Positions 1 to 64,000 of a stretch of DNA of 64,000 nucleotides are shown here, piece after piece. The stretch's first letter is position 1. Each line of letters begins with the position of its first letter. A model generated the notes under the pieces. It was given only the letters and a program-made list of their open reading frames with translations, had not been told where the DNA came from and did no database searches. A program made the translations under genes and the position numbers. The DNA comes from Spirochaetia bacterium (lineage in GTDB: Bacteria; Spirochaetota; Spirochaetia; UBA9216). The stretch lies in the NCBI GenBank assembly GCA_963675665.1, contig OY776510.1, forward strand, positions 4,160,001 through 4,224,000. Reading direction: 5' to 3'.

Positions 1-1
1 C

Positions 2-496
2 AAAGCCGATCTTGATAAAACGGTTGCAATGATAATTGACGATTACGAAATTGATGCAAAAGAAAACGGCAGCAAGGGCAGTTACAACAGGCTCGGCATA
101 ACATGCGCGCAGCTCGGCGAATACAACAAAGCTGAGCAGGCGTTCAATTCAGCCCTTTCGATGGACCGGAACTATGTTCCTCCCAAAATAAATCTGGGAA
201 ATGTATACTTCATGAAGGGTGAATACCAGAACGCTTTGCGGCTGCTTCACGGGGCGGAGAATTCGATCAAGGAATCCGGAAAAACCACCTCTTCGTCATA
301 TTCATCCATTCTGCTGTCCATATCAAAATGTTATTACGAACTCGAGAATTTTGACAAGGCAAATGAGTACATGAATACTCTTGCCGAGTTTGATCCGGAA
401 GCCGCAGCGCAAAATTCATATTTATCATCAGGTGAGTCGGGCCAGCGCGCTTCCGACAGGTCATCAAGAAACAGTCTGATATTTGCAGAAGAATAA
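2..496 (+). CDS. TPR-repeat protein, C-terminal part (5' end outside the window)
   Basis: Frame is open from the window edge. TPR-like helices YNRLGITCAQLGEYNKAEQAF, INLGNVYFMKGEYQNA and ISKCYYELENFDKANEY. Confidence 0.8.
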   Translation, partial: KADLDKTVAMIIDDYEIDAKENGSKGSYNRLGITCAQLGEYNKAEQAFNSALSMDRNYVPPKINLGNVYFMKGEYQNALRLLHGAENSIKESGKTTSSSYSSILLSISKCYYELENFDKANEYMNTLAEFDPEAAAQNSYLSSGESGQRASDRSSRNSLIFAEE

Positions 497-510
497 CGGG
501 AGAATTAGTC

Positions 511-3500
511 ATGTTGAATATAAAATCGATAATTAAAAAGGTATCCTTAACGGCAGCAACAGCTGCGGCAGTTCTGACTCTCTCATCCTGCCCCGAACCG
601 ATAACAGCACCGATGGTAGCTCTTGTTGAAGACACCATTCCGCCGACAATAAATATCAGCACTCCCCGCGGCGGCGACAACTATTATTCCAGCGTGACTG
701 TAACAGGAATCATCAGCGACGATGTTCTCGCTGAAGGAGATGAATCGGGCCAGATTACAACTATATACTATGAAATAGCAAACGACGACTTCAGAAAAGG
801 AAAGATCAATATCGGACTCGATGATACGGTAACCGCAGATGAAGACTTCGGAAACGGAACGGTTAGCTATGATCTCACAACAAGGGAATTTTCATTTACT
901 TTTTCAACCATCAGCCCTACAAAACTGAGAGATTCTCTTTCCCTTTACGTCACAGCTGTTGATCGAAATAATAATGAATATACGGAAGAAATCGACCTTC
1001 TGGAAAATGATGGCCCCTGGGTTGAATACTATTATTATACAGCCAATGATTACCTAGTGCAGACTGACACACTTCCGGGTGAAGGCGTAGGCATCAAGGG
1101 AACAATAGCCGATTCTGAATATTCCACTGATACAGCCGATGAATTGGTATCAATCGCTTACGGCCGTGTCGGTTTGTCTTACGGAGCATCGCTTGACATT
1201 ACCGAGGGCTCTGCCGACTGGAACAGCACCAGCGGTTTATTCAGTGCATACGATACATATAACGATCAATTATTGAATTATGATCCCGAATCAAGAGAGT
1301 TCTGGACTTATACAACAGAAGTAGTAGAAGAAGGCACAACCTTTTATGTCAAGGTAACAGATAAATCCGGCCACACCACTGAGGTCCAGAAACTGCTTCC
1401 GCCTCCGGGATCTCTGAACCTGACGACAATTACATCCACTATTCCGTACTATTCATCTTCTGCAATACCTGCCGTCAGCATTCCTATAACAACAAGGGTT
1501 GTCGATCCCAACGACAATATGGTGGAAGATGATGAAGTGAGCAAAATTACATACAGTTTCAGATCCGATTACGGGGAAAGTGTTCCTTCGGAACCTGTCG
1601 AAGTATTCAATATATCTGATCCTGTTCATGCCAATCCTATTGATTTCTGGGATCCCGTGGGAGATAACTCAGATAACGGCCGTTTTAATTTTAATCTGGA
1701 CACATCCGTTCTCGCAGGTTTTAATTATCCGGTAAAACTCAGAGTAGTAGTTTACGACATCGATAACGATGATAACGGCAAAACCCTGGAATTGGAACGC
1801 GATGTTGCCGGCCCCACAATCTCCGTCACAGGTTTTACAACCACCGGCGGCAATTTAACGGGAGGCATAACATATCTTAATAAAACCGACACTGCGATCC
1901 TGACTTTTACCGTTGAAGACGGTCTTTCCGGTATAGCTGACGGCATCAACTCCATAGAATCAATTCTCATTAATGGACAATCTGTTGATACCGCTGATAT
2001 CTCAGCCGTAGGAGACGGTTCCTTTACCGCTGAATACGAATTATCTGATGCTGCTATTCCTGCTGTAGCAAATTTAACATACTCAATTTCTGCAAAAGAT
2101 AATCTGAATAACAATCGCACAACCAGCCCGTTTACAGACAGTAATAAACTTTATTATCCTGACATAACCGATATTACCGAATCTAACTTTACCTGGGCTT
2201 CATCTAATAGTCCTTCCTATTCAGGATGGGCGCGCGCAACCGATACTGTCACAGGCACGGTTACAAGCTCAAGAGTTCTTTCAACCTCAACTACAATTCA
2301 AATAGGTTCACTGACAGCTGTTCCGATTTCTTCCGGTACTCCGTATACTGCAACATCAGCCGCACTTTCGGGAGCGGGCTTCATAACAACCAGGGATGAT
2401 GTAAAATACACCGCATACATCGTTGATGCAGCGGGTAATACGTTCTCAATGACTGATATAGATACCGGAATAGACTATGACGGCTCTGTTCCTACAGCGC
2501 CGTCAGTCCCGACGTGGTCGTACGGCGACTTTATAAATATTTCGGAATACTCGGGAAGCTTAACCCTGACAACCGAATACTCGGGTTCCGGGGCGCTTTC
2601 GGGTGATACGATTGAACTTTACCTTAACAGCATAACGGCAACTCCCCTGGCAGAAGCCGATTATGAATCCGATTTCTCTACACCTGTCACTATTTCAGGA
2701 AGCGAATTGGGCAGTCACGGTTCAAAAACCATATTCGCAAGAATTGTTGATGCCGCAGGAAACGTCGGGGCAGTAAGTTCCGACCTGGAATTCTTTCTGG
2801 ACCTGGTACGGCCGGGCAACCCCGTCTCGATTTCATCGAACGCTGGGGATGATTATATCAACAAGGCGGAATACGACAGCACTACTAATATAGCTGTTAC
2901 GGTCGGCTACGGCTCATCCAACAGTGATGATGATATAAGACTGTCCTATAACGGCCATACGCAAACAGTTGGATATGACCCGGGGCTTTCGTCGACATTT
3001 TCCATTGCCGACCTTGAGCTTGTGACCGGTGACAACGACTTTTATGCATACACCGTTGACGAAGCCGGAAATGAATGCGCGACACCACAGGAACTGACCC
3101 TGATTCTGGACACTACCCCGCCCGCTACGCCAAGCGATATCGCAGCCCCGTCCGGCGGTGATTATATCAACGCTGCGGATCTTTCCGGTGATGATGTATA
3201 TATTACTGTCACATATAACAATGCCGGCGTTAACAAAGTAACGCTGGGTCTCGGTTCATATACCTATACCGAAATGGATGATACCGACGGAGAAACGGTT
3301 TTCACCGTGCCCAAGACGGACTTAGACACACCATCAAGCACTTTTACAGCCAAGACTACAGATATTGCCGGCAACGACAGTTCCGAAGCAACCATAACCC
3401 TGGACGTTGATGTTGACCCGCCGGGTGACCCGACTTCAATAACTACAGCATCAAACGAGGGTTATATAAATCTTTCAGACATTTCAGCCGGCAACGCACT

Positions 3501-5772
3501 AGTTACCGTTAATTATCCGCCGACGGACGTAAGCACAGTCAAGCTTGTTCTGGACACTCATACGTACACGGTAACCGACGATACGGACGGAAGCACCACC
3601 TTTGAAGTTCCCGAAGGCCACCTCACGGCTTCAAGTACTTTCGAGGCTTATACGGAGGACAGCGCCCAAAACAAGAGCACCTCGATTTATGAAACATTCA
3701 CAGTGGATACTGTTCTTCCGGGAGCTCCGTCAGATCTTTCAGCGCCATCCGGAGGAACTTACATTAACTCGGGCGATATTGACGGCGGGAATGTTATCAT
3801 CACCGTTACATATTCAACTACAGATGTAACGGAAGTCTCGCTGACGCTTGGAGGAGACACTTATACAAGCACAAGTATTACAGGCTCAACCGCCTTTACA
3901 ATACCGGAAGCAGACCTTTCCGGTTCCAACAATTTTACGGCAGCCACTGAAGATGAAGCCGGTAACATGAGTTCATTTCCTAAAACCCTGACACTGGACA
4001 CCACCCCGCCGGCAACCCCGACGGATATTGCAGCACCGTCAGGCGGAGACTACATTAACTCGGACGATATTGTCGGCGGAAATGTAATTATTACCGTTAC
4101 ATACCCCACAACCGGTGGCATAAGCAAGGTTTCGCTGACGCTTGGTACGGCTACTTCTACAAACATTACAGATCTTGACGGCTCAACAGATTTCACTATA
4201 TCCAGTGGAGACTTGTCAGGCAGCAATGCCTTCAGCGCAACTACTGAAGATGCCGCGGGTAATGAAAGCGCCGCTTTAGATGTTACGCTTACAAGAGACA
4301 CCACACCGCCTGTTGATCCTGTATCAATAGACTCCAGTGAAAGTGATGCTTATATCAACTCTGCCGAATATGCCGCAAATAATCTAATTATAACGGTTGA
4401 GTACAGCTCGTCAAACAGCGCTGATCAAATACGACTTGATTACAACAGCCAGTCTCAGACAGATAATTATCAATCCGGCAACTCATCCACCTTCTCCATT
4501 CCAAACACCCATTTGGTTTCAGGAGAAAACACCTTTACAGCATATACGGTTGATGCGGCAGGAAATGAATGCGCTATCCCGCAAAGCCTTGCCTTAACAC
4601 TCGATACTGTTCCGCCAGTCGCGCCGGAATCGATAGAAGCAAACGATGCAGACCTGTATATCAATCTAACTGAATACGGCGACTCAACCGATACTGAAAT
4701 TACAGTAAATTATGATAATGTAAACAGCAGCGACAGTATCAGGCTCTACCATAACGGCACGCCGCAAACCGTCGTCTATGATGCCAGCAAGAAATCAACT
4801 TTCACCTTTGCGGATGATACAGATCTTGTTATCGGAGATAACATTTTCAACGCTTACACAGTCGATACTGCCGGCAATGAAAGTACGGCAGTATCTTTAA
4901 CTGTTCATGTGGATATAACCGCGCCTTCTTTCTCTGATGCTGCCTATGGTGAACATGTCGACGAGTTTGAAATCGCACCTGCAATTACTGAAGAAGGTTC
5001 TGGTATCGAAACCTATATCTGGGCTGTAGCATCCTCTCCTGTGGGTTCAAGCTATTCTTTTACAGCCCCCGTTGACGGTTCCCTGGTTGTAGGCGCAGAC
5101 GGTGCGTATGCTGATCTTCTTCTCAGCGATACTATTGGTGGCTCCGATGACGGTGATTATACTGTCAGCCTGACAGTCGATGATGTAGCCGGGAATTCGG
5201 CAACCCATAATTTTACATTTAAATGGACAGGAGATGGTTCAGGAAGATCACTAACTTTAACTAAGCCTGTAAACTCAACAGGCACATCTTCCGGTTCAGA
5301 CAACTCCTCAGGCTCTTCAGGCAGCCGAATCAACACCTATGACTTCAGCAACAACACCGCTGAATCAGTCGATTCAGGGCAATATAACCTTCGCAATGTT
5401 TCTTCAACCTCAGTCGCCCGCAGAACGGGCAGTTACAGCGGAGGGTTATTCGGACGCACGGCGGCGGCAACAGTAAACGCGTCAGCAGAAAAACCTGTTG
5501 CAGAAACAGACAAAACAAAATCCTCGACTGTTGCTGAAAAACAACCCGCTGCCGACGAAGCCGTTCAGGAATCAATCCCGGACGTTTCGGCGCAATTGGC
5601 CCCGGTTGCGTCTTCCGCTGTCAAGGCCTTAGCTTCGGCAACCGGCAACAGCGCAGTCTCTGCTGCTTCGGAAATTCAACCCGAAAGGGAGAAGAACCGC
5701 AGCGCCATGCTGCTTCTGATTATTCCGGGAGCGGCCGCAGGAATTGTGATTTTCAGAAAGCGCAGACTCTGA
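511..5772 (+). CDS. Large surface lipoprotein/adhesin with tandem bacterial Ig-like repeats and a C-terminal hydrophobic anchor
   Basis: Lipobox-like LTLSS-C27. About 8 repeats of ~100 aa of the form DTxPPxxP...(Y/F)IN...T(V/E)DxAGN, a Ser/Ala-rich linker, and the C-terminus AMLLLIIPGAAAGIVIFRKRRL. Confidence 0.85.
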   Translation: MLNIKSIIKKVSLTAATAAAVLTLSSCPEPITAPMVALVEDTIPPTINISTPRGGDNYYSSVTVTGIISDDVLAEGDESGQITTIYYEIANDDFRKGKINIGLDDTVTADEDFGNGTVSYDLTTREFSFTFSTISPTKLRDSLSLYVTAVDRNNNEYTEEIDLLENDGPWVEYYYYTANDYLVQTDTLPGEGVGIKGTIADSEYSTDTADELVSIAYGRVGLSYGASLDITEGSADWNSTSGLFSAYDTYNDQLLNYDPESREFWTYTTEVVEEGTTFYVKVTDKSGHTTEVQKLLPPPGSLNLTTITSTIPYYSSSAIPAVSIPITTRVVDPNDNMVEDDEVSKITYSFRSDYGESVPSEPVEVFNISDPVHANPIDFWDPVGDNSDNGRFNFNLDTSVLAGFNYPVKLRVVVYDIDNDDNGKTLELERDVAGPTISVTGFTTTGGNLTGGITYLNKTDTAILTFTVEDGLSGIADGINSIESILINGQSVDTADISAVGDGSFTAEYELSDAAIPAVANLTYSISAKDNLNNNRTTSPFTDSNKLYYPDITDITESNFTWASSNSPSYSGWARATDTVTGTVTSSRVLSTSTTIQIGSLTAVPISSGTPYTATSAALSGAGFITTRDDVKYTAYIVDAAGNTFSMTDIDTGIDYDGSVPTAPSVPTWSYGDFINISEYSGSLTLTTEYSGSGALSGDTIELYLNSITATPLAEADYESDFSTPVTISGSELGSHGSKTIFARIVDAAGNVGAVSSDLEFFLDLVRPGNPVSISSNAGDDYINKAEYDSTTNIAVTVGYGSSNSDDDIRLSYNGHTQTVGYDPGLSSTFSIADLELVTGDNDFYAYTVDEAGNECATPQELTLILDTTPPATPSDIAAPSGGDYINAADLSGDDVYITVTYNNAGVNKVTLGLGSYTYTEMDDTDGETVFTVPKTDLDTPSSTFTAKTTDIAGNDSSEATITLDVDVDPPGDPTSITTASNEGYINLSDISAGNALVTVNYPPTDVSTVKLVLDTHTYTVTDDTDGSTTFEVPEGHLTASSTFEAYTEDSAQNKSTSIYETFTVDTVLPGAPSDLSAPSGGTYINSGDIDGGNVIITVTYSTTDVTEVSLTLGGDTYTSTSITGSTAFTIPEADLSGSNNFTAATEDEAGNMSSFPKTLTLDTTPPATPTDIAAPSGGDYINSDDIVGGNVIITVTYPTTGGISKVSLTLGTATSTNITDLDGSTDFTISSGDLSGSNAFSATTEDAAGNESAALDVTLTRDTTPPVDPVSIDSSESDAYINSAEYAANNLIITVEYSSSNSADQIRLDYNSQSQTDNYQSGNSSTFSIPNTHLVSGENTFTAYTVDAAGNECAIPQSLALTLDTVPPVAPESIEANDADLYINLTEYGDSTDTEITVNYDNVNSSDSIRLYHNGTPQTVVYDASKKSTFTFADDTDLVIGDNIFNAYTVDTAGNESTAVSLTVHVDITAPSFSDAAYGEHVDEFEIAPAITEEGSGIETYIWAVASSPVGSSYSFTAPVDGSLVVGADGAYADLLLSDTIGGSDDGDYTVSLTVDDVAGNSATHNFTFKWTGDGSGRSLTLTKPVNSTGTSSGSDNSSGSSGSRINTYDFSNNTAESVDSGQYNLRNVSSTSVARRTGSYSGGLFGRTAAATVNASAEKPVAETDKTKSSTVAEKQPAADEAVQESIPDVSAQLAPVASSAVKALASATGNSAVSAASEIQPEREKNRSAMLLLIIPGAAAGIVIFRKRRL

Positions 5773-5785
5773 TATACTGTTGCCA

Positions 5786-8700
5786 ATGAAGACAGTTAAA
5801 ACAGTTGCAGCGGTTCTAATAATTTGTTTGGCATATTCTTCCTGCGGTAAAAAGCAGGAAGAAGCCGGCTCCGAAACTTCTGCACAAAAATCAATTCCTG
5901 CAGTGGAGAGCCCTGCCGAACCTGTTGCTGAACCTGAAACGAATGCCGTTACCGAACCATGGCCGGAAGAAAACAATACGCAGCCTGAAACGTCTTCACC
6001 TTACACGCAGGAAGATCTGTCTGATGTCAAGGAACCCCCTGTCTACCCCCCTGCTGAAAAGCTCAGCAAGGCATCAACAAGTCGTGATAATACAGGTATA
6101 ACAACTCAGACGCCGGCCAGGACGCTAGGCGAATCGTTTCTGGCAGTTATGGTTGACAAGGAATCGGGTTTGGATCCTGTTGTTAAACCTCTGCATGAAC
6201 TTGTCATTGTACCGGAACAGGTTACTGTACCCGAACCTGTAACCGCATCCGCCGGAACCGGCGCCGCTTTGCCCGTGATTATTGAGACGGACAGTCCCGA
6301 GATAATGTTGGTCAACCCGGAATTCACCTCTTTTTACGAAGAACAGGTTGAGGTACGCGGATATTTTTCAGGATTCAGTAATATTGAATCTGCAGGATGG
6401 GAACTTGCCGGCACTGAACAGAAAGGAGAACTTCCGAAAATAAATAACGAATTCTTTAGTTTTACGATTGATACAACAGGCTTAACCGATACGCTGGCCG
6501 TCAGAATAAAAGCTGCAAGCTCTTCCGGCAACACGGCGGAAGCTTTAAGAATACTTCTGAACGACAACACCGGCCCCGGAATCAATATTACACAACCGGC
6601 AAACAACAGTCTTTTATCGGAAGCAGAATACATCAGGGGCAAAAGCGGAAAATCGTCTGAAATCCATGCCGAAATCATAGGAAGCAGCATTACATATCCT
6701 GTTTCACAGGGCCCGGACGGCAGTTTTACAATAGATACGGTTGATATGATAAACTCAAGCGGATTTTCCGGGGCTGATGATGAAGATATAATCGTTAAAC
6801 TCACTGCAGATGATTTCAACGGCAATTCTTCAACAGAGTTCCTGGCCCTGAAGCAAAAAAATCAAACAAATGCCATTATAATAAAATCTCCCGCCGACGC
6901 TGATTTTTTCGGCGACGAGATAACAGTATCAGGTACTGTAAATGGCATAAGCGGACTTGACTGGGATATTCCAGGCACAGGACTGTCCGGAACCGTCCCG
7001 CTCGCAGATCAGGCATTTGAGTTACCGCTCCGACTTTCAGGTCTGGGCGACAGAATGATATTAAGATTTTCGGGAAAAGTCTCCGGCGCTGCCGTATCAA
7101 CCACCATCAGACTGACAAACATGGGCAAAACGCCTGCTGTAGCTGTAGCCTCCCCGGTCTACGATCAGTTTTATAAAGACAGCGTCACCCTGAGCGGTGA
7201 CGTTGGCGGCAATGAAGGCGCGTCAATTGATTCCATTAAAAGTCTTTACTGGGGAATCCCGGGTACTGAAAATACAGGCAACCTGTTATTCTTCGATGTA
7301 GACGGAAAATTTAATCTGGACATCTATACCGGTAATTACAGCGGTGTTCTTCCTCTTGAGATTACAGTTGAAGATTACAACAGCAATATCAGCAGTCAAA
7401 TTTTAAAATTGCTGGACGGCAAAGCGCTGCCTTCAATAAAACTTGCAATGCCTTCCAGCGGATCGGAATACGGAGCTTTTATCGATATAGCCGGTAAAAT
7501 TTTTGACCCCTATTCCGGTACGCCTTACGGCGGAATCAGGGAAGCTTTATATGAAATAGTATCAACCGAGAATTACAAATCTGAACCGCTGAAGGGAGCA
7601 ATCGAATTATCTGACGACTACGGCTTTATCCTGCAGATTCCCGCAATTGAACTTGACGGAGATCAGCAGATTATATTAACGGCGACAGCTTCAAACGATA
7701 ATTTTTCTGAACAGATAATTCCGGTACGCAAGAGCGAATACGACATAACGAGTTTCAGCCTGTCGGCAGTTGACGGAACTATTACCGCCGACTGGAACCC
7801 TATACAGTCTGAATCGTCTTATACCCTCCAGCTGACTGACGACGGAAGCGAGCCGTCTGAAGGCAACCCGGTTTTATTTGAAAATGCCTATCCCCCATTC
7901 AGTATCAGCGGACTTGAAAACGGTAAACTCTACAAAGCCCGCATTCTCGCTGAAACAGTATATGGAACTCTATCTTCTTCTACCCAGTCGGCAATACCGG
8001 TGTCTCCGGCGACCTTTAGCCTGAGTGCATCCGGTGAATTCAAAAAAATTAAACTTGACTGGAAAGATCTGATCGGTTCTGATACTTTTACAATCTATCG
8101 TTCTGAAAATAAAAACACTGATTATCAATTGCTCAAAAGCAGCATATCAAAATCCGAGTATACCGATCGTGATATCATGTACGGAAAAAATTACTATTAT
8201 TATGTCACTCCGGATAACTATGAATATGCTAAAAGCGGAATTGCAGCTTCATCAATGCAGCAGGCGCCCAAAGAACGCCTTCAAATGCTTAACAGCATCT
8301 CCTCTTTTACGGCTTCCGATATTAACGTCACCGGTAGTTATGCTTATATCGCAGCCGGAAAAGACGGACTGAGAATTGTGGATCTTACGGACCCTGATGA
8401 TCTTTTTGTGACCGGCGCTGTAGAAGGAATTCAGGCCGACGCCGTCACAGTTCGCGGAGAATATGCTTATATAGCCGGCGGCGACAGCGGTCTCAATATT
8501 GTAAACATAAGCGATCCTGCTGTACCTTTCGTGGTCGGTAACAGAACAACAATTGAAGCCTCCGATATCTGTCTTAAGGACAATTATGCTTACATTGCCG
8601 ATAAAGCCAGCGGTATCAAGATAATTAATATTTCAGATTCAAAAAATCCATCCAGATCCGGGACTGTAAATGATGTTAATTCCTCGGTTGTCAGCGTCTC

Positions 8701-10015
8701 CGGGAATTATCTTTTCAGTAATGATGTTTCGGGTGTTCATATTTATGATATCAGTAACGAATCCAATCCTGTTGAAATATCCTTTTTTAAATTAGCCGAT
8801 ATTACAGATATCAGGATAAACGATATATACTGCTATATTTTATCGGAGAAGACCGGGTTAAACATTTACGATATTTCCGACATTGAAAATCCTGTTTTTC
8901 TCTCTGATTTCAGTCTTGCTTCCGCCGTGAAAATTGCAGTGACCAGTACTCATGCTTATATAGCTGACGGGTACGGCGGTCTTAAAATTATCAATATAAC
9001 AAATCCGCTGCACCCTGTAATTTTTGATTCAATCGAGAGCGGAAATACAACGGCTGTCGACCTTCTTGGAGAATATGTCATTATAGCTGAAGAAAAAGGC
9101 TTGTCTGCAATTCAGACATTTATTCAGGGTATTTCATTTGTTCTCAACAAAATTTTTCTTAACGGTAAAATATCAAATATTTCATTATTCAGAAACTTTG
9201 CTTTTGTTCCCGCAAAAGAGCATGGTCTAAAAGTGCTGGATGTATCTTCTCCTTCAGCACCTGCAGAACTTGAAACTGCTCCGGGAATAGAATACAGCAG
9301 CATTGCCGGAATCTCAGGTAACAGGTTAATTCTTAATACCTCTTCCGATACAATTAATATTTATGATATTAATACAGCTCATCCGGAAATTCTGTCAGGC
9401 TCACCTGCTGTTGTAACTCTTCTTTCGGATATTAAAAACATCAGTATAAATAACAACTCCGCCGGAGAAGAGATTTTATGTGTCTGCACTGACGGCGGCG
9501 GCGTCTCATTTATCAGAAACGGTGAACTTTCCGGAAATATAAAATCAATAGACACAAGAGAATGCCTGTTAGTCAATGAAACAGCCTATTTAAGCGATCA
9601 CAGGGCCGGGTTAATGATTTATGATGTTTCTGATTTGGATAATCCTGAATTTTTATCCAGTATTGAAATTCAGAATGCTGATTTTATGCTGATCGGCGAA
9701 AACCATTTATATTTGTCAGGCAGAAAGGGCATCCATATTTTTGATATAACCATCCCTACAGAACCTGAAGAGACCGGGTTTATTAAAACATCCTACGCTG
9801 AAAAAGCTGTATTAAGAAAGAAGTTTCTTTATGTTGCTGAAGGCTACAAAGGCCTGAAAGTCTATGATATAAGTAATCCTTCAAATCCCCAGCTGGTAAG
9901 CCTGTGCGATACTGTTTACGCTTCAGACCTTGCAGTATCGGATGATTATGTATTTATCACGGACGGTACCGGAATCAATACTGTCAGAGTATTCATTCCC
10001 GACTGGCTAAAATAA
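5786..10015 (+). CDS. Lipoprotein with Ig/FN3-like domains and a C-terminal LVIVD-repeat beta-propeller region
   Basis: ATG 5786 preferred over TTG 5780. Lipobox LAYSS-C, Pro/Glu-rich N-terminal linker, FN3-like LDW...IYRS...YTD...YYYYV, and many YAYIA.G..GL.IVD.SDP repeats. Confidence 0.85.
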   Translation: MKTVKTVAAVLIICLAYSSCGKKQEEAGSETSAQKSIPAVESPAEPVAEPETNAVTEPWPEENNTQPETSSPYTQEDLSDVKEPPVYPPAEKLSKASTSRDNTGITTQTPARTLGESFLAVMVDKESGLDPVVKPLHELVIVPEQVTVPEPVTASAGTGAALPVIIETDSPEIMLVNPEFTSFYEEQVEVRGYFSGFSNIESAGWELAGTEQKGELPKINNEFFSFTIDTTGLTDTLAVRIKAASSSGNTAEALRILLNDNTGPGINITQPANNSLLSEAEYIRGKSGKSSEIHAEIIGSSITYPVSQGPDGSFTIDTVDMINSSGFSGADDEDIIVKLTADDFNGNSSTEFLALKQKNQTNAIIIKSPADADFFGDEITVSGTVNGISGLDWDIPGTGLSGTVPLADQAFELPLRLSGLGDRMILRFSGKVSGAAVSTTIRLTNMGKTPAVAVASPVYDQFYKDSVTLSGDVGGNEGASIDSIKSLYWGIPGTENTGNLLFFDVDGKFNLDIYTGNYSGVLPLEITVEDYNSNISSQILKLLDGKALPSIKLAMPSSGSEYGAFIDIAGKIFDPYSGTPYGGIREALYEIVSTENYKSEPLKGAIELSDDYGFILQIPAIELDGDQQIILTATASNDNFSEQIIPVRKSEYDITSFSLSAVDGTITADWNPIQSESSYTLQLTDDGSEPSEGNPVLFENAYPPFSISGLENGKLYKARILAETVYGTLSSSTQSAIPVSPATFSLSASGEFKKIKLDWKDLIGSDTFTIYRSENKNTDYQLLKSSISKSEYTDRDIMYGKNYYYYVTPDNYEYAKSGIAASSMQQAPKERLQMLNSISSFTASDINVTGSYAYIAAGKDGLRIVDLTDPDDLFVTGAVEGIQADAVTVRGEYAYIAGGDSGLNIVNISDPAVPFVVGNRTTIEASDICLKDNYAYIADKASGIKIINISDSKNPSRSGTVNDVNSSVVSVSGNYLFSNDVSGVHIYDISNESNPVEISFFKLADITDIRINDIYCYILSEKTGLNIYDISDIENPVFLSDFSLASAVKIAVTSTHAYIADGYGGLKIINITNPLHPVIFDSIESGNTTAVDLLGEYVIIAEEKGLSAIQTFIQGISFVLNKIFLNGKISNISLFRNFAFVPAKEHGLKVLDVSSPSAPAELETAPGIEYSSIAGISGNRLILNTSSDTINIYDINTAHPEILSGSPAVVTLLSDIKNISINNNSAGEEILCVCTDGGGVSFIRNGELSGNIKSIDTRECLLVNETAYLSDHRAGLMIYDVSDLDNPEFLSSIEIQNADFMLIGENHLYLSGRKGIHIFDITIPTEPEETGFIKTSYAEKAVLRKKFLYVAEGYKGLKVYDISNPSNPQLVSLCDTVYASDLAVSDDYVFITDGTGINTVRVFIPDWLK

Positions 10016-10017
10016 AA

Positions 10018-10045
10018 GGGATACGGCCCATCAGAGCTGTATCCC
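10018..10045. terminator. Hairpin between convergent genes, probable terminator
   Basis: GGGATACGGC-loop-GCTGTATCCC directly after the stop at 10015, with a short A run on its left. Confidence 0.6.
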
Positions 10046-10068
10046 CATTCGTTTTGTATCTTAATTAT

Positions 10069-10971
10069 CTAAAGATTATTTTTGTATGATTTTGCAGCTT
10101 TCGCAGTTTCCGAACCGGGATCCAGCGCGATCAGCTTGTTTATAGCGGTTTGTGCTGCATTCTTGTTACCGCTGTTATTTCCTGCTACTGCAATCATGAA
10201 ATAAATATCCTGCAGTTTCTGAGGAGTATTCTTTCCTGCTGAAACATCATAATCTTCAAGAAAGCTGAAAGCTTCATCGTAAGCGAAACTTTCTACCAGC
10301 AACTGGCCTTTCAGAAGATAAAAATCGGTATAATACTCTGAATCATCTTCTACATCAGCCATATCCAGGTTTGTCAAAGCATCTGCATAATTACCGCCTA
10401 GTGCTGCAGTCAAGCCGAGAAAATACAGTGCTTCGCTTTCTTCATATAAATCAGCTGCATAATCATATGCTTCTGAAAAATAAGATTCGGCTTCTTCAAG
10501 ATCTCCTTCTTCAAGAGCACTCTTTCCGTCTGATATAAGTTCTGCAGTTTCACTGCTCATCCAGTCAACAGTAACGGTTTCTGCCTCTGCAGCTCGAACT
10601 CCTCCGACTGTCGTCTGGGTTTTATTTGAATCTTCCTGCAACAGGGTTTTAAATTTTCCCGAAAAAAGCGACCCCATACCTGCATTGGCTACATCGTTTT
10701 TGGCCCCGACCAGTTTTTTAAGTTCGTATGTTCCGGCTCTGGACAGCTTGATGGTATCGTTGCCGTAGAGAAATTCTGCATAGGAATCCTCATCAAGTCG
10801 TACAACCGCATCTTCGGGTAACGAATCACCTATAAATACTTCATACCAACTGCCGCTTTCCTTTACATCAAGTATTCCGTCAACATATTCGGTGATAAAA
10901 TCAAGGGAAATTGCCGGGAAAACTGCAATAATCAACAGACCTGCAAGCGCGATTAATTTCTTCATATACAA
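10069..10971 (-). CDS. Exported protein with FecR-like N-terminal beta domain and C-terminal TPRs
   Basis: Signal peptide. YVDGILDV...W...IGDSL...VRL...S.AE and VGGVRA are FecR-like. TPR helices such as EALYFLGLTAALGGNYADAL. Confidence 0.65.
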   Translation of the reverse strand: MYMKKLIALAGLLIIAVFPAISLDFITEYVDGILDVKESGSWYEVFIGDSLPEDAVVRLDEDSYAEFLYGNDTIKLSRAGTYELKKLVGAKNDVANAGMGSLFSGKFKTLLQEDSNKTQTTVGGVRAAEAETVTVDWMSSETAELISDGKSALEEGDLEEAESYFSEAYDYAADLYEESEALYFLGLTAALGGNYADALTNLDMADVEDDSEYYTDFYLLKGQLLVESFAYDEAFSFLEDYDVSAGKNTPQKLQDIYFMIAVAGNNSGNKNAAQTAINKLIALDPGSETAKAAKSYKNNL

Positions 10972-11033
10972 CCTTCTCTTCTTCTTTATAATTATCTGCT
11001 TTTAATATACCACATTGAGTTACATAATCCAAT

Positions 11034-11327
11034 TTAATGAGCCGGATTTACAGATATTTTAACTATTGCATTATTTACGGCCTTTTTTACTTCTTCTCCG
11101 TAGTCCGTGTTATTCAGACTTCCGGCATAGACCTTGCCCAGTAATGAAACCCGGTAAAAAGGTTTAACGGTATTGAGTGCAAGAGCAGCCATATCAAGAA
11201 CGCAGTCCTGACATTTACAAACATCGGAAGCCCAGTCTTCATTCAGTTGACTTTCGAGTTCTTCAAAAACAAGACTTTCCGCTTCATTTTCCAGATAATC
11301 CAGTTCATATTCTTCTCTGAAACCCAT
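11034..11327 (-). CDS. ComFB-family protein
   Basis: ATG 11327 with an AGGAG RBS. Motif LENEAE..VF...CKCQDCVLDMAALALN..KPFY...V..NPAH is typical of ComFB. Confidence 0.85.
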   Translation of the reverse strand: MGFREEYELDYLENEAESLVFEELESQLNEDWASDVCKCQDCVLDMAALALNTVKPFYRVSLLGKVYAGSLNNTDYGEEVKKAVNNAIVKISVNPAH

Positions 11328-11367
11328 AAATAACTCCTGTAATACCTTCCATTTCGGATGGCGGAAT

Positions 11368-12708
11368 TCAATTGTATTCTTTCGAATGTGATTCAAATCT
11401 AGTATATTGCGGAACGAAGACCAAATCAACCTTTCCAACCGGACCATTTCTCTGTTTTGCAACAATTAATTCGGTTTTCCGTCCTGCATCTGAACCTTCT
11501 TCTCCCGAACTGATTCTTTCGCGGTGCAGAAACATTACAACATCGGCATCCTGCTCCAGCGAGCCTGATTCTCTAAGGTCAGAGAGCCTGGGAGGTTCTC
11601 CTTCAGCCTGACGTCCGACCTGCGAAAGGCACACGACAGGAATCTCAAGTTCACGGGCCAGAGCTTTAAGCGAACGCGATATTTCACCAATCTGTTCGTG
11701 TCTCGGTGTCTTGCCCTTGTTTTCAGGCTCAATGAGACCTATATAGTCAATAAAAATTATTTTAACATCTTCCTGCGCTTTCATTCGCCTTGCGGTTGAA
11801 CGTATCTGCAGAAGCTTCATGTTAGGCGAGTCATCAATGAATAGCGGCGCTTCATAAATCCTGGAGGCGGCGCCGGTCAGTTTTGCAAAATCGGAATTTT
11901 TCAGCATTCCGGAACGAAGGTGGCTTGAATTAATTTTTGCTTCAGATGAAACAAGACGCTGCATCAGCGCCATATCGGACATTTCAAGAGAAAAGAAGCC
12001 TGCGCTTGTTCCCTGATCGACAGTGATATTTGCAGCCATAGTAAGCGCCAGAGCGGTTTTTCCTATCGACGGACGCGCCCCTATTATAATGAATTCCGAT
12101 TTCTGAAAGCCGCTGGTCATCTGATCAAGATCGGTAAAGCCTGACGGGACGCCCGTATATGCTTCTTTCGTATGATACAGCTTCTCTATGGCGTCGATCG
12201 TTTTGGAAACAACCTCTCCGGCGTTTTTGTACATTGCGTTGCTGTTGGAATCGCTTATGTCAAATATTGCCTTTTCGGAATCTTCAATTATTTCACTGCC
12301 CTCACGAGTTTCATCATGAGCGCTTTTTATCATGTCCTGGGCTGTTATTATCAATCTTCGTCTTACGCTGCAGTCATGAACTATCTTTGCGTAATATTCA
12401 ACATTTGCCGATGTAGGAACAAAATCGGATAATGTTGATATGTAGGCGGCGCCCCCGCATTGTTCCAAATCACCCTTGTCACGCAGTTTCTCAGCAAGTG
12501 TAATCAGATCAATAGGCTCCGACTGGTTCGACAGGTCTATAATTGCCTGAAATATTTTTTTATGTGCAGTTCTATAAAAATCATCAGCCCTCAGAAACCT
12601 GAGGACTGTGTCGATGGCATCCTGATCGAGAAGTACCGCACCAAGCGAAGCTTTTTCAGCATCGTCATTATGGGGCGGTACTTTATCCTTCAGGATTTCC
12701 GGTGTCAT
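11368..12708 (-). CDS. dnaB: Replicative DNA helicase
   Basis: PPHNDDAEKASLG, Walker A GARPSIGKT, IDYIGL, LSDLRESGSLEQDAD, KQRNGP. Confidence 0.98.
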   Translation of the reverse strand: MTPEILKDKVPPHNDDAEKASLGAVLLDQDAIDTVLRFLRADDFYRTAHKKIFQAIIDLSNQSEPIDLITLAEKLRDKGDLEQCGGAAYISTLSDFVPTSANVEYYAKIVHDCSVRRRLIITAQDMIKSAHDETREGSEIIEDSEKAIFDISDSNSNAMYKNAGEVVSKTIDAIEKLYHTKEAYTGVPSGFTDLDQMTSGFQKSEFIIIGARPSIGKTALALTMAANITVDQGTSAGFFSLEMSDMALMQRLVSSEAKINSSHLRSGMLKNSDFAKLTGAASRIYEAPLFIDDSPNMKLLQIRSTARRMKAQEDVKIIFIDYIGLIEPENKGKTPRHEQIGEISRSLKALARELEIPVVCLSQVGRQAEGEPPRLSDLRESGSLEQDADVVMFLHRERISSGEEGSDAGRKTELIVAKQRNGPVGKVDLVFVPQYTRFESHSKEYN

Positions 12709-12721
12709 GTCTCCTCAGACT

Positions 12722-13399
12722 CTATTCTTCTTCGGATGAATCTTCGTCTTCTTCCGATTCTTCTTCAGATGCTTCGTCGTCATCAGCCTCAGAAACTTCG
12801 GCATCTTCAGCTTCAACATCGTTGTCATCTTCAGCAACAGCCTCTTCAGCGGCAGCTTCTGATGCCGCTTTCTTCTCGGCAGCCTCTTCAGCTTTCTGTG
12901 CTTTTGATTTGGCAGCTTCAAGTTTTCTGGCCAATGCAGCCTCAGCTTTGCCGTCTGTGCTTGCAACATTAACTTCTATCTTTGCAATTTCACCGCTGTA
13001 GAGTTTAATCAGGACAGTATATTTACCGACCATTTTGATTGAACTTGAAGCAACTTCAATCTTCTTTTTCTCTACATTGATGCCCTCTTTTTCCAGTGCT
13101 GCGGCAATTACAGCATTATTTACCGAACCGAAAAGCTTACCGGTTTCTCCGGCAGGCATTTTTACAGTAAGCGAAATATCTTCAAGCTGCTGTTTAAGAC
13201 TCTGTGCAGTCTTTCTTTTTTCCTCTTTTCTCTTTTCGATCGCTTCTTTTCTGCTTTCGAAAACAGCAAGATTCTGTTTGTTGTAAGCAACTCCCAGACC
13301 CTGAGGTAAAAGGTAATTTCTTGCATAGCCGTTGGCTACTTCGCAGACATCCCCTTCTTCTCCGAGATTATATACATCTTCGTTAAGTATTATCTTCAC
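12722..13399 (-). CDS. rplI: 50S ribosomal protein L9 with a long Ala/Lys-rich then acidic C-terminal tail
   Basis: GTG 13399 behind an AAGGAG RBS. KIILNEDVYNLGEEGDVCEVANGYARNYLLP and GKLFGSV. Lies directly upstream of dnaB. Confidence 0.95.
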   Translation of the reverse strand: MKIILNEDVYNLGEEGDVCEVANGYARNYLLPQGLGVAYNKQNLAVFESRKEAIEKRKEEKRKTAQSLKQQLEDISLTVKMPAGETGKLFGSVNNAVIAAALEKEGINVEKKKIEVASSSIKMVGKYTVLIKLYSGEIAKIEVNVASTDGKAEAALARKLEAAKSKAQKAEEAAEKKAASEAAAEEAVAEDDNDVEAEDAEVSEADDDEASEEESEEDEDSSEEE

Positions 13400-13401
13400 G
13401 A

Positions 13402-14397
13402 TTAAGTACTCCTTATAGAATTTCGTAAATTTATCCAGGTTTCGGAAATTCCGAAAACCGGAAGTCCTATCATCACAACATAATTCACACCCGGCATTGC
13501 AAGCATCAGAAGCAGAATAAATTCTGTCATAAGCCTCAAACCTTGCGGTAATTTGAATTTTATAAACAGACTTCTGAGGATTCCCAATCCCTGCAGACCG
13601 TAAATAAACATCAGTATAATACCCGCATTCCATATTACCGGTGAAGCGTATCCAAGTTCTATAAACTCAAATATCTCTACCAGCATTCCTACCGCCGTCA
13701 GCAGCATCGGCCAAAGAAGTACTTCAGGCACCTTGAACAGGGTCAAAGACAGAATCTCACGTCTTTGAAGTCTGTATAGAACAACTTCCGCTGCTCTCGC
13801 TGAAATCAACAGTATGAAAAAATACATTGCTGCTGCAGATTTCATATAGAAACTCTTCATATATCCCAGCAGACCTTCATCACCTATATAGGTTTTTACG
13901 ATCTCGCCTTCATATGTTTCAGAGCCCGCCCCAAGCATTACTCCGCCTATTGCATTTATCTGGTTTGTTATTGCTTCCATAAACACCTCATTACTTTTAA
14001 GCATTATGAAAACAGGAACACAGATAATAACTGCGGCAAATGTGGCAATAAAAAGTCTGTAAAGCCTTCTTAATCCTGATATGACAGGAATTATGTCTAT
14101 AACAAAGAACATTCCAAGCATTAACAGTATCGGGATAATCATCTCGATAACAGTCAGCGCTCCGCGCATGTCGGCATCGGCTACCGACCGAATCCTCCAG
14201 ACCGCCAGGATAACAAGCAGAAATATTGTAATTCCAGCTCCTATCAGCAGGTCCTCGGCTCCTCTCCTGTAGTACAGGGTATAAAGCGGAACAGTATATA
14301 AAAGAACCAGAAAACCGAACTGACTGAAAACTACAGACAGTATTACGGTTATCAGAATTTCCTTTAACCTTATGTTTCGCCCCTGAGTCAGAAGCAT
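13402..14397 (-). CDS. DUF2232/YybS-like multi-pass membrane protein
   Basis: About 9 hydrophobic segments, a YGLQGLGI motif near the C-terminus, and the usual position between rpsR and rplI. Confidence 0.8.
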   Translation of the reverse strand: MLLTQGRNIRLKEILITVILSVVFSQFGFLVLLYTVPLYTLYYRRGAEDLLIGAGITIFLLVILAVWRIRSVADADMRGALTVIEMIIPILLMLGMFFVIDIIPVISGLRRLYRLFIATFAAVIICVPVFIMLKSNEVFMEAITNQINAIGGVMLGAGSETYEGEIVKTYIGDEGLLGYMKSFYMKSAAAMYFFILLISARAAEVVLYRLQRREILSLTLFKVPEVLLWPMLLTAVGMLVEIFEFIELGYASPVIWNAGIILMFIYGLQGLGILRSLFIKFKLPQGLRLMTEFILLLMLAMPGVNYVVMIGLPVFGISETWINLRNSIRST

Positions 14398-14399
14398 AT

Positions 14400-14696
14400 T
14401 TATCTCTTCATAAACGGCAGAAGAGCTATAACCCTTGCCCGCTTGATTTCCCTGGCAAGCTGCCTCTGGTGTTTTGCACAGGTGCCTGTGATTCTTCTTG
14501 GAAGAATCTTTCCGCTTTCCGTTACGAATCTGCGAAGTACTTCAGGATTTTTATAATCCATAACTACTTTCTGTGTACAGAACCTGCAAACCTTCTTTCT
14601 GAAGAAGGATTTGTTTCTTGGGCCGCCTCTGTAACCGCCCTTGTCATCACTGCCCCGATCCCGATCGTCGGAACCTCTCTTTATGTCATCACTCAT
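14400..14696 (-). CDS. rpsR: 30S ribosomal protein S18
   Basis: KKVCRFC...DYKN...[17 protein letters not shown] (Zn-binding form). Confidence 0.98.
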
Positions 14697-14711
14697 GTGT
14701 AACTACTCCTG

Positions 14712-15212
14712 TTAGAATGGTATATCATCCTCAAAATCCGCAGAATAATTATTGTCGGGTTGAAACTTGTCATTTCCACCCTGCTGGAAGTTATTTCCCC
14801 CGCCTTGCGGCCCGTTTCCATATCCTCCATTCATTCCGCCCTGCTGAAAACCTCCGCCCTGTGCAGATCCCTGCATTCCGCCGCCGGCACGACTGCCCAG
14901 CAGCTGAATATTGTTGGCCAGGATTTTCACTTTGCTTCTTTTGTTTCCGTCCTGCTCCCAGCGGTCCTGTGTCAGTGTGCCTTCAACAGCTACCTGCTGA
15001 CCTTTCGTAAGATACTGGTTTAGTCCTTCAGCCCGTTTCCCGAACAGTGCCAAATCAAAAAATGAAACCTCATCTTCCCAGTTATCCCCGGACCTCTTTC
15101 TGCGGTTAACTGCAAGTGAAAAGCTGCTTACGGCAAGACCGGAATTCGTGTATTTCAACTCCGCGTCTCTGGTAAGTCTGCCGATTAAGATTACATAATT
15201 TACATCTTCCAT
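14712..15212 (-). CDS. ssb: Single-stranded DNA-binding protein
   Basis: N.VILIGRLTRDAELKY, Gly/Gln-rich linker, C-terminal DDIPF. Confidence 0.98.
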   Translation of the reverse strand: MEDVNYVILIGRLTRDAELKYTNSGLAVSSFSLAVNRRKRSGDNWEDEVSFFDLALFGKRAEGLNQYLTKGQQVAVEGTLTQDRWEQDGNKRSKVKILANNIQLLGSRAGGGMQGSAQGGGFQQGGMNGGYGNGPQGGGNNFQQGGNDKFQPDNNYSADFEDDIPF

Positions 15213-15235
15213 TTTTGGCTCCTGATTTTTGAGAT

Positions 15236-15517
15236 TTACTTCTCTTTTTTAACGAACATGAATTTCAGAACTTCGTTAAAGAGTTTTATATTCTTTTCAA
15301 TTGTAACGATTGAGTCAGGTTTAAGTTCGAGATCGAAAAAATAATAATGTCCTCTTGATTCTTTCTTGATCTGATAAGCAAGCTCACGGTCGCCCATATC
15401 GTCCTCTTTGACAATATTGGCCCCTGCCTTTTTTAACTCTTCTTTTACCTTCTCAAGCCCGCCGTTATAAGCGTCGGCTTCAGTCCGAAAAATAAAAACT
15501 GCTTCGTAGTTTCTCAT
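15236..15517 (-). CDS. rpsF: 30S ribosomal protein S6
   Basis: MRNYEAVFI...G.RELAYQIKK...GHY; first gene of the operon. Confidence 0.97.
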   Translation of the reverse strand: MRNYEAVFIFRTEADAYNGGLEKVKEELKKAGANIVKEDDMGDRELAYQIKKESRGHYYFFDLELKPDSIVTIEKNIKLFNEVLKFMFVKKEK

Positions 15518-15573
15518 TTTTCCTCCCTATGGTCTTAATGATCCGCATTTCATACCGATACGGATAAAGAGGT
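15518..15573 (-). promoter_or_regulatory. Probable S6:S18 autoregulatory leader RNA
   Basis: In mRNA sense, CCUCUUU pairs with the SD region AGGGAGG and encloses the hairpin AUCCGUAU/AUGCGGAU and an unpaired GACC. This matches the architecture of known rpsF leaders. Confidence 0.6.
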
Positions 15574-15579
15574 CACGAT

Positions 15580-15608
15580 AAACTACCACAGGGAAAGAGC
15601 TTAGTCAA
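15580..15608 (-). promoter_or_regulatory. Sigma70 promoter of the rpsF operon
   Basis: TTGACT-N17-TAGTTT with an extended -10 TG. Confidence 0.65.
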
Positions 15609-15710
15609 GGCGGGGGATAATTCCCAAAGTGCATTATTATTATCATTGACGAATCTCCGGTATTGTTAATCCTACAGCCATAGCTTTTTTATTCCGAAAA
15701 TAAAGATATT

Positions 15711-16166
15711 ATGGCAAGTATGATTCATTATGAAGAAGATCTGTTTCTGCTCAAGGAAATGCTCAGGACCCTGCGACGGGGCTGCAGTATCAGTATTGAT
15801 TCATCGATATTTCTCGAATATACGGTTAACCAGCTGCTTTTCATAAGCAAGGCGCTGAAAGAGCTGTATTCGACCATTTCAGAGGCAAGTCATATAAAAT
15901 CTCCTGAACAAATCAGAAACATACTGAGGGTGTCATCGGGTTACAGGGGACTTCTTGACGATCTTGTCAACGACAGGCTGAAATTCAGCGAATTTACCCG
16001 TAACTACACTGATGACTTCAAATCAATTGAAGAAGAACATAGAAAAGAATCAGCCAGAATAAAAGAACTTCTTCTATCGATTACCGCAGAAGACGAAAGC
16101 GAAGAGCTTGTTTCCGAAGAAGAGTTCATGTTTCTTTTCAGGGAAGATGAAAACGGGGAAGAATAG
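15711..16166 (+). CDS. Hypothetical helical protein
   Basis: 151-aa ORF divergent from rpsF, ending ELVSEEEFMFL; no function recognised. Confidence 0.75.
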   Translation: MASMIHYEEDLFLLKEMLRTLRRGCSISIDSSIFLEYTVNQLLFISKALKELYSTISEASHIKSPEQIRNILRVSSGYRGLLDDLVNDRLKFSEFTRNYTDDFKSIEEEHRKESARIKELLLSITAEDESEELVSEEEFMFLFREDENGEE

Positions 16167-16170
16167 ACTC

Positions 16171-17790
16171 CTAATCGTTGAAACCTACATACACTGCTGC
16201 TGCATATGCTGCCGAGTACGAACCTGTTATCGAAGGAGCAGTTTTGTTCGATACATCAACAACTGCAAATTCGTGATCGGTTGCAACATAGGCGTAATTA
16301 CCGATTACCTGAACCTCAGTCGGCCAGCCTGTCCAGTTGGTTCCGTCAAGATAACCGGTAATTGACGATGAGGACAGATCTATTACCTCAAAACCTGCTG
16401 AAGAGTCAGCCACATATGCATCATAGCCTTCGACATAGACGCCCACGGCGTTGTTATATGTTGGGACATCATCAAAATACAGTAAATTATCCGGAGCCGC
16501 GGCATTGATAACAATAATTCCGCTTGAAGCATCAGCAACAATTGCATAAGTACCGTAAACATAGATATTCTGTGCATGGCCCGGGGTATTATAATCATCC
16601 TCTATCTGCGGAGACGCAGGATTGGATATATTGAATACCCTGAGACCGAGATCACCCCATGCGACGTATGCGTAACTGCCGCTGACATGGACTTTGTTTG
16701 CATAATTTGAACCTGCAACGCTTCCGGCAAATGAAGGATTATAAGGATTTGAAACGTTTATAGTGGCAAGACCGTTGGTAGAGTCGGCAATATAGGCATA
16801 GCCCTCTGCGACATATACCCCAGTTGCGTTTCCGGCGGTATCATACGTCCCGATAATAGACGGTGACTCAACATTTGAGACGTCTATAACCTGAAGTCCG
16901 CTTGTACCGTCGGCAACGTAAGCATAGCTGCCGGCTACATATACATCCGAGGCATTTCCGGGAGTATCGCATTCACCCAACAATACAGGAGCCATATAAT
17001 CATACGCATCAACTATCTTGAGGCCGTAGCTGCCTGAAGCAAGATATGCCAGAGGGCGCTCAACATCAGCAGTAGCGAATGCCTGGGTTGCCGTCGAATA
17101 GTTTCCGGCATCATCGTAGGTAAAACCTGAGTAATAATAAGATGTTAATTCAGACAGACCGGTATGAGAGTATTCTTCAGCCGTTCCGGTATAAATCTGT
17201 GTGCCGTCGGCTATAGTTACAGGCCAGGTCCCGGTACTGTACCGAATCTCCACATGATCGAAATCATCTGCCGGGTTTGTCCAGCTCAAATTTATTCTTG
17301 CATGGCGTTCAATCGTGGCAATAGCTGAAAGTACATCCGGAGGGGTATTATCGAGCAGCGCGGAAGCACTAGCGACAGGCCCCAATTCTTCCTCCGAAGT
17401 TTTTGCCTGCACAAACAGATAATATACGCCGTCACCGTCATTCTGACTTGCCGTTGTACCAGTTGAATACGGCTCGTTGCTGAATGTAAAATCTGCATTC
17501 TGGGTTACTGCGCTTCTGAACACACATCCGGCGGTATCAACAGACCAGCTCCAGCTCTTTGTCTGCCTGGGTGTTGTATCCGTAATAGTACCGTTTATGG
17601 TGACAACAGGGCCGAGTCCTGAATCCGGATCCGGATCCGTGCCTTCTACATAATCAGGATCCGTTTCAGAATCATACAACGGGTCCAGCGGGTTCCAGCG
17701 ACTTGCGGGGTTGGGATTAAGTATTTGGTCGCATGTCGAAAATATAAACACTGAAAAAATCAAAAAACTGATTATAGTTGTTCTTTTCAT
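16171..17790 (-). CDS. Lipoprotein with an FN3-like domain and LVIVD repeats
   Basis: Lipobox IFST-C20 followed by RWNPLDP. LSWTNP...YYYSGFTYDDAGNYS, then about 6 YAYVADG..GL.VIDVSN repeats. Confidence 0.85.
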   Translation of the reverse strand: MKRTTIISFLIFSVFIFSTCDQILNPNPASRWNPLDPLYDSETDPDYVEGTDPDPDSGLGPVVTINGTITDTTPRQTKSWSWSVDTAGCVFRSAVTQNADFTFSNEPYSTGTTASQNDGDGVYYLFVQAKTSEEELGPVASASALLDNTPPDVLSAIATIERHARINLSWTNPADDFDHVEIRYSTGTWPVTIADGTQIYTGTAEEYSHTGLSELTSYYYSGFTYDDAGNYSTATQAFATADVERPLAYLASGSYGLKIVDAYDYMAPVLLGECDTPGNASDVYVAGSYAYVADGTSGLQVIDVSNVESPSIIGTYDTAGNATGVYVAEGYAYIADSTNGLATINVSNPYNPSFAGSVAGSNYANKVHVSGSYAYVAWGDLGLRVFNISNPASPQIEDDYNTPGHAQNIYVYGTYAIVADASSGIIVINAAAPDNLLYFDDVPTYNNAVGVYVEGYDAYVADSSAGFEVIDLSSSSITGYLDGTNWTGWPTEVQVIGNYAYVATDHEFAVVDVSNKTAPSITGSYSAAYAAAVYVGFND

Positions 17791-17800
17791 TTCACCCCTC

Positions 17801-18742
17801 TCAGTATCGCAGATTTATAATGAAACCCAGCGCCTGATAAGACGGGACAATTGCAGCTGTGATTTCGGCTGTTTTATCAGCTTCCGGAAGAAACAGCAGC
17901 GCGGCACCGCCTGCTGCAGCTAAAAGCCCCCCCGCAGTCAGCGATATGCCCAGAATCATTGTTGTGCGTCTTGCTCCGTACAGAGAAGTATAATCGGTAT
18001 ACAAACTGTCAAAGTCGGATGTTGCCGAGTCGTATTCCGTCCAGGCTGCATCCACAGCAACTGTCTGCGGCCCTGCGGCATCATAAATGAAGTACCCCCC
18101 GGCCCCGGCGGCTATCGCCCCAATCGAAACAAGGCCTATGCCCCCAATCTTTTTGATATTTAAAGCCCCGGATTCCTTTTCAGCAGATTCCGGAAACTTA
18201 GCTCCCGCTTTTTCAGTTGGAGAGGTTTCAGAAATTCCAGGGCCGTCAGAAGCTTCTTCATCCGGAAAAATATGCATCGTCAGACGACCGCCAATATTAA
18301 AAAGATCATCAACCATCATATCCAGATCATTATAGATACCATCAGCAGTTCCGAGTGTTTTCCCTGTTTCCGTTTCAAGAAGTTTTGTGGAGATAACATA
18401 GCGCGAACCTATTCTGCTCATTGAGCCGGTGACTATCATTTCAGCCGACAGCAGCATTCCGATTTCCAGCATACACGAATCGTCCGAACAGCCGCTTGCC
18501 GAGAACTGTATTTCGTTTAATATGTTTTCACGCTGACCGACATCTATAACGGTAAACTTTCCCATTTGAAACAGGGAAGAACTGAGGAGGCTGATTACCG
18601 TCTTCATCTCATTTTCTGAAACACCTTCAGTAGTAAAATCAAGAACGGTAATTATAGGTTTGTTTTCGGCGATGATGATCTGTACCGGCAGGATAAAAAG
18701 TAAACAAAAAAGCATCAAAACCGGAATCGAAGATTTTCTCAT
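17801..18742 (-). CDS. Exported CsgG/HfaB-like domain protein with a C-terminal Gly-rich hydrophobic hairpin
   Basis: Signal peptide. ITVLDF...GKFTVID...ILNEIQFSASGC.DDSC..EIG.LL.AE.IVTGS...G..Y.I..KLLETETG, two Gly/Ala-rich helices, ends LGFIINLRY. Confidence 0.7.
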   Translation of the reverse strand: MRKSSIPVLMLFCLLFILPVQIIIAENKPIITVLDFTTEGVSENEMKTVISLLSSSLFQMGKFTVIDVGQRENILNEIQFSASGCSDDSCMLEIGMLLSAEMIVTGSMSRIGSRYVISTKLLETETGKTLGTADGIYNDLDMMVDDLFNIGGRLTMHIFPDEEASDGPGISETSPTEKAGAKFPESAEKESGALNIKKIGGIGLVSIGAIAAGAGGYFIYDAAGPQTVAVDAAWTEYDSATSDFDSLYTDYTSLYGARRTTMILGISLTAGGLLAAAGGAALLFLPEADKTAEITAAIVPSYQALGFIINLRY

Positions 18743-18789
18743 ATAATCCTCTCGTTCGTCTGGATGGTTTACTGATTTCTCTAAATTTA

Positions 18790-18818
18790 ATTATAACCGG
18801 GAGAACCGATAATAGCAA
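18790..18818 (-). promoter_or_regulatory. Sigma70 promoter for the CsgG-like/LVIVD gene pair
   Basis: TTGCTA-N17-TATAAT. Confidence 0.6.
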
Positions 18819-18829
18819 TTTTTTCAGTT

Positions 18830-18855
18830 AAAAAAACCGGCAGAGCCCCTGCCGG
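18830..18855 (-). terminator. Rho-independent terminator of the dehydrogenase-ETF operon
   Basis: CCGGCAG-gggct-CTGCCGG followed by T7 on the minus strand. Confidence 0.85.
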
Positions 18856-18873
18856 GTGTAAAGATAATCGTTC

Positions 18874-19884
18874 TTATTCCTGTGAAAGCCTGGCTTCAAG
18901 CGCGGTCAGGATTTTAACAGCATCGCCTGCAACCTTGATATCCGAAACTTTGAAAATATCGGCATTCTCATCTTTATTGATGCTGATAATCAGTCCGGCG
19001 TCGCTTATTCCGCAGACATGATGCATTGCGCCTGAGATTCCCGCGCCTATATACAGTTTCGGCCGAACGGTCTTGCCGCTTGTTCCGATCATTGAACCGT
19101 CGTCGTCCGCCCAGTTTTCATCGAGGGCGGGCCTTGTACAGCCGACTGCGGAATGCTCAAAATAGCCCGCAACCTTCTCGAGAAGCTCCCAGTTCTCATC
19201 ACAGCCCATCCCGAAACCACCGCAGATAATAACCTCGGCTTTTTCCACGGGAAGGCTGTCATGCTCTTTTATATGCACATCCTTGAGTACAATTCCGTCT
19301 GTCGCAAAATCATTCAGATCCGGAGTAAACTCAATAATTTCGGCATCTTTTGATTCAAAACCGGCGGACTGAAACAGGCCCGGTTTTACCGTAGCTATCT
19401 GGGGAAGTGTATCAGGCGTTAGTATTTCGCCAATCACCTTGCCGCCGAATGCCGGAACATCCTGCACGAACGCGCCGTCGTCGTCGACCCTGAGATCAAC
19501 ACAATGAGCTGAAACTCCGGTATGCAGCTTAACCCCGAGGGTTGGCGCTATCTCGGTTCCCATGGCAGTGGAACCGAATAAAAATATGAACGGTTTCTCT
19601 TTTTTACACAGCTGGGCAACGGCTTCCGAATAGACGGCCGGATTGTATACTCCAAGTTTACTGTGCCTTATGCTGTAGACAGCATCAGCTCCGGAATCCG
19701 CAAGGCTTTTAATTGCGTTTTCATCCGCATTGCCGACGGTTACGGCACATATCCGGGCAGGGGCGCCGTCAAGGCTGGTATAAGCCTTATTAATCTCATA
19801 CGCCTTGGCAAGCAGCTCGAAATAAACGCTGCCTATGCTTCCGCAGTCGTTTTCCGCAAATATAAATATTTCCCTGTCACTCAC
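18874..19884 (-). CDS. etfA: Electron transfer flavoprotein subunit alpha
   Basis: GTG 19884 after GGAGGAGG. FAD-binding motifs IGTSGKTVRPKLYIGAGISGAMHH and INKDENADIF. Confidence 0.93.
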   Translation of the reverse strand: MSDREIFIFAENDCGSIGSVYFELLAKAYEINKAYTSLDGAPARICAVTVGNADENAIKSLADSGADAVYSIRHSKLGVYNPAVYSEAVAQLCKKEKPFIFLFGSTAMGTEIAPTLGVKLHTGVSAHCVDLRVDDDGAFVQDVPAFGGKVIGEILTPDTLPQIATVKPGLFQSAGFESKDAEIIEFTPDLNDFATDGIVLKDVHIKEHDSLPVEKAEVIICGGFGMGCDENWELLEKVAGYFEHSAVGCTRPALDENWADDDGSMIGTSGKTVRPKLYIGAGISGAMHHVCGISDAGLIISINKDENADIFKVSDIKVAGDAVKILTALEARLSQE

Positions 19885-20722
19885 GGCAACCTCCTCCGGA
19901 AACAATTCCAACACCTGAAGCTTTTATTCTTTTCAGAAGCTCCTCTGCGATTTCTTCGGGGCGGCCTTTAATTTCTTCACTCTTTCTCCCGGTATCAGGC
20001 GTAAAAATCGCTCCTGCCTTTGTCGGCGAGCCGTCAACCCCGATCCTGGACATATCAGGCTCAAGGGTTTCACAGTCATATATTTCAAAAGGTTTCTTTT
20101 TCGCCCTGATAACTCCCATGGCCGAGGTATAACGGGGTTTGCTGATATCTCTTGTTACACCGAGAACCGCAGGCAGTTTAATAATAAATTCGTTCCGGCC
20201 ATTTTCGTATTTCTGAAGAACGGTTAGAAATGCCGGGTTTGTATCGTCCACGGATATTATCTTTGTTATACTGCTCAGGTGGTTATAGCCCAGTTGTTCT
20301 CCGACCTGCGTCGGAACATGGCCTGTTGCGCCGTCGGCGCTCTCATTTCCGGCAATTATCAGATCAAAAGGCCCGGAAACCTCCTCCTTTTTTCGTATGG
20401 CTTTTACAAGCGTATAGGAAGTGGCCAGGGTATCGGCTCCGCCGAAAGCCCTGTCGCTTGCAAGGACCGCTTCATCAGCGCCCATCGCAAGCACCTCCAT
20501 CAGTTTCTCGCGTCCGTCCGGGGGCGCCATCGCAAAAACCGTTACCGTTCCGCCAATCTGCTCTTTAAGCTGAAGAGCGGCCTCGACAGCGGATTTATCG
20601 GCGGGGTTCACTATTGAAGGCGCCCCCGCCCTGTCGAGCCTTTTCGTTTCAGGGTCTATTGTTATACTGTTGTACTGCTCCGGGTCGGGAACAGGTTTAA
20701 CCAACACACCGATATTCATCAT
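19877..20722 (-). CDS. etfB: Electron transfer flavoprotein subunit beta
   Basis: VLVKPVPD, NPAD..AVEAAL, AMGADEAVL, GGADTLATS, GNESADGATG. Confidence 0.93.
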   Translation of the reverse strand: MMNIGVLVKPVPDPEQYNSITIDPETKRLDRAGAPSIVNPADKSAVEAALQLKEQIGGTVTVFAMAPPDGREKLMEVLAMGADEAVLASDRAFGGADTLATSYTLVKAIRKKEEVSGPFDLIIAGNESADGATGHVPTQVGEQLGYNHLSSITKIISVDDTNPAFLTVLQKYENGRNEFIIKLPAVLGVTRDISKPRYTSAMGVIRAKKKPFEIYDCETLEPDMSRIGVDGSPTKAGAIFTPDTGRKSEEIKGRPEEIAEELLKRIKASGVGIVSGGGCRE

Positions 20723-20740
20723 TTACTCCAATAAATACTT

Positions 20741-20828
20741 CCCGCACGAAGGCGGACTCAGAATTAATGCAGTGGAGTTTGCCCGGCAAACTCCACAATA
20801 AAAAATTGCATGGATGCAATTTTTTATT
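20741..20828 (-). repeat. Triple-hairpin intercistronic module A
   Basis: On the + strand: CCGC-acgaag-GCGG; GTGGAGTTTGCC-c-GGCAAACTCCAC; AATAAAAAATTGCA-tgga-TGCAATTTTTTATT. Confidence 0.85.
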
Positions 20829-21984
20829 ACGCTTTCCAGCCCCGGTAGGTTGCGCCTGCAATTATCAGTTTCTGTATTTCTGTGGTGCCTCCCGACGAAA
20901 TGCTGGCAAGTGCGTCCCTGTGGAATCTTTCAACCGGGTATTCGGTCATTACACCGTAGCCGCCCATAAGCTCAATAGCATTCTGCGAAGCTTTTACTGC
21001 GTTATCTACACAAAAGCATTTTGCAAGGGCGAATTCTGTAATTGCATTGATTCCTTTATCCTTTAAAGAGGCCGCCCGGTAGGTAAGTAGTCTTCCCGCT
21101 TCATACCAGGTTCGCATCTCCGCAATATGAAACTGGATCGCCTGTAGTTTGCTTATCGGTTTTCCGTATAATATTCTCTCGTTTGAAAACTTGACGGATT
21201 CTTCAAGACATCCCCTCATCAAACCCAACGCTATCGCGGACATTGAAGCGCGTCCGATTTCTCCAATCTGCTTCATTCCCAGCGGACCGCCGGCCCCTTC
21301 ATCTCCAATCAGTCTGTCAGAACCGATCTTTACCTCATCCATTATTACATCGCCTGTCCATGAACCGCGAAGCCCCATTTTATGCTCTTTTCTTCCCGGA
21401 CCGAAACCTTCATCTCCTTTCTCAAAAAGAAAGGTGGATATAAGATTTCTTCCGCGATCGTCCTGGCCGGTCACTGCCGTACAGACTGTGATATCTGCGG
21501 CTCCGGCATTTGTGATGAAGCACTTTCGTCCATTTACAATCCAGCCGTCGCCGTCTTTTACTGCGGTTGTTTTCTGACCGGCATAATCCGATCCGCCGCC
21601 CGGTTCAGTAACTGCAAGACCGCATATCTTTGAGCCGTCGCAGAGTGAGGGCAGATATTTCTTCTTCTGCTCTTCGCTGGCGCCGTCCAGAATTGCTCCC
21701 ATGCAAAGATGGTGGGTAAACACCGCTATGGCAAGTCCGCCGCTGTAACGGGCAATTTCTTCGATTACCATAACGCGTTCGATATGGCCGAGTCCTGCTC
21801 CGCCGTATTCTTCCGGAACAAAGATTCCCATCATTCCTATCTCGCCCATTTTGGGCCAGAGCTCCGCCGGAAAATAATCCTCGGAGTCCCACCTGGCTGC
21901 TTCCGGGGCAATCTCGGCCTCGATAAATTCCCTGAATGCGTTTCTAAGCATTTCCTGATCTTCGGTAAAAGTAAAATCAATCAT
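20827..21984 (-). CDS. Acyl-CoA dehydrogenase
   Basis: ATG 21984 with an AGGAG RBS. GLAVTEPGGGSD, NGRKCFITN, KMGLRGS, GGYG...EYPVER..RD, GGTTEIQK. Confidence 0.95.
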   Translation of the reverse strand: MIDFTFTEDQEMLRNAFREFIEAEIAPEAARWDSEDYFPAELWPKMGEIGMMGIFVPEEYGGAGLGHIERVMVIEEIARYSGGLAIAVFTHHLCMGAILDGASEEQKKKYLPSLCDGSKICGLAVTEPGGGSDYAGQKTTAVKDGDGWIVNGRKCFITNAGAADITVCTAVTGQDDRGRNLISTFLFEKGDEGFGPGRKEHKMGLRGSWTGDVIMDEVKIGSDRLIGDEGAGGPLGMKQIGEIGRASMSAIALGLMRGCLEESVKFSNERILYGKPISKLQAIQFHIAEMRTWYEAGRLLTYRAASLKDKGINAITEFALAKCFCVDNAVKASQNAIELMGGYGVMTEYPVERFHRDALASISSGGTTEIQKLIIAGATYRGWKA

Positions 21985-22004
21985 CCTTTCATCTCCTACT
22001 GTTT

Positions 22005-22784
22005 TCAAGCTTTAAAATCAGCCGCCCTTTTTTCCAGAAAAGCGGTCATGCCTTCTTTCTGCTCATCAGTTGCAAACGTAAGAGCAAAAAGTTCAATTTC
22101 ATTATTCAATGCCGATTTCTGATCGGCTTCCATACCGTTATTAATAGCTTTTTTGGCAAGTTTAACAGCAAAAGGCCCTTTTTTATAGATTGTTTCAAGC
22201 ACCTTGCGGCATTCGCTGATCAGCTCGGAAGCCGGGACAACCTTTTCGACCAGCCCTATGCGCAGGGCTTCAGCGGCGTCTATCATTTCAGCAGTCATGA
22301 TAAGGTATTTTGCCATACCCTTTCCGACAAGCCTCGGCAGCCGCTGGGTCCCGCCGAAACCCGGAATTATTCCCAGGTTAACTTCGGGCTGGCCCAATCT
22401 TGCAGTCTCGGACGCTATCCTGATATCACAGGCCATTGCAAGTTCACATCCGCCGCCCAAAGCAAAACCGTTAACGGCCGCGATAACCGGTTTGGAGCAT
22501 TCTTCTATTGCGTTCATAACCGAATGGGCGGCCGCCGACATACTGCGGCTTTCAAGCGCGGAGTAGTCTCTCATCTGGGCTATATCGGCCCCGGCCACAA
22601 AGGCTTTTTTGCCCTCTCCCGTTACAATAACTCCGCGTACTTCGTCGTCGGCCTCGATTGCATCAAAGATTTGTTTAAGCTCGCTGATCACGTCAAGGTT
22701 AAGGGCGTTAAGCGCTTCAGGCCGGTTTATCGTTACATAAGCCGTTGATTCGGCGACTTCATATTTGACATTACTCAGTTTCAT
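22005..22784 (-). CDS. Enoyl-CoA hydratase (crotonase family)
   Basis: INRPEALNAL, AFVAGADI, GFALGGGCELAMACD, GQPEVNLGIIPGFGGTQRL. Confidence 0.95.
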   Translation of the reverse strand: MKLSNVKYEVAESTAYVTINRPEALNALNLDVISELKQIFDAIEADDEVRGVIVTGEGKKAFVAGADIAQMRDYSALESRSMSAAAHSVMNAIEECSKPVIAAVNGFALGGGCELAMACDIRIASETARLGQPEVNLGIIPGFGGTQRLPRLVGKGMAKYLIMTAEMIDAAEALRIGLVEKVVPASELISECRKVLETIYKKGPFAVKLAKKAINNGMEADQKSALNNEIELFALTFATDEQKEGMTAFLEKRAADFKA

Positions 22785-22802
22785 ACGTTTTTTAAACCTC
22801 CG

Positions 22803-24479
22803 TTAAAAATGAATTGCTTTCCCGCGGACAGCCTCACAGGCTTCCATCAATGCTTCTGAAAGCGTAGGATGTGCATGAACAGCGGCGGCAAGCTCTTCCG
22901 AAGTAGATTCAAGGTGAACGGCTGCCCCGGCTTCAGCAATAAGATCTGAAGCATGTGCTCCGATAATATGCACGCCGAGGATCTCATCCCAGCGTTCATC
23001 AACTATGACCTTCACGAACCCTCCGGCTTCGCCTCCGGCAAGCGCTTTTCCGATAGCCTTGAACGGAAACTTGCCGACTTTAACGGGAAGCCCCTTTTCT
23101 TCTGCTTCGGCTTCAGTCATGCCGACCCAGGCGATTTCAGGTTTTGTAAATATGCATGAAGGAACAGCATTATAGTTTATCTTCTCAGTTTTTCCGTTGA
23201 ACAGATGTTCCGCCACCTGTAGCCCCTGCTTGCTCGCAACATGTGCAAGCTGGCATATGCCTGTTATATCGCCGATAGCATAAATATTTTCGGCGGAGGT
23301 CCCCAGAGTATCATCCGTTTCTATAAAGCCTTTCGAATCAAGTTTTACAACTGCTTCGGGACTCAACCCGTCGAGCACCGGCTGTCGTCCGACGGCGATT
23401 AGAACCGCGCCGGCGGCGATCTCCGAACCGTCTGCAAGCACAGCCCTGCCGTCCTTCACTGCCCTGAACCCCGTTGAAGTTCGTATATCTACGCCTGATT
23501 TAACCAGTTCCGCCCTCAGCAGCTCCGAAACCTCGGCGTCGGCCGCCGCAATGATACTGTCGAGCATTTCCACAATTGTAACCTTCACCCCGAATGATGA
23601 ATATATCGAGGCCATCTCCACACCGATTACACCTCCGCCGACTATCACGATTGATTCCGGAAGCTTCTTTTCGGCAAGCAGTTCCGCCGAATTATAGATC
23701 CTGACGCTGCCGTCGTTATCAAAGGGTATTTCAAGCGGTTTTGTACCGGTAGCCAGCACGATGTTTTCGGCTTTCCAGGTTTTGCCGGCAGCCGTTATTA
23801 TTCCGTCTGCGCCTGCCGAAGCCTCCGCCCTGACTATTTCAACATTGTTCTTCTTAAGAAGGCCCTCCACACCGCTGACAAGCGTATTAACAACCCGGTC
23901 TTTCCGTTCAAGGATCTTTTCCCAGTCGAACGACGGGTCCGACAGGCTGATTCCCATGGGGCCGGCATTCAGCACTTCCTGCCAGGCTTCGGCATTTCGG
24001 ACAAGGGCCTTTGTCGGAATGCAGCCGCGGTTAAGGCACACGCCTCCGAGCGAATCCTTCTCGAACAGAACAACCCTGGCGCCGAGCCGGGCCGCCCTTA
24101 TTGCGCAGACGTAGCCTCCGGGGCCCCCGCCGATTACTGCAAGGTCGTAAGAAGCTGACGCTTCTTCAACAGCTTCAACCCGTTCCTGCTTTGCCTCATC
24201 AACAGGACTCTTTTTTCCTACCGTAGGAGGAACCTCGCCGGGCTCTCCGATATACATAATAGGCTCGTTAACCTTTACAGTATCGCCGGCAGCGGCATAT
24301 AACTCGAGAACAGTACCGTCCGCGGCGGGGTTATCAACTTCAAGGCTGAGTTTCCCCGTTTCTATTTCTACTACGATATCTCCGCGCTGTATTTTATCGC
24401 CCTTTTTTACCAGCCAGTCGACTATTATTCCCTCTTCCATCGACATGTCCAGTTTGGGCATTGTCATAAATTTTCCCAT
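22803..24479 (-). CDS. lpdA: Dihydrolipoyl dehydrogenase (E3) with an N-terminal lipoyl domain
   Basis: ATG 24479 with RBS. Lipoyl domain MPKL...EEG.IV.W...GD...VEIETGK, GGGPGG, redox-active CLNRGC, HAHPTLSE. Confidence 0.95.
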   Translation of the reverse strand: MGKFMTMPKLDMSMEEGIIVDWLVKKGDKIQRGDIVVEIETGKLSLEVDNPAADGTVLELYAAAGDTVKVNEPIMYIGEPGEVPPTVGKKSPVDEAKQERVEAVEEASASYDLAVIGGGPGGYVCAIRAARLGARVVLFEKDSLGGVCLNRGCIPTKALVRNAEAWQEVLNAGPMGISLSDPSFDWEKILERKDRVVNTLVSGVEGLLKKNNVEIVRAEASAGADGIITAAGKTWKAENIVLATGTKPLEIPFDNDGSVRIYNSAELLAEKKLPESIVIVGGGVIGVEMASIYSSFGVKVTIVEMLDSIIAAADAEVSELLRAELVKSGVDIRTSTGFRAVKDGRAVLADGSEIAAGAVLIAVGRQPVLDGLSPEAVVKLDSKGFIETDDTLGTSAENIYAIGDITGICQLAHVASKQGLQVAEHLFNGKTEKINYNAVPSCIFTKPEIAWVGMTEAEAEEKGLPVKVGKFPFKAIGKALAGGEAGGFVKVIVDERWDEILGVHIIGAHASDLIAEAGAAVHLESTSEELAAAVHAHPTLSEALMEACEAVRGKAIHF

Positions 24480-24496
24480 TATATCTCCTCTTTCAG

Positions 24497-24581
24497 CCCG
24501 CACGGAGGCGGGTATTCGGGGCGCAGTTTGAAGAAGTCTTCAAACTGCAGATTCAAATTGAACACGAAGTTCAATTTGAAT
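24497..24581 (-). repeat. Triple-hairpin intercistronic module B
   Basis: On the + strand: CCCGC-acggag-GCGGG; GCAGTTTGAAGA-ag-TCTTCAAACTGC; ATTCAAATTGAAC-acgaa-GTTCAATTTGAAT. Confidence 0.85.
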
Positions 24582-24599
24582 AAATCTCCTGCCGCCAGT

Positions 24600-25589
24600 T
24601 TATAGATCGACCAATACGCACATCGGATTTGCAAGCAGATCTTCCAGCGTCTTCAGAAACCTGGCGCCTTCTATACCGTCTATAATCCGGTGATCCAGCG
24701 TCAGACTGAAACCGGTCACGGTTCTGACAACAATCTCGTCGTCAACAACAACGGGCTTTTTTGAAGTCCTGGAAATACCAAGAATCCCGCCTTCGGGCGA
24801 ATTGATAATCGGTGTTGAAAAATCAACAGGATAATTCCCAAGATTGCTGATGCTGAAGGTCGAACCCGTGTATTCGTCCGGAGTTAGCCTGTTTTCACGG
24901 GCCCTGGTTACAAGCTGCCGGCTGATTTTATTAATGTCCGAAAGCGACAGTTTTTCCGCATTCTTAACGACAGGAACTATAAGCCCTTCATCTAGCGCAA
25001 CAGCTATTCCGATGTTAACTGAGGTGTACCGCCTGATTTGTCCATCAACAAGGGCTGAATTAATCTTCGGGTTCTGCATCAGCGCAACAGCCGTTATTTT
25101 CACCAGGACATCGGTAAAAGTCAGTTTTGCGTCGGCGAACCGGCTGAATGCAGTCTTTGCCTCTGCAAGAAATCTGAACACTTCGGAAGTATCAAGCTCG
25201 GCGCACATGGTATACTGCGGCTGGGTTTTCATACTGTTAAGCATATTTTCGGCTATGACGTTTCTCATGCCGGACATGGGTATTTCAGTGTAACCGGGAC
25301 CTCCCCGGCCTGCGGCAGCTGAGTCGTTGCCGGTTATACCTTCAGTTCCTGCAAGTACATCAGCTTTTCTTATCTTCCCGTCTGCAGGGCTTAATGTTGA
25401 AGTGTCAATTCCATAATAATCAGCCATCTTTGCCGCAACTGCAGTAATTTTAACGCTTTTATGCTTAAAGGCAAGTACATCGCGGGTCAGCACAGCGCCG
25501 TAATCCCCTGTGCCCCGGACCTTTGACAAATCAATATTCTGCTCGGCTGCAAGTCTTCTGGCTGCCGGAACGGCCGGTATATTTTTCAT
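24600..25589 (-). CDS. Dihydrolipoamide acyltransferase (E2) lacking a lipoyl domain, with two subunit-binding domains
   Basis: Starts directly with PAARRLAAEQNIDLSKVRGTG, a second copy TAVAAKMADYYGID...GKIRKADV follows, and the catalytic DHRIIDG is present. Confidence 0.92.
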   Translation of the reverse strand: MKNIPAVPAARRLAAEQNIDLSKVRGTGDYGAVLTRDVLAFKHKSVKITAVAAKMADYYGIDTSTLSPADGKIRKADVLAGTEGITGNDSAAAGRGGPGYTEIPMSGMRNVIAENMLNSMKTQPQYTMCAELDTSEVFRFLAEAKTAFSRFADAKLTFTDVLVKITAVALMQNPKINSALVDGQIRRYTSVNIGIAVALDEGLIVPVVKNAEKLSLSDINKISRQLVTRARENRLTPDEYTGSTFSISNLGNYPVDFSTPIINSPEGGILGISRTSKKPVVVDDEIVVRTVTGFSLTLDHRIIDGIEGARFLKTLEDLLANPMCVLVDL

Positions 25590-25601
25590 GCCTGTCCTCC
25601 G

Positions 25602-26582
25602 TTATCTTTTTACCAGTTTCCTGACAGTTCCGACGACATCGTCGACTACAGGAACTATCTGCTTCTCGAGATCAGGGTTATAGGGGACCGGCATTTCCTT
25701 TCCTCCGAGCCTTTCCACCGGAGCGTCAAGATAATAAAAAGCCTCGCTTTCCATTATTGAAGAAACAACCTCGCCGGCAAAGCCCCCGAATTTGGGCGCT
25801 TCGTGAACAATTACCGCCCGGCTTGTTTTTTTGACTGAATTTATAATTGTTTCGGTATCAAGCGGTTTAAGTGATCGCAGATCGACAACCTCGGCGTTAA
25901 TACCCTCTTCAGCCAGTTGTTCGGCAGCCTCCAGGCAAACGGGCAGCATTCTTGAATAGGAGATTATGCTGATATCAGTCCCTTCGCGTTTTATGTCAGC
26001 CTTCCCTATTTCAATTGTATATTCAGCCTCAGGGACCTCGCCTTTTGTCCTGTACAGAAGCTTGTTTTCAAAAAACAGGACAGGGCCGTTATCCCTGATA
26101 GCTGATTTCAGCAGGCCCTTCGCATCATACGGAGTTGCAGGATATATTATTTTTAAACCGGGAGTATTCGTATACATCGATTCGAGACTCTGGGAATGCT
26201 GCGCAGCAGCGCCTGTTCCGGAACCGAAAGGTGCCCTGAAAACCAGCGGCACCTGCACCTGGCCGCCGGTCATAAACCTGTATTTGGCTGCATGGTTGAT
26301 AAGGCCGTCCGAAACAAGGGTTGAAAAGTCACCGAACATTATCTCAACAATTGGCCGCATCCCTACCATTGATGCCCCCATTGCCAGGTCCATAAAACCT
26401 TCTTCCGAAATCGGGGTTTCAAGCATCTGATCAGTACCGAATTCATCAAGCATCCCGCGTGAAACACCGAAACATCCCCCGTATACGCCAATATCTTCAC
26501 CGACGAGAACAACATTACGATCCGCTCTCATCTCTTCGCTCATAGCATCTTTAACTGCCTGTAAAAAAGTTATCTCTGCCAT
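25602..26582 (-). CDS. 2-oxoacid/acetoin dehydrogenase E1 beta subunit
   Basis: GEDIGVYGG, ETPISE, EIMFGDF, AQHSQS, VVDLRSLKPLD. Confidence 0.95.
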   Translation of the reverse strand: MAEITFLQAVKDAMSEEMRADRNVVLVGEDIGVYGGCFGVSRGMLDEFGTDQMLETPISEEGFMDLAMGASMVGMRPIVEIMFGDFSTLVSDGLINHAAKYRFMTGGQVQVPLVFRAPFGSGTGAAAQHSQSLESMYTNTPGLKIIYPATPYDAKGLLKSAIRDNGPVLFFENKLLYRTKGEVPEAEYTIEIGKADIKREGTDISIISYSRMLPVCLEAAEQLAEEGINAEVVDLRSLKPLDTETIINSVKKTSRAVIVHEAPKFGGFAGEVVSSIMESEAFYYLDAPVERLGGKEMPVPYNPDLEKQIVPVVDDVVGTVRKLVKR

Positions 26583-27563
26583 CTAAATATCCCCCTGACT
26601 GCTGTAAACATAACCAAGCGCTTCTTCAAGGCTGATCCTTTCCTTGCCCCTGCATTTTTCGGTTGCGGCTTCTATTTCAGCCTCAACATCAGTCTTCATC
26701 TTCTCAAAAGATTTCTCGGTAATATAACCGCGTTCCAGCAGCTTTGCCCTGAACATGGCTATGGGACATCTTTCCTTCCATTCGGCTTCTTCTTCCTTGG
26801 TGCGGTACTCACGTCTGTCGGACTTCGAATGTCCCAGCCACCTGTAGGTCTTGACCTCAAGAAGGAAGGGTTTCGGGTTCTTCCGCATATTATCCGCAAG
26901 CTCCTTTACGGTGCTGTAAACAAGTTCTACATCGTTTCCGTCGATTACCCGGTTTTCAATGTTATAGGCTGTTCCGCGAACTGCAATGTCTTCAACCGAA
27001 ACAGCATACCTGGCCGGCACCGACATCCCGTAAAGGTTGTTTTCACATATATACAGAACAGGCACGTCCCATATTGAAGCCATATTAAGCGCTTCATGAA
27101 AAGCTCCCCGGTTGCTCGCTGCATCTCCGAACATCGTGCAGACGATATTTTTGGAACCCGATCTTTTCAGTTGAAGGGCCATTCCGGTCGCCATCGGGAT
27201 TGCTGATCCGACAATTCCTGAACTTCCCATGTTTTTATAACGCGTATCGATAATATGCATCGAACCGCCCATTCCTTTGCATACGCCTTCCCTGATTGCC
27301 ATCAGTTCCGCCATTATATCGTACGGAGTGGAGCCTTTTGCTATGCAGTGCCCGTGCCCCCGGTGGTTAGGAAGAATCCAGTCGTCCCTGTCAAGCGCCG
27401 GGCTTACACCCGCATGAAGGGCTTCCTGTCCTATTCCGAGGTGTGTCGTTCCGTGTATCAGTCCCTGCATAAACATTTCGTTTACCTTCTCTTCGAAACG
27501 GCGCGACGTGAGCATCAGCCGCATGGTTTCAAGAGACTGTTTTTTTCCGAATTCAAATGCCAT
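26583..27563 (-). CDS. TPP-dependent 2-oxoacid/acetoin dehydrogenase E1 alpha subunit
   Basis: GTTHLGIGQEA, NHRGHGH, GGSMH, TPP motif GDAASNRG...ENN, TYRWLGHS. Confidence 0.95.
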   Translation of the reverse strand: MAFEFGKKQSLETMRLMLTSRRFEEKVNEMFMQGLIHGTTHLGIGQEALHAGVSPALDRDDWILPNHRGHGHCIAKGSTPYDIMAELMAIREGVCKGMGGSMHIIDTRYKNMGSSGIVGSAIPMATGMALQLKRSGSKNIVCTMFGDAASNRGAFHEALNMASIWDVPVLYICENNLYGMSVPARYAVSVEDIAVRGTAYNIENRVIDGNDVELVYSTVKELADNMRKNPKPFLLEVKTYRWLGHSKSDRREYRTKEEEAEWKERCPIAMFRAKLLERGYITEKSFEKMKTDVEAEIEAATEKCRGKERISLEEALGYVYSSQGDI

Positions 27564-27688
27564 TTATTGCCTCCCTGGACATAATTTTTATATCAGCGCC
27601 GTTTATAAAACCGGCGTCCGTCAGGCAGGGTTTCTTCAACCTCTGTCATAGTGTTACATTTGCTCACTTGTATTACTTATGTAACTTT

Positions 27689-27717
27689 ATAATATTACAA
27701 ATCGGGTGAATTCGCAA
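27689..27717 (-). promoter_or_regulatory. Candidate sigma70 promoter of the dehydrogenase operon
   Basis: TTGCGA-N17-TATTAT, followed by four 9-bp imperfect repeats. Confidence 0.45.
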
Positions 27718-27803
27718 GGGTAAAAACATGTTTTAAGAAAAATAATGAATAAAAATTACTGCAAGATGTATTAGACTTTGAAGAACAACAACGGAGGGTT
27801 TCA

Positions 27804-28301
27804 ATGACCATATCAGTCAGTGCGGGCAGTTTCCTGTATATCATGATGGCGGTTATAATTGGCGTAATTATTTTATCGATGCTTCTGAAAAAGGGAGACC
27901 GAAATAAAAAAATCATAACAGTAGTAATAGTTCTTGCAGTATTTATTTTTATTTACATATTGTTCGGCAGACCTGCCAAAATATTAATTGATGAACAGGG
28001 AATTAATTCCACTGCGTACGGGAAAATTGAATTCAACTGGAGCGATGTTAAAAGCGCGGAATATATAAGTAACTATCAAAACAGCCCGTACAAACCTTCA
28101 CTTAAATTGAACGGAACAGCCTTAAAATATTTTCGCGTAGGAAAATTTCGACTTGCAAACGGAGATAATGTTAAACTTGTTACCCAGAAATCCGACGATG
28201 CTTTGATATTTTACACTTCAGACGGAATCTATCTTTTTGCTATTGATCAGCTTAAAGAGATGATTGACATTGCAGATAACTACATTGAGGTGGTATACTG
28301 A
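27804..28301 (+). CDS. Two-TM membrane protein with a bacterial PH-like domain
   Basis: Two N-terminal TM helices, then I.WSDVKS...LKLNGTAL..FRVGKFRL.NG. Confidence 0.65.
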   Translation: MTISVSAGSFLYIMMAVIIGVIILSMLLKKGDRNKKIITVVIVLAVFIFIYILFGRPAKILIDEQGINSTAYGKIEFNWSDVKSAEYISNYQNSPYKPSLKLNGTALKYFRVGKFRLANGDNVKLVTQKSDDALIFYTSDGIYLFAIDQLKEMIDIADNYIEVVY

Positions 28302-28310
28302 TGTCAGGAT

Positions 28311-29258
28311 ATGGAAAACAGTTATACGAATACAGTACTCGAGGCAATCACAAAAGCCCTTAATCAGGGAATAAACGATGTCGGTTCCGTAACCATCACA
28401 ATCGTTGTGATAGTCGTGCTGATAACCGGATTATCAGTTATTATCAAATTCAGAAGTAAAAGCAGAATTAAGAACTCTTCGGAGGAAAGTTATCAGAAAT
28501 TAATCCGAAAGTTTAATCTTACAATCCTTGAGCTGGATCTGCTGGACAAGCTTGCTTTATCGCTTAAAAAACCGGAAGAAAAATATATTCTTCTTATCAA
28601 TAAAAGCAAATTGAGGCAGGCAGTCAACCGGACTGACAATTTAACGGACACGGACTTCAAAATGCTTGAACAGCTCCGGCTCAGGCTCGGCTTTGTCAGA
28701 AAGGACGATTCGGAAGGTAAAATATCCACAAAATCCATTAAACAGGCAATGCCTGTAATACTCAAACTGCATAACGGAGAATTTGCTGAGGCTGAAGTAT
28801 ATTCACTTTCCGAATCAAATATCACCGTAAAATATATGCATCAGAAAGAACCTGTAATCCCTGATAACGAAGTCCTTATGATTACGTTCATTTCCGGAAC
28901 CCCGGCTTTGTTCAATCTCCGCCCCGACCGCGTTAAAGGCGAACTTTTCAAGGCTCCTCATATCGAAGCTTTCGAATTTGAAAAGATAAATACAAAAATC
29001 GAGATAACATGTGAAGAAATTGCCGATTCTGATTCCGACAGTCAGGACAGGAATGAAACATTCAAATCGTTAATCGGTATTCTGTTTCCAAACGGCGCTG
29101 TAATACGATACGGCAGAAGCGAGCTGGTCCAGGAACAGGCTGTAAAAATCTTTCTTGACAACGACAGAAAGAAACAATATCCGCTTTATGCGGAAGTAAT
29201 AAAAATATCGGAAAAGAAAGGCCTGGCATCAGTCAGGTTTATAAATTTTAAAAGTTAA
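28311..29258 (+). CDS. Hypothetical membrane-anchored protein (possibly degenerate PilZ/YcgR-like)
   Basis: One N-terminal TM helix and a beta-rich C-terminus ending AEVIKI....ASVRF; no RxxxR motif. Confidence 0.55.
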   Translation: MENSYTNTVLEAITKALNQGINDVGSVTITIVVIVVLITGLSVIIKFRSKSRIKNSSEESYQKLIRKFNLTILELDLLDKLALSLKKPEEKYILLINKSKLRQAVNRTDNLTDTDFKMLEQLRLRLGFVRKDDSEGKISTKSIKQAMPVILKLHNGEFAEAEVYSLSESNITVKYMHQKEPVIPDNEVLMITFISGTPALFNLRPDRVKGELFKAPHIEAFEFEKINTKIEITCEEIADSDSDSQDRNETFKSLIGILFPNGAVIRYGRSELVQEQAVKIFLDNDRKKQYPLYAEVIKISEKKGLASVRFINFKS

Positions 29259-30011
29259 GTGAAATACTGCAATCATCCTTTTGCTCTTCCTACAGACAGG
29301 GCGAAAATCCATGCCATGGCCCTTATGAAAATGCTTGAAAATCATGGAAGAATAGATTTTGAAACGATTCCTCCGGCAACTGGCCCCGTTTCGGATGCCA
29401 GGTTGTCGACCTCGCTGCTGTTCAGCGAAAACAGGGGCCAGATGTTCGGCATCCTGTTATGTACAGCTCCTGATATTTATTCCGCTCCTGCTGTGCTGAA
29501 GGCTTTCTCGGGACAATATAACGGGCTTTGGGAGGTTCCGGGCTGGGCGCCGCCCCTTATAGATCCGGGAACCTTTGAGAACGCGGTACTGAAGGCCGAC
29601 CCTGCAATAAAGGAGCTGACGGCTAAAATCTCAAACCTGCCGACAAAGTCGGCCGAACGCGCTCTGCTAATTGACCGGCGCAGAGAACTTTCCCGGCGGC
29701 ATATGCATGAAATACACGAGATGTATACAATCCGGAATTTCGCCGGCGAATCAACTGATTTATTCAGCCTGTTTAAAGACCGCGGTGGCATCCCGGCAGG
29801 CACCGGCGACTGCTGCGCCCCGAAGCTACTCAATCATGCAATAGAACGAGGACTGAAGCCTTTAAGTCTTGCCGAGTTCTACTGGGGACGCGACAACCGT
29901 TCCGGCACAAGGAAGCATCGCCGGTTCTATCCGCCCTGCAATGAAAAATGCAGACCGCTTCTGGAGTTTATGCTTGTCGGCACGGAATTCAGCGGAGCCG
30001 GCAATGCCTGA
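29259..30011 (+). CDS. Stand-alone N-terminal domain of long-form RluA proteins
   Basis: GQMFGILL, LKAFSGQ, PAGTGDCCAPKLL, LAEFYWG and FYPPCNEKCRPLL. The true start may be ATG 29316. Confidence 0.75.
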   Translation: MKYCNHPFALPTDRAKIHAMALMKMLENHGRIDFETIPPATGPVSDARLSTSLLFSENRGQMFGILLCTAPDIYSAPAVLKAFSGQYNGLWEVPGWAPPLIDPGTFENAVLKADPAIKELTAKISNLPTKSAERALLIDRRRELSRRHMHEIHEMYTIRNFAGESTDLFSLFKDRGGIPAGTGDCCAPKLLNHAIERGLKPLSLAEFYWGRDNRSGTRKHRRFYPPCNEKCRPLLEFMLVGTEFSGAGNA

Positions 30012-30684
30012 AATACTCTACTCTGATAAATCAATAGTTGTAATTAACAAACCCGCCGGTATGCTGTCTGTTCCGGGACGCAGCCTTGGTATGCAGGACA
30101 GTGCGGCGCTGCGCATCAGAAAAAAATTTCACGGATGCATAGAGCAGCCTTCTGTTCACCGGCTTGATATGGACACCTCGGGCCTTATGGTCTTTGCATT
30201 AACAGTGGAGGCTCACCGAAACCTTTCGATTCAGTTCAGTAACTCAACCATAAAAAAAACCTATATTTCTGTACTGGACGGAATAATTGATAAACGCCTT
30301 GGAGCTTCAGGCCGTATTGAGCTGAAATTCCGCCTTGACATAGACAACCGGCCATACCAGATCTTCGATTCCGTTAACGGAAAAACGGGGATTACCCTAT
30401 GGAATAAGATTGAAGAAAAGAACGACCGGACACGTATTGAATTTATACCGCACACCGGCCGCACTCATCAGTTACGGCTGCATTCGGCGCATCCGGTCAA
30501 TTTTATGGACGGCTTAAACCATGGCGGACTCGGCTGCCCTGTCGCAGGAGACAGGCTATACGGAAACAGCAATGATGATGAACATGCTGCAGGCATACGA
30601 ATGCTTCTGCACGCTTCAGAGCTTGAGTTTGCACATCCCGATACCGGCGAATATCTGCATTTTTTTTGCGCCGCTCCATTTTAA
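30004..30684 (+). CDS. RluA-family pseudouridine synthase, catalytic domain
   Basis: ATG 30004 with a GGAG RBS, overlapping the upstream stop. NKPAGMLSVPG, VHRLDMDTSG, TGRTHQLRLH, GDRLYG, LHA. Confidence 0.92.
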   Translation: MPEILYSDKSIVVINKPAGMLSVPGRSLGMQDSAALRIRKKFHGCIEQPSVHRLDMDTSGLMVFALTVEAHRNLSIQFSNSTIKKTYISVLDGIIDKRLGASGRIELKFRLDIDNRPYQIFDSVNGKTGITLWNKIEEKNDRTRIEFIPHTGRTHQLRLHSAHPVNFMDGLNHGGLGCPVAGDRLYGNSNDDEHAAGIRMLLHASELEFAHPDTGEYLHFFCAAPF

Positions 30685-31376
30685 CCGGGAGCTTGCTCGT
30701 CCGCAAAAACTCCCGGCAGACGGCCGGTTATTTCAACAAAGCGCCCATAGAATTTCAGAAATAACCCTATAACGGGACCCAGCGAAAGCCCCACCAAAAA
30801 AGTTCCCCAGAATACGCCTACAAGCTTGCCGAAAAAAATAAAACTCAATGCAACGGCAATCGCCAGATTTGACAGATCAAAAACAAGTTTTACCCTGCTG
30901 AACCGAATACCATATTTCACGGAAATCTTCCGTACAAAAATGTCGAAAGGCAGCATCGGGAACCCGGACAATATAAAATTTGTAATGGCGAAGCTCATTA
31001 TCACAATAGCCCCGACAAGCATGATTACCCGCCCGAACGGAGAGTTCAATTGTAAATTCCCAAGAATAAATGTCCATAAGTCTATAACATACCCAAAAAG
31101 AACCGCAGACAGAAATGTCAGCAAGTATCTCAGGCGGATTTCACGAACCACAGTCAGCATTAATAAAAAAATTATGCCCTGATGAAGGTAGCTTAAAGTC
31201 CCGAATGAAAGAGTATCAATATAACGGCTGAGGACATAGGAAGGAGATGTCACAACAGCAACGCCGTAATTGGCTTTAACAGTAAGCACTACGCCTAAAG
31301 CAAGAAGAAATTGACCCGTAAAATAGGCAACAATATTATTCAGTTTAATTTTGTTCATTATATTAAAACCCGCCAT
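30681..31376 (-). CDS. YczE/YyaS/YitT-like membrane protein
   Basis: About 6 TM helices. ALGV.LTVKANYGV...TSPSYVLS and K..FD...G...GT. Confidence 0.75.
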   Translation of the reverse strand: MAGFNIMNKIKLNNIVAYFTGQFLLALGVVLTVKANYGVAVVTSPSYVLSRYIDTLSFGTLSYLHQGIIFLLMLTVVREIRLRYLLTFLSAVLFGYVIDLWTFILGNLQLNSPFGRVIMLVGAIVIMSFAITNFILSGFPMLPFDIFVRKISVKYGIRFSRVKLVFDLSNLAIAVALSFIFFGKLVGVFWGTFLVGLSLGPVIGLFLKFYGRFVEITGRLPGVFADEQAPG

Positions 31377-31454
31377 GGCTGAAAATAATTAGAATGCCCG
31401 GTATTCTATCATATGTAATTGAGTCTTGTGTACTAATAGAATAGAATACCTGCA

Positions 31455-32663
31455 ATGCATAAATGGCAAAAAAATCTTTATACAGTATGGTTTACCCAGT
31501 TTCTTTCCCTGATGGGTTTCGGGTTCGGAATGCCTTTTCTTCCTTTTTTTATTCAGGACCTGGGTGTTACAGATCCGGCGGCATTAAAAATGTGGACCGG
31601 CTGGCTGGCTTCGGCTCCGGCTCTCGCTATGGCGATTATGGCTCCGATTTGGGGTTATCTTGCGGACAAAAAGGGCAAAAAGATAATGCTGATAAGGGCA
31701 ATGCTCGGCGGAACCGTTGTAATGTTGGGGCTCGGCCTGTCAAAAACGGTATATGCCGTGCTGGTTTTCAGAACCCTGCAGGGCTTGCTGACCGGCACCG
31801 TAACATCAAGCGCCGCGCTTGTAGCAAGCGGAACACCTGATAAAAAACTTTCATATGCTCTTGGATTTATATCTTCCTCTACATTTATAGGATACTCGCT
31901 GGGGCCGGCAGCAGGCGGACTGATCGCAGAACACTTCGGTTACCGCCCAAGTTTTTTTATAGGTGCGGCAATTGTGTGCGTAGGCCTGGCCCTGGTTCTG
32001 CTTTTTATCGAGGAGCCGACGCCTGAAATGGCAGGACGAACAGAAGATGCTGAAGTCTCCGACAATAAACCCAAACATGAAACACGCGGGAGGAAAGGTT
32101 TCAGCGTAATTACGCCCATGCTTCTTATCCTTTTTCTGCTTTACTTTTTTATCAGAATGTCCAGAACAATGCCCACCCCGTTTTTACCGTTGTTTATACA
32201 GGAACTCAGGGGAACTATCGTGGGCAGTGCCAGAATAACCGGCATATTGTCCGGAGGGATCGGCTTGATGGCTGCTGTTTCCGGACTGACCCTAGCAAGA
32301 CTCGGCGACAAAATGAACAGGCTGAAACTGCTTTCGGTCCTTATCGGGGCAGGCGCGCTTTCCTCAGTTCTAATCCAGATTTTCCCAGGCTTTGCAGTTA
32401 TAACCCTGTCTCTTCTACTGACTTACTTCCTGATAGGCGGGGTTGAACCCCTGATAATGTCCATCACAAGCGAACAGGTTAATTCTTCAAGCCGGGGTTT
32501 TCTTTTTGGTATTCAGACAGCCGTCGGATCGCTCGCATGGTTCTTCTCTCCGCTGCTCGGAAGTATGGTATCTATCGCCTATTCCACAAAAACCGTATTC
32601 CTGCTTTTCTCCGTAATGCTCGGCATTACGTGGTTGATTTCTTTATTTGTCAGACGCATATAA
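31455..32663 (+). CDS. MFS transporter (DHA1/MdtG-like)
   Basis: WQKNLY.VW..QFLSLMG...PFLPFFIQDLG, motif A WGYLADKKGKK, about 12 TM. Confidence 0.92.
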   Translation: MHKWQKNLYTVWFTQFLSLMGFGFGMPFLPFFIQDLGVTDPAALKMWTGWLASAPALAMAIMAPIWGYLADKKGKKIMLIRAMLGGTVVMLGLGLSKTVYAVLVFRTLQGLLTGTVTSSAALVASGTPDKKLSYALGFISSSTFIGYSLGPAAGGLIAEHFGYRPSFFIGAAIVCVGLALVLLFIEEPTPEMAGRTEDAEVSDNKPKHETRGRKGFSVITPMLLILFLLYFFIRMSRTMPTPFLPLFIQELRGTIVGSARITGILSGGIGLMAAVSGLTLARLGDKMNRLKLLSVLIGAGALSSVLIQIFPGFAVITLSLLLTYFLIGGVEPLIMSITSEQVNSSSRGFLFGIQTAVGSLAWFFSPLLGSMVSIAYSTKTVFLLFSVMLGITWLISLFVRRI

Positions 32664-32785
32664 TTAAAACTATTATTTTATAAAACATCTCTTTTATAAA
32701 CATTTTACATAATTTACAATATGTTTACATTCGGTTTATCCTGAATAAATTGAAAAATGGTATTCTACGCGCGGAGGAAAATGTG

Positions 32786-34078
32786 ATGAAACGTTTATTT
32801 GTGGTGTATCTGCTGTTTCTGGCTGTTGCATCCTCACTACAAGCCGAACCGCTTGAGCTCAAGCTGGAAAACTGTATCGAACTTGCACTTGAGAATAATC
32901 CCGATTTTAAAATTTCCGGCATAAGCCTTGAAACTGCAAAACGCAATAACTCCAACAGCTGGAACAACTTCCTTCCGCAGCTGTCGGCAGGTGCGGGAGT
33001 CAGCGGAGATACCGTACTATTTTCCGGACAACCGGACTGGAGCTGGGGAATTAACGGATCGCTGAGTTTGAATCTTTCGCTTAACCCCGGAATCGCTTAT
33101 ACAATCAAATCAATAAAACTGGCATATGAAAAAGAGCAAATATCATTCGAAACAGCCAGAAGACAACTAATCAGCAATGTTGAAAAAGAATTCTATTATT
33201 TGATTACAAGTGAATCTAATCTTGAAATTGTAAAAGCAAATATGGAGCTTGCCCAAAAGAACTATCAGCAGGCACTGAGCAATTATAATTTCGGAATGGC
33301 ATCCGAATTATCAGTTCTCCAGGCTGAAGTAAACGCAGCCAATCTTGAACCTGCTTACAAACAAACAGTTGCTACACATGATTCCCGGGTTAAAGAGTTT
33401 CTTCTGGTCATTGGGATAGATCCTGAAACAGAAATTGAATTGAACGGAACTCTTGAAACAGACCTGATGGATTTTGATTCTGAAAAGCTCATATCACTTT
33501 ACCTGTCAAATCGACGGGATATAATTGCTCTCGGGAAGGAACTTGAAATACTTAACAACAGCCGAAGTCTTTCGGCTGCAAAAAGCCGGGCCCCTTCTCT
33601 CAGCTTGTCTTCAGGCTGGACAGTAAATAATTCACAACCCTGGCAGGACAAATTATCAGCCGGGTTAAGCCTCAGCATACCTATAGACGATTTCATCCCG
33701 GGCTCATCAACTTCAACCTCGCTGGCGGCACTTGACGACCAGATTACCCAGGCTGAAATTAATCTGGAAAAAACGATTAATCAAGCCCGGACGGAAATTA
33801 TCAATCTGATTAAACAGCTTGATACTTCTGCTTCGAATATGAAATTATCGGCAATGAATATTAGCCTTGCTGAAAAATCATATGAAATGACTGAAGAAAG
33901 TTTTGCTCACGGGACAACCAAGCGCCTTGACGTTGAAGACGCACAACAGGCGTTTCTTTCAGCAAAAAACCAGTATTTATCCAGCCAGTACGAATATCTT
34001 ACGGGGCTGATTGAACTTCGGGACGCGCTTGGAATGAACACTATGGAAGAGCTTTTTAAAGGAGTAAATCATGAATAA
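32786..34078 (+). CDS. TolC-family outer membrane efflux protein
   Basis: ATG 32786 after GGAGG. LENCIELALENNPD and two OEP-like halves; first gene of the RND operon. Confidence 0.9.
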   Translation: MKRLFVVYLLFLAVASSLQAEPLELKLENCIELALENNPDFKISGISLETAKRNNSNSWNNFLPQLSAGAGVSGDTVLFSGQPDWSWGINGSLSLNLSLNPGIAYTIKSIKLAYEKEQISFETARRQLISNVEKEFYYLITSESNLEIVKANMELAQKNYQQALSNYNFGMASELSVLQAEVNAANLEPAYKQTVATHDSRVKEFLLVIGIDPETEIELNGTLETDLMDFDSEKLISLYLSNRRDIIALGKELEILNNSRSLSAAKSRAPSLSLSSGWTVNNSQPWQDKLSAGLSLSIPIDDFIPGSSTSTSLAALDDQITQAEINLEKTINQARTEIINLIKQLDTSASNMKLSAMNISLAEKSYEMTEESFAHGTTKRLDVEDAQQAFLSAKNQYLSSQYEYLTGLIELRDALGMNTMEELFKGVNHE

Positions 34079-35105
34079 AAAACTGGATATAATTATAAAA
34101 CTTATAATTGCAGCTGCAATCATTTTAACCCTTGGTATTATGACGCTTCCGATTCTTGAGGAAAGAGGAATAATCTCGTCAAAAACTGAAGATACAACCG
34201 CTTCTTTCGGGGGTCAGGCAATGGGCGGTCAGCCTCCGTCAGGTGCGCCTTCCGGAGCTCCCTCGGGAGCACCCTCGGGAATGCCGAGCGGAGGCAAAAG
34301 CGCTGCTGCAGGCAAGGTAAATGCCCAGGCGGTTAAAGCCTATACGGCCGAAATCGGAACTGTTTCAAATTACATCAAGGTCAACGGGGATGTTGTTACT
34401 GATGTGGAAATTGACATTTATCCGGATGCCTCCGGTAAAATTACAAAACTCAATGCCTCTGTAGGCGATTACATTAGGACAGACCAGGTTATAGCTTCGG
34501 TAGATCCGTCGCTTCCGGGACAGAAATACGCCATAAGTTCGGTTTATTCAACAATAAACGGGACTGTTCTGAGTGTTAATGCTCAACCTGGAGATAAAGT
34601 AACTACCAACACTTCCATTATCACAGTTGGAGATTTGACAAACCTTAAATTAATCACTTATATTCCGGAAAAATACATAGGCAATCTCAAAACCGGACTA
34701 CCGGCACTTATCAGTTTTGCCGCCTATCCAAACGAAACATTTAAGGCAGCGATATCGGAGATCAGCCCGGTTGTTAATCCGGAATCACGTACAATTGAAA
34801 TAACCCTTGATATAAAGGAAGGGCGCAACAAGATAAAAACGGGAATGTTTGCCTCGATAAAACTGGCCACGGAACAGTCTGAGAATGTAGTTGCAATTCC
34901 GGAAAACGCGGTATTCACATATTACGGCAAGGATACTGTTTTTGTGGTCGGGGAAGACAATACTGTTAAGCGCAGAAACGTTGAAAAAGGACTTGAATCC
35001 TCTGAAATGGCGGAAATTACCAAAGGGCTGTCAGCCGGTGAAATTGTTGTCACCGAGGGGCAATCGCTTCTGAGCGAAGGTTCGGCTGTAAAAATCGTAG
35101 AGTAG
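34071..35105 (+). CDS. RND efflux periplasmic adaptor (MFP) with a short hairpin region
   Basis: IYPDASGKI...VGD, STINGTV, ISPVVNPESRTI, GMFA; (PSGA)n linker. Confidence 0.92.
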   Translation: MNKKLDIIIKLIIAAAIILTLGIMTLPILEERGIISSKTEDTTASFGGQAMGGQPPSGAPSGAPSGAPSGMPSGGKSAAAGKVNAQAVKAYTAEIGTVSNYIKVNGDVVTDVEIDIYPDASGKITKLNASVGDYIRTDQVIASVDPSLPGQKYAISSVYSTINGTVLSVNAQPGDKVTTNTSIITVGDLTNLKLITYIPEKYIGNLKTGLPALISFAAYPNETFKAAISEISPVVNPESRTIEITLDIKEGRNKIKTGMFASIKLATEQSENVVAIPENAVFTYYGKDTVFVVGEDNTVKRRNVEKGLESSEMAEITKGLSAGEIVVTEGQSLLSEGSAVKIVE

Positions 35106-35113
35106 GAGAAAAC

Positions 35114-38100
35114 ATGAATATTTCTGAACTTTCGGTAAAACGGCCTGTGGCGATTCTGATGGTATATATCCTCATCTGCGGAATAGCGGCTATCTTTGTT
35201 CCTCAGCTTGCCGTTGATATGTTCCCTTCAACAGAATTCCCCATGCTGATGGTTTCCTGCGAATATGAAGGCGCCGGGCCTGAAGAAGTAGAGAAAAATA
35301 TAACCGAACCGCTTGAAGAAGCTCTGGCAAGCCTTGAGGATCTTGAAGAGATCTCTTCAACCAGCTTTGAAGGCAGCACCAGGATAAGACTGAGCTACGG
35401 GTTCGGCAAGGATATGGACGAGGCGGCCGACGATATACAGAGCGTACTTGATTCCATAGGCAGAAGGCTTCCCGATGATGCGGACGATCCGGTGCTTCGG
35501 CAGTTCGACATGTCGGCCATGCCTATAATGCAGCTGGTAGTAACAGGCAACGCACCGATAGAGGAATTGAAGACTATTGCGGAAGAAATTGCCCAGCCCA
35601 TGCTGGAACGCGTTCCCGGAGTAGCTGAAGCCGGCGTAAGCGGCGGACAGGACAGGATAGTTAAGGTTACAATTTCAGCCAACAGGCTTGAGGCATACGG
35701 ATTAACCATGAGCCAGGTAGCATCGGCCCTGTCCAAACAGAACATACAGATGAGTTCCGGTGAAATAACATCGGACAATCTTGATTATCTTATAAGAACG
35801 GATGAAGAGTTCGAAAGCCTTGACGAAATTAAACAATGCGTAATCGACACTATAAGTGTTCCGGCGTCGAAATCTTCAGTAAACCGTTCAAATGTAGTCC
35901 GGCTTGAAGACATTGCCGATATTGAAATTGATTACGAAGAAAGCAGCTCCACTGTATATGTAAACGGTATTCCTAGTGTTTCATTAAGAGTTTCAGATGA
36001 ATCCGATTCAAACAGCATTCAGGTTGCCCGGGGCGTTAAAGAAGCTCTGGCATCAATAAATGAAGCGCTGCCTGAAGGAATCGAGCTTGTTGTTATATCG
36101 GATGACACCTCAATGACAGCATCCAGCATGAATCAGGTTTACCAGGCGGCTTTTCAGGGAATAATTCTTGCAGTCATCATAATATTTCTGTTTTTAAGAA
36201 GCCTTAAAAGTACGCTTGTAATTGCATTTTCACTCCCCATATCCATCCTTATTACGCTTGCCTGTATGTACTTTATGGGACTTACCCTTAACATGATGAC
36301 AATGTCGGGACTGATTCTCGGTGTCGGGATGATAGTCGACTGTTCAATTGTTATCCTTGAAAACATTCACAGATACAGGGAGCGCGGAGCAAAGGCCAAA
36401 GTAGCGGCCGTTCTGGGCAGCCGGGAAATGCTGTCGGCTATTGTAGCATCAACGCTGACCACGTTGTGCGTCTTCATTCCGGTCCTTCTGTTTAAAAGCG
36501 ATCTCGGGATGCTTGGAGAGATGTTTGAAGAGCTGGTAATAACCGTTATCATCTCGCTTGTATGTTCTCTCTTTGTAGCAGTCACACTTGTGCCCTCCCT
36601 GTGCGGCGGATATCTGAGGCTGGATACAAGAGTACAGAAACCGCTCAAGCTTGGATTTCTCAGATTTTTCGACAACACCTCGGAGAGAATTCTGACGGGT
36701 CTTGAAAATGCCTACCGGAAAGCGCTGAATTTTGTTCTTGATAACAAGTTCCTGGTACTCTCCCTGGTGCTTGTTGTATTTGTCTGGTCGGTTCAGCAGT
36801 TTACAAGCCTCGGAATGAATATGGGAATGAGGGCCACTACGGATGATCAGATATCAATTAGCCTTTCCATGCCAGAGGGCACAACCTCTGATGTTACCGA
36901 AGAAAATCTTTTTGCAATGGCCGAAATAATCGAGGCAGAGGTTCAGGATTATGAAAACCTGATAATTTTCTCAAGAGGCGGGAACTCCGGAAGCATTGAC
37001 ATAAGTCTGCCGGATCCTGAAGAGCAGACCCAGTCAACATCCGAAATTATGGGAATTCTCCGCGGCTACCTTACAAATTTTCCTTCAGCAGTCTTCACCT
37101 TCAGCGCCGGAAGGCGGTTCGGAAATCAATCTGCAGTTGACGTGGCAATATATTCCGAGGATGTTGATCTCTCGGAATCGGTTGCCGATGAAATAGTTAC
37201 TATTCTGCAGTCTGTGCCGGAAGTCCTTGACCCGGTTTCAAGCCTTGAAGCCGGTGGTCCGGAAATGCAGATAAAAATAGACCGCGACAGAGCTGCCGCA
37301 CTCGGCATTTCGATTACTACAATAGGAACAGAGGTAAAAGCTCTTCTGAACGGAGTTACAGCAACAACCTTCAGACTTGACGGTGAGGAAATGAATATTG
37401 AGCTTCAGCTTGATGAAAAAGACAAGGCTACAATGGTTGATTTAAGCTCTTTTTATATTACCGGAAACAGCGGACGAATACCGCTGTCAAATGTTGCGGT
37501 ACTCGAAGAAAGCCGATCGCCAAGTTCAATAGACAGGGAAAACCGTACCAGGATAATACATGTTACAGCTGATGCAAATGCCTCCGCGGCAGTATCCGAA
37601 CTTACGCCGCTTGTTGAATCTGTTCTTGCCAATCAGTTGGTCCTTCCTCAAGGTGTAACAATCGAAATGGGCGGCGAATTCCGCCAGATGCAGGAGTTTA
37701 ATTCCTCAATTATTATAATCGTGATTGTCGCAATTCTTCTGGTTTTCGGGGTAATGGCTGCCCAGTTCGAGTCACTGCTTGATCCGTTCATAATTCTATT
37801 TTCCATTCCTCTGCTGCTGATTGGAGTTTCGGCAATTTACAGGATTACCGGTCAGCCGTTCAGTACATATGCGGCGGTCGGTATCGTTGCGCTTGTAGGG
37901 GTTGTTGTAAACAATGCAATTGTACTGGTAGATTATACCAACATCCTCAGAGGTCGGGGACGCCCGCTGCGCGAGGCCTGTCTTGAAGCAGGCTCACACC
38001 GCATGAGACCAATCCTTATGACCAGTCTTACTACAATTCTGGGCATGGTTCCGATGGCGTTCTTTCCGGGCGAAGGAGCTGAACAGATCCAGCCGATAGG

Positions 38101-38257
38101 ACAGACAATGGTCGGCGGACTGATATCCAGTACCTTTATGACGCTCTTTGTTGTACCGTCGATGTACTACATCCTGAACCGGGGCATTGAAAAACGACGA
38201 GATGCCAGAAAGCTCAAACTGCAGTTGGCTATTAAAGCTGAAGGAGAAACCGTCTGA
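35114..38257 (+). CDS. RND efflux permease (AcrB/AcrD/AcrF family)
   Basis: SVKRPVA, GMIVDCSIVILENI, GVVVNNAIVLVD, RMRPILMTSLTT. Confidence 0.96.
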   Translation: MNISELSVKRPVAILMVYILICGIAAIFVPQLAVDMFPSTEFPMLMVSCEYEGAGPEEVEKNITEPLEEALASLEDLEEISSTSFEGSTRIRLSYGFGKDMDEAADDIQSVLDSIGRRLPDDADDPVLRQFDMSAMPIMQLVVTGNAPIEELKTIAEEIAQPMLERVPGVAEAGVSGGQDRIVKVTISANRLEAYGLTMSQVASALSKQNIQMSSGEITSDNLDYLIRTDEEFESLDEIKQCVIDTISVPASKSSVNRSNVVRLEDIADIEIDYEESSSTVYVNGIPSVSLRVSDESDSNSIQVARGVKEALASINEALPEGIELVVISDDTSMTASSMNQVYQAAFQGIILAVIIIFLFLRSLKSTLVIAFSLPISILITLACMYFMGLTLNMMTMSGLILGVGMIVDCSIVILENIHRYRERGAKAKVAAVLGSREMLSAIVASTLTTLCVFIPVLLFKSDLGMLGEMFEELVITVIISLVCSLFVAVTLVPSLCGGYLRLDTRVQKPLKLGFLRFFDNTSERILTGLENAYRKALNFVLDNKFLVLSLVLVVFVWSVQQFTSLGMNMGMRATTDDQISISLSMPEGTTSDVTEENLFAMAEIIEAEVQDYENLIIFSRGGNSGSIDISLPDPEEQTQSTSEIMGILRGYLTNFPSAVFTFSAGRRFGNQSAVDVAIYSEDVDLSESVADEIVTILQSVPEVLDPVSSLEAGGPEMQIKIDRDRAAALGISITTIGTEVKALLNGVTATTFRLDGEEMNIELQLDEKDKATMVDLSSFYITGNSGRIPLSNVAVLEESRSPSSIDRENRTRIIHVTADANASAAVSELTPLVESVLANQLVLPQGVTIEMGGEFRQMQEFNSSIIIIVIVAILLVFGVMAAQFESLLDPFIILFSIPLLLIGVSAIYRITGQPFSTYAAVGIVALVGVVVNNAIVLVDYTNILRGRGRPLREACLEAGSHRMRPILMTSLTTILGMVPMAFFPGEGAEQIQPIGQTMVGGLISSTFMTLFVVPSMYYILNRGIEKRRDARKLKLQLAIKAEGETV

Positions 38258-38541
38258 TGAAACGTGTAGAAATAATAACGAACCTTTCCATATCGGTAGA
38301 TTTGCTTGAAGAGCTGGAACTGCGCGGACTGGCAAACGGTTATACCCTGATTCCAAAAGTCCACGGACGGGGAAACAAGGGAACCCGTCTGGGCAGTCCT
38401 CTCTGGCCGGAAGAAAACTGCATGTATCTGCTTTATCTTGAAGACGACGCCGTCACCGGCGTAAAAGAAGCAATAAAAAAGATAAAGAAAAAATTCCCCA
38501 ATGAAGGAACCAAATGTTTTATTTCACCTGTTGAAACATGA
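38257..38541 (+). CDS. PII-like transporter-associated small protein (PG0541 type)
   Basis: YTLIPKVHGRG..G.RLGS..WPEEN; coupled to the RND permease stop. Confidence 0.8.
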   Translation: MKRVEIITNLSISVDLLEELELRGLANGYTLIPKVHGRGNKGTRLGSPLWPEENCMYLLYLEDDAVTGVKEAIKKIKKKFPNEGTKCFISPVET

Positions 38542-38576
38542 CATTTATTTTTCAATAATTGTTAATGCACTTCCCT

Positions 38577-38624
38577 ACTGGAGACTGCTGCGAAAGTTTT
38601 TTGCGGCGGTCTCCGGTTTTTTTT
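38577..38624 (+). terminator. Rho-independent terminator of the RND operon
   Basis: CTGGAGACTGCTGCGAAA / TTTTGCGGCGGTCTCCGG followed by T8. Confidence 0.85.
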
Positions 38625-38686
38625 AATCAAACTTTTAAATATAATTTATCATTCGGCGTTTCAAACACCGTATTCAGCCGCCGACT

Positions 38687-40345
38687 CTAATAGCATTGTT
38701 CCAGAACCCCGATGATGTCATTCAGACGAAGCTCTACAGGGTTATATACAATTGATGCGTCACCCAGAGATATTTCAGCTATGCGGTTAAAATCTGATTT
38801 TTTAACAAGAGGCTCACCATCCCGTCCGGTAATTTCACTCAGTTTTACCGGATGTATGCCGCCTGTTAATTCTTTCAGCTTACTGTTCAATCCTCTTATA
38901 CATTCAATAGTCCCTCTTGCCCTGTCTTCAGCGGGAGTGTTCTCAATTACACCTGTTTCTGCCACAGCAGGAAACAGTTCCGCAAGCAAAGAACTGATTT
39001 CAGAATAATTATATTCAAGAGCAACTGGAAGCAGAACAGACATACAACTGCCGTGCGGCGCGTGACAAACAGCTCCTACCGAATGGCCGATAGTATGAAC
39101 CATTCCGACCATGGAATTGGAAAAAGCCTGCCCGGCCAGATTTGAGGCAAGCGCCAGATTCAGCCTGAGTTCCGGATTTTGGGGATCCGATATTACTGCT
39201 GCAAGATTATCTTTTATCAGTTCAACGGCCTTCCACGCCATCTGATCGCTTATCGGGTTTTTTCCCATACAGGTGTATGCTTCAACAGCATGAGACAGAG
39301 CATCCACCCCTGTGATCGAAGTCAGATGCGGAGGAAGAGACCGGGTAAGCCTTGAATCGAGTATGCCGTAATCAGGCATAAGCCATGGTGAGACATAAAG
39401 TATTTTACGGTTTCGTTCGGCATCACTTATTACGGCAACCTTTGTAACCTCCGAACCGGTTCCGGAAGTTGTGGGCACGGCAATAAACGGGGTATCAAGA
39501 CGCGGAATTATGTTTGATCCCGCCATCCCGACAAGATCATCACGATCAAGTGAAACATTCAGGAATACACCTTTCCCGGTATCAAGCACCGAACCGCCGC
39601 CCATGGCGATAATTCCGTCACAGCCTTTTTCCTTATACAGACGACTTATTTCATTGACTGTTATACTGCCTGAATCCGGCGGAATATCGTCAAAAACCTC
39701 ATATTTTGCCTCACCCAAAACTTCTTCCAGAATGCTGAAAAGTCCGACGGCTTTAATTCCCCTGTCGATCAGGACCATCGGGTATTTCATCCCCCTGGAA
39801 CCGCCTTTTCCGGCAAGCAGTCCGGATAACCGTTCAAGCGAGTTGTTTCCGGATATCACCTTTGTCCGGCAGCTGTAGGTAAAAGCCGAAGGAACAGCAA
39901 GATTCCCCGGATGGTCTGATACCATGCCTCCTGAGACGGAGAATGCAAATTTCTTCATAAAATCCCGTACGGCGGATTTGTCACGAATAAAACGACTGTC
40001 AATTACAGTAAAGTCCGACTGCGGTTCCCGGAAATCATGAAGATCATTATTATCAAGCATCAACCAGGCTTTCGGTCTCGGGTCGTCAACCCATCGATCC
40101 ATTATAGTTTTTCCGCCGGCAAGAAGCAGAAAATCATCATCCCCGGCCGGTTCCCCGGCAACAACTATCCCCTTACTTTGCCGTGCAAGTAATGCAGCGG
40201 CCTTCAGCGCTTTTCGGCGGTATGCATCAATGGTAACAACAACAGGTTTCCGGACATCAAGAAGTTTCAGCTCATAACCGAACTGACTGATTACCGAGGC
40301 TCCGAACATAAGCGTTCCGGCAGGTTTTGGATCAAACAAAGTCAT
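38687..40345 (-). CDS. Iron-containing alcohol dehydrogenase with a ~150-aa N-terminal extension
   Basis: ATG 40345 in an ATGA overlap with the AOR stop. GGGSVLDTGK, PTTSGTGSEVT, and metal ligands in DALSH, MVHTIGH and APHG. Confidence 0.92.
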   Translation of the reverse strand: MTLFDPKPAGTLMFGASVISQFGYELKLLDVRKPVVVTIDAYRRKALKAAALLARQSKGIVVAGEPAGDDDFLLLAGGKTIMDRWVDDPRPKAWLMLDNNDLHDFREPQSDFTVIDSRFIRDKSAVRDFMKKFAFSVSGGMVSDHPGNLAVPSAFTYSCRTKVISGNNSLERLSGLLAGKGGSRGMKYPMVLIDRGIKAVGLFSILEEVLGEAKYEVFDDIPPDSGSITVNEISRLYKEKGCDGIIAMGGGSVLDTGKGVFLNVSLDRDDLVGMAGSNIIPRLDTPFIAVPTTSGTGSEVTKVAVISDAERNRKILYVSPWLMPDYGILDSRLTRSLPPHLTSITGVDALSHAVEAYTCMGKNPISDQMAWKAVELIKDNLAAVISDPQNPELRLNLALASNLAGQAFSNSMVGMVHTIGHSVGAVCHAPHGSCMSVLLPVALEYNYSEISSLLAELFPAVAETGVIENTPAEDRARGTIECIRGLNSKLKELTGGIHPVKLSEITGRDGEPLVKKSDFNRIAEISLGDASIVYNPVELRLNDIIGVLEQCY

Positions 40346-42684
40346 TTTACATTCTCCCATTTTTTTACGGCTCTTTTTGCTATAAAGCGCGGGAGCAGCA
40401 GAATTTCAACCTTATCCATCAACCTGATAAATGTGCACACATGGGGAAGCTCTCCCTCGGCAATCAACCTGTTGTTTGCTTCAGCCGTGCAGGTACTTTC
40501 CTGAAAAGTGAACATCAGCCATGCAGCATCAATACTTTTCAGCATTACCGATAAATCAGCGCCTTTAGTGATGCTGCCGGGCTTAAATTTAACAAGACGG
40601 TCCCCCTTGCGCAGAAAAGAGACTGATGGCCCGTCAGGCCAGACTCCGAGCCTGCAGGTAAAATCATTCGGAAAAGCTCTTACTTCATCTCTTACGCTCT
40701 CTTTCCGGCATGCAATGTTCGGTATAAACCAGCCCAATACAAGCATGATTATTGAACAGTAGATTTTTTTAATACCGGAAAACGATGGCCTGATTGCACC
40801 TGATTTTTTCCGGTTACCTTTAAGATCCGCTTCAATAGTTTTTTCAGCCGGGCCGCCGTCTGCACCGTATCCGCGTTTTTTATAATATTGCCTGACCATT
40901 TTCTCAACAGGGACGACGGTATTTTTACCCGGATAGGGGGTATCCTTTTCAAGCGTAAACCTGCCCGGAAGGGTGTCGTCATCGGGCTGTAATCCGAGCT
41001 GAACATTCATATATCTTTCAAACCTGTTTATCCTTCGGCCTGCCCTGCGAAAATCATGCTTATTCATTTTTATTCCGGTTACCGACATAAAATAATTACT
41101 CAGAATGCTCCAGTCCATAAGATTCTGGGCTATCTGGGGCATGGTAATCGTCGCAATTTTCAAAAGAGCCTTCGGAAGGTATTTGGGAATGGGAGGCTCC
41201 ATGATTATTCCATATATTGAAAACTGGCATACCTGCAGGGAATTTACCCCTGCATAAATATCCTCCATAAAGACAACCCAGTCGGCCTTTCCCATTGTTG
41301 TATGCGGAGGCATATAATCCACCTGAGCTTCAAGGGCAATCATATATGACCCGAGATGACAGCCTCCTTTATTATATACAGCATAACCCAGGCCATGCCC
41401 CCAACCCGCGCGCGGATCATAGGCAGCGCATTCAAGCCCCTTCACATGCATGGCAAAATCACTGCCGCCGTATTTTCTGCTGAGCCGCATCGACCCTTCG
41501 GCCAGTTCATCACCCTCGCCTGTCCGGTATGCAATTGCATCAATTATTTTCCCGATATTATCCGTACGCCCGAAACTCAATTCCGATTTACGCAAATCTT
41601 TCTCGGCGGCTTCCATTGCCCAGGCAACAGTACCCCCTGTCGAGATTGTATCAAGGCCGAGTTCATTCATCTGCTCGTTCCATATCCCAATCAGGTCCGG
41701 GTCATAGTTCTCAATATTGCTTCCGAACATTCCGTTTGTCTCATATTCAGGTATCTGTCTAATCTTCCCGTCCGGGTAGGTGCCTTTATGGCCGCAGAGG
41801 ACCGGGCAATGCCGGCAAGTGGAATGCCTGGTCGAATACCGCTTTGCCATTGCTTCTCCCGAAGTCTTTTCAGTTTCAGGGTTCCACCGGTCACGGAAAT
41901 TACGGACCGGCGAATACCCTTTTGCAATTGCTCCCCGGATATTCACATTTGTTCCGAAGTCACGGAAACCTTTTGTCGAAGAATTACGCAGAATATATTT
42001 TCGGGCTTTTTTATCTGTTTTTTCAAAAAGGTCCGGCATTACAGGAAGCACTTTTGCAGATTTGCCCTTTGCAACCACAGCCTTCAGATTTTTTGACCCC
42101 ATCACGGCGCCGACGCCTCCGCGGCCGGCAAAACGGTGGCCGGAACAAATACCGGCGTATCGTACCAGGTTTTCACCCGCCGGACCTATGACGGCAGCCC
42201 CTTCCCGGGGTGTAAGCTTTAACGAATCCTGGACCTGGTGAGTTCCCTGCCCCCAGAGATTAACTGCATCCTCAAACCAGGCTCCATCCTCGTCAATTCT
42301 GACGACAGTCGGCGCCTGGGCTTTCCCTGAAATTATTATTCCGTCCCAGCCTGAAGTCTTGCAGGCTTCGCCGAAATAACCTCCGCATGAAGAAGCAGCC
42401 ATAAGGTTAGTCAAAGGCGACCTTGTAACAACCTCAAATCTGGCTGTACACGGAGCTCCCGTACCGAGCATTACTCCCATTGAAAAGATTAAAAGATTGT
42501 CAGGATCAAATGCTTCTACTTCACCAAGCCTCTTGCCCAGTATGTCGTTATATATTTTCAGCCCGAGGCCTTTTCCGCCGAGGAACATGGCAAGATCTTC
42601 CTGTGACGGTGAAAAAACCGACCACTGCCGGGTTTCAAGGTTTATTTTTAGATATTTATTTGAGACTCCCCTAATTATCTTCAT
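40342..42684 (-). CDS. Aldehyde:ferredoxin oxidoreductase family (tungstopterin) enzyme with an extra C-terminal domain
   Basis: LGGKGLG, RSPLT, IGPAGENLV, GRGGVGAVMGSKNLKAV, CRHCPVLC, PEYET, GLDTIS, YY..RG, then ~160 extra aa. Confidence 0.93.
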   Translation of the reverse strand: MKIIRGVSNKYLKINLETRQWSVFSPSQEDLAMFLGGKGLGLKIYNDILGKRLGEVEAFDPDNLLIFSMGVMLGTGAPCTARFEVVTRSPLTNLMAASSCGGYFGEACKTSGWDGIIISGKAQAPTVVRIDEDGAWFEDAVNLWGQGTHQVQDSLKLTPREGAAVIGPAGENLVRYAGICSGHRFAGRGGVGAVMGSKNLKAVVAKGKSAKVLPVMPDLFEKTDKKARKYILRNSSTKGFRDFGTNVNIRGAIAKGYSPVRNFRDRWNPETEKTSGEAMAKRYSTRHSTCRHCPVLCGHKGTYPDGKIRQIPEYETNGMFGSNIENYDPDLIGIWNEQMNELGLDTISTGGTVAWAMEAAEKDLRKSELSFGRTDNIGKIIDAIAYRTGEGDELAEGSMRLSRKYGGSDFAMHVKGLECAAYDPRAGWGHGLGYAVYNKGGCHLGSYMIALEAQVDYMPPHTTMGKADWVVFMEDIYAGVNSLQVCQFSIYGIIMEPPIPKYLPKALLKIATITMPQIAQNLMDWSILSNYFMSVTGIKMNKHDFRRAGRRINRFERYMNVQLGLQPDDDTLPGRFTLEKDTPYPGKNTVVPVEKMVRQYYKKRGYGADGGPAEKTIEADLKGNRKKSGAIRPSFSGIKKIYCSIIMLVLGWFIPNIACRKESVRDEVRAFPNDFTCRLGVWPDGPSVSFLRKGDRLVKFKPGSITKGADLSVMLKSIDAAWLMFTFQESTCTAEANNRLIAEGELPHVCTFIRLMDKVEILLLPRFIAKRAVKKWENVK

Positions 42685-43096
42685 CTGAAGCCTCCAGCAC
42701 TATCGCATTAAACTGGCAGTTATCGACACACCATCCGCATGATACGCATTTATCAGGGAATGATAAAACAGCATAATTCTTCACAAGGGGCAAATCCTCA
42801 GCCTTCATTGTCAAAGCGCCTGACGGACATACTGCTACACAATTTTCACATGCATAGCAATTATCCCTGTTGATAACCGGTTTCAGCCAGAGACTTTTTT
42901 TCAGCCTTTTAATTGTGTTTCCGTAATTGTTTTTAACGGACCCTTTCGGGCAAACACGCCCGCATGCCCCGCATTCCAGGCAAAGCCCCGGATCGATATG
43001 ATGCAGATGCTTGGCTGTTCCGCTGATTGCCCCTGCAGGACATACCTTGACGCAGGAGGAACATCCTATGCAACTTTCAGAAATTATAAACGCCAT
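42671..43096 (-). CDS. Polyferredoxin with four [4Fe-4S] motifs
   Basis: CIGCSSCVKVCP, CLECGACGRVCP, CYACENCVAVCP, CVSCGWCVDNCQ. Confidence 0.93.
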   Translation of the reverse strand: MAFIISESCIGCSSCVKVCPAGAISGTAKHLHHIDPGLCLECGACGRVCPKGSVKNNYGNTIKRLKKSLWLKPVINRDNCYACENCVAVCPSGALTMKAEDLPLVKNYAVLSFPDKCVSCGWCVDNCQFNAIVLEASDEDN

Positions 43097-43249
43097 TTTA
43101 TCTCCAGTCACCTGATAATAGACAGGTGTTGATTATTAAACACCACTCTATTAAAATATAACATAGATATCTGTATAATCAATAATCAATTTTTGATCGT
43201 TTATTCATTAAACAACAGATATCAGATAATTGTCTATTAACGGGAATTT

Positions 43250-43843
43250 ATGCAAAAAAAAGATCGCAGAGTCAGGCGAACCCAAAGGAAACTCAAGGAA
43301 GTCCTTATTAGTCTGCTTCAGACTAATAAATTATCGCAGATAACGGTAAAAGAGATTTGTGATAAAGCGGATATCAACCGCAGTACATTTTATCTTCATT
43401 ATAACAATGTTTATGCTTTGTGGCTAAGCATCGAGGATGAAATTATTTCAAATATGAACAGGATTCTCGAAACCTTTGACGCACGCTCAATTCTTACTGA
43501 ACCTCTTCCGCTTCTTCTGGATATTACAAAGTACATTGAAAGCGAGAACATTCTGACAAAAAAATTGTTCCAATGCCGCGAATCCGTTATCCTGCTCGAG
43601 AAGGTTAAAATTTGCTTCATAGATTACTTCATCAATAATACAACAACACTCATTAAACCTGAAGACAGGGTCAGAATGGAGATGTACAGCATTTTTGTTA
43701 TTTCCGGTGCTGTCTCGCTTTATTACAGCTGGTTTCTCGGTGAGATTAAAATATCGCTCAACGAACTGGCGTATGCGATAGAAAAGCTGATAACTGGCGG
43801 TGTTAAAGAATATATCAGCGGTTTTAATACCGGGATTTTATAA
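43250..43843 (+). CDS. TetR/AcrR-family transcriptional regulator
   Basis: DRRVRRTQ...ITVKEICDKADINRSTFYLHY; divergent from the AOR operon. Confidence 0.93.
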   Translation: MQKKDRRVRRTQRKLKEVLISLLQTNKLSQITVKEICDKADINRSTFYLHYNNVYALWLSIEDEIISNMNRILETFDARSILTEPLPLLLDITKYIESENILTKKLFQCRESVILLEKVKICFIDYFINNTTTLIKPEDRVRMEMYSIFVISGAVSLYYSWFLGEIKISLNELAYAIEKLITGGVKEYISGFNTGIL

Positions 43844-43853
43844 TCAAAAATCA

Positions 43854-43889
43854 GGAAATCTCCAAAAACTGCAGTTTTTAGATATTTCC
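43854..43889. mobile_element. 36-bp palindromic mini-element, copy 1 (ATCA direct repeats)
   Basis: atca-GGAAATCTCCAAAAACTGCAGTTTTTAGATATTTCC-atca. Confidence 0.65.
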
Positions 43890-44300
43890 ATCATTGATGC
43901 TGCGATTCTTCTTGATATCTGCTCTTCTTTTTTTATCATACAGCCTGCGCTCCTGTGAGGCTCTTGAGGGAAGTGTCCTTTTTCTCTTTTTACTCCGGTG
44001 CAGACTTCTGCAGATAAGTTCAGCAAGTATTTTCATTGCGGCGGCCTTGTTTCGGTACTGTGAGCGCTCCTGTTGAATCATAATATAAAGTTCATCATTT
44101 GAATTAATCCTGTTACCAAGCTTTGAACGAAGCTGCAGTTTTTCACTGTTGTCAAGCGAGGAAAGGCTTTCTATCGGAACCGATAGAAAAACTTTTGTAT
44201 TGACCTTATTCACATTTTGCCCGCCCGGACCGCCTGAACGTGAAAATTTAAAAGTTGAGTATGTTTTAATATCCGATATAATATCTTCAAAACCCGCCAT
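43878..44300 (-). CDS. arfB: Alternative ribosome-rescue peptidyl-tRNA hydrolase ArfB
   Basis: FSRSGGPGGQNVNKVNTKV, ERSQYRNK, and a basic tail KKRKRT.PS...RRL..KK.R..IK..R. Confidence 0.93.
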   Translation of the reverse strand: MAGFEDIISDIKTYSTFKFSRSGGPGGQNVNKVNTKVFLSVPIESLSSLDNSEKLQLRSKLGNRINSNDELYIMIQQERSQYRNKAAAMKILAELICRSLHRSKKRKRTLPSRASQERRLYDKKRRADIKKNRSINDGNI

Positions 44301-44454
44301 CAAATCAGTATATAATATTTAAACACTTGACATCAGCAGTTTTTACGCATAAAAACAACAGATGTCAATAATACCTGTCTTTTTTTATATAAAACCGGAG
44401 ATAAAGGTTTCATTTATACCTTATAATATACATACAGGAGCAAAGGCGTAATAC

Positions 44455-45714
44455 ATGGAAAACAGCTGGTCCAAACTCGACAACGCAGGAAAGATTTATC
44501 CTGCTAACGTCAATTCACGAAACACCACTCTTTTCAGAATTTACGCTGAACTAAAGCAGGATGTTGACCCTGCTGTTCTGCAGAAATCCCTGGATGAAAT
44601 AATTATTCGTTTTCCTTATTTTCAGGTAAAGCTTAAAAAGGGGTTTTTCTGGTATTATTTCATTCGTACCGACGAAAGAGTCATTATAAAGGAAGATTTA
44701 TATTATCCATGCACAGAATGGAATTTCAAAAAATCCGGTTTCATGTTTCTGGTAAAATACGGCAAAAGAAAAATTGCCGTCGAGTTTTCTCACAGCATAA
44801 CCGACGGAAACGGAGCATTGGAGTTTTTTAAATCCCTGCTGCTTCGCTATCACCAATTGCAGGGCATCAAAGTTACCGACACAGGCGGAATAAAAATCCC
44901 GGGAGAAGATATTAAGCCGGATGAAACTTCCGACGGGTTTAAAGAATTTTATGATGTACATATACCGGCAAGAGAACACAGAAACATAAACGCATTTAAA
45001 CTTAATGATAAACTTTCGGATATGGGTGTCTATCATGTAACAACCGGGACACTTGATTTCAACAGTATTAAATCCGTTGCCCGTGAAAAAAATATTAACC
45101 TTACAGGCCTGCTCTGTCTTTTTTATTTTCAGGTTTTTCAGCAGTTAATCTTCGAACGCAAGGCCAGGCCCGCCCCTCTTGTCATTAATCTGCCGATTAA
45201 CCTCCGAAATATTTTCGGCAGCGGAACAATGTTTAACTTTTTTGTTTCTATTACCCCAACCATAGACCCCCGGATAGGTTTCTTTTCCGAAGAAGATATC
45301 ATAAAGCATGTTAATAATTATTTGAGCCTTGAAATTGATCGCCGGTATGTCGGGAAAATGATTAAGCGGAATATCAACCTGGAGCAACGACTTTATGTCC
45401 GGATTATACCGCTTTTTCTGAAAGAACTTCTGTTGCCGTTTATCTACAGGGTTTGGGGAGAGCGCGGATACACCAGCGGATTATCCAATCTCGGTAAAAT
45501 TGAATTCCCCTCCGAAATAGAAGACAATATTGAGTGCATCAATATTATTCCGCCGCCCAGCCCCGGCAATCTGATAAAGATGATTTGCTTCAGCTTCAAG
45601 GGCCAATTTTATATTACGTTCGGCTCGCTAACGGAAAAAAAGACTGTTGAAAAAAAGTTTTTTCGGCTGCTGCGAAAAAACGGAATTTCTGTTAAAATTA
45701 AAACTGTAAGTTAA
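44455..45714 (+). CDS. CoA-dependent acyltransferase (alcohol acetyltransferase/condensation-domain-like)
   Basis: W.KLDNAGKIYP, RFPYF.V.LKKGFFWYY, catalytic HSITDG, PINLR..F.S.TMFNF, SNLG. Confidence 0.82.
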   Translation: MENSWSKLDNAGKIYPANVNSRNTTLFRIYAELKQDVDPAVLQKSLDEIIIRFPYFQVKLKKGFFWYYFIRTDERVIIKEDLYYPCTEWNFKKSGFMFLVKYGKRKIAVEFSHSITDGNGALEFFKSLLLRYHQLQGIKVTDTGGIKIPGEDIKPDETSDGFKEFYDVHIPAREHRNINAFKLNDKLSDMGVYHVTTGTLDFNSIKSVAREKNINLTGLLCLFYFQVFQQLIFERKARPAPLVINLPINLRNIFGSGTMFNFFVSITPTIDPRIGFFSEEDIIKHVNNYLSLEIDRRYVGKMIKRNINLEQRLYVRIIPLFLKELLLPFIYRVWGERGYTSGLSNLGKIEFPSEIEDNIECINIIPPPSPGNLIKMICFSFKGQFYITFGSLTEKKTVEKKFFRLLRKNGISVKIKTVS

Positions 45715-45718
45715 GGGG

Positions 45719-46453
45719 TTGCTGATGCCATATTGTCCCAAATGCGGAATTGAAGTCGATTACGGCATTTTGAAATGCCCTCTTTGTTCGTTCGATATCC
45801 CGGAAGTTCCGCCGAAACAGGAAATTCTCAGTAACGAAGTTGAACTTAAAAATTATTACAGCGAATTAAAAATGCTAAAAAGCAAACGCCGCAAATTTAA
45901 TAAAAAAATAGTCTTTATCCTGATTCTGCTGATTACTGCCGGAGCGGTTTTCAATAACGCCATGCAGGATTTATTTGTAAACGGTGAATTAACGTTTTCA
46001 TTTTATATATTAAGCTCCTTTGCTTTATTCATCGTTTGCATGATAAGCCTTTTCGGTCTTATCAAGGGATGGAAAAACAACCTGATTATTCTTTTTATCA
46101 GTACAGCGTTATTTATATTGACAATCGACTTGTGGTCGGGCGGAATTGACTGGTACTGGAATATCGGCCTGCCTATAGTAATACTCAGTTACGGACTACT
46201 GTTTCTAAGTGTATTGCTTCTGCGAAAGCTGAAACCGGGCAAACTTTACGGATTGAGCATTATTCTGTTTATATCGTCCATTTTTCTTATTTTACTTGAA
46301 GTAATTCTTGATTCATATTTCGGAGCAATAAATCTTAGATGGTCTATACAGGCCTTAATACCCAACGGCTCTTTTGCACTTCTCTGTATTGCGGGAAGAC
46401 AACTTGTGAATCACGATTTTTTCAAAAAACTGAAACGTTATCTTCATTTTTAA
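45719..46453 (+). CDS. Zinc-ribbon membrane protein (DUF6320-like)
   Basis: YCPKCG...CPLC, about 6 TM helices, ends KLKRYLHF. ATG at 45725 is an alternative start. Confidence 0.75.
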   Translation: MLMPYCPKCGIEVDYGILKCPLCSFDIPEVPPKQEILSNEVELKNYYSELKMLKSKRRKFNKKIVFILILLITAGAVFNNAMQDLFVNGELTFSFYILSSFALFIVCMISLFGLIKGWKNNLIILFISTALFILTIDLWSGGIDWYWNIGLPIVILSYGLLFLSVLLLRKLKPGKLYGLSIILFISSIFLILLEVILDSYFGAINLRWSIQALIPNGSFALLCIAGRQLVNHDFFKKLKRYLHF

Positions 46454-46719
46454 AACGGATAGAGTACCCTGTCTTCAGAACAACGATGAAGAGCCTGTTC
46501 ATAAGTCATGAAAACTATGTTACGAAATTCTTTTTCATAAACCCCGTAGATTTCCAAATCACTTACATAATAAATTTCATTGTATATTTTATTCATTACC
46601 GGTCTTATCCTTACCAGACGGCATAACGCACCTTCGCGGTATGAGTATAGAAGCAGTGAAATGAGAACCGGACTGAGAAAAAGTAGGAATTCACCGAAGC
46701 TATAATCGTTCTTTCTCAT
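46450..46719 (-). CDS. Small hypothetical membrane protein
   Basis: ~89-aa ORF with one TM helix, convergent with the upstream gene. Confidence 0.45.
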   Translation of the reverse strand: MRKNDYSFGEFLLFLSPVLISLLLYSYREGALCRLVRIRPVMNKIYNEIYYVSDLEIYGVYEKEFRNIVFMTYEQALHRCSEDRVLYPF

Positions 46720-46752
46720 TGGCAATATTATATCATAATTTTAATAATCTAA

Positions 46753-46788
46753 GGTAAATCTCTAAAAACTGCAGTTTTTAGAGATTCC
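46753..46788. mobile_element. 36-bp palindromic mini-element, copy 2 (CTAA direct repeats)
   Basis: ctaa-GGTAAATCTCTAAAAACTGCAGTTTTTAGAGATTCC-ctaa. Confidence 0.7.
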
Positions 46789-46817
46789 CTAATATTAAAA
46801 ACTTCGGAATCAGGAAT

Positions 46818-47834
46818 TCACCCGCTCTTTCTTATGCCTGTAGATTGCCGCTCAATAAAAGTTGAACCTATTAAAAGACTTGCCGGCTTTTCGTCCGGAT
46901 TATTCAGTCGCCGGTCAAGCAAGACTACCGCCTCCGCTCCCATGGTGACTACAGGATTATGGATTGTGGATAATCCCGGAACTGCATCACGAGCGGGGCC
47001 GAGATCATCAAATCCTACAAGGCTTACATGCTCCGGAATATTAAGGCCTGTTTCTTCACAATACTCAATTACTCCCAATGCACAGCGATCCGAGCCTGTC
47101 ATAATTGCAGTCGGCCCCTTGCCGGATCTTAACAGATTTTCAGCCCCTTCAAAGCCGCTTCTCCTGGAAAAATTCCCTTCTGTAACGACAGTACTTATTC
47201 CGTGTTCTTCAGCCAGACAGTTAAACACTTCAAGGCGCTTCATTCCGTCCCAGTAGTTTCCATCCCCGGTGATATAACCTATGGAATTATGGCCAAGCGC
47301 CTTAAGATGAATCAGGGCTTCAAGCGTTCCGTCATATGGATCACAGTTTATACAGTCTGAATCCTTGTAATAATTATTTATCATTACGAAGGGAATATTC
47401 TGACGAACCAGCGACGGAAACCGCTCATCATCAAGTGGGGCGACAGCAAAAATTAATCCGTCAACCTCTCTGCTGTAAATTAATTCGCCAAGTTCCTTGA
47501 ATTTATCGTTTTTCCTGTCCAGAACAATGGTGATTGAATACCCCAATTCTTCCGCCTTTTGAAGAACTCCGTCAAGAAGCCTGTGAAAATAGCTTCGCGA
47601 AAAAGGCGGAAATGATTTATAGGTTTTTACAACAAGACCAATTCGCATTGTTCTGTTGCTGGCAAGAAGCACTGCCTGTCGATTCGGAATATAACCGAGT
47701 CTGGCGGCAACTTCTTTAACCCGCAGCTTGACCGTATCGGTAATCAGGGTTGAATCATTCAGGGCTCTTGAAACAGTAGATTCGGCAACTCCCGCTTCTT
47801 TAGCCACTTCCGCACGGCTTACCTTTTTCCTCAT
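46818..47834 (-). CDS. LacI-family transcriptional regulator
   Basis: AEVAKEAGVAESTVSRALN, LGYIPN, IPEHVSLVGFDD, IERQST. Confidence 0.95.
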   Translation of the reverse strand: MRKKVSRAEVAKEAGVAESTVSRALNDSTLITDTVKLRVKEVAARLGYIPNRQAVLLASNRTMRIGLVVKTYKSFPPFSRSYFHRLLDGVLQKAEELGYSITIVLDRKNDKFKELGELIYSREVDGLIFAVAPLDDERFPSLVRQNIPFVMINNYYKDSDCINCDPYDGTLEALIHLKALGHNSIGYITGDGNYWDGMKRLEVFNCLAEEHGISTVVTEGNFSRRSGFEGAENLLRSGKGPTAIMTGSDRCALGVIEYCEETGLNIPEHVSLVGFDDLGPARDAVPGLSTIHNPVVTMGAEAVVLLDRRLNNPDEKPASLLIGSTFIERQSTGIRKSG

Positions 47835-47908
47835 AATAAACTCATTATCAGAAAAATCCAGGAAATTTTCAATCTTTTATAAAAGACAATACATGCTCGG
47901 ATCAGCCG

Positions 47909-48898
47909 TCAATTCTCCATGGCTCCGTCAAAATCCACGGAAGAAGGGGCAAAATTTATCCTGCGTACAAATTCAAGCGATTCTGCAGCACCGAATTCAC
48001 GATCCATTCCGTTATCTTCCCATTCTACGGATAACGGCCCTGTATAGCCTGCATCATTCAATTCGCGAATTATTGCATCAAAATCGACCTGCCCGTGTCC
48101 TATCGACCTGAAATTCCATCCTCTCCTTCCGTCGCCGAACTGCAGATGTGATCCCAGAATGCCGCTTCTGCCGTCCAGGGTTACCGAAGCATCTTTCATA
48201 TGCACATGGTAAACCTTGTCCGCGAAATCCCTGAGAAACAGATGCGGACTTATTCCCTGCCAGATAAGATGACTTGGATCGAAGTTTAACCCAAGCGTTG
48301 CCCTGTTTTCAAAAACCTCAAAAAGCTTAACAGTGGACCAGTAATCATAGGCAATTTCAGACGGGTGCACTTCAAGGGCGAATTTAACGCCTGCCTTATC
48401 GAATTCATCAAAAATCGGAGTCCAAAGTTCCTTTATCTCCTGATAACCGTCTTCAACCATCTGCTCAGTTGTCTGTGGAAAGGAATACAGGTATTTCCAT
48501 ATCGGCGAACCCATAAAACCGGTTACAACCTCACAACCCATGGCGGCGGCAGCCCGGGCCGTATAAATCATTTCCTCTATTCCCCACTTCCTGATTTCAT
48601 CAGGCTTGCCCTGATATTTTGCAGGCGCAAAACCGTCAAGACGCGGATCATTATAATCACCTACACACTGCCCCGACAAATGGGCGCCCAATGCAAAGCA
48701 ACTTAAATTATTTTTTTTCAGAATCTCTTTTTTATCATTTGAATATGATATATCGGTTGCAGCCTTTCTGACATTCATATGATCACCCCAGGCAGCAATC
48801 TCAAGCCCGTCGTACCCGATTTTACTGATAAGAACACATAGCTCGCTGAAAGGTATATCGGCCCACTGTCCTGTAAAAATCGTAACCAATCTTCCCAT
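47909..48898 (-). CDS. Sugar phosphate isomerase/epimerase (xylose-isomerase-like TIM barrel)
   Basis: FTGQWAD, GYDGLEIA, FALEVHP, NFDPSH, YHVHMKD, GPLSVEWED. Confidence 0.9.
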   Translation of the reverse strand: MGRLVTIFTGQWADIPFSELCVLISKIGYDGLEIAAWGDHMNVRKAATDISYSNDKKEILKKNNLSCFALGAHLSGQCVGDYNDPRLDGFAPAKYQGKPDEIRKWGIEEMIYTARAAAAMGCEVVTGFMGSPIWKYLYSFPQTTEQMVEDGYQEIKELWTPIFDEFDKAGVKFALEVHPSEIAYDYWSTVKLFEVFENRATLGLNFDPSHLIWQGISPHLFLRDFADKVYHVHMKDASVTLDGRSGILGSHLQFGDGRRGWNFRSIGHGQVDFDAIIRELNDAGYTGPLSVEWEDNGMDREFGAAESLEFVRRINFAPSSVDFDGAMEN

Positions 48899-48927
48899 TA
48901 TAATCTCCTCAGGTAATTTAATATCAT

Positions 48928-48951
48928 TTTAATGCACACGCGTGCATTAAA
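48928..48951. promoter_or_regulatory. LacI-type operator palindrome
   Basis: TTTAATGCAC-aCGc-GTGCATTAAA with central CG, immediately downstream of the -10 box. Confidence 0.75.
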
Positions 48952-48979
48952 TATTAACACACACCACCTGATAGCACAA
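48951..48979 (-). promoter_or_regulatory. Sigma70 promoter of the isomerase-LacI unit
   Basis: TTGTGC-N17-TAATAT. Confidence 0.55.
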
Positions 48980-49014
48980 GAAATAATATTTTAGGATTTA
49001 TTTTCTGAAGATCA

Positions 49015-50913
49015 ATCGAGTAGGCAGAAATCAATAAATTTCTGCCTCTCACACCACCGTACGTACCGTTCGGTATACGGCGGTTCAACCAAATAGACTG
49101 TGGTACCTCAAATCAAGTACCACCCGATCAGCCTCCATGCGTTTCGTATGGAGTTTCTTGTAGAAATCCAGAGCATCTAACAACCCAAAGTGATTATGAA
49201 TTATATCGTTCTTCAACAGAGGATTCATAACACCGGCCATTTTCCAATAAGAGTTGCTTCCAAGTTTCCAATGGCTCAGAACAGAATCACTAACGCCTAA
49301 TTGTCTCAAACGATGTTTTCTATTCCTTCCGGTTTTCCACTGTTTCCAAAGATATTGGCGAATGCGTCTTCTTGTCCACTCCACCAACCTTTCGAGGTAG
49401 TTTTTCATGGAGCTTCTTGCGAAGTATCCTATCCATCCTCTGAACATGCTGTTAAGCTCTTTAATAACCGTTTCAATCTTTACTCCTCTGTTACGTCGGG
49501 TAATTAGTCTGATACGGTCTTCGAGCTTCTTAAGTTTCTTCTTTTGAGGATAGACTATTCCTAATATTTCCTGTTTCCCGTAGGTCAAGAAGGTGAATCC
49601 GAGGAAGGAAGAGCCCGCGGCTTTTCGCGCCTCTGTCTTTTCCATATTCACTTTAAGTTTTAATTTTCGCTCAAGATAGCTTTTCACACTATCTCTCACC
49701 CGGTAAGAAGACCTCTTGCTCTTTGTGAAGATGTTACAGTCATCTGCGTACCTGACAAAACGTAATCCCCGCTTTTCCAATTCCTTGTCATACGGGGTTA
49801 GATAAATATTTGACAGTAGTGGAGACAGCGGTCCCCCCTGAGGTGTTCCCAAGGCTGTGGCCATCATACTTCCATCCGTCATCACTCCGCTTTTTAAGAA
49901 TACGTAGATGAGCCTCCTGATGTCCTTATCGTCCATGTGTTTGTCTATCAAACTCATTAGGATGTCATGGTTTACAGTGTCGAAGAACTTGGATAAATCC
50001 AAATCAACTACATGGGTGTATCCTTCGGACATGTAGGTCTGGGCGAGTCGAACCGCATCTTCTGCGCTTCTGTTCGGTCGAAACCCAAAACTAAAGTCGC
50101 TGAAAGTCGGTTCAAACACCGGAGTTAAAACCTGAACCATAGCCTGTTGGATTACACGGTCTATTACCGTGGGGATCCCCAGAAGTCGTACGCCCCCGTT
50201 GTCTTTTGGTATTTCTACTCGCAGTACTGGTTTTGGTTTGTACTTCCTGCTCAAAATCTGCCTGCATATTTCAGGATAGTTCGCCTCGAAGTATTTCGGG
50301 AGTTCTTCTACTCCCATTCCATCCACTCCACAGGCACCTTTATTTGCCATCACCTTTCTGACAGCTTCCTGAATATTTGCAGGGGAAATCAGTTGTTCGC
50401 ATAGATTGGTATTCGGTATTAACTTGTCGTCCTTTCTCATGTGTTCCTTTCTACTCTGAATTATCCCCTGTGAAGACTTTTTTTTTCGTCGTTCGGATTA
50501 TCAGGTAGGCCTTTCCGCTTTGAAAGGTATTTGATTGTTCAGCCCTTCATGATGTTTCCTCATCACTACTATGGCTTCTGCTGACTTCTCATGGCAAGCT
50601 TTACTCCGTCTATAATAAGCGATATTGCAGCCTAAGACGTCCATGAGACCTCCCCCGTTAAGGATAATGACTTTCCTTCCATGTAACCGCCACATTTACT
50701 TCATCAGTTGTAGTGCGGATTTCGTCACTTTTAGCAAACTCGTCCACTGATAAAGCCTTATATGTGATTTCTGTTCGTCGGTTCGGAAATTTGCCTCATG
50801 CTTCCTTCAGACCCAGCCTCACGACTACGCCCTTGCTGTCAGCTAACAGTTTCTTTAACACTACCACCTGTAACGGACTCTCACCGTCAAGTCATTACCC
50901 ATGCAGGGCAAAC
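49015..50913 (-). mobile_element. Group II intron, class IIC (~1.9 kb)
   Basis: 5' end GTTTGCCCTGCATGGG directly after a terminator stem-loop. GAGAAGTCAGCAGAAGCCATAGTAG...GAAGGGCTGAAC (DII/DIII region), short DV ACCGCCGTATACCGAACGGTACGTACGGTGGT with a CGC triad, DVI with a bulged A, and 3' end CTCGAT. Confidence 0.93.
49085..50440 (-). CDS. ltrA: Group II intron reverse transcriptase/maturase, no endonuclease domain
   Basis: NKGACGVDG, IPK.NGG.R.LGIPTV.DR.IQ, DLDLSKFFD, GTPQGGPLSPLLSNIYL, RYADD, X domain RGWIGYF. Confidence 0.96.
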   Translation of the reverse strand: MRKDDKLIPNTNLCEQLISPANIQEAVRKVMANKGACGVDGMGVEELPKYFEANYPEICRQILSRKYKPKPVLRVEIPKDNGGVRLLGIPTVIDRVIQQAMVQVLTPVFEPTFSDFSFGFRPNRSAEDAVRLAQTYMSEGYTHVVDLDLSKFFDTVNHDILMSLIDKHMDDKDIRRLIYVFLKSGVMTDGSMMATALGTPQGGPLSPLLSNIYLTPYDKELEKRGLRFVRYADDCNIFTKSKRSSYRVRDSVKSYLERKLKLKVNMEKTEARKAAGSSFLGFTFLTYGKQEILGIVYPQKKKLKKLEDRIRLITRRNRGVKIETVIKELNSMFRGWIGYFARSSMKNYLERLVEWTRRRIRQYLWKQWKTGRNRKHRLRQLGVSDSVLSHWKLGSNSYWKMAGVMNPLLKNDIIHNHFGLLDALDFYKKLHTKRMEADRVVLDLRYHSLFG

Positions 50914-50914
50914 T

Positions 50915-50942
50915 AAAAAAACCGGGGTGTCCCCCGGTTTTT
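50915..50942 (-). terminator. Terminator of the tRNA gene, which is also the intron target stem-loop
   Basis: AAAAACCGGGG-gaca-CCCCGGTTTTTTT, then A and the intron 5' end. Confidence 0.9.
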
Positions 50943-50957
50943 AAACTGTAAATACTC

Positions 50958-51031
50958 TGGGCGACATTGGATTCGAACCAACGACCCCTTGCGTGTCGAG
51001 CAAGTGCTCTAACCAACTGAGCTAGCCGCCC
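50958..51031 (-). tRNA. tRNA-Val(GAC), CCA not encoded
   Basis: GGGCGGC/GTCGCCC acceptor stem, TAGCTCAGTTGGTTAGAGC D arm, CTTGC-TCGACAC-GCAAG anticodon arm, GGTTCGAATCC T arm. Confidence 0.95.
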
Positions 51032-51046
51032 CCTGACAGTAAGATT

Positions 51047-51074
51047 ATTATACAAAGTGTAGCAACTCTGTCAA
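51047..51074 (-). promoter_or_regulatory. Consensus sigma70 promoter of tRNA-Val
   Basis: TTGACA-N16-TATAAT. Confidence 0.85.
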
Positions 51075-51099
51075 CATAATTCCGAATTTAAATCAGAAT

Positions 51100-51137
51100 A
51101 AAAAACCGCTGCTCATGGCAATACACAGCAGCGGTTT
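51100..51137 (-). terminator. Terminator of the che operon
   Basis: AAACCGCTGCT...AGCAGCGGTTT followed by a T run on the minus strand. Confidence 0.8.
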
Positions 51138-51162
51138 CATTTTTATACAATTCTTTAAGAAT

Positions 51163-51597
51163 CTATTTTATAGTCATAAGTATGCGCTCAAGGACTTTCG
51201 CCCTATCAAGCGGTTTTACAATATAATTCTTCGCGCCTATCAAAAGCGATTTCTTCACAAGGTCCTGCTTGCCGAGAGCGCTTATCATTATTACCTTGGC
51301 ATCCTTGTCGAATTCAATAATTTTTTCAAGCGCGGTAACACCGTCCATCTTGGGCATGGTTATATCCATTGTAACAAGATCTACGTTCGGATACTGCTCC
51401 TTATACATTTCGAAACCTTCCTGGCCGTCAGATGCTGTGCCCAGCACATCAAATCCTTCAGACGTCAAAATCTGGCTGATTTGTTTTGTAACAAACATGG
51501 AATCATCAACAACCAGAACCCTGTATTTGGATCCGTCCGGTTTCTGCCCTTCAGGCTTCCTTTCATTTATATTTGGAAAATCCTGTTTATTCTTCAT
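51163..51597 (-). CDS. cheY: Chemotaxis response regulator CheY
   Basis: VLVVDDS, DLVTMDITMPKMDG, ISA, YIVKP; follows cheX. Confidence 0.93.
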   Translation of the reverse strand: MKNKQDFPNINERKPEGQKPDGSKYRVLVVDDSMFVTKQISQILTSEGFDVLGTASDGQEGFEMYKEQYPNVDLVTMDITMPKMDGVTALEKIIEFDKDAKVIMISALGKQDLVKKSLLIGAKNYIVKPLDRAKVLERILMTIK

Positions 51598-51610
51598 TTA
51601 ATATCTCCTG

Positions 51611-52072
51611 TTACCTTTCTCTGACCGCTACATTTATTTCCATCTTTCCCTCACTGAGTTCAATCGGAACAATCAGGGCCTCAACACCTGTATCAGATAC
51701 TTCCATATTCTCACCCGTAAAAATTGCCGGCGGGGTTAAATCAAAAGTAAAGCCCAGTTCATGCAGTTTGGTGACGGCCTGCGCCGTTATCATGTTAGCC
51801 AGTTCTGTAATTGTAGCTTTGGCAAGATCGTCGAACGAACTGAGTTCTTCACCGTTCATTTTTCCAGCAATTCCCAGCGCCGTTTTCTCATTCATATCAA
51901 ACAGCACCCGGCCTTCAACATCTCCTGCAAGCCCGACAATAGCAGCAACGCCCAATACAGGCTGGGATGTTGATTTCAGATACAATTCACCTCTCTTTAT
52001 ATCAGAATCGACAACTTCTTTCATAATATTAAATGCTGCTTCAACAAATGGATTAATATACTCTACTCTCAT
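51611..52072 (-). CDS. cheX: CheY-P phosphatase CheX
   Basis: MRVEYINPF, VGLAGDVEGRVL, catalytic ELANMI, LTPP. Confidence 0.95.
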   Translation of the reverse strand: MRVEYINPFVEAAFNIMKEVVDSDIKRGELYLKSTSQPVLGVAAIVGLAGDVEGRVLFDMNEKTALGIAGKMNGEELSSFDDLAKATITELANMITAQAVTKLHELGFTFDLTPPAIFTGENMEVSDTGVEALIVPIELSEGKMEINVAVRER

Positions 52073-52091
52073 CTAACACTCCTATAAAATT

Positions 52092-52199
52092 CCTGCCACT
52101 GAGGGCAGGTTTGTGACGTGAAGTTTACTAACTTCGTTAGTAAACTTCAAAATGATAAAATAGCAAAAGGTGCTTGCACCTTAGGCTATCTTTATCATT
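52092..52199 (-). repeat. Triple-hairpin intercistronic module C
   Basis: On the + strand: CCTGCC-actgag-GGCAGG; TGAAGTTTACTAAC-ttc-GTTAGTAAACTTCA; imperfect AATGATAAAATAGC..AAGGTGC-tt-GCACCTT..GCTATCTTTATCATT. Confidence 0.85.
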
Positions 52200-52209
52200 C
52201 CTCCTATAT

Positions 52210-53553
52210 TCAGATCTTTCTGTAAGCCTGGATACGTCCCCTGGTAACAGCTTCCCATCCGTTTCCTTTAACCACTTCATTAGCCCCTACTACCAGAATA
52301 CCATTCGGTTTCAGTTTATCATAAAATATATCAACCAGCTTCTGCTGATCACTTAAAGGCTGATAAGACATTACATCACGTGCAATTATCAAATCAACCG
52401 GCGGAAACTGATTGTCATGAGTAACATCATGATACTCAAAGAGTATAAGATCTTTTATCCCGGAAACAAAATGCCAGCCGTTTTTTCCTTCTGCAACATA
52501 TTCATCATAGAGATCCGGAACATTGCTTCTGGCAAATATAAGGTTTGGCGCAGTAGATATATTAAGCAGATCACTGTCATTTGCATAAATCTTCAGTTTT
52601 TTACTGCTGAATTTCTTCTTTAAACAAACGGCTGCGGAATATGCTTCTTCGCCCTTTCCGCACCCGACGTTCCAGACATGATACGTTCCGCTTTCACTTT
52701 CCTGAAGGATTTCAGAGAAGGCTTCCGCATAATCCTGTTCCCAGAAATGCCCGGTGTAAGGCGATTCAAAACCATGAAGAAACTCTTCCGCATCAACAGG
52801 ATTTTTTAATTGAATCTCAAGCCCGCTTTCACTGCGCAATTTTAACCACGAACTGAATCGTGTCTTTACCCAATTTTCATTGACGGGACTTACAAAAAAA
52901 CTTCGGAATGTGCCGAGAGTTTCTACAATGAATGAATAATCTACATGTTCTCCCGTTTCTGCGTCCTTTTTGACCGGTTGCTTTGTATCAACAGGAGCGG
53001 CACCCTTTATGTCCGGCTTGTTTCTTTTCTGCAGAGCATCTTCAGCAGTTTCCTGATTAAAAATACTCTCCACATCAAGAATGATGTAAAGTTTTTTTTC
53101 ATTCTCAACAATGCCTTTTATAAACTTGATATTAATATCACCGAACAGCGGATGCGGCGGCTGGATTTTCTCTGATGAAATTCCGACAACCTTGTCAATC
53201 GTATCTACGATCACTCCTATTGTATTATCTTCAAGACGTAAAATAATCATATTCTCCGGTGCGCCGCGATTATCCGGAACAGGCAGGCTGAACATCAGTC
53301 TTAAATCAATAACAGATATAATGTCGCCTCTTAAATTATAAACACCCTTCACATAAGGTATTGAATTCGGTACATAGGTAAATTTGGAAGCTTTGGAAAT
53401 CTCCTTAACCTTCATTATATCTATACCGTAATCCTTTCCACCTAATGAAAAGGTCACCATTTTATAATCTATGATATCGGTCTTCTCTTTCAGCTCCTCT
53501 CCGCTGTCGGCGAGAAAATCAAGATCATTTAAATTAATTATTTCAGAACTCAT
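52210..53553 (-). CDS. cheW: CheW with a C-terminal CheR-like domain
   Basis: VTFSLG..DYGIDI..VKEI, GVYNLRG.I, then WNVGCGKGEEAYS and DLIIARDV. Confidence 0.93.
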   Translation of the reverse strand: MSSEIINLNDLDFLADSGEELKEKTDIIDYKMVTFSLGGKDYGIDIMKVKEISKASKFTYVPNSIPYVKGVYNLRGDIISVIDLRLMFSLPVPDNRGAPENMIILRLEDNTIGVIVDTIDKVVGISSEKIQPPHPLFGDINIKFIKGIVENEKKLYIILDVESIFNQETAEDALQKRNKPDIKGAAPVDTKQPVKKDAETGEHVDYSFIVETLGTFRSFFVSPVNENWVKTRFSSWLKLRSESGLEIQLKNPVDAEEFLHGFESPYTGHFWEQDYAEAFSEILQESESGTYHVWNVGCGKGEEAYSAAVCLKKKFSSKKLKIYANDSDLLNISTAPNLIFARSNVPDLYDEYVAEGKNGWHFVSGIKDLILFEYHDVTHDNQFPPVDLIIARDVMSYQPLSDQQKLVDIFYDKLKPNGILVVGANEVVKGNGWEAVTRGRIQAYRKI

Positions 53554-53564
53554 AAATCCTCACC

Positions 53565-55919
53565 TCAACTGATTGTTGCTTCCCGCATCTGGCGTTCTTC
53601 CAATTCTCTCTTTAACCCCAGCTCAAGAAGCTGACTTACATCTATTATCAGCGAAACAGTACCGTCACCCAGAATAGTTGCTCCGGCTATACCCGGTGAA
53701 CTGGTATATTTGTCTTTCAGCGGTTTTATTACGACATCTTCCTCTCCGATAAGCGAATCCACCACAAGCCCCATTTTTTTATCTCCACTGCCGACAATTA
53801 CAACAAAATGGTATTCCCCTACTTCATCAGTCTGAATCCTGAAAAGCCGGTTCAGCCTGATCAGCGAAACGACATCCTGACGGACATTGAATACCTCGTA
53901 ATTATCAATCATTTTAATTTCTTCAGGCTTTATCCTGTGGCTGTCGATAACGGAGGTAATTGGTATAGCATATATTTCCTGCCCTACCCTGACAAGCAGT
54001 CCCTGTATGATGGCAAGGGTCAAAGGCAGTTTGATAGTAAATACTGATCCGCTGCCTTTTTCAGAATAGACACTCACATTACCATTGAGCTTCTCTATCT
54101 GCTTGCGTACTACATCAAGACCTACTCCACGTCCGGAAATATTCGTTACCTCTTTGGCAGTAGAAAACCCGGCTTCAAATATAAGGTTAAATGCTTCAAC
54201 ATCTGAAAGATTTTTCGACGGATGAATGAGACCATTATCAATAGCTTTCTTTCGAACCTTTTCTACATCTATTCCTTTGCCGTCGTCACTGATTTCTATG
54301 ACAATCATGTTGCCTTCGTTCCTGGCCTTTAATAAAACAGTTCCTGCTTTCGGTTTTCCTGATGCTTTGCGCTCATCAGGATTCTCGATACCGTGGTCTA
54401 CAGAATTTCTTACACAGTGAATAAGCGGGTCAAGAAGATCATCAATAACTGATTTATCCAGTTCCGTATCTTCTCCTTCAATTACCAGTTTTATTTCTTT
54501 TCCGCACGAACGTGAAAGATCCCGCACCAGGCGTGGAAACCGGGAGAATATCTGTGATATCGGAACCATCCGAATCTGCATTACGCCTTCCTGAAGTTCA
54601 CTTGTTGTCCGGGCAAGACTTTGTGCCGTATTAAGGAATTTAGCAACAGTATTTTTAAGATTACCTTCAATGCCGTCAAAAACACTGAAGAGATTACCGT
54701 AGTGCTCGTTTATCTCAGTTCTGATTTCTTTTATCTCGGTTCCATTTTGTATTTTTTGCAGATAATCAGGCAACTTGTCAAAAAGTTCTTTGAGTTTCTC
54801 TCTGTAAACGGTTTGATTAGCCTGTAATTCAAGCAGGTTTTCTGAAAAACTGCTGCTTATTTGATTGAATGACGCTTTTGTAATAACAGTCTCCGAAACA
54901 AGGTTGAGAAGATTATCTATTCGTCTGGAATCAACTCTTAGAATAGACCCGCTGCTCTTGTTGGTTCGTCTGATATCCTTTACAGGCTGCCTGGATTCTT
55001 CCGCCTCATCCGGCTTTTGTTCAGGCAGCGCAACACCGGATTTAACGGGTTCTTCAGACACACTCTGTTTCTCAGCTTCCGGTTGGACTGTTTCCTCTTC
55101 ATCGGATTCTTTGGCAACCAGTCCCTCTACCTCGGAATCAACATCAAGATATTTTACAACCGACTCAATAATTACATCTGGAATGTTTACTGCTTTTTCA
55201 ATCTCATCAGTTGACAATTCCGTTGCAATATAAAAATCAGCTTCCGGGTGAAATACATCTTTGTATAATTCATCAAAATCAGGATTGGAACTTAATATTT
55301 TGCTGTTTTTATTCAATGCGGCATATATCTGTACTCCGCCTACCGTATTCATTGGATTATCTTCGTTAAATACTATGTGAACGGTAATCAGTTTTTCATT
55401 CTCTTCACACTGCTCTTTCATTTCAAGCAATTCATATTCAGAAGGTCCTGCATCTCCGGAGGGTTCAGCCTTTTTTGCCGCCGGTTCTTTTACTGCAGGC
55501 TCCTGATCAACTACCGGTTTCTCTCCGTTGATGAATGCTTCAAGCTTTCCGGAAACCTCGCTGGTATCTTCATTATAAATACCGCCGTCCGTTCGGGCTT
55601 CAAGCATGGCTTTGATAATATCGATTGCTTCCAGAATAACATCAACTACTTCAGGAGTAACCTCGACCTTTCCGGCCCTTATTTCATCAAGAGCATCTTC
55701 ACAGAGATGTGTGAAATGCGACAGCTCATCCATCTGAACCGTTCCGGCTGCCCCCTTCAGGGTATGTGCAGCCCTGAAAATTTCGTCGACAGCCTCTTTG
55801 TTATGAGGCTCGTTCTCAAGCACCAGGATGTTCTGTTCAAAAGTTTCAACCTGGAGCTCAGCTTCCATAAAGAAATCTTTAAGAAGTTCTTCATTATTAG
55901 GATCTAGGTAATCGCTCAT
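53565..55919 (-). CDS. cheA: Chemotaxis histidine kinase CheA
   Basis: FRAAHTLKG, RVDS.RID.LLNLVSE, HCVRNSVDHGIE, DDGKGID, SGRGVGLDVV. Confidence 0.97.
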   Translation of the reverse strand: MSDYLDPNNEELLKDFFMEAELQVETFEQNILVLENEPHNKEAVDEIFRAAHTLKGAAGTVQMDELSHFTHLCEDALDEIRAGKVEVTPEVVDVILEAIDIIKAMLEARTDGGIYNEDTSEVSGKLEAFINGEKPVVDQEPAVKEPAAKKAEPSGDAGPSEYELLEMKEQCEENEKLITVHIVFNEDNPMNTVGGVQIYAALNKNSKILSSNPDFDELYKDVFHPEADFYIATELSTDEIEKAVNIPDVIIESVVKYLDVDSEVEGLVAKESDEEETVQPEAEKQSVSEEPVKSGVALPEQKPDEAEESRQPVKDIRRTNKSSGSILRVDSRRIDNLLNLVSETVITKASFNQISSSFSENLLELQANQTVYREKLKELFDKLPDYLQKIQNGTEIKEIRTEINEHYGNLFSVFDGIEGNLKNTVAKFLNTAQSLARTTSELQEGVMQIRMVPISQIFSRFPRLVRDLSRSCGKEIKLVIEGEDTELDKSVIDDLLDPLIHCVRNSVDHGIENPDERKASGKPKAGTVLLKARNEGNMIVIEISDDGKGIDVEKVRKKAIDNGLIHPSKNLSDVEAFNLIFEAGFSTAKEVTNISGRGVGLDVVRKQIEKLNGNVSVYSEKGSGSVFTIKLPLTLAIIQGLLVRVGQEIYAIPITSVIDSHRIKPEEIKMIDNYEVFNVRQDVVSLIRLNRLFRIQTDEVGEYHFVVIVGSGDKKMGLVVDSLIGEEDVVIKPLKDKYTSSPGIAGATILGDGTVSLIIDVSQLLELGLKRELEERQMREATIS

Positions 55920-55929
55920 CTTAGTATTA

Positions 55930-55957
55930 ATGATATCTATTCATGGTTTTAAGTCAA
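55930..55957 (-). promoter_or_regulatory. Candidate sigma70 promoter of cheA
   Basis: TTGACT-N16-TATCAT, only 10 nt before the ATG. Confidence 0.5.
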
Positions 55958-56041
55958 GACTTTTTTTCGGCAGTTTTTCATCAATTATTCCGTGAAAACA
56001 CTCGATAAACTAAGTATAATAGGAATAGGAGCTTCTATATT

Positions 56042-57211
56042 ATGAAAAAAATCAAGGCGTCTCTACTTTTATCCGTCCTCATTCCTTTTTCTGTATTCAG
56101 CGCCGATATATCGATACCTTCTCTTGAAATTGTAACCCACATGTATCCCGACAACGGATTGTTTGCGCTTCAGACACAAGGCTCTTTTGAGATGGCAGTT
56201 GAGGGCGGATACAAATTCGGCGGCAAACTTAAACTCGGTATTGACGATGCGGTTGTTGATGATATTTTCGGTACTAATACAGCTACTGTTGAAGATGTGG
56301 ACGGTAATGAAATAACCGTTTCCGATTTGTCAGGCGGCGGAGCAGGGCTTCCGGTTTTATCTTTTCAGGCTGCTGAGGTTACAATAAATGAGATTCTCAG
56401 CATACCGCTTTCATTTTCTTATTTTACCGGAATTATCGACGACTTCTGTACGGGAAGCATTTTCCATACATACTTCGGAACCAGTATAATTGCACCCAAA
56501 CTAAGCGGTTTTCTCTATTTTGGAGACGGAATAAACTATGACGGCCTGCATTCCGTTGCCGGAACAGGAGTTGCTTTTTCATCGACATTCGGTACAGACT
56601 GGAATTATACCAAAGCATATATTTATCAGGATGCATATCTCGGCACCGGATATTATTCATCTGATATAAGGTCTTCTTTTAATCTTGGAGATCTGAAACT
56701 TGAAGCATTTGTCGGGGCTTCTTTCCCTGTTTCTCAATACGGTATTTACCGGGGAGGATTGCTGTTATACTATAAAGCAAGCGATACGGGCAGTTTCTTT
56801 GCACAAGTGGGTATACCGCGTTATAATCCTGCTGCTGATACATTCGGCATTGATCTTTTTTATTTTCTTTTCGAACCGAGGCTCAGTTTCGGAATTTTTG
56901 GAGTGAACCTGTCTTTTTTCTGGCACCCTTCATATTATCATAATACACTTACCAATGAAGACGGCTCGATTGACCTGCTTGTGGATCTTGCAGTCGGTGA
57001 TATTGAAGTTTTTCCTGTAACCGGCGGATTGTCTTCACAACTTAAATACAATGCAATGTCTGCATCTGATCAGTTTTCAACCACTGTTTCACCCTATATG
57101 AGCATAGCGACATCAGGCGTGCTCTGGGATCTTAAACTTGATGTAAACATACTGCCTTTTAATATTGATACAATGTTTGAAGGATATATCGGTGTTAGGG
57201 CGGAGTTTTAA
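56042..57211 (+). CDS. Predicted outer-membrane beta-barrel protein
   Basis: Signal peptide, amphipathic aromatic-rich strands, and a C-terminal YIGVRAEF beta-signal. Confidence 0.7.
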   Translation: MKKIKASLLLSVLIPFSVFSADISIPSLEIVTHMYPDNGLFALQTQGSFEMAVEGGYKFGGKLKLGIDDAVVDDIFGTNTATVEDVDGNEITVSDLSGGGAGLPVLSFQAAEVTINEILSIPLSFSYFTGIIDDFCTGSIFHTYFGTSIIAPKLSGFLYFGDGINYDGLHSVAGTGVAFSSTFGTDWNYTKAYIYQDAYLGTGYYSSDIRSSFNLGDLKLEAFVGASFPVSQYGIYRGGLLLYYKASDTGSFFAQVGIPRYNPAADTFGIDLFYFLFEPRLSFGIFGVNLSFFWHPSYYHNTLTNEDGSIDLLVDLAVGDIEVFPVTGGLSSQLKYNAMSASDQFSTTVSPYMSIATSGVLWDLKLDVNILPFNIDTMFEGYIGVRAEF

Positions 57212-57212
57212 T

Positions 57213-58106
57213 ATGAAAAAAATTATTCTTATATTTGTGATTGTTTCAGCTGTCGCATTGCCTGCTTTTTCCGCTGAAACTGGCGGTAGTTTTACAATAG
57301 GAAACAACAATCTTACTGCATCACCTATGACAACAGCTGAGTTTCCAGGCAACGCATTCCCCTGGGGAGCATCGCTGTTCTGGAAAAAACCGGCAAACGA
57401 TATCTCAGGGATTGAGATAGGATTTTACAGAGATCCAATTCTGAAAAACCTTGGTTATACAAATTTTTATTACAATGATGAACTTTTCAACATAGAAGTG
57501 GGGCCTTTCTTCGGATTGTTCAATACAGCAGAGACTCTAATAAAATCAGGAATAGCTACATCGATGCGACTGAATATTCCCGGGTTTGCTTTCGCCCAAT
57601 TTGATACCCAGAGTACTATCGGCGGGCGCCTTGTTTCTGCAGGCGACTATATTCAGGAAGCCAATAATATTTCATTGGGATTCTATGTTTATAACGCTAT
57701 CTGTACAATTTTAATTGACACCAAAAGCTATACTTCCATAATTGCGTCAGGCTCTTCACAAACGGAAGATTTCACCGAATATGCATTTGTAGCAGATATC
57801 TTTCAGAAGAATGTGCCCTACACTGTTCAGCTGAAAATAGGGTATCAACAAAAAGTCCGTACTCTCGAAGCCGTAAGCATTGAAAGACTTAATTCCATAG
57901 TACTCGGAACGGATCTTAAGGTTTCTCCTTTTGAATTCCTTTCTGTTTTTCTTGGTATCGAAAGCTGTGTATATTCTTTCGGTTATCTTGAAGATTCTGC
58001 AGCAGGCACCAAAGAATTGATTACATTTTCCAAAGTATTCCCTGGAAATTTTTTATATAATGCAACAGTCGGGGTATCTTTGGATCTGGAAAATATCAAT
58101 AATTAA
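57213..58106 (+). CDS. Exported, probably beta-barrel, hypothetical protein
   Basis: ATG 57213 directly after the upstream stop. Signal peptide MKKIILIFVIVSAVALPAFS; ends YNATVGVSLDLENINN. Confidence 0.65.
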   Translation: MKKIILIFVIVSAVALPAFSAETGGSFTIGNNNLTASPMTTAEFPGNAFPWGASLFWKKPANDISGIEIGFYRDPILKNLGYTNFYYNDELFNIEVGPFFGLFNTAETLIKSGIATSMRLNIPGFAFAQFDTQSTIGGRLVSAGDYIQEANNISLGFYVYNAICTILIDTKSYTSIIASGSSQTEDFTEYAFVADIFQKNVPYTVQLKIGYQQKVRTLEAVSIERLNSIVLGTDLKVSPFEFLSVFLGIESCVYSFGYLEDSAAGTKELITFSKVFPGNFLYNATVGVSLDLENINN

Positions 58107-58128
58107 ATCTGCTTTAGGCAAAATTTTA

Positions 58129-58158
58129 GGGCTGCATTCAAAATGCAGCCCATTTTTT
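58129..58158 (+). terminator. Rho-independent terminator
   Basis: GGGCTGCATT-caa-AATGCAGCCC-ATTTTTT. Confidence 0.8.
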
Positions 58159-58164
58159 ATTTAG

Positions 58165-58215
58165 GGGACTTCTAAAAACTGCAGTTTTATAAAACTTTAG
58201 TTTTCGAAGTCTTCC
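58165..58215. mobile_element. Palindromic mini-element, copy 3 (51 bp, TTAG direct repeats)
   Basis: ttag-GGGACTTCTAAAAACTGCAGTTTTATAAAACTTTAGTTTTCGAAGTCTTCC-ttag. Confidence 0.6.
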
Positions 58216-58315
58216 TTAGATATACTGGATGTTTATTTATTGACTGATAAGGAAATAAATAAACTCCCGGAAACACAGAGTGTTTCAAAACTCTGATAAG
58301 CCCAATTTAGGGTTT

Positions 58316-59506
58316 TCAGCGGTTCCCTTTATATAAAACCGGTTTCTTTCTTGAATTAATATCAATCAATTCGGATGTCACAATGTCAGAACCGTCTTCC
58401 ATCTTGTAGCTTACAAGACCGCCCGGAACTGCATCAGAGAACCACCACAAAGCAACAAAGCCTGTATCATCTGTATATGAATATTCGGTTGTAATAAATG
58501 TTCCTGCTTCTACTATTATTTCAACATCCGGCCTTCCCTCTGCGCCGTAATCATCCCATGTCAGGTATTCCGCCTCCGGGTTGACTGCCGTATCTGCATC
58601 AAGAGAGATAATTTCGTTATCTTCCGTTTTATAAAAAACAGTTTCTACAATATCACTGTCGCCGGTGATATATTCATAATAAAATGATTCTTCATCATCA
58701 CTGTATTCAAGCCCCCACAGGCGTTTTCCGTCATCAAGTTCTGATAACAGCGCCTTTTCAACCGTATACGAAACCGTACCGCTTGAGTCGAAAGACGAAA
58801 TCCGGTGAACGCTGCTCTGCCCCGGCTTGTAGTTTCCGGGATAAAATCCGCCTGCAAAATGCGCGGAATAGTATAGTGTATAGAACTGCAGAAGATACGG
58901 CTGTACGGCAAAGCCTATTGTTGCATCCGGCATAGCCAAACTGATTCCCTTTACATCCGGGGTTTCTCCAAGCTTCAGCCTGACTGATATACCGCCCCCG
59001 GCATATCCGCCCCAGTAACTGCCGTAAAGACCTACAGCGAGGGAATCGGATATGAAATAATTCACCCCTGATTTCGCCGCAAATCCAAAACCTGAATCAC
59101 TCGTTATGAAGTCGAATTTTATACCGGCCTGTGCAAAGAAGTCTATTCTGCCTATGTATTCATCTCCGGGAATATCCAGGCCTCTGAAACCGGCATGAAA
59201 TGTTCCTGACAAGCCTGCTCCCAGTGAAAAATCACTCCCGGGCAACGGGATCCCCACCCGTCCTTTTGCGGCCGCACCTACATCAATAAAGGCAAATTCT
59301 CCCATAATGGGTTTCCATAACAGCATCTCCGCTTCCGGATAAACACTCAGTTGAGTTGATGAACCGCTTTTCTCAACAGCAACATCTCCTCCGAAACTTA
59401 AATTTCGTGTGCCGTACATAGATCCCCAGATAATTTCATCAGCGTAAAGCGTTCCTGCAACTGTAAAAGAGATTAATAAACAAAAAAATACGATAAATCT
59501 TTTCAT
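58316..59506 (-). CDS. Exported hypothetical protein: N-terminal beta-barrel-like region plus an acidic C-terminal domain
   Basis: Signal peptide, strands DFFAQAGIKFDF and GVNYFISDSLAVGL, C-terminal WWFSDAVPGGLV. Confidence 0.65.
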   Translation of the reverse strand: MKRFIVFFCLLISFTVAGTLYADEIIWGSMYGTRNLSFGGDVAVEKSGSSTQLSVYPEAEMLLWKPIMGEFAFIDVGAAAKGRVGIPLPGSDFSLGAGLSGTFHAGFRGLDIPGDEYIGRIDFFAQAGIKFDFITSDSGFGFAAKSGVNYFISDSLAVGLYGSYWGGYAGGGISVRLKLGETPDVKGISLAMPDATIGFAVQPYLLQFYTLYYSAHFAGGFYPGNYKPGQSSVHRISSFDSSGTVSYTVEKALLSELDDGKRLWGLEYSDDEESFYYEYITGDSDIVETVFYKTEDNEIISLDADTAVNPEAEYLTWDDYGAEGRPDVEIIVEAGTFITTEYSYTDDTGFVALWWFSDAVPGGLVSYKMEDGSDIVTSELIDINSRKKPVLYKGNR

Positions 59507-59623
59507 TTTTTTCCTCACATTATTATTTAATTTTTACCGTTTCATAATTATATAGCAACAATGGAATTTTTAACATCAAAAAATGAAGAGCTATGAGACC
59601 TGGTTTTCCTGTTTCTTAAATTT

Positions 59624-59658
59624 ATAAAGGGGATATCCGATAACTGTCGGATATCCCC
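59624..59658 (-). terminator. flaA terminator
   Basis: GGGGATATCCGA-N6-TCGGATATCCCC followed by TTTAT on the minus strand. Confidence 0.75.
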
Positions 59659-59684
59659 GGTTATAACATCGAAAGTTTCAGATT

Positions 59685-60638
59685 CTATTCTTCAGCTTCA
59701 GCGTGCATCAGCTGCTTTTCAATGTATCTGAGAACCTGCTTGTTGCCGAGTCTTTCATACTCAGCATTTCTTCTTGCTTCTTCCCTGTCTCCGAGAATGC
59801 CCCAGAGAGCTTCATCATCGATATCGGTCTGAAGGTTAAGAACTGCCTTATCATAAGTAAGGGTTATGTCCTTGATGTATGAAATAAAATCTCCACCTTC
59901 CTGGGCTGCGTCTTTATAGAAAACAATACCGCCGAGTTTGTAAAAGGGTGTAGCCTTCGGATACAGCGGGCTCTTTGAAAGTTCTCTGTCTCTTACGTCC
60001 TCAATATAGTTGGGATTATTCCATGTGATGGTTTTCCAGCCGTCAAAATCAAGATAACTCATGAAAATATTCTTTTCTACATGGTTCTGGTCAATAAGAA
60101 TAACACCAAAACCGTTAGGATAGTTTTTACCGAGAATGTTTATAGTTACACTCTTAAGTACGCCGATGTTCTTGATTACGCCGAAGCTGTCAAATTTAAT
60201 ACCCTGAGCATCCTGCTCGTCAGCTTTTTCAAAAGCGGGGATATCAAAGGGAGGTCTGATAATGGCCCATGAATTATAGGGCTCTTCCGGGAAATGGATT
60301 CTGGTCCCCATTACAGTCTCTCCGCCGTATCTGGTTGCGCCGTCTTTTACCGGTGCAGGAAGGACGTATGAAAACCTTCTGTTTGTAACAGTCTTTGCTG
60401 ATGATGCAAGTTCTACTTCCCAGTTTGCGATTGAAAGCGAGGTTTTCATGTATTCTTTTTCTTCATCCGTAAAGCCTGCTCCGGCTTTATCAGAGAAATC
60501 AATGAAAGTTGCTTCATTTTCACCGTCATCTCTATCAGCAGCAAGCTGCGCAAAATCTATAAGTACCGATTCTTCTGCAAAAACAGGAAATGCTGCCAAC
60601 ACCAGCACTATACAAAGAAGAATTCCGAAACGTTTCAT
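59685..60638 (-). CDS. flaA: Periplasmic flagellar filament sheath protein FlaA
   Basis: Signal peptide, SVLIDFA.L, SLSI.NWEVELASSA, G.RIHFP...NSWA.I.PPF.IP, L.FDGWK...W.NPNY. Confidence 0.95.
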   Translation of the reverse strand: MKRFGILLCIVLVLAAFPVFAEESVLIDFAQLAADRDDGENEATFIDFSDKAGAGFTDEEKEYMKTSLSIANWEVELASSAKTVTNRRFSYVLPAPVKDGATRYGGETVMGTRIHFPEEPYNSWAIIRPPFDIPAFEKADEQDAQGIKFDSFGVIKNIGVLKSVTINILGKNYPNGFGVILIDQNHVEKNIFMSYLDFDGWKTITWNNPNYIEDVRDRELSKSPLYPKATPFYKLGGIVFYKDAAQEGGDFISYIKDITLTYDKAVLNLQTDIDDEALWGILGDREEARRNAEYERLGNKQVLRYIEKQLMHAEAEE

Positions 60639-60676
60639 CTAATTGCTCCTTATCAAATTAATTGCTTGTATATAAA

Positions 60677-60704
60677 ATTATACGAACTGTAGACTGTTTG
60701 TCAA
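60677..60704 (-). promoter_or_regulatory. Consensus sigma70 promoter of flaA
   Basis: TTGACA-N16-TATAAT; the -35 box overlaps the stop of the upstream gene. Confidence 0.85.
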
Positions 60705-61198
60705 CGATTTTTATTTTTTTTCAACATTTCGCCGCCGCCTACAGCCGGTTCTCCGCCTATTGCCGTTTTCACCTCCTTTACCTCAGGAAAATTGAATACT
60801 ACCGCCTTTCCAACTGCTCCGATGATGTCTGTAATGCTCATTGGAACATACTCGGCAGTAGTGATCAGATTCTCTGAAAACCCGAGGTAAAGAGTGCCTT
60901 CATCAAACAGCAGACTTTCGAGTTTTACTTCCTGCGGAAAAAGCCTGTACAGATCTATTGAAACCGGACCGAGCAGTAATTCTTCGATATACAGCTCGAT
61001 ATTTCCTCCTGTTTCATCCCTCTCCGGCAGTCTTCTGAGCTCTCCGTGCAAGCTCTGACCCTCTTCATCAGGAAAAAAAAGAACCCTCTCAACTCTTCTG
61101 TCGGCATCAACTACCATAAAAACAAGAGCCAACAGAAAAAAAACTATCAAGAGGGACAGCAGAATTAAAAATTTCCTAGAAAAGCGCTTTATTCCCAT
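60701..61198 (-). CDS. GerMN-domain membrane-anchored protein
   Basis: One TM helix. LFFPD...GELR.LP, IEELLLGP...LFP..VKL, NFPEVKEV...IGG. Confidence 0.8.
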   Translation of the reverse strand: MGIKRFSRKFLILLSLLIVFFLLALVFMVVDADRRVERVLFFPDEEGQSLHGELRRLPERDETGGNIELYIEELLLGPVSIDLYRLFPQEVKLESLLFDEGTLYLGFSENLITTAEYVPMSITDIIGAVGKAVVFNFPEVKEVKTAIGGEPAVGGGEMLKKNKNR

Positions 61199-61200
61199 AA

Positions 61201-62235
61201 TTACTCTGAATACCCCCTGGTGCGTTCATAATCATTTATAAAATCGACTATTCCATTATAGATGCCCTTGCTCAGTTTCTTCAAGTACGGCGCTGAAGAT
61301 AAAAGAACAGCCTCTTCCTGGTTTGTGACAAAACCCAGTTCGATTAATACCGAAGGCATACGCGCTTTCCGAACAACAAACCAGGACTCTTCCTTGAGAC
61401 CGCGGTTATCAGTAATATTACCAATTTGTTCATCAAGCGAAACAAGAAGCTTTTCCCCGAGTAATACGCTTTCAACAGTAAACTCCTCTTCAAGCATTGT
61501 GTTCAGAATGGGTAGTACATCTGAATCAACATCATTAAAACTATCTAAATTTATCAAATCCCGCCGGTATTCAGGCGGGAGACACCAGACCTCAAATCCT
61601 TTTGCTTTTGTGTTAAATGAGGCATTTGCATGAATTGATATAAAGATCCTGGATTCATCATCGGCTAACTCTACGGAATTTGCGACTTCCGTCCTCTCAT
61701 CAAGCTCCGGATACCAATCATAGTTTCTTGTCAGTATTATTTTCTTGTCGGGGTAACGAGCCTCGAGTAGTTTTGCCGTTTCGAGGGCTGTCTGGAGAAC
61801 GACATCCTTTTCCATTAACGATTTCTTTTCGCCGTCCAGCATATAATAACCAATCGCGCCCGGGTCTTTTCCGCCGTGACCGGGATCAAGCACAATATAT
61901 CTTATACCCAATGAAGAGCCGGCATCCGCGGCAAAAAAAGCCGCAACATCAGCGGCCGTAGCGCTGTCAATCAGAAAATTTCCTTCTTCCGTTTTTTCCG
62001 TTTTCAGGTTCATCCTGATTTCATTCATATTAACTATATACCAGGAACAGCCTTCGGAAAAACGAACAACTGATCTGCCTTTTCTTAGTTCATAAAGACC
62101 TTTCCAGTAATCATAACGCAGTTCACAGCCGCAGTTTTCCGACAGCTGAAGAATATCAATAAACTGTTCTTCAGCGGCGGCACCGTGAGACAGAAAAAAT
62201 AAAAAAATCAGCAGTAAAACCGGAAAACGATTCAT
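61201..62235 (-). CDS. N-acetylmuramoyl-L-alanine amidase (Amidase_3)
   Basis: IVLDPGHGGKDPGA, EKDVVL, FISIHANAS, PSVLIELGFVTN. Confidence 0.95.
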   Translation of the reverse strand: MNRFPVLLLIFLFFLSHGAAAEEQFIDILQLSENCGCELRYDYWKGLYELRKGRSVVRFSEGCSWYIVNMNEIRMNLKTEKTEEGNFLIDSATAADVAAFFAADAGSSLGIRYIVLDPGHGGKDPGAIGYYMLDGEKKSLMEKDVVLQTALETAKLLEARYPDKKIILTRNYDWYPELDERTEVANSVELADDESRIFISIHANASFNTKAKGFEVWCLPPEYRRDLINLDSFNDVDSDVLPILNTMLEEEFTVESVLLGEKLLVSLDEQIGNITDNRGLKEESWFVVRKARMPSVLIELGFVTNQEEAVLLSSAPYLKKLSKGIYNGIVDFINDYERTRGYSE

Positions 62236-63775
62236 CTATAAGCTTCTCCGGTGATCTTTTCGGAGCTTTCAATAAACCAGACTCCCCCCTGAACTCCTCC
62301 GCGCAGAAAGGCTTTCCAGAACCCTGAATTTAAATCATTTTCCGTACATTCCGTCAGGTCAAATACTCTTCCAAGTGCCTGTTTTAACCCCAAACCGTGC
62401 CAGTCTACAGCTGCTTCATGCTCAATTTCCGGAAGAAGCGCGGAACCGCCTGCGTTAAGCTCTTCCATGACACGGATATCCGACGGCTGCGTAAGCACAA
62501 ATGCATCCGGAACCCAGCTGTATGTTTTCCCGCTAATAAAATCCCCGGTTTGCGAATCGCCCGGTTCAAGCCTGAAAAACAGCTTCCTGACCGCTTCTTC
62601 AGCTGCTGCTGAAGCACAGTCCCTGTCCTCAGCGGCTGATATGCAGTTCGCACATTTCTGAACGTTATTTACCGGAAAGGAAACCCTGTCTCCGGATGTA
62701 CCATAATGAAAACATCCTTTATATATTCCACCGATTCGGCATCTTTAATCTTTTCGACCGACTTAATCCGTCCCGGGATTGATAATGCCGCTCTTTCCGC
62801 TGAAACCAGGTTTTTTTCCGGTTTCAGCCTGCCGGGGTTTTTTCCCGCTGCGATGCGGATTGCGGACAGGGTAACATTGATTCCGCTGTGATACGGAAAG
62901 GTCCAGCCCGACATGAATCCGCCGGAAAGCCGGGCGGCAATTTCGCCTATCATGGGCCCTTTTGACGGTGAATACTTCATATCGCCTTTTGCGGCCCCCT
63001 GCTCTATTCCAAGCGCGGCAACACCGCGTTTGAATACTTCAATCACCCCGGCCTGTACGTCGCTGTCGTAAGCCGACGGCATTGTATGGCCCATTTCAAT
63101 AAAATACGGCGGAAAATAAATATGCCTGTCTGCAAATCCGCATATTGTTATTTCACCGTCGTAAACAAGCGCGTCGAGGCTGAATTCCGGACCGTCGATA
63201 AACTCCTCAACCAAAGCTTCCGAACTTCGAGAAGCGGCAAGCGCATTGGCCACTGCGGCTGTAACAGCTTCGCGATCTTCAATTCTTTCAATTTTAACAA
63301 CACCGCGGGCGCCCATACTGTCTACCGGTTTGATTACTACGGGAAAATCGAGGTTCTGACAGGCTTCAAATGCCTCTTCGGCGCTTCGTACCGGGTAAAA
63401 TGCAGGCGAAGGCACACCGGCCTCGGAAAAGGCCCTGCGCATCAATATTTTATTGCTTGCAGTCATTGCAGTCGTATAATCTATTCCGGGCAATCCTGCG
63501 GCCGTCGCCGCATAAGCAACAGTAGCGGAAAAATCCGTTCCAGCCGTAAATACCGCGGCAAGTTTCTCATTCTTCCTGAGCCGGACAGCTTCTTCAGCTA
63601 TCGCCCTGTGGTCCTTGAGATCAATCCTGCTGAACCCGTCCGCCAGGGGAATTCCCGGAGCCTCCGGATTGACATCGGCAACAAACACGCGGTACCCTTC
63701 TTTCCGGGCCGCCTTTATTGCCGGTATCTGCATTATACCCCCGCCAAGTATCAGTATTGATTCTCTGTTCAACAA
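62232..63775 (-). pseudogene. ATP-grasp domain protein interrupted by a 1-nt frameshift near 62692 (real lesion or assembly error)
   Basis: The main frame (ILILGGG, PVVIKPVDSMGARGV, EEFIDGPEFS, EIAARLSG) stops at 62669. The alternative frame runs without a stop from DRVSFPVNNVQKCANCIS to the stop at 62232. Confidence 0.8.
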
Positions 63776-63785
63776 TATTCTCCGT

Positions 63786-64000
63786 TTACTTCAGTTTTAC
63801 AGCATACACTTCAAACGTGTCGCCGAGCAAGAAAAACCGGCCTGAAAGACTGAAGATAAAATCAGCTGCCTTCCTTACAGGCGCCGGAAGCAAATCATAA
63901 AGATCTCTGCGCAGGAATCTTTCCGGATGAATTACCGGACATTCAATGCTTTTTACCCTGAATCCGTATCCGGACAGAAGCCTTTTTGCAGCTCCGGGGC
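63786..64000 (-). CDS. C-terminal end of a gene extending beyond the window (possibly a SAM-dependent methyltransferase)
   Basis: Open frame ...AKRLLSGYGFRVKSI...HPERF...LGDTFEVYAVKLK-stop, lying 10 nt upstream of the ATP-grasp start. Confidence 0.55.
   Translation of the reverse strand, partial: PGAAKRLLSGYGFRVKSIECPVIHPERFLRRDLYDLLPAPVRKAADFIFSLSGRFFLLGDTFEVYAVKLK

Follow-up and report, generated by a model that had tools for sequence, protein, structure and literature searches.

Triple-hairpin modules between operon genes

The window, that is the whole stretch of 64,000 nt analysed here, contains three minus-strand operons in which the spacer between two genes carries three successive hairpins, HP1 to HP3. 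A preliminary description had reported this layout for the three spacers, and reading the minus strand we found it in all of them. Stem lengths of modules 1–3 were taken from an inverted-repeat scan. In the following, G000 denotes this genome, G001–G005 are among the congeners compared, and g38 is another genus. The parts of the modules are listed below together with the evidence used to delimit them; R1 is a covariance model of the family.

20740..20830, minus strand: module 1 cassette, between the genes for acyl-CoA dehydrogenase (stop 20827-20829) and an ETF gene (ATG 20722-20720) (sequence, R1 model, Pfam context)
20797..20828, minus strand: module 1 HP1, AT-rich perfect 15-bp palindrome with a 2-nt centre and the apex CATCCATG (inverted-repeat scan)
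20772..20796, minus strand: module 1 HP2, 12-bp palindrome, variant of GGAGTTTG...CAAACTCC (sequence, inverted-repeat scan)
20741..20756, minus strand: module 1 HP3, short GC hairpin with hexaloop CTTCGT (sequence, terminator scan)
24496..24583, minus strand: module 2 cassette, a divergent copy, between the genes for an E2 acyltransferase (stop 24600-24602) and dihydrolipoamide dehydrogenase (ATG 24479-24477) (sequence, R1 model, Pfam)
24586..24590, minus strand: AGGAG core to the left of the module 2 cassette (sequence, comparison with G003 and G004)
24551..24581, minus strand: module 2 HP1, 13 bp, loop TTCGT (sequence, inverted-repeat scan)
24523..24548, minus strand: module 2 HP2, 12 bp, GCAGTTTGAAG variant (sequence, inverted-repeat scan)
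24497..24512, minus strand: module 2 HP3, CCCGC/GCGGG with hexaloop CTCCGT (sequence)
24485-24490, minus strand: right-hand Shine-Dalgarno (SD) sequence of module 2, GAGGAG (sequence)
52092..52200, minus strand: module 3 cassette, between a CheW-CheR fusion gene (stop 52210-52212) and cheX (ATG 52072-52070) (sequence, R1 model, Pfam)
52201..52208, minus strand: left copy of TATAGGAG at module 3, the original SD position (empty orthologous sites have one copy only)
52151..52199, minus strand: module 3 HP1, imperfect, with the conserved arm AATGATAAA and a nested extra hairpin at its apex (sequence, family alignment)
52119..52149, minus strand: module 3 HP2, TGAAGTTTA...TAAACTTCA, 14 bp (sequence)
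52092..52109, minus strand: module 3 HP3, CCTGCC/GGCAGG with hexaloop CTCAGT (sequence)
52079..52086, minus strand: right copy of TATAGGAG at module 3, the SD now serving cheX (comparison with empty sites)

HP1 of module 1 shares bases with the stop codon of the upstream acyl-CoA dehydrogenase gene, and HP3 of the same module is followed by a T-rich stretch and then by the SD (GGAG 20726-20729). The end sequences of module 2 differ from those of the other family members. The Pfam context bore out that the host operons are functionally unrelated; it also identified the gene upstream of cheX, previously called cheW, as a CheW-CheR fusion. The motif ACTTCGT, described earlier as recurring at two apices, lies on opposite strands in the two cases, and its sharing therefore carries no meaning. 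The stated lack of a U tract behind the hairpins is only partly correct: HP3 is followed by TTTTTAT ahead of the SD in the family consensus, and a scan with a loose terminator pattern flagged HP3 of modules 1 and 3. The flagged hairpins have stems of 5–6 bp with a T run beginning 2–4 nt past the stem; module 2 shows no such run, and all three modules are located inside operons. A scan around module 3 found no promoter-like sites.

A dispersed family matching TD-2

The three modules are members of a dispersed family with about 88 distinct copies in the 5.15 Mb genome. Perfect inverted repeats of at least 12 bp with loops of up to 8 nt occur 247 times in the genome, compared with about 3 expected by a hand estimate from genome length and loop range. 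The model R1 represents the hairpins alone and was built from 38 copies of this genome. When 150 candidates were scored, 92 matches at E ≤ 0.01 were obtained, representing 88 distinct copies. Modules 1, 2 and 3 are all among these, with scores of 59.6, 52.4 and 63.8 bits. The genome-wide scan proposed in the preliminary description thus did yield further copies, and the family can be defined structurally. Dispersed copies are mostly 70–80% alike, only two dispersed pairs exceeding 90%, and tandem arrays comprise up to 5 units.

That the stems are unrelated in sequence, as stated before, turned out to be an overstatement. In the family alignment, HP2 is conserved over its outer 8 bp (GAAGTTTG/CAAACTTC) and HP1 along its outer arm (AATGATAAAA), variation being confined to the inner parts of the stems. 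The hexaloops of HP1 and HP3 are conserved as well, and the 3’ consensus of the cassette supplies TTTTTATAGGAG.

The modules had also been taken for an unnamed family. We found that they match the Rfam family RF03162 (TD-2, clan CL00124): 8 of 10 copies tested were matched with the same three-hairpin model. A match to an existing Rfam family had been named in the preliminary description as a refuting outcome, and on this point it was obtained. The gathering score of RF03162 is 48.7 bits; in the whole genome 18 matches attain it, and 33 have an E value of 0.01 or less. Within the window, module 1 scores 44.1 bits, which is below the gathering score, and modules 2 and 3 give no match at E ≤ 10. 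When aligned, the three hairpins in fixed order and the conserved hexaloops agree with the RF03162 consensus structure: both have a GC hairpin capped by a hexaloop, a hairpin of the form GAGUUU...AAACUC, and a long AU-rich one in which the hexaloop of the GC hairpin recurs. The strand modelled by Rfam is, however, the reverse of the gene-sense strand of the copies described here, which furthermore come from another family within the class. Judged by sequence, the cassette, a dispersed unit of about 90–130 bp with three palindromes, is TD-2 read on the opposite strand. TD-1 and TD-2 were described in Treponema denticola by Weinberg et al. 2007 (PMC1950547), and in the literature searched we found them mentioned nowhere beyond this description. 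The distribution of TD-2 is patchy: in a set of 151 genomes from the class, those with TD-2 fall into two separate families.

The stems covary strongly. Paired cells account for 95.7% in the alignment versus 72.7% in shuffles, and in 20 of 21 pairs both sides change. Nearly all pairs are of the Watson-Crick type (1194, in addition to 12 G:T, 21 A:C and 33 others). A strand-symmetric tally gave 67 mismatches in 3772 pairs, namely 11 G:T, 23 A:C and 33 others, so that wobble pairs amount to at most 1% on either strand and are no commoner than other mismatches. Wobble pairs are the usual mark of selection at the RNA level. Covariation by almost exclusively Watson-Crick pairs suggests that it is the palindromic DNA, and not RNA, that is under constraint, and an RNA processing or stabilising element, one of the readings proposed earlier, is not supported. 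Among the ideas put forward with it, template switching alone would yield covariation of such near-pure Watson-Crick type.

Probable insertion at Shine-Dalgarno sites

We analysed the location of the copies in relation to the neighboring ORFs. For 67 of 88 copies an SD and a start codon (ORF of at least 60 aa) follow within 60 nt downstream in sense; in the reverse orientation this holds for none of the 88. Among the 21 copies that have no start in sense, 8 occupy inner positions in tandem arrays and 6 are followed by the insertion sequence (IS) described below. The same arrangement was found in five congeners (27 of 30 versus 0 of 30 in reverse). The upstream ORF is co-oriented in 76 of 97 copies, and most copies are thus intercistronic. 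There is no bias for a replication strand, 49 of 88 copies being in leading-strand orientation compared with 65% of ORFs. Orientation relative to transcription, which had been suggested as a check of the RNA model, is therefore fully non-random, but this does not by itself support that model: insertion at a strand-specific target such as the SD explains strict sense orientation equally well.

The cassette copies are bounded by SD cores AGGAG. GGAG directly abuts the left end in 40 of 88 copies; cassette ends vary and many are diverged. The stretch before the left core is variable and the one before the right core is conserved, as expected for recombination centred on the core. What is new here is that the copies lie just upstream of a start codon in sense, bounded by AGGAG, and that their 3’ end brings a replacement SD.

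Presence or absence at orthologous positions in relatives had been proposed as a further check. Each of the three window sites lacks the cassette in some congeneric species, and copy number is polymorphic as well. At the CheW-CheR/cheX junction G000 and G005 carry a cassette, with stems that differ between the two, and G001–G004, G008, G009 and G010 carry none; TATAGGAG occurs once where the cassette is missing and twice where it is present. At the E2/lpdA site we found no copy in G003, one in G000 and three in tandem in G004. The empty site of G003 has one ACAGGAG, and in G004 AGGAG is present at every unit boundary. The acyl-CoA dehydrogenase/ETF site is empty in G003 and G005. Of the two natures suggested for the modules, these differences are best fitted by that of a REP-like composite DNA element.

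An IS110-family element with cassette-like ends and the origin of the family

The genome contains 15 identical copies of an IS110-family IS encoding a protein of 371 aa (PF01548 and PF02371); the left non-coding end of this IS is long and structured (z = -4.45). All 15 copies have an SD as target, with an ATG 5–7 nt after the IS that opens an ORF of 93–729 aa. In one cassette subfamily, the arm and loop of HP1 agree with the left end of the IS in 22 of 23 nt when matched by eye, and the last 12 nt of the IS, TTTTTATAGGAG, equal the cassette 3’ consensus. HP2 and HP3, the interior hairpins, have no counterpart in the IS. Five of the 15 copies abut a cassette and 2 more a partial one; 10 of 15 are located at plain SDs or beside partial cassettes. 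In a strain with about 96% identity the contigs skip 1523 nt comprising an IS and the cassette next to it, and 9 letters are shared where the sequence rejoins. An IS of 71% identity in a genome of another family, which has no TD-2, shows the same ends and the same target. When empty sites are set against filled ones, the cassette proves to have the target of the IS and a core repeated at both junctions.

Our preferred explanation, which we hold with roughly even confidence, is that the modules are REP/MITE-like insertional cassettes targeting SD sites and probably moved by an IS110-type bridge recombinase. The cassette would enter just behind the AGGAG core of a gene’s SD, always in one orientation, and its 3’ end, with the T-rich stretch and AGGAG, would rebuild the ribosome-binding site of the downstream gene. 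This would be why it is tolerated inside unrelated operons without breaking them. Movement would occur by conservative, core-centred site-specific recombination of the IS110 (bridge-RNA) type, as suggested by the shared left end, right end and target of the 15-copy IS. The perfect stems would reflect constraint or correction acting on DNA hairpins and not on RNA, either through arm-to-arm template switching or through a need to extrude; correction between arms would allow the stem sequence to drift while the structure is kept. An inserted cassette would be co-transcribed and may incidentally affect mRNA stability or translation, which we do not think is its reason. The most specific form of this explanation, put forward tentatively as possible rather than probable, sees the cassette as the natural passenger of an operon-invading, SD-targeting IS110-type recombinase, equipped with a replacement SD and with stems kept by arm correction in DNA hairpins.

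The link to IS110 mobilisation is weakened by the fact that most repeat-carrying genomes have no IS110. An IS110-family transposase was not found in G001, G002, G003 and G005, although these have 13–64 cassette matches each; the G000 type was not found in G001–G004, and G005 contains IS relics. PF01548 has no match in four complete g38 genomes, which hold the most TD-2 copies. Twenty copies read from one g38 genome agree with those described here in the three hairpins and their loops, but are neither bounded by SD cores nor abut start codons. This indicates that the hairpin trio is older than its SD-targeted form and the IS and can persist without them. Moreover, since cassettes are mostly 70–80% alike and the 15 IS copies identical, the recent IS burst copied no cassettes visibly. 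These observations are what an old REP/BIME-type trio would lead one to expect, spread and kept up independently of IS110 by host recombination, by replication slippage or template switching, or by a hairpin-acting enzyme. The IS would then merely use the cassette 3’ end and ordinary SDs as targets, and the likeness of HP1 would go back to an ancient capture. It would also fit that the two cassettes adjoining the IS are no more than 88% alike, the IS having landed next to diverged cassettes, that most IS copies lie at plain SDs or beside partial copies, and that repeats are often targeted by IS110 elements (PMC11208160). We nevertheless consider this reading unlikely: it leaves unaccounted for both the AGGAG bounds with their variable left and conserved right stretches and the match between IS and cassette ends, the former being conserved even in the TD-2-free genome of another family, and no alternative enzyme was found. 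The candidate named earlier, a RAYT/Y1 HUH transposase acting on single-stranded hairpins, would suit the palindromic units, mosaic arrays and extragenic location. PF01797 had no match in G000 and the five other carriers G004, G043, G070, G115 and G154, the same search matching 6 of 14 controls, and together with the lack of replication-strand bias this largely refutes such a transposase, which we regard as extremely doubtful. A classical, DDE-derived MITE was rejected: by consensus the cassette ends share only about 6 nt in inverted form, and a variable left and conserved right pre-core stretch is unlike a staggered-cut duplication.

Readings at the RNA level have to be weighed against the same site comparisons. 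A cis-acting module of the polycistronic mRNA, serving as processing site, 5’ or 3’ stabiliser or insulator of SD accessibility that tunes downstream output, would agree with the strict sense orientation in this genome and its congeners, the mostly intercistronic location, the strong covariation, the conserved hexaloops and the short GC hairpin with a U-rich stretch directly before the SD. In addition TD-1 was rated as ‘usually in a 5’ regulatory configuration’ by Weinberg et al. 2007 (PMC1950547). We judge it improbable, as the cassette is missing at the same junctions of congeners in which the flanking genes are conserved, one junction has 0 to 3 copies, the same site has different stems in two species, the host operons are unrelated, the scarcity of wobble pairs is unusual for a family kept by its RNA fold, and g38 copies are not beside start codons. 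The Rfam filing implies a trans-acting sRNA transcribed from the opposite strand: RF03162 is typed as an sRNA gene and its model matches that strand, on which both conserved hexaloops read A-Y-G-G-A-N and A:C mismatches, there wobble pairs, outnumber G:T by 23 to 11. The GGA loops, which we take to resemble CsrA-type sites, might bind a protein such as CsrA. The imbalance is small, however, with wobble still below 1% of pairs; the copies are antisense inside operons, the one at module 3 without promoter-like sites around it, occur in tandem arrays and are polymorphic between species. An sRNA of this kind thus appears very unlikely.

A close parallel is found in Pseudomonas putida, where the IS110-family ISPpu9 has a MITE-like partner, MITEPpu9 (PMC12288879). 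It is likewise short and non-coding, flanked by IS110-like left and right ends and found beside the IS or alone; in contrast to the cassette, it carries an sRNA gene, inserts in REPs and has been seen as minicircles. The cassette differs further in its SD target and in that most genomes carrying it have no IS. A mini-IS consisting of ends only and moved in trans is described in PMC11187229. Like the REP/BIME elements of enterobacteria and pseudomonads (PMC11208160), the cassettes are dispersed extragenic palindromes that form mosaics, are co-transcribed in operons and serve as IS110 landing sites. They differ in the lack of a RAYT gene in the genome, in having three different hairpins in fixed order, in their strict position relative to start codons and in their variable inner stems. 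The partner IS resembles IS621 and ISEc11, IS110 elements with bridge or seek RNA (PMC11208160 and PMC11187229), in PF01548 and PF02371, the structured left non-coding end, sequence- and orientation-specific insertion and a core at both ends; in contrast to these it targets an SD 5–7 nt before the start codon and carries a replacement SD. Among IS110-family elements, IS900-type mycobacterial members insert between ribosome-binding site and start codon.

Since 2007, TD-1 and TD-2 have counted as candidate structured RNAs, both in print and in Rfam. The evidence from sequence comparison reclassifies TD-2, for this genus at any rate, as DNA that inserts according to a precise landing rule, and for genome annotation the modules should not be taken as regulatory RNAs of their host operons. 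If the preferred explanation is true, TD-2, a candidate sRNA since 2007, would be a mobile element at the DNA level and would provide a second, much larger case of an IS110-dependent miniature element. The evidence leads to testable hypotheses, namely mobilisation by a bridge recombinase aimed at ribosome-binding sites and the upkeep of the palindromes as DNA. An IS110 element that naturally targets an SD with its start-codon spacing, and supplies a replacement SD, is of interest for the study and engineering of bridge recombinases.

The triple-hairpin cassette and its family

In all three spacers for which the preliminary description had proposed a triple-hairpin layout, reading of the sequence confirmed the same order on the minus strand: an AT-rich long hairpin (HP1), an adjoining perfect hairpin (HP2), a linker, a hairpin with a short GC stem and a hexaloop closed by C-G (HP3), and finally the downstream gene's Shine-Dalgarno sequence (SD). 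Pfam assigned the flanking genes as listed below; cheX was named correctly, while the gene previously called cheW encodes a CheW-CheR fusion.

Gene context of the three modules (Pfam)
Module 1, minus strand: acyl-CoA dehydrogenase (ACAD), then ETF subunit
Module 2, minus strand: E2 acyltransferase, then dihydrolipoamide dehydrogenase (lpdA)
Module 3, minus strand: CheW-CheR fusion, then CheX

The window also carries a group II intron at 49015–50828 on the minus strand (Rfam matches to D1–D4 and domain V/VI), which contains a 451-aa ORF (49085–50440); a tRNA gene (50958–51031) closely precedes the intron.

The source genome (G000) consists of one contig of 5,150,563 bp. Scanning it for perfect inverted repeats with a stem of at least 10 bp and a loop of at most 8 nt yielded 507, of which 247 had stems of at least 12 bp (chance expectation about 3 by hand estimate). 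Adjacent repeats formed 51 clusters, most of them with one common layout. An HMM trained on 26 seed copies gave 97 matches genome-wide. Of 150 candidates scored with the covariance model R1, which was built on this genome's copies from the hairpins alone with the SD flank left out, 92 matched at E≤0.01; modules 1, 2 and 3 reached 59.6, 52.4 and 63.8 bits. These matches correspond to 88 distinct copies, so that the family extends well beyond the window.

The cassette consensus, drawn from 60 copies, begins with an AGGAG core followed by HP1, which has a conserved AATGATAAAA arm, 4–5 variable pairs and the apex C[NTCCRT]G. HP2 has a conserved base (GAAGTTTG/CAAACTTC) and a variable interior with nested mini-hairpins in some copies. 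After a linker of about 10 nt comes HP3, with the stem CYGCC/GGCRG and the same hexaloop as HP1. The 3’ end is a TTTTTAT stretch, a second AGGAG, 5–8 nt and ATG. The stems had been described as unrelated in sequence; this applies to their inner parts only, because the HP1 arm and the HP2 base are conserved.

Dispersed cassettes of G000 are mostly 70–80% alike and exceed 90% in just two pairs. Tandem arrays contain one AGGAG per unit, and the units of one array are 92–100% alike. A subfamily with 2–3 nested AAACTGCAACGCAGTTT-type mini-hairpins at the HP2 apex has copies that are 81–92% alike.

Tandem arrays and nested-HP2 copies (G000, contig C1)
1652310–1652920: tandem array, 5 units of 112 bp (near 1.652 Mb)
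2973034–2973395: tandem array, 3 units
836211–836482: tandem array, 2 units
4576505–4576781: tandem array, 2 units
738801–738945: nested-HP2 copy
894809–894937: nested-HP2 copy
1454627–1454755: nested-HP2 copy
4930041–4930167: nested-HP2 copy

At 4030094–4036782 of the same contig, pairs of short hairpins, one an HP2-like GAAGTTT...AAACTTC and one AT-rich, lie beside apparent tRNA gene ends and may represent truncated forms related to the cassette. A conserved mini-ORF starting at the ATG after the left AGGAG was rejected by reading: its frame and stop vary among copies because stem lengths vary, and the ATG is just 1–2 nt off the core. Integron attC sites seemed unlikely, since the cassettes are scattered through conserved operons instead of forming a cassette array.

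When the window was scanned with Rfam at gathering score, no family was found in the spacers. When an E-value threshold was applied instead, RF03162 (TD-2 RNA, clan CL00124) matched 8 of 10 copies, antisense to the flanking genes. The RF03162 consensus structure has the same three-hairpin layout, and its gathering score of 48.7 bits was reached by 18 genomic matches. Module 1 scored 44.1 bits against this model; modules 2 and 3 gave no match to it. The cassettes had not been recognized as a named family; they are Rfam TD-2, and the modules are members of this known family, newly seen outside the group of Treponema denticola. According to the 2007 description by Weinberg et al., TD-1 and TD-2 were found in T. 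denticola only, some instances of TD-1 overlap with TD-2 read in reverse complement, TD-1 usually occurs in a 5’ regulatory configuration, and the function of both was left unassigned (PMC1950547). Our literature searches returned no other mention of them.

In a set of 151 genomes from the class, TD-2 was present in the genus of G000, in one of two genomes from a sister genus, and in four of four complete genomes (2.7–2.8 Mb) of a genus in another family. The copies of this other family have the same hairpins and loops and no AGGAG or start-codon flanks; they are mosaics often placed after gene ends, for example HP1-HP2-HP3-HP1-HP2-HP3 or HP3-HP1-HP3 in a T. denticola-like genome. Several mosaics of that genome sit after the 3’ ends of paralogous genes with a similar terminal peptide.

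Orientation and site polymorphism

In the sense direction, an SD and a start codon (ORF of at least 60 aa) follow within 60 nt in 67 of the 88 R1 copies; in the reverse direction the same criterion holds for none. Of the 21 remaining copies, 8 are inner units within tandem arrays, 6 are followed by an insertion sequence and 7 belong to neither group. For five congeners the counts are 27/30 sense versus 0/30 reverse. A co-oriented ORF lies upstream of 76 of the 97 HMM matches on a crude ORF map, and most cassettes are therefore intercistronic. No replication-strand bias was found, with 49/88 copies in leading-strand orientation versus 65% of ORFs.

We compared orthologous junctions among relatives. 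The CheW-CheR/cheX junction is filled in G000 and the congener G005 only, and all three stems differ between these two cassettes; it is empty in the congeners G001–G004 and in the genomes G008, G009 and G010. Empty sites read stop, a single TATAGGAG-type SD, spacer and ATG, and in filled sites the TATAGGAG-type word flanks the cassette on both sides. The E2/lpdA junction lacks a cassette in G003 and carries a single one in G000; in G004 it has three almost identical units in tandem, with ACAGGAG at the boundaries of each. The ACAD/ETF junction is filled in G000 and G004 and empty in G003 and G005. For a strain about 96% identical, contigs of two runs were compared over a 14-kb locus: they skip 1523 nt comprising an insertion sequence and the adjacent cassette, with 9 letters common to both sides of the joint, and contain the two other cassettes of the locus; as contigs give presence and not direction, gain and loss of this segment look the same. 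A contig of another sample spans a joint across 1317 nt (G000:C1 4933857–4935173), which is therefore absent in that sample.

Stem variation

In 61 distinct copies, pairing is maintained in 95.7% of cells versus 72.7% in shuffles, falls to 41–48% when partners are slid, and both sides change in 20 of 21 pairs. The pair types are Watson-Crick 1194, G:T 12, A:C 21 and other 33. The tally of mismatches below is strand-symmetric and does not favour wobble.

Mismatches in cassette stems
G000: 53/2290 pairs; G:T 7, A:C 17, other 29
Congeners: 9/870 pairs; G:T 3, A:C 2, other 4
T. denticola-like genome: 5/612 pairs; G:T 1, A:C 4, other 0

Wobble pairs make up at most 1% on either strand and are no commoner than mismatches intolerable to RNA. 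Among the stem changes are many flips from A:T to T:A, for which a wobble intermediate is impossible. This pattern differs from the usual signature of selection at the RNA level and fits a concerted change of both arms in a DNA hairpin, by template switching or by correction in an extruded hairpin; we regard this as an argument and not as a proof. A purely RNA-regulatory role of the cassettes is possible but less likely.

An IS110-family element with shared ends and target

PF01548 has 23 matches in G000, 15 from identical copies of one insertion sequence (the IS) and 8 from a second type. The IS is about 1.38 kb long, and its 371-aa product has the domains PF01548 and PF02371. All 15 copies directly precede a gene, in sense orientation; their right end, TTTTTATAGGAG, is separated by 5–7 nt from the ATG of an ORF of 93–729 aa. 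The left junction consists of a variable T-rich stretch, AGGAG and the left end. Read by eye, 22/23 nt of this end agree with the arm and apex of HP1 in one cassette subfamily, and the last nucleotides ahead of the right AGGAG correspond to the opposite arm of HP1. Five of the 15 copies adjoin a full cassette at its 3’ end and two adjoin partial ones; two of the four nested-HP2 copies adjoin the IS. A regex for lone HP1 copies with AGGAG on either side, a form that would be a minimal derivative of the IS, gave no match.

The left non-coding end of 215 nt folds well (z = -4.45) and contains two 30-nt repeats, each with a target-like TAGGAGA-type word; a stable fold and such repeats are what a bridge RNA would need (PMC11208160). 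By analogy with IS621, no left or right guide could be placed convincingly in this end. Rfam detected no family at E≤1 in the IS and its flanks, hence no curated bridge-RNA match. IS900 would be a precedent for members inserting between ribosome-binding site and start codon; a literature search for such IS110-family insertions returned no supporting text.

In a genome of another family without a TD-2 match, an element 71% identical to the IS shares its ends and likewise occupies an SD ahead of an ATG, which assigns the ends to the IS lineage. Among the congeners, G005 is the richest in cassettes; it retains a 106-nt relic of the left end (89% identity) and a right-end relic adjoining a cassette. 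Conservation before the left AGGAG of cassettes is weak (0.07–0.63 bit per position) and before the right AGGAG higher (0.62–1.05 bit), which fits core-centred recombination with the left flank derived from the target and the right from the element. Two reports describe mini-elements with IS ends alone that are movable in trans (PMC11187229) and a MITE-like partner of an IS110-family IS (PMC12288879).

Several observations stand against a link between the cassettes and IS110. PF01548 had no matches in G001, G002, G003 and G005 despite 13–64 cassette matches there, and the IS110 element of G004 is of the second type alone. Neither IS110 nor Y1 transposases were found in the four complete TD-2 genomes of the other family. 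Dispersed cassettes are mostly 70–80% alike, and those next to two of the IS copies share 88%; the recent IS burst landed beside old cassettes and did not visibly copy them. As for other mobilizers, RAYT/IS200 was not found and PF01797 (Y1/RAYT transposase) had 0 matches in G000, which speaks against the HUH/RAYT-type enzyme proposed earlier.

The second IS110 type (8 copies, 387 or 346 aa) has a fixed insertion point in a different composite repeat with long GGAGTTTATTTATT...-type hairpins, and one copy lies inside HP1 of a three-hairpin cassette. Its single relative in G004 likewise targets another repeat, and both were set aside as having no bearing on the present finding.

Insertions of the second IS110 type (G000, contig C1)
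555117, 2047616, 2622580, 2819940, 3726530, 4982880, 5031834 and 4457928

We propose that the cassette is insertional DNA that targets the SD and replaces it, that its palindromes are upheld at the DNA level, and that an IS110-type recombinase may have moved it, at least in the past. For the whole chain we consider the chances evenly balanced; the last link, to IS110, is far weaker than the other two, and the reading accounts neither for the function of the conserved hexaloops nor for that of HP2 and HP3. Since the copies of the other family are without AGGAG and start-codon flanks and without IS110, and the cassettes have diverged, the hairpin trio is older than the SD-bound form. It is this SD-bounded, orientation-locked and insertion-polymorphic form that distinguishes the family in the genus of G000.
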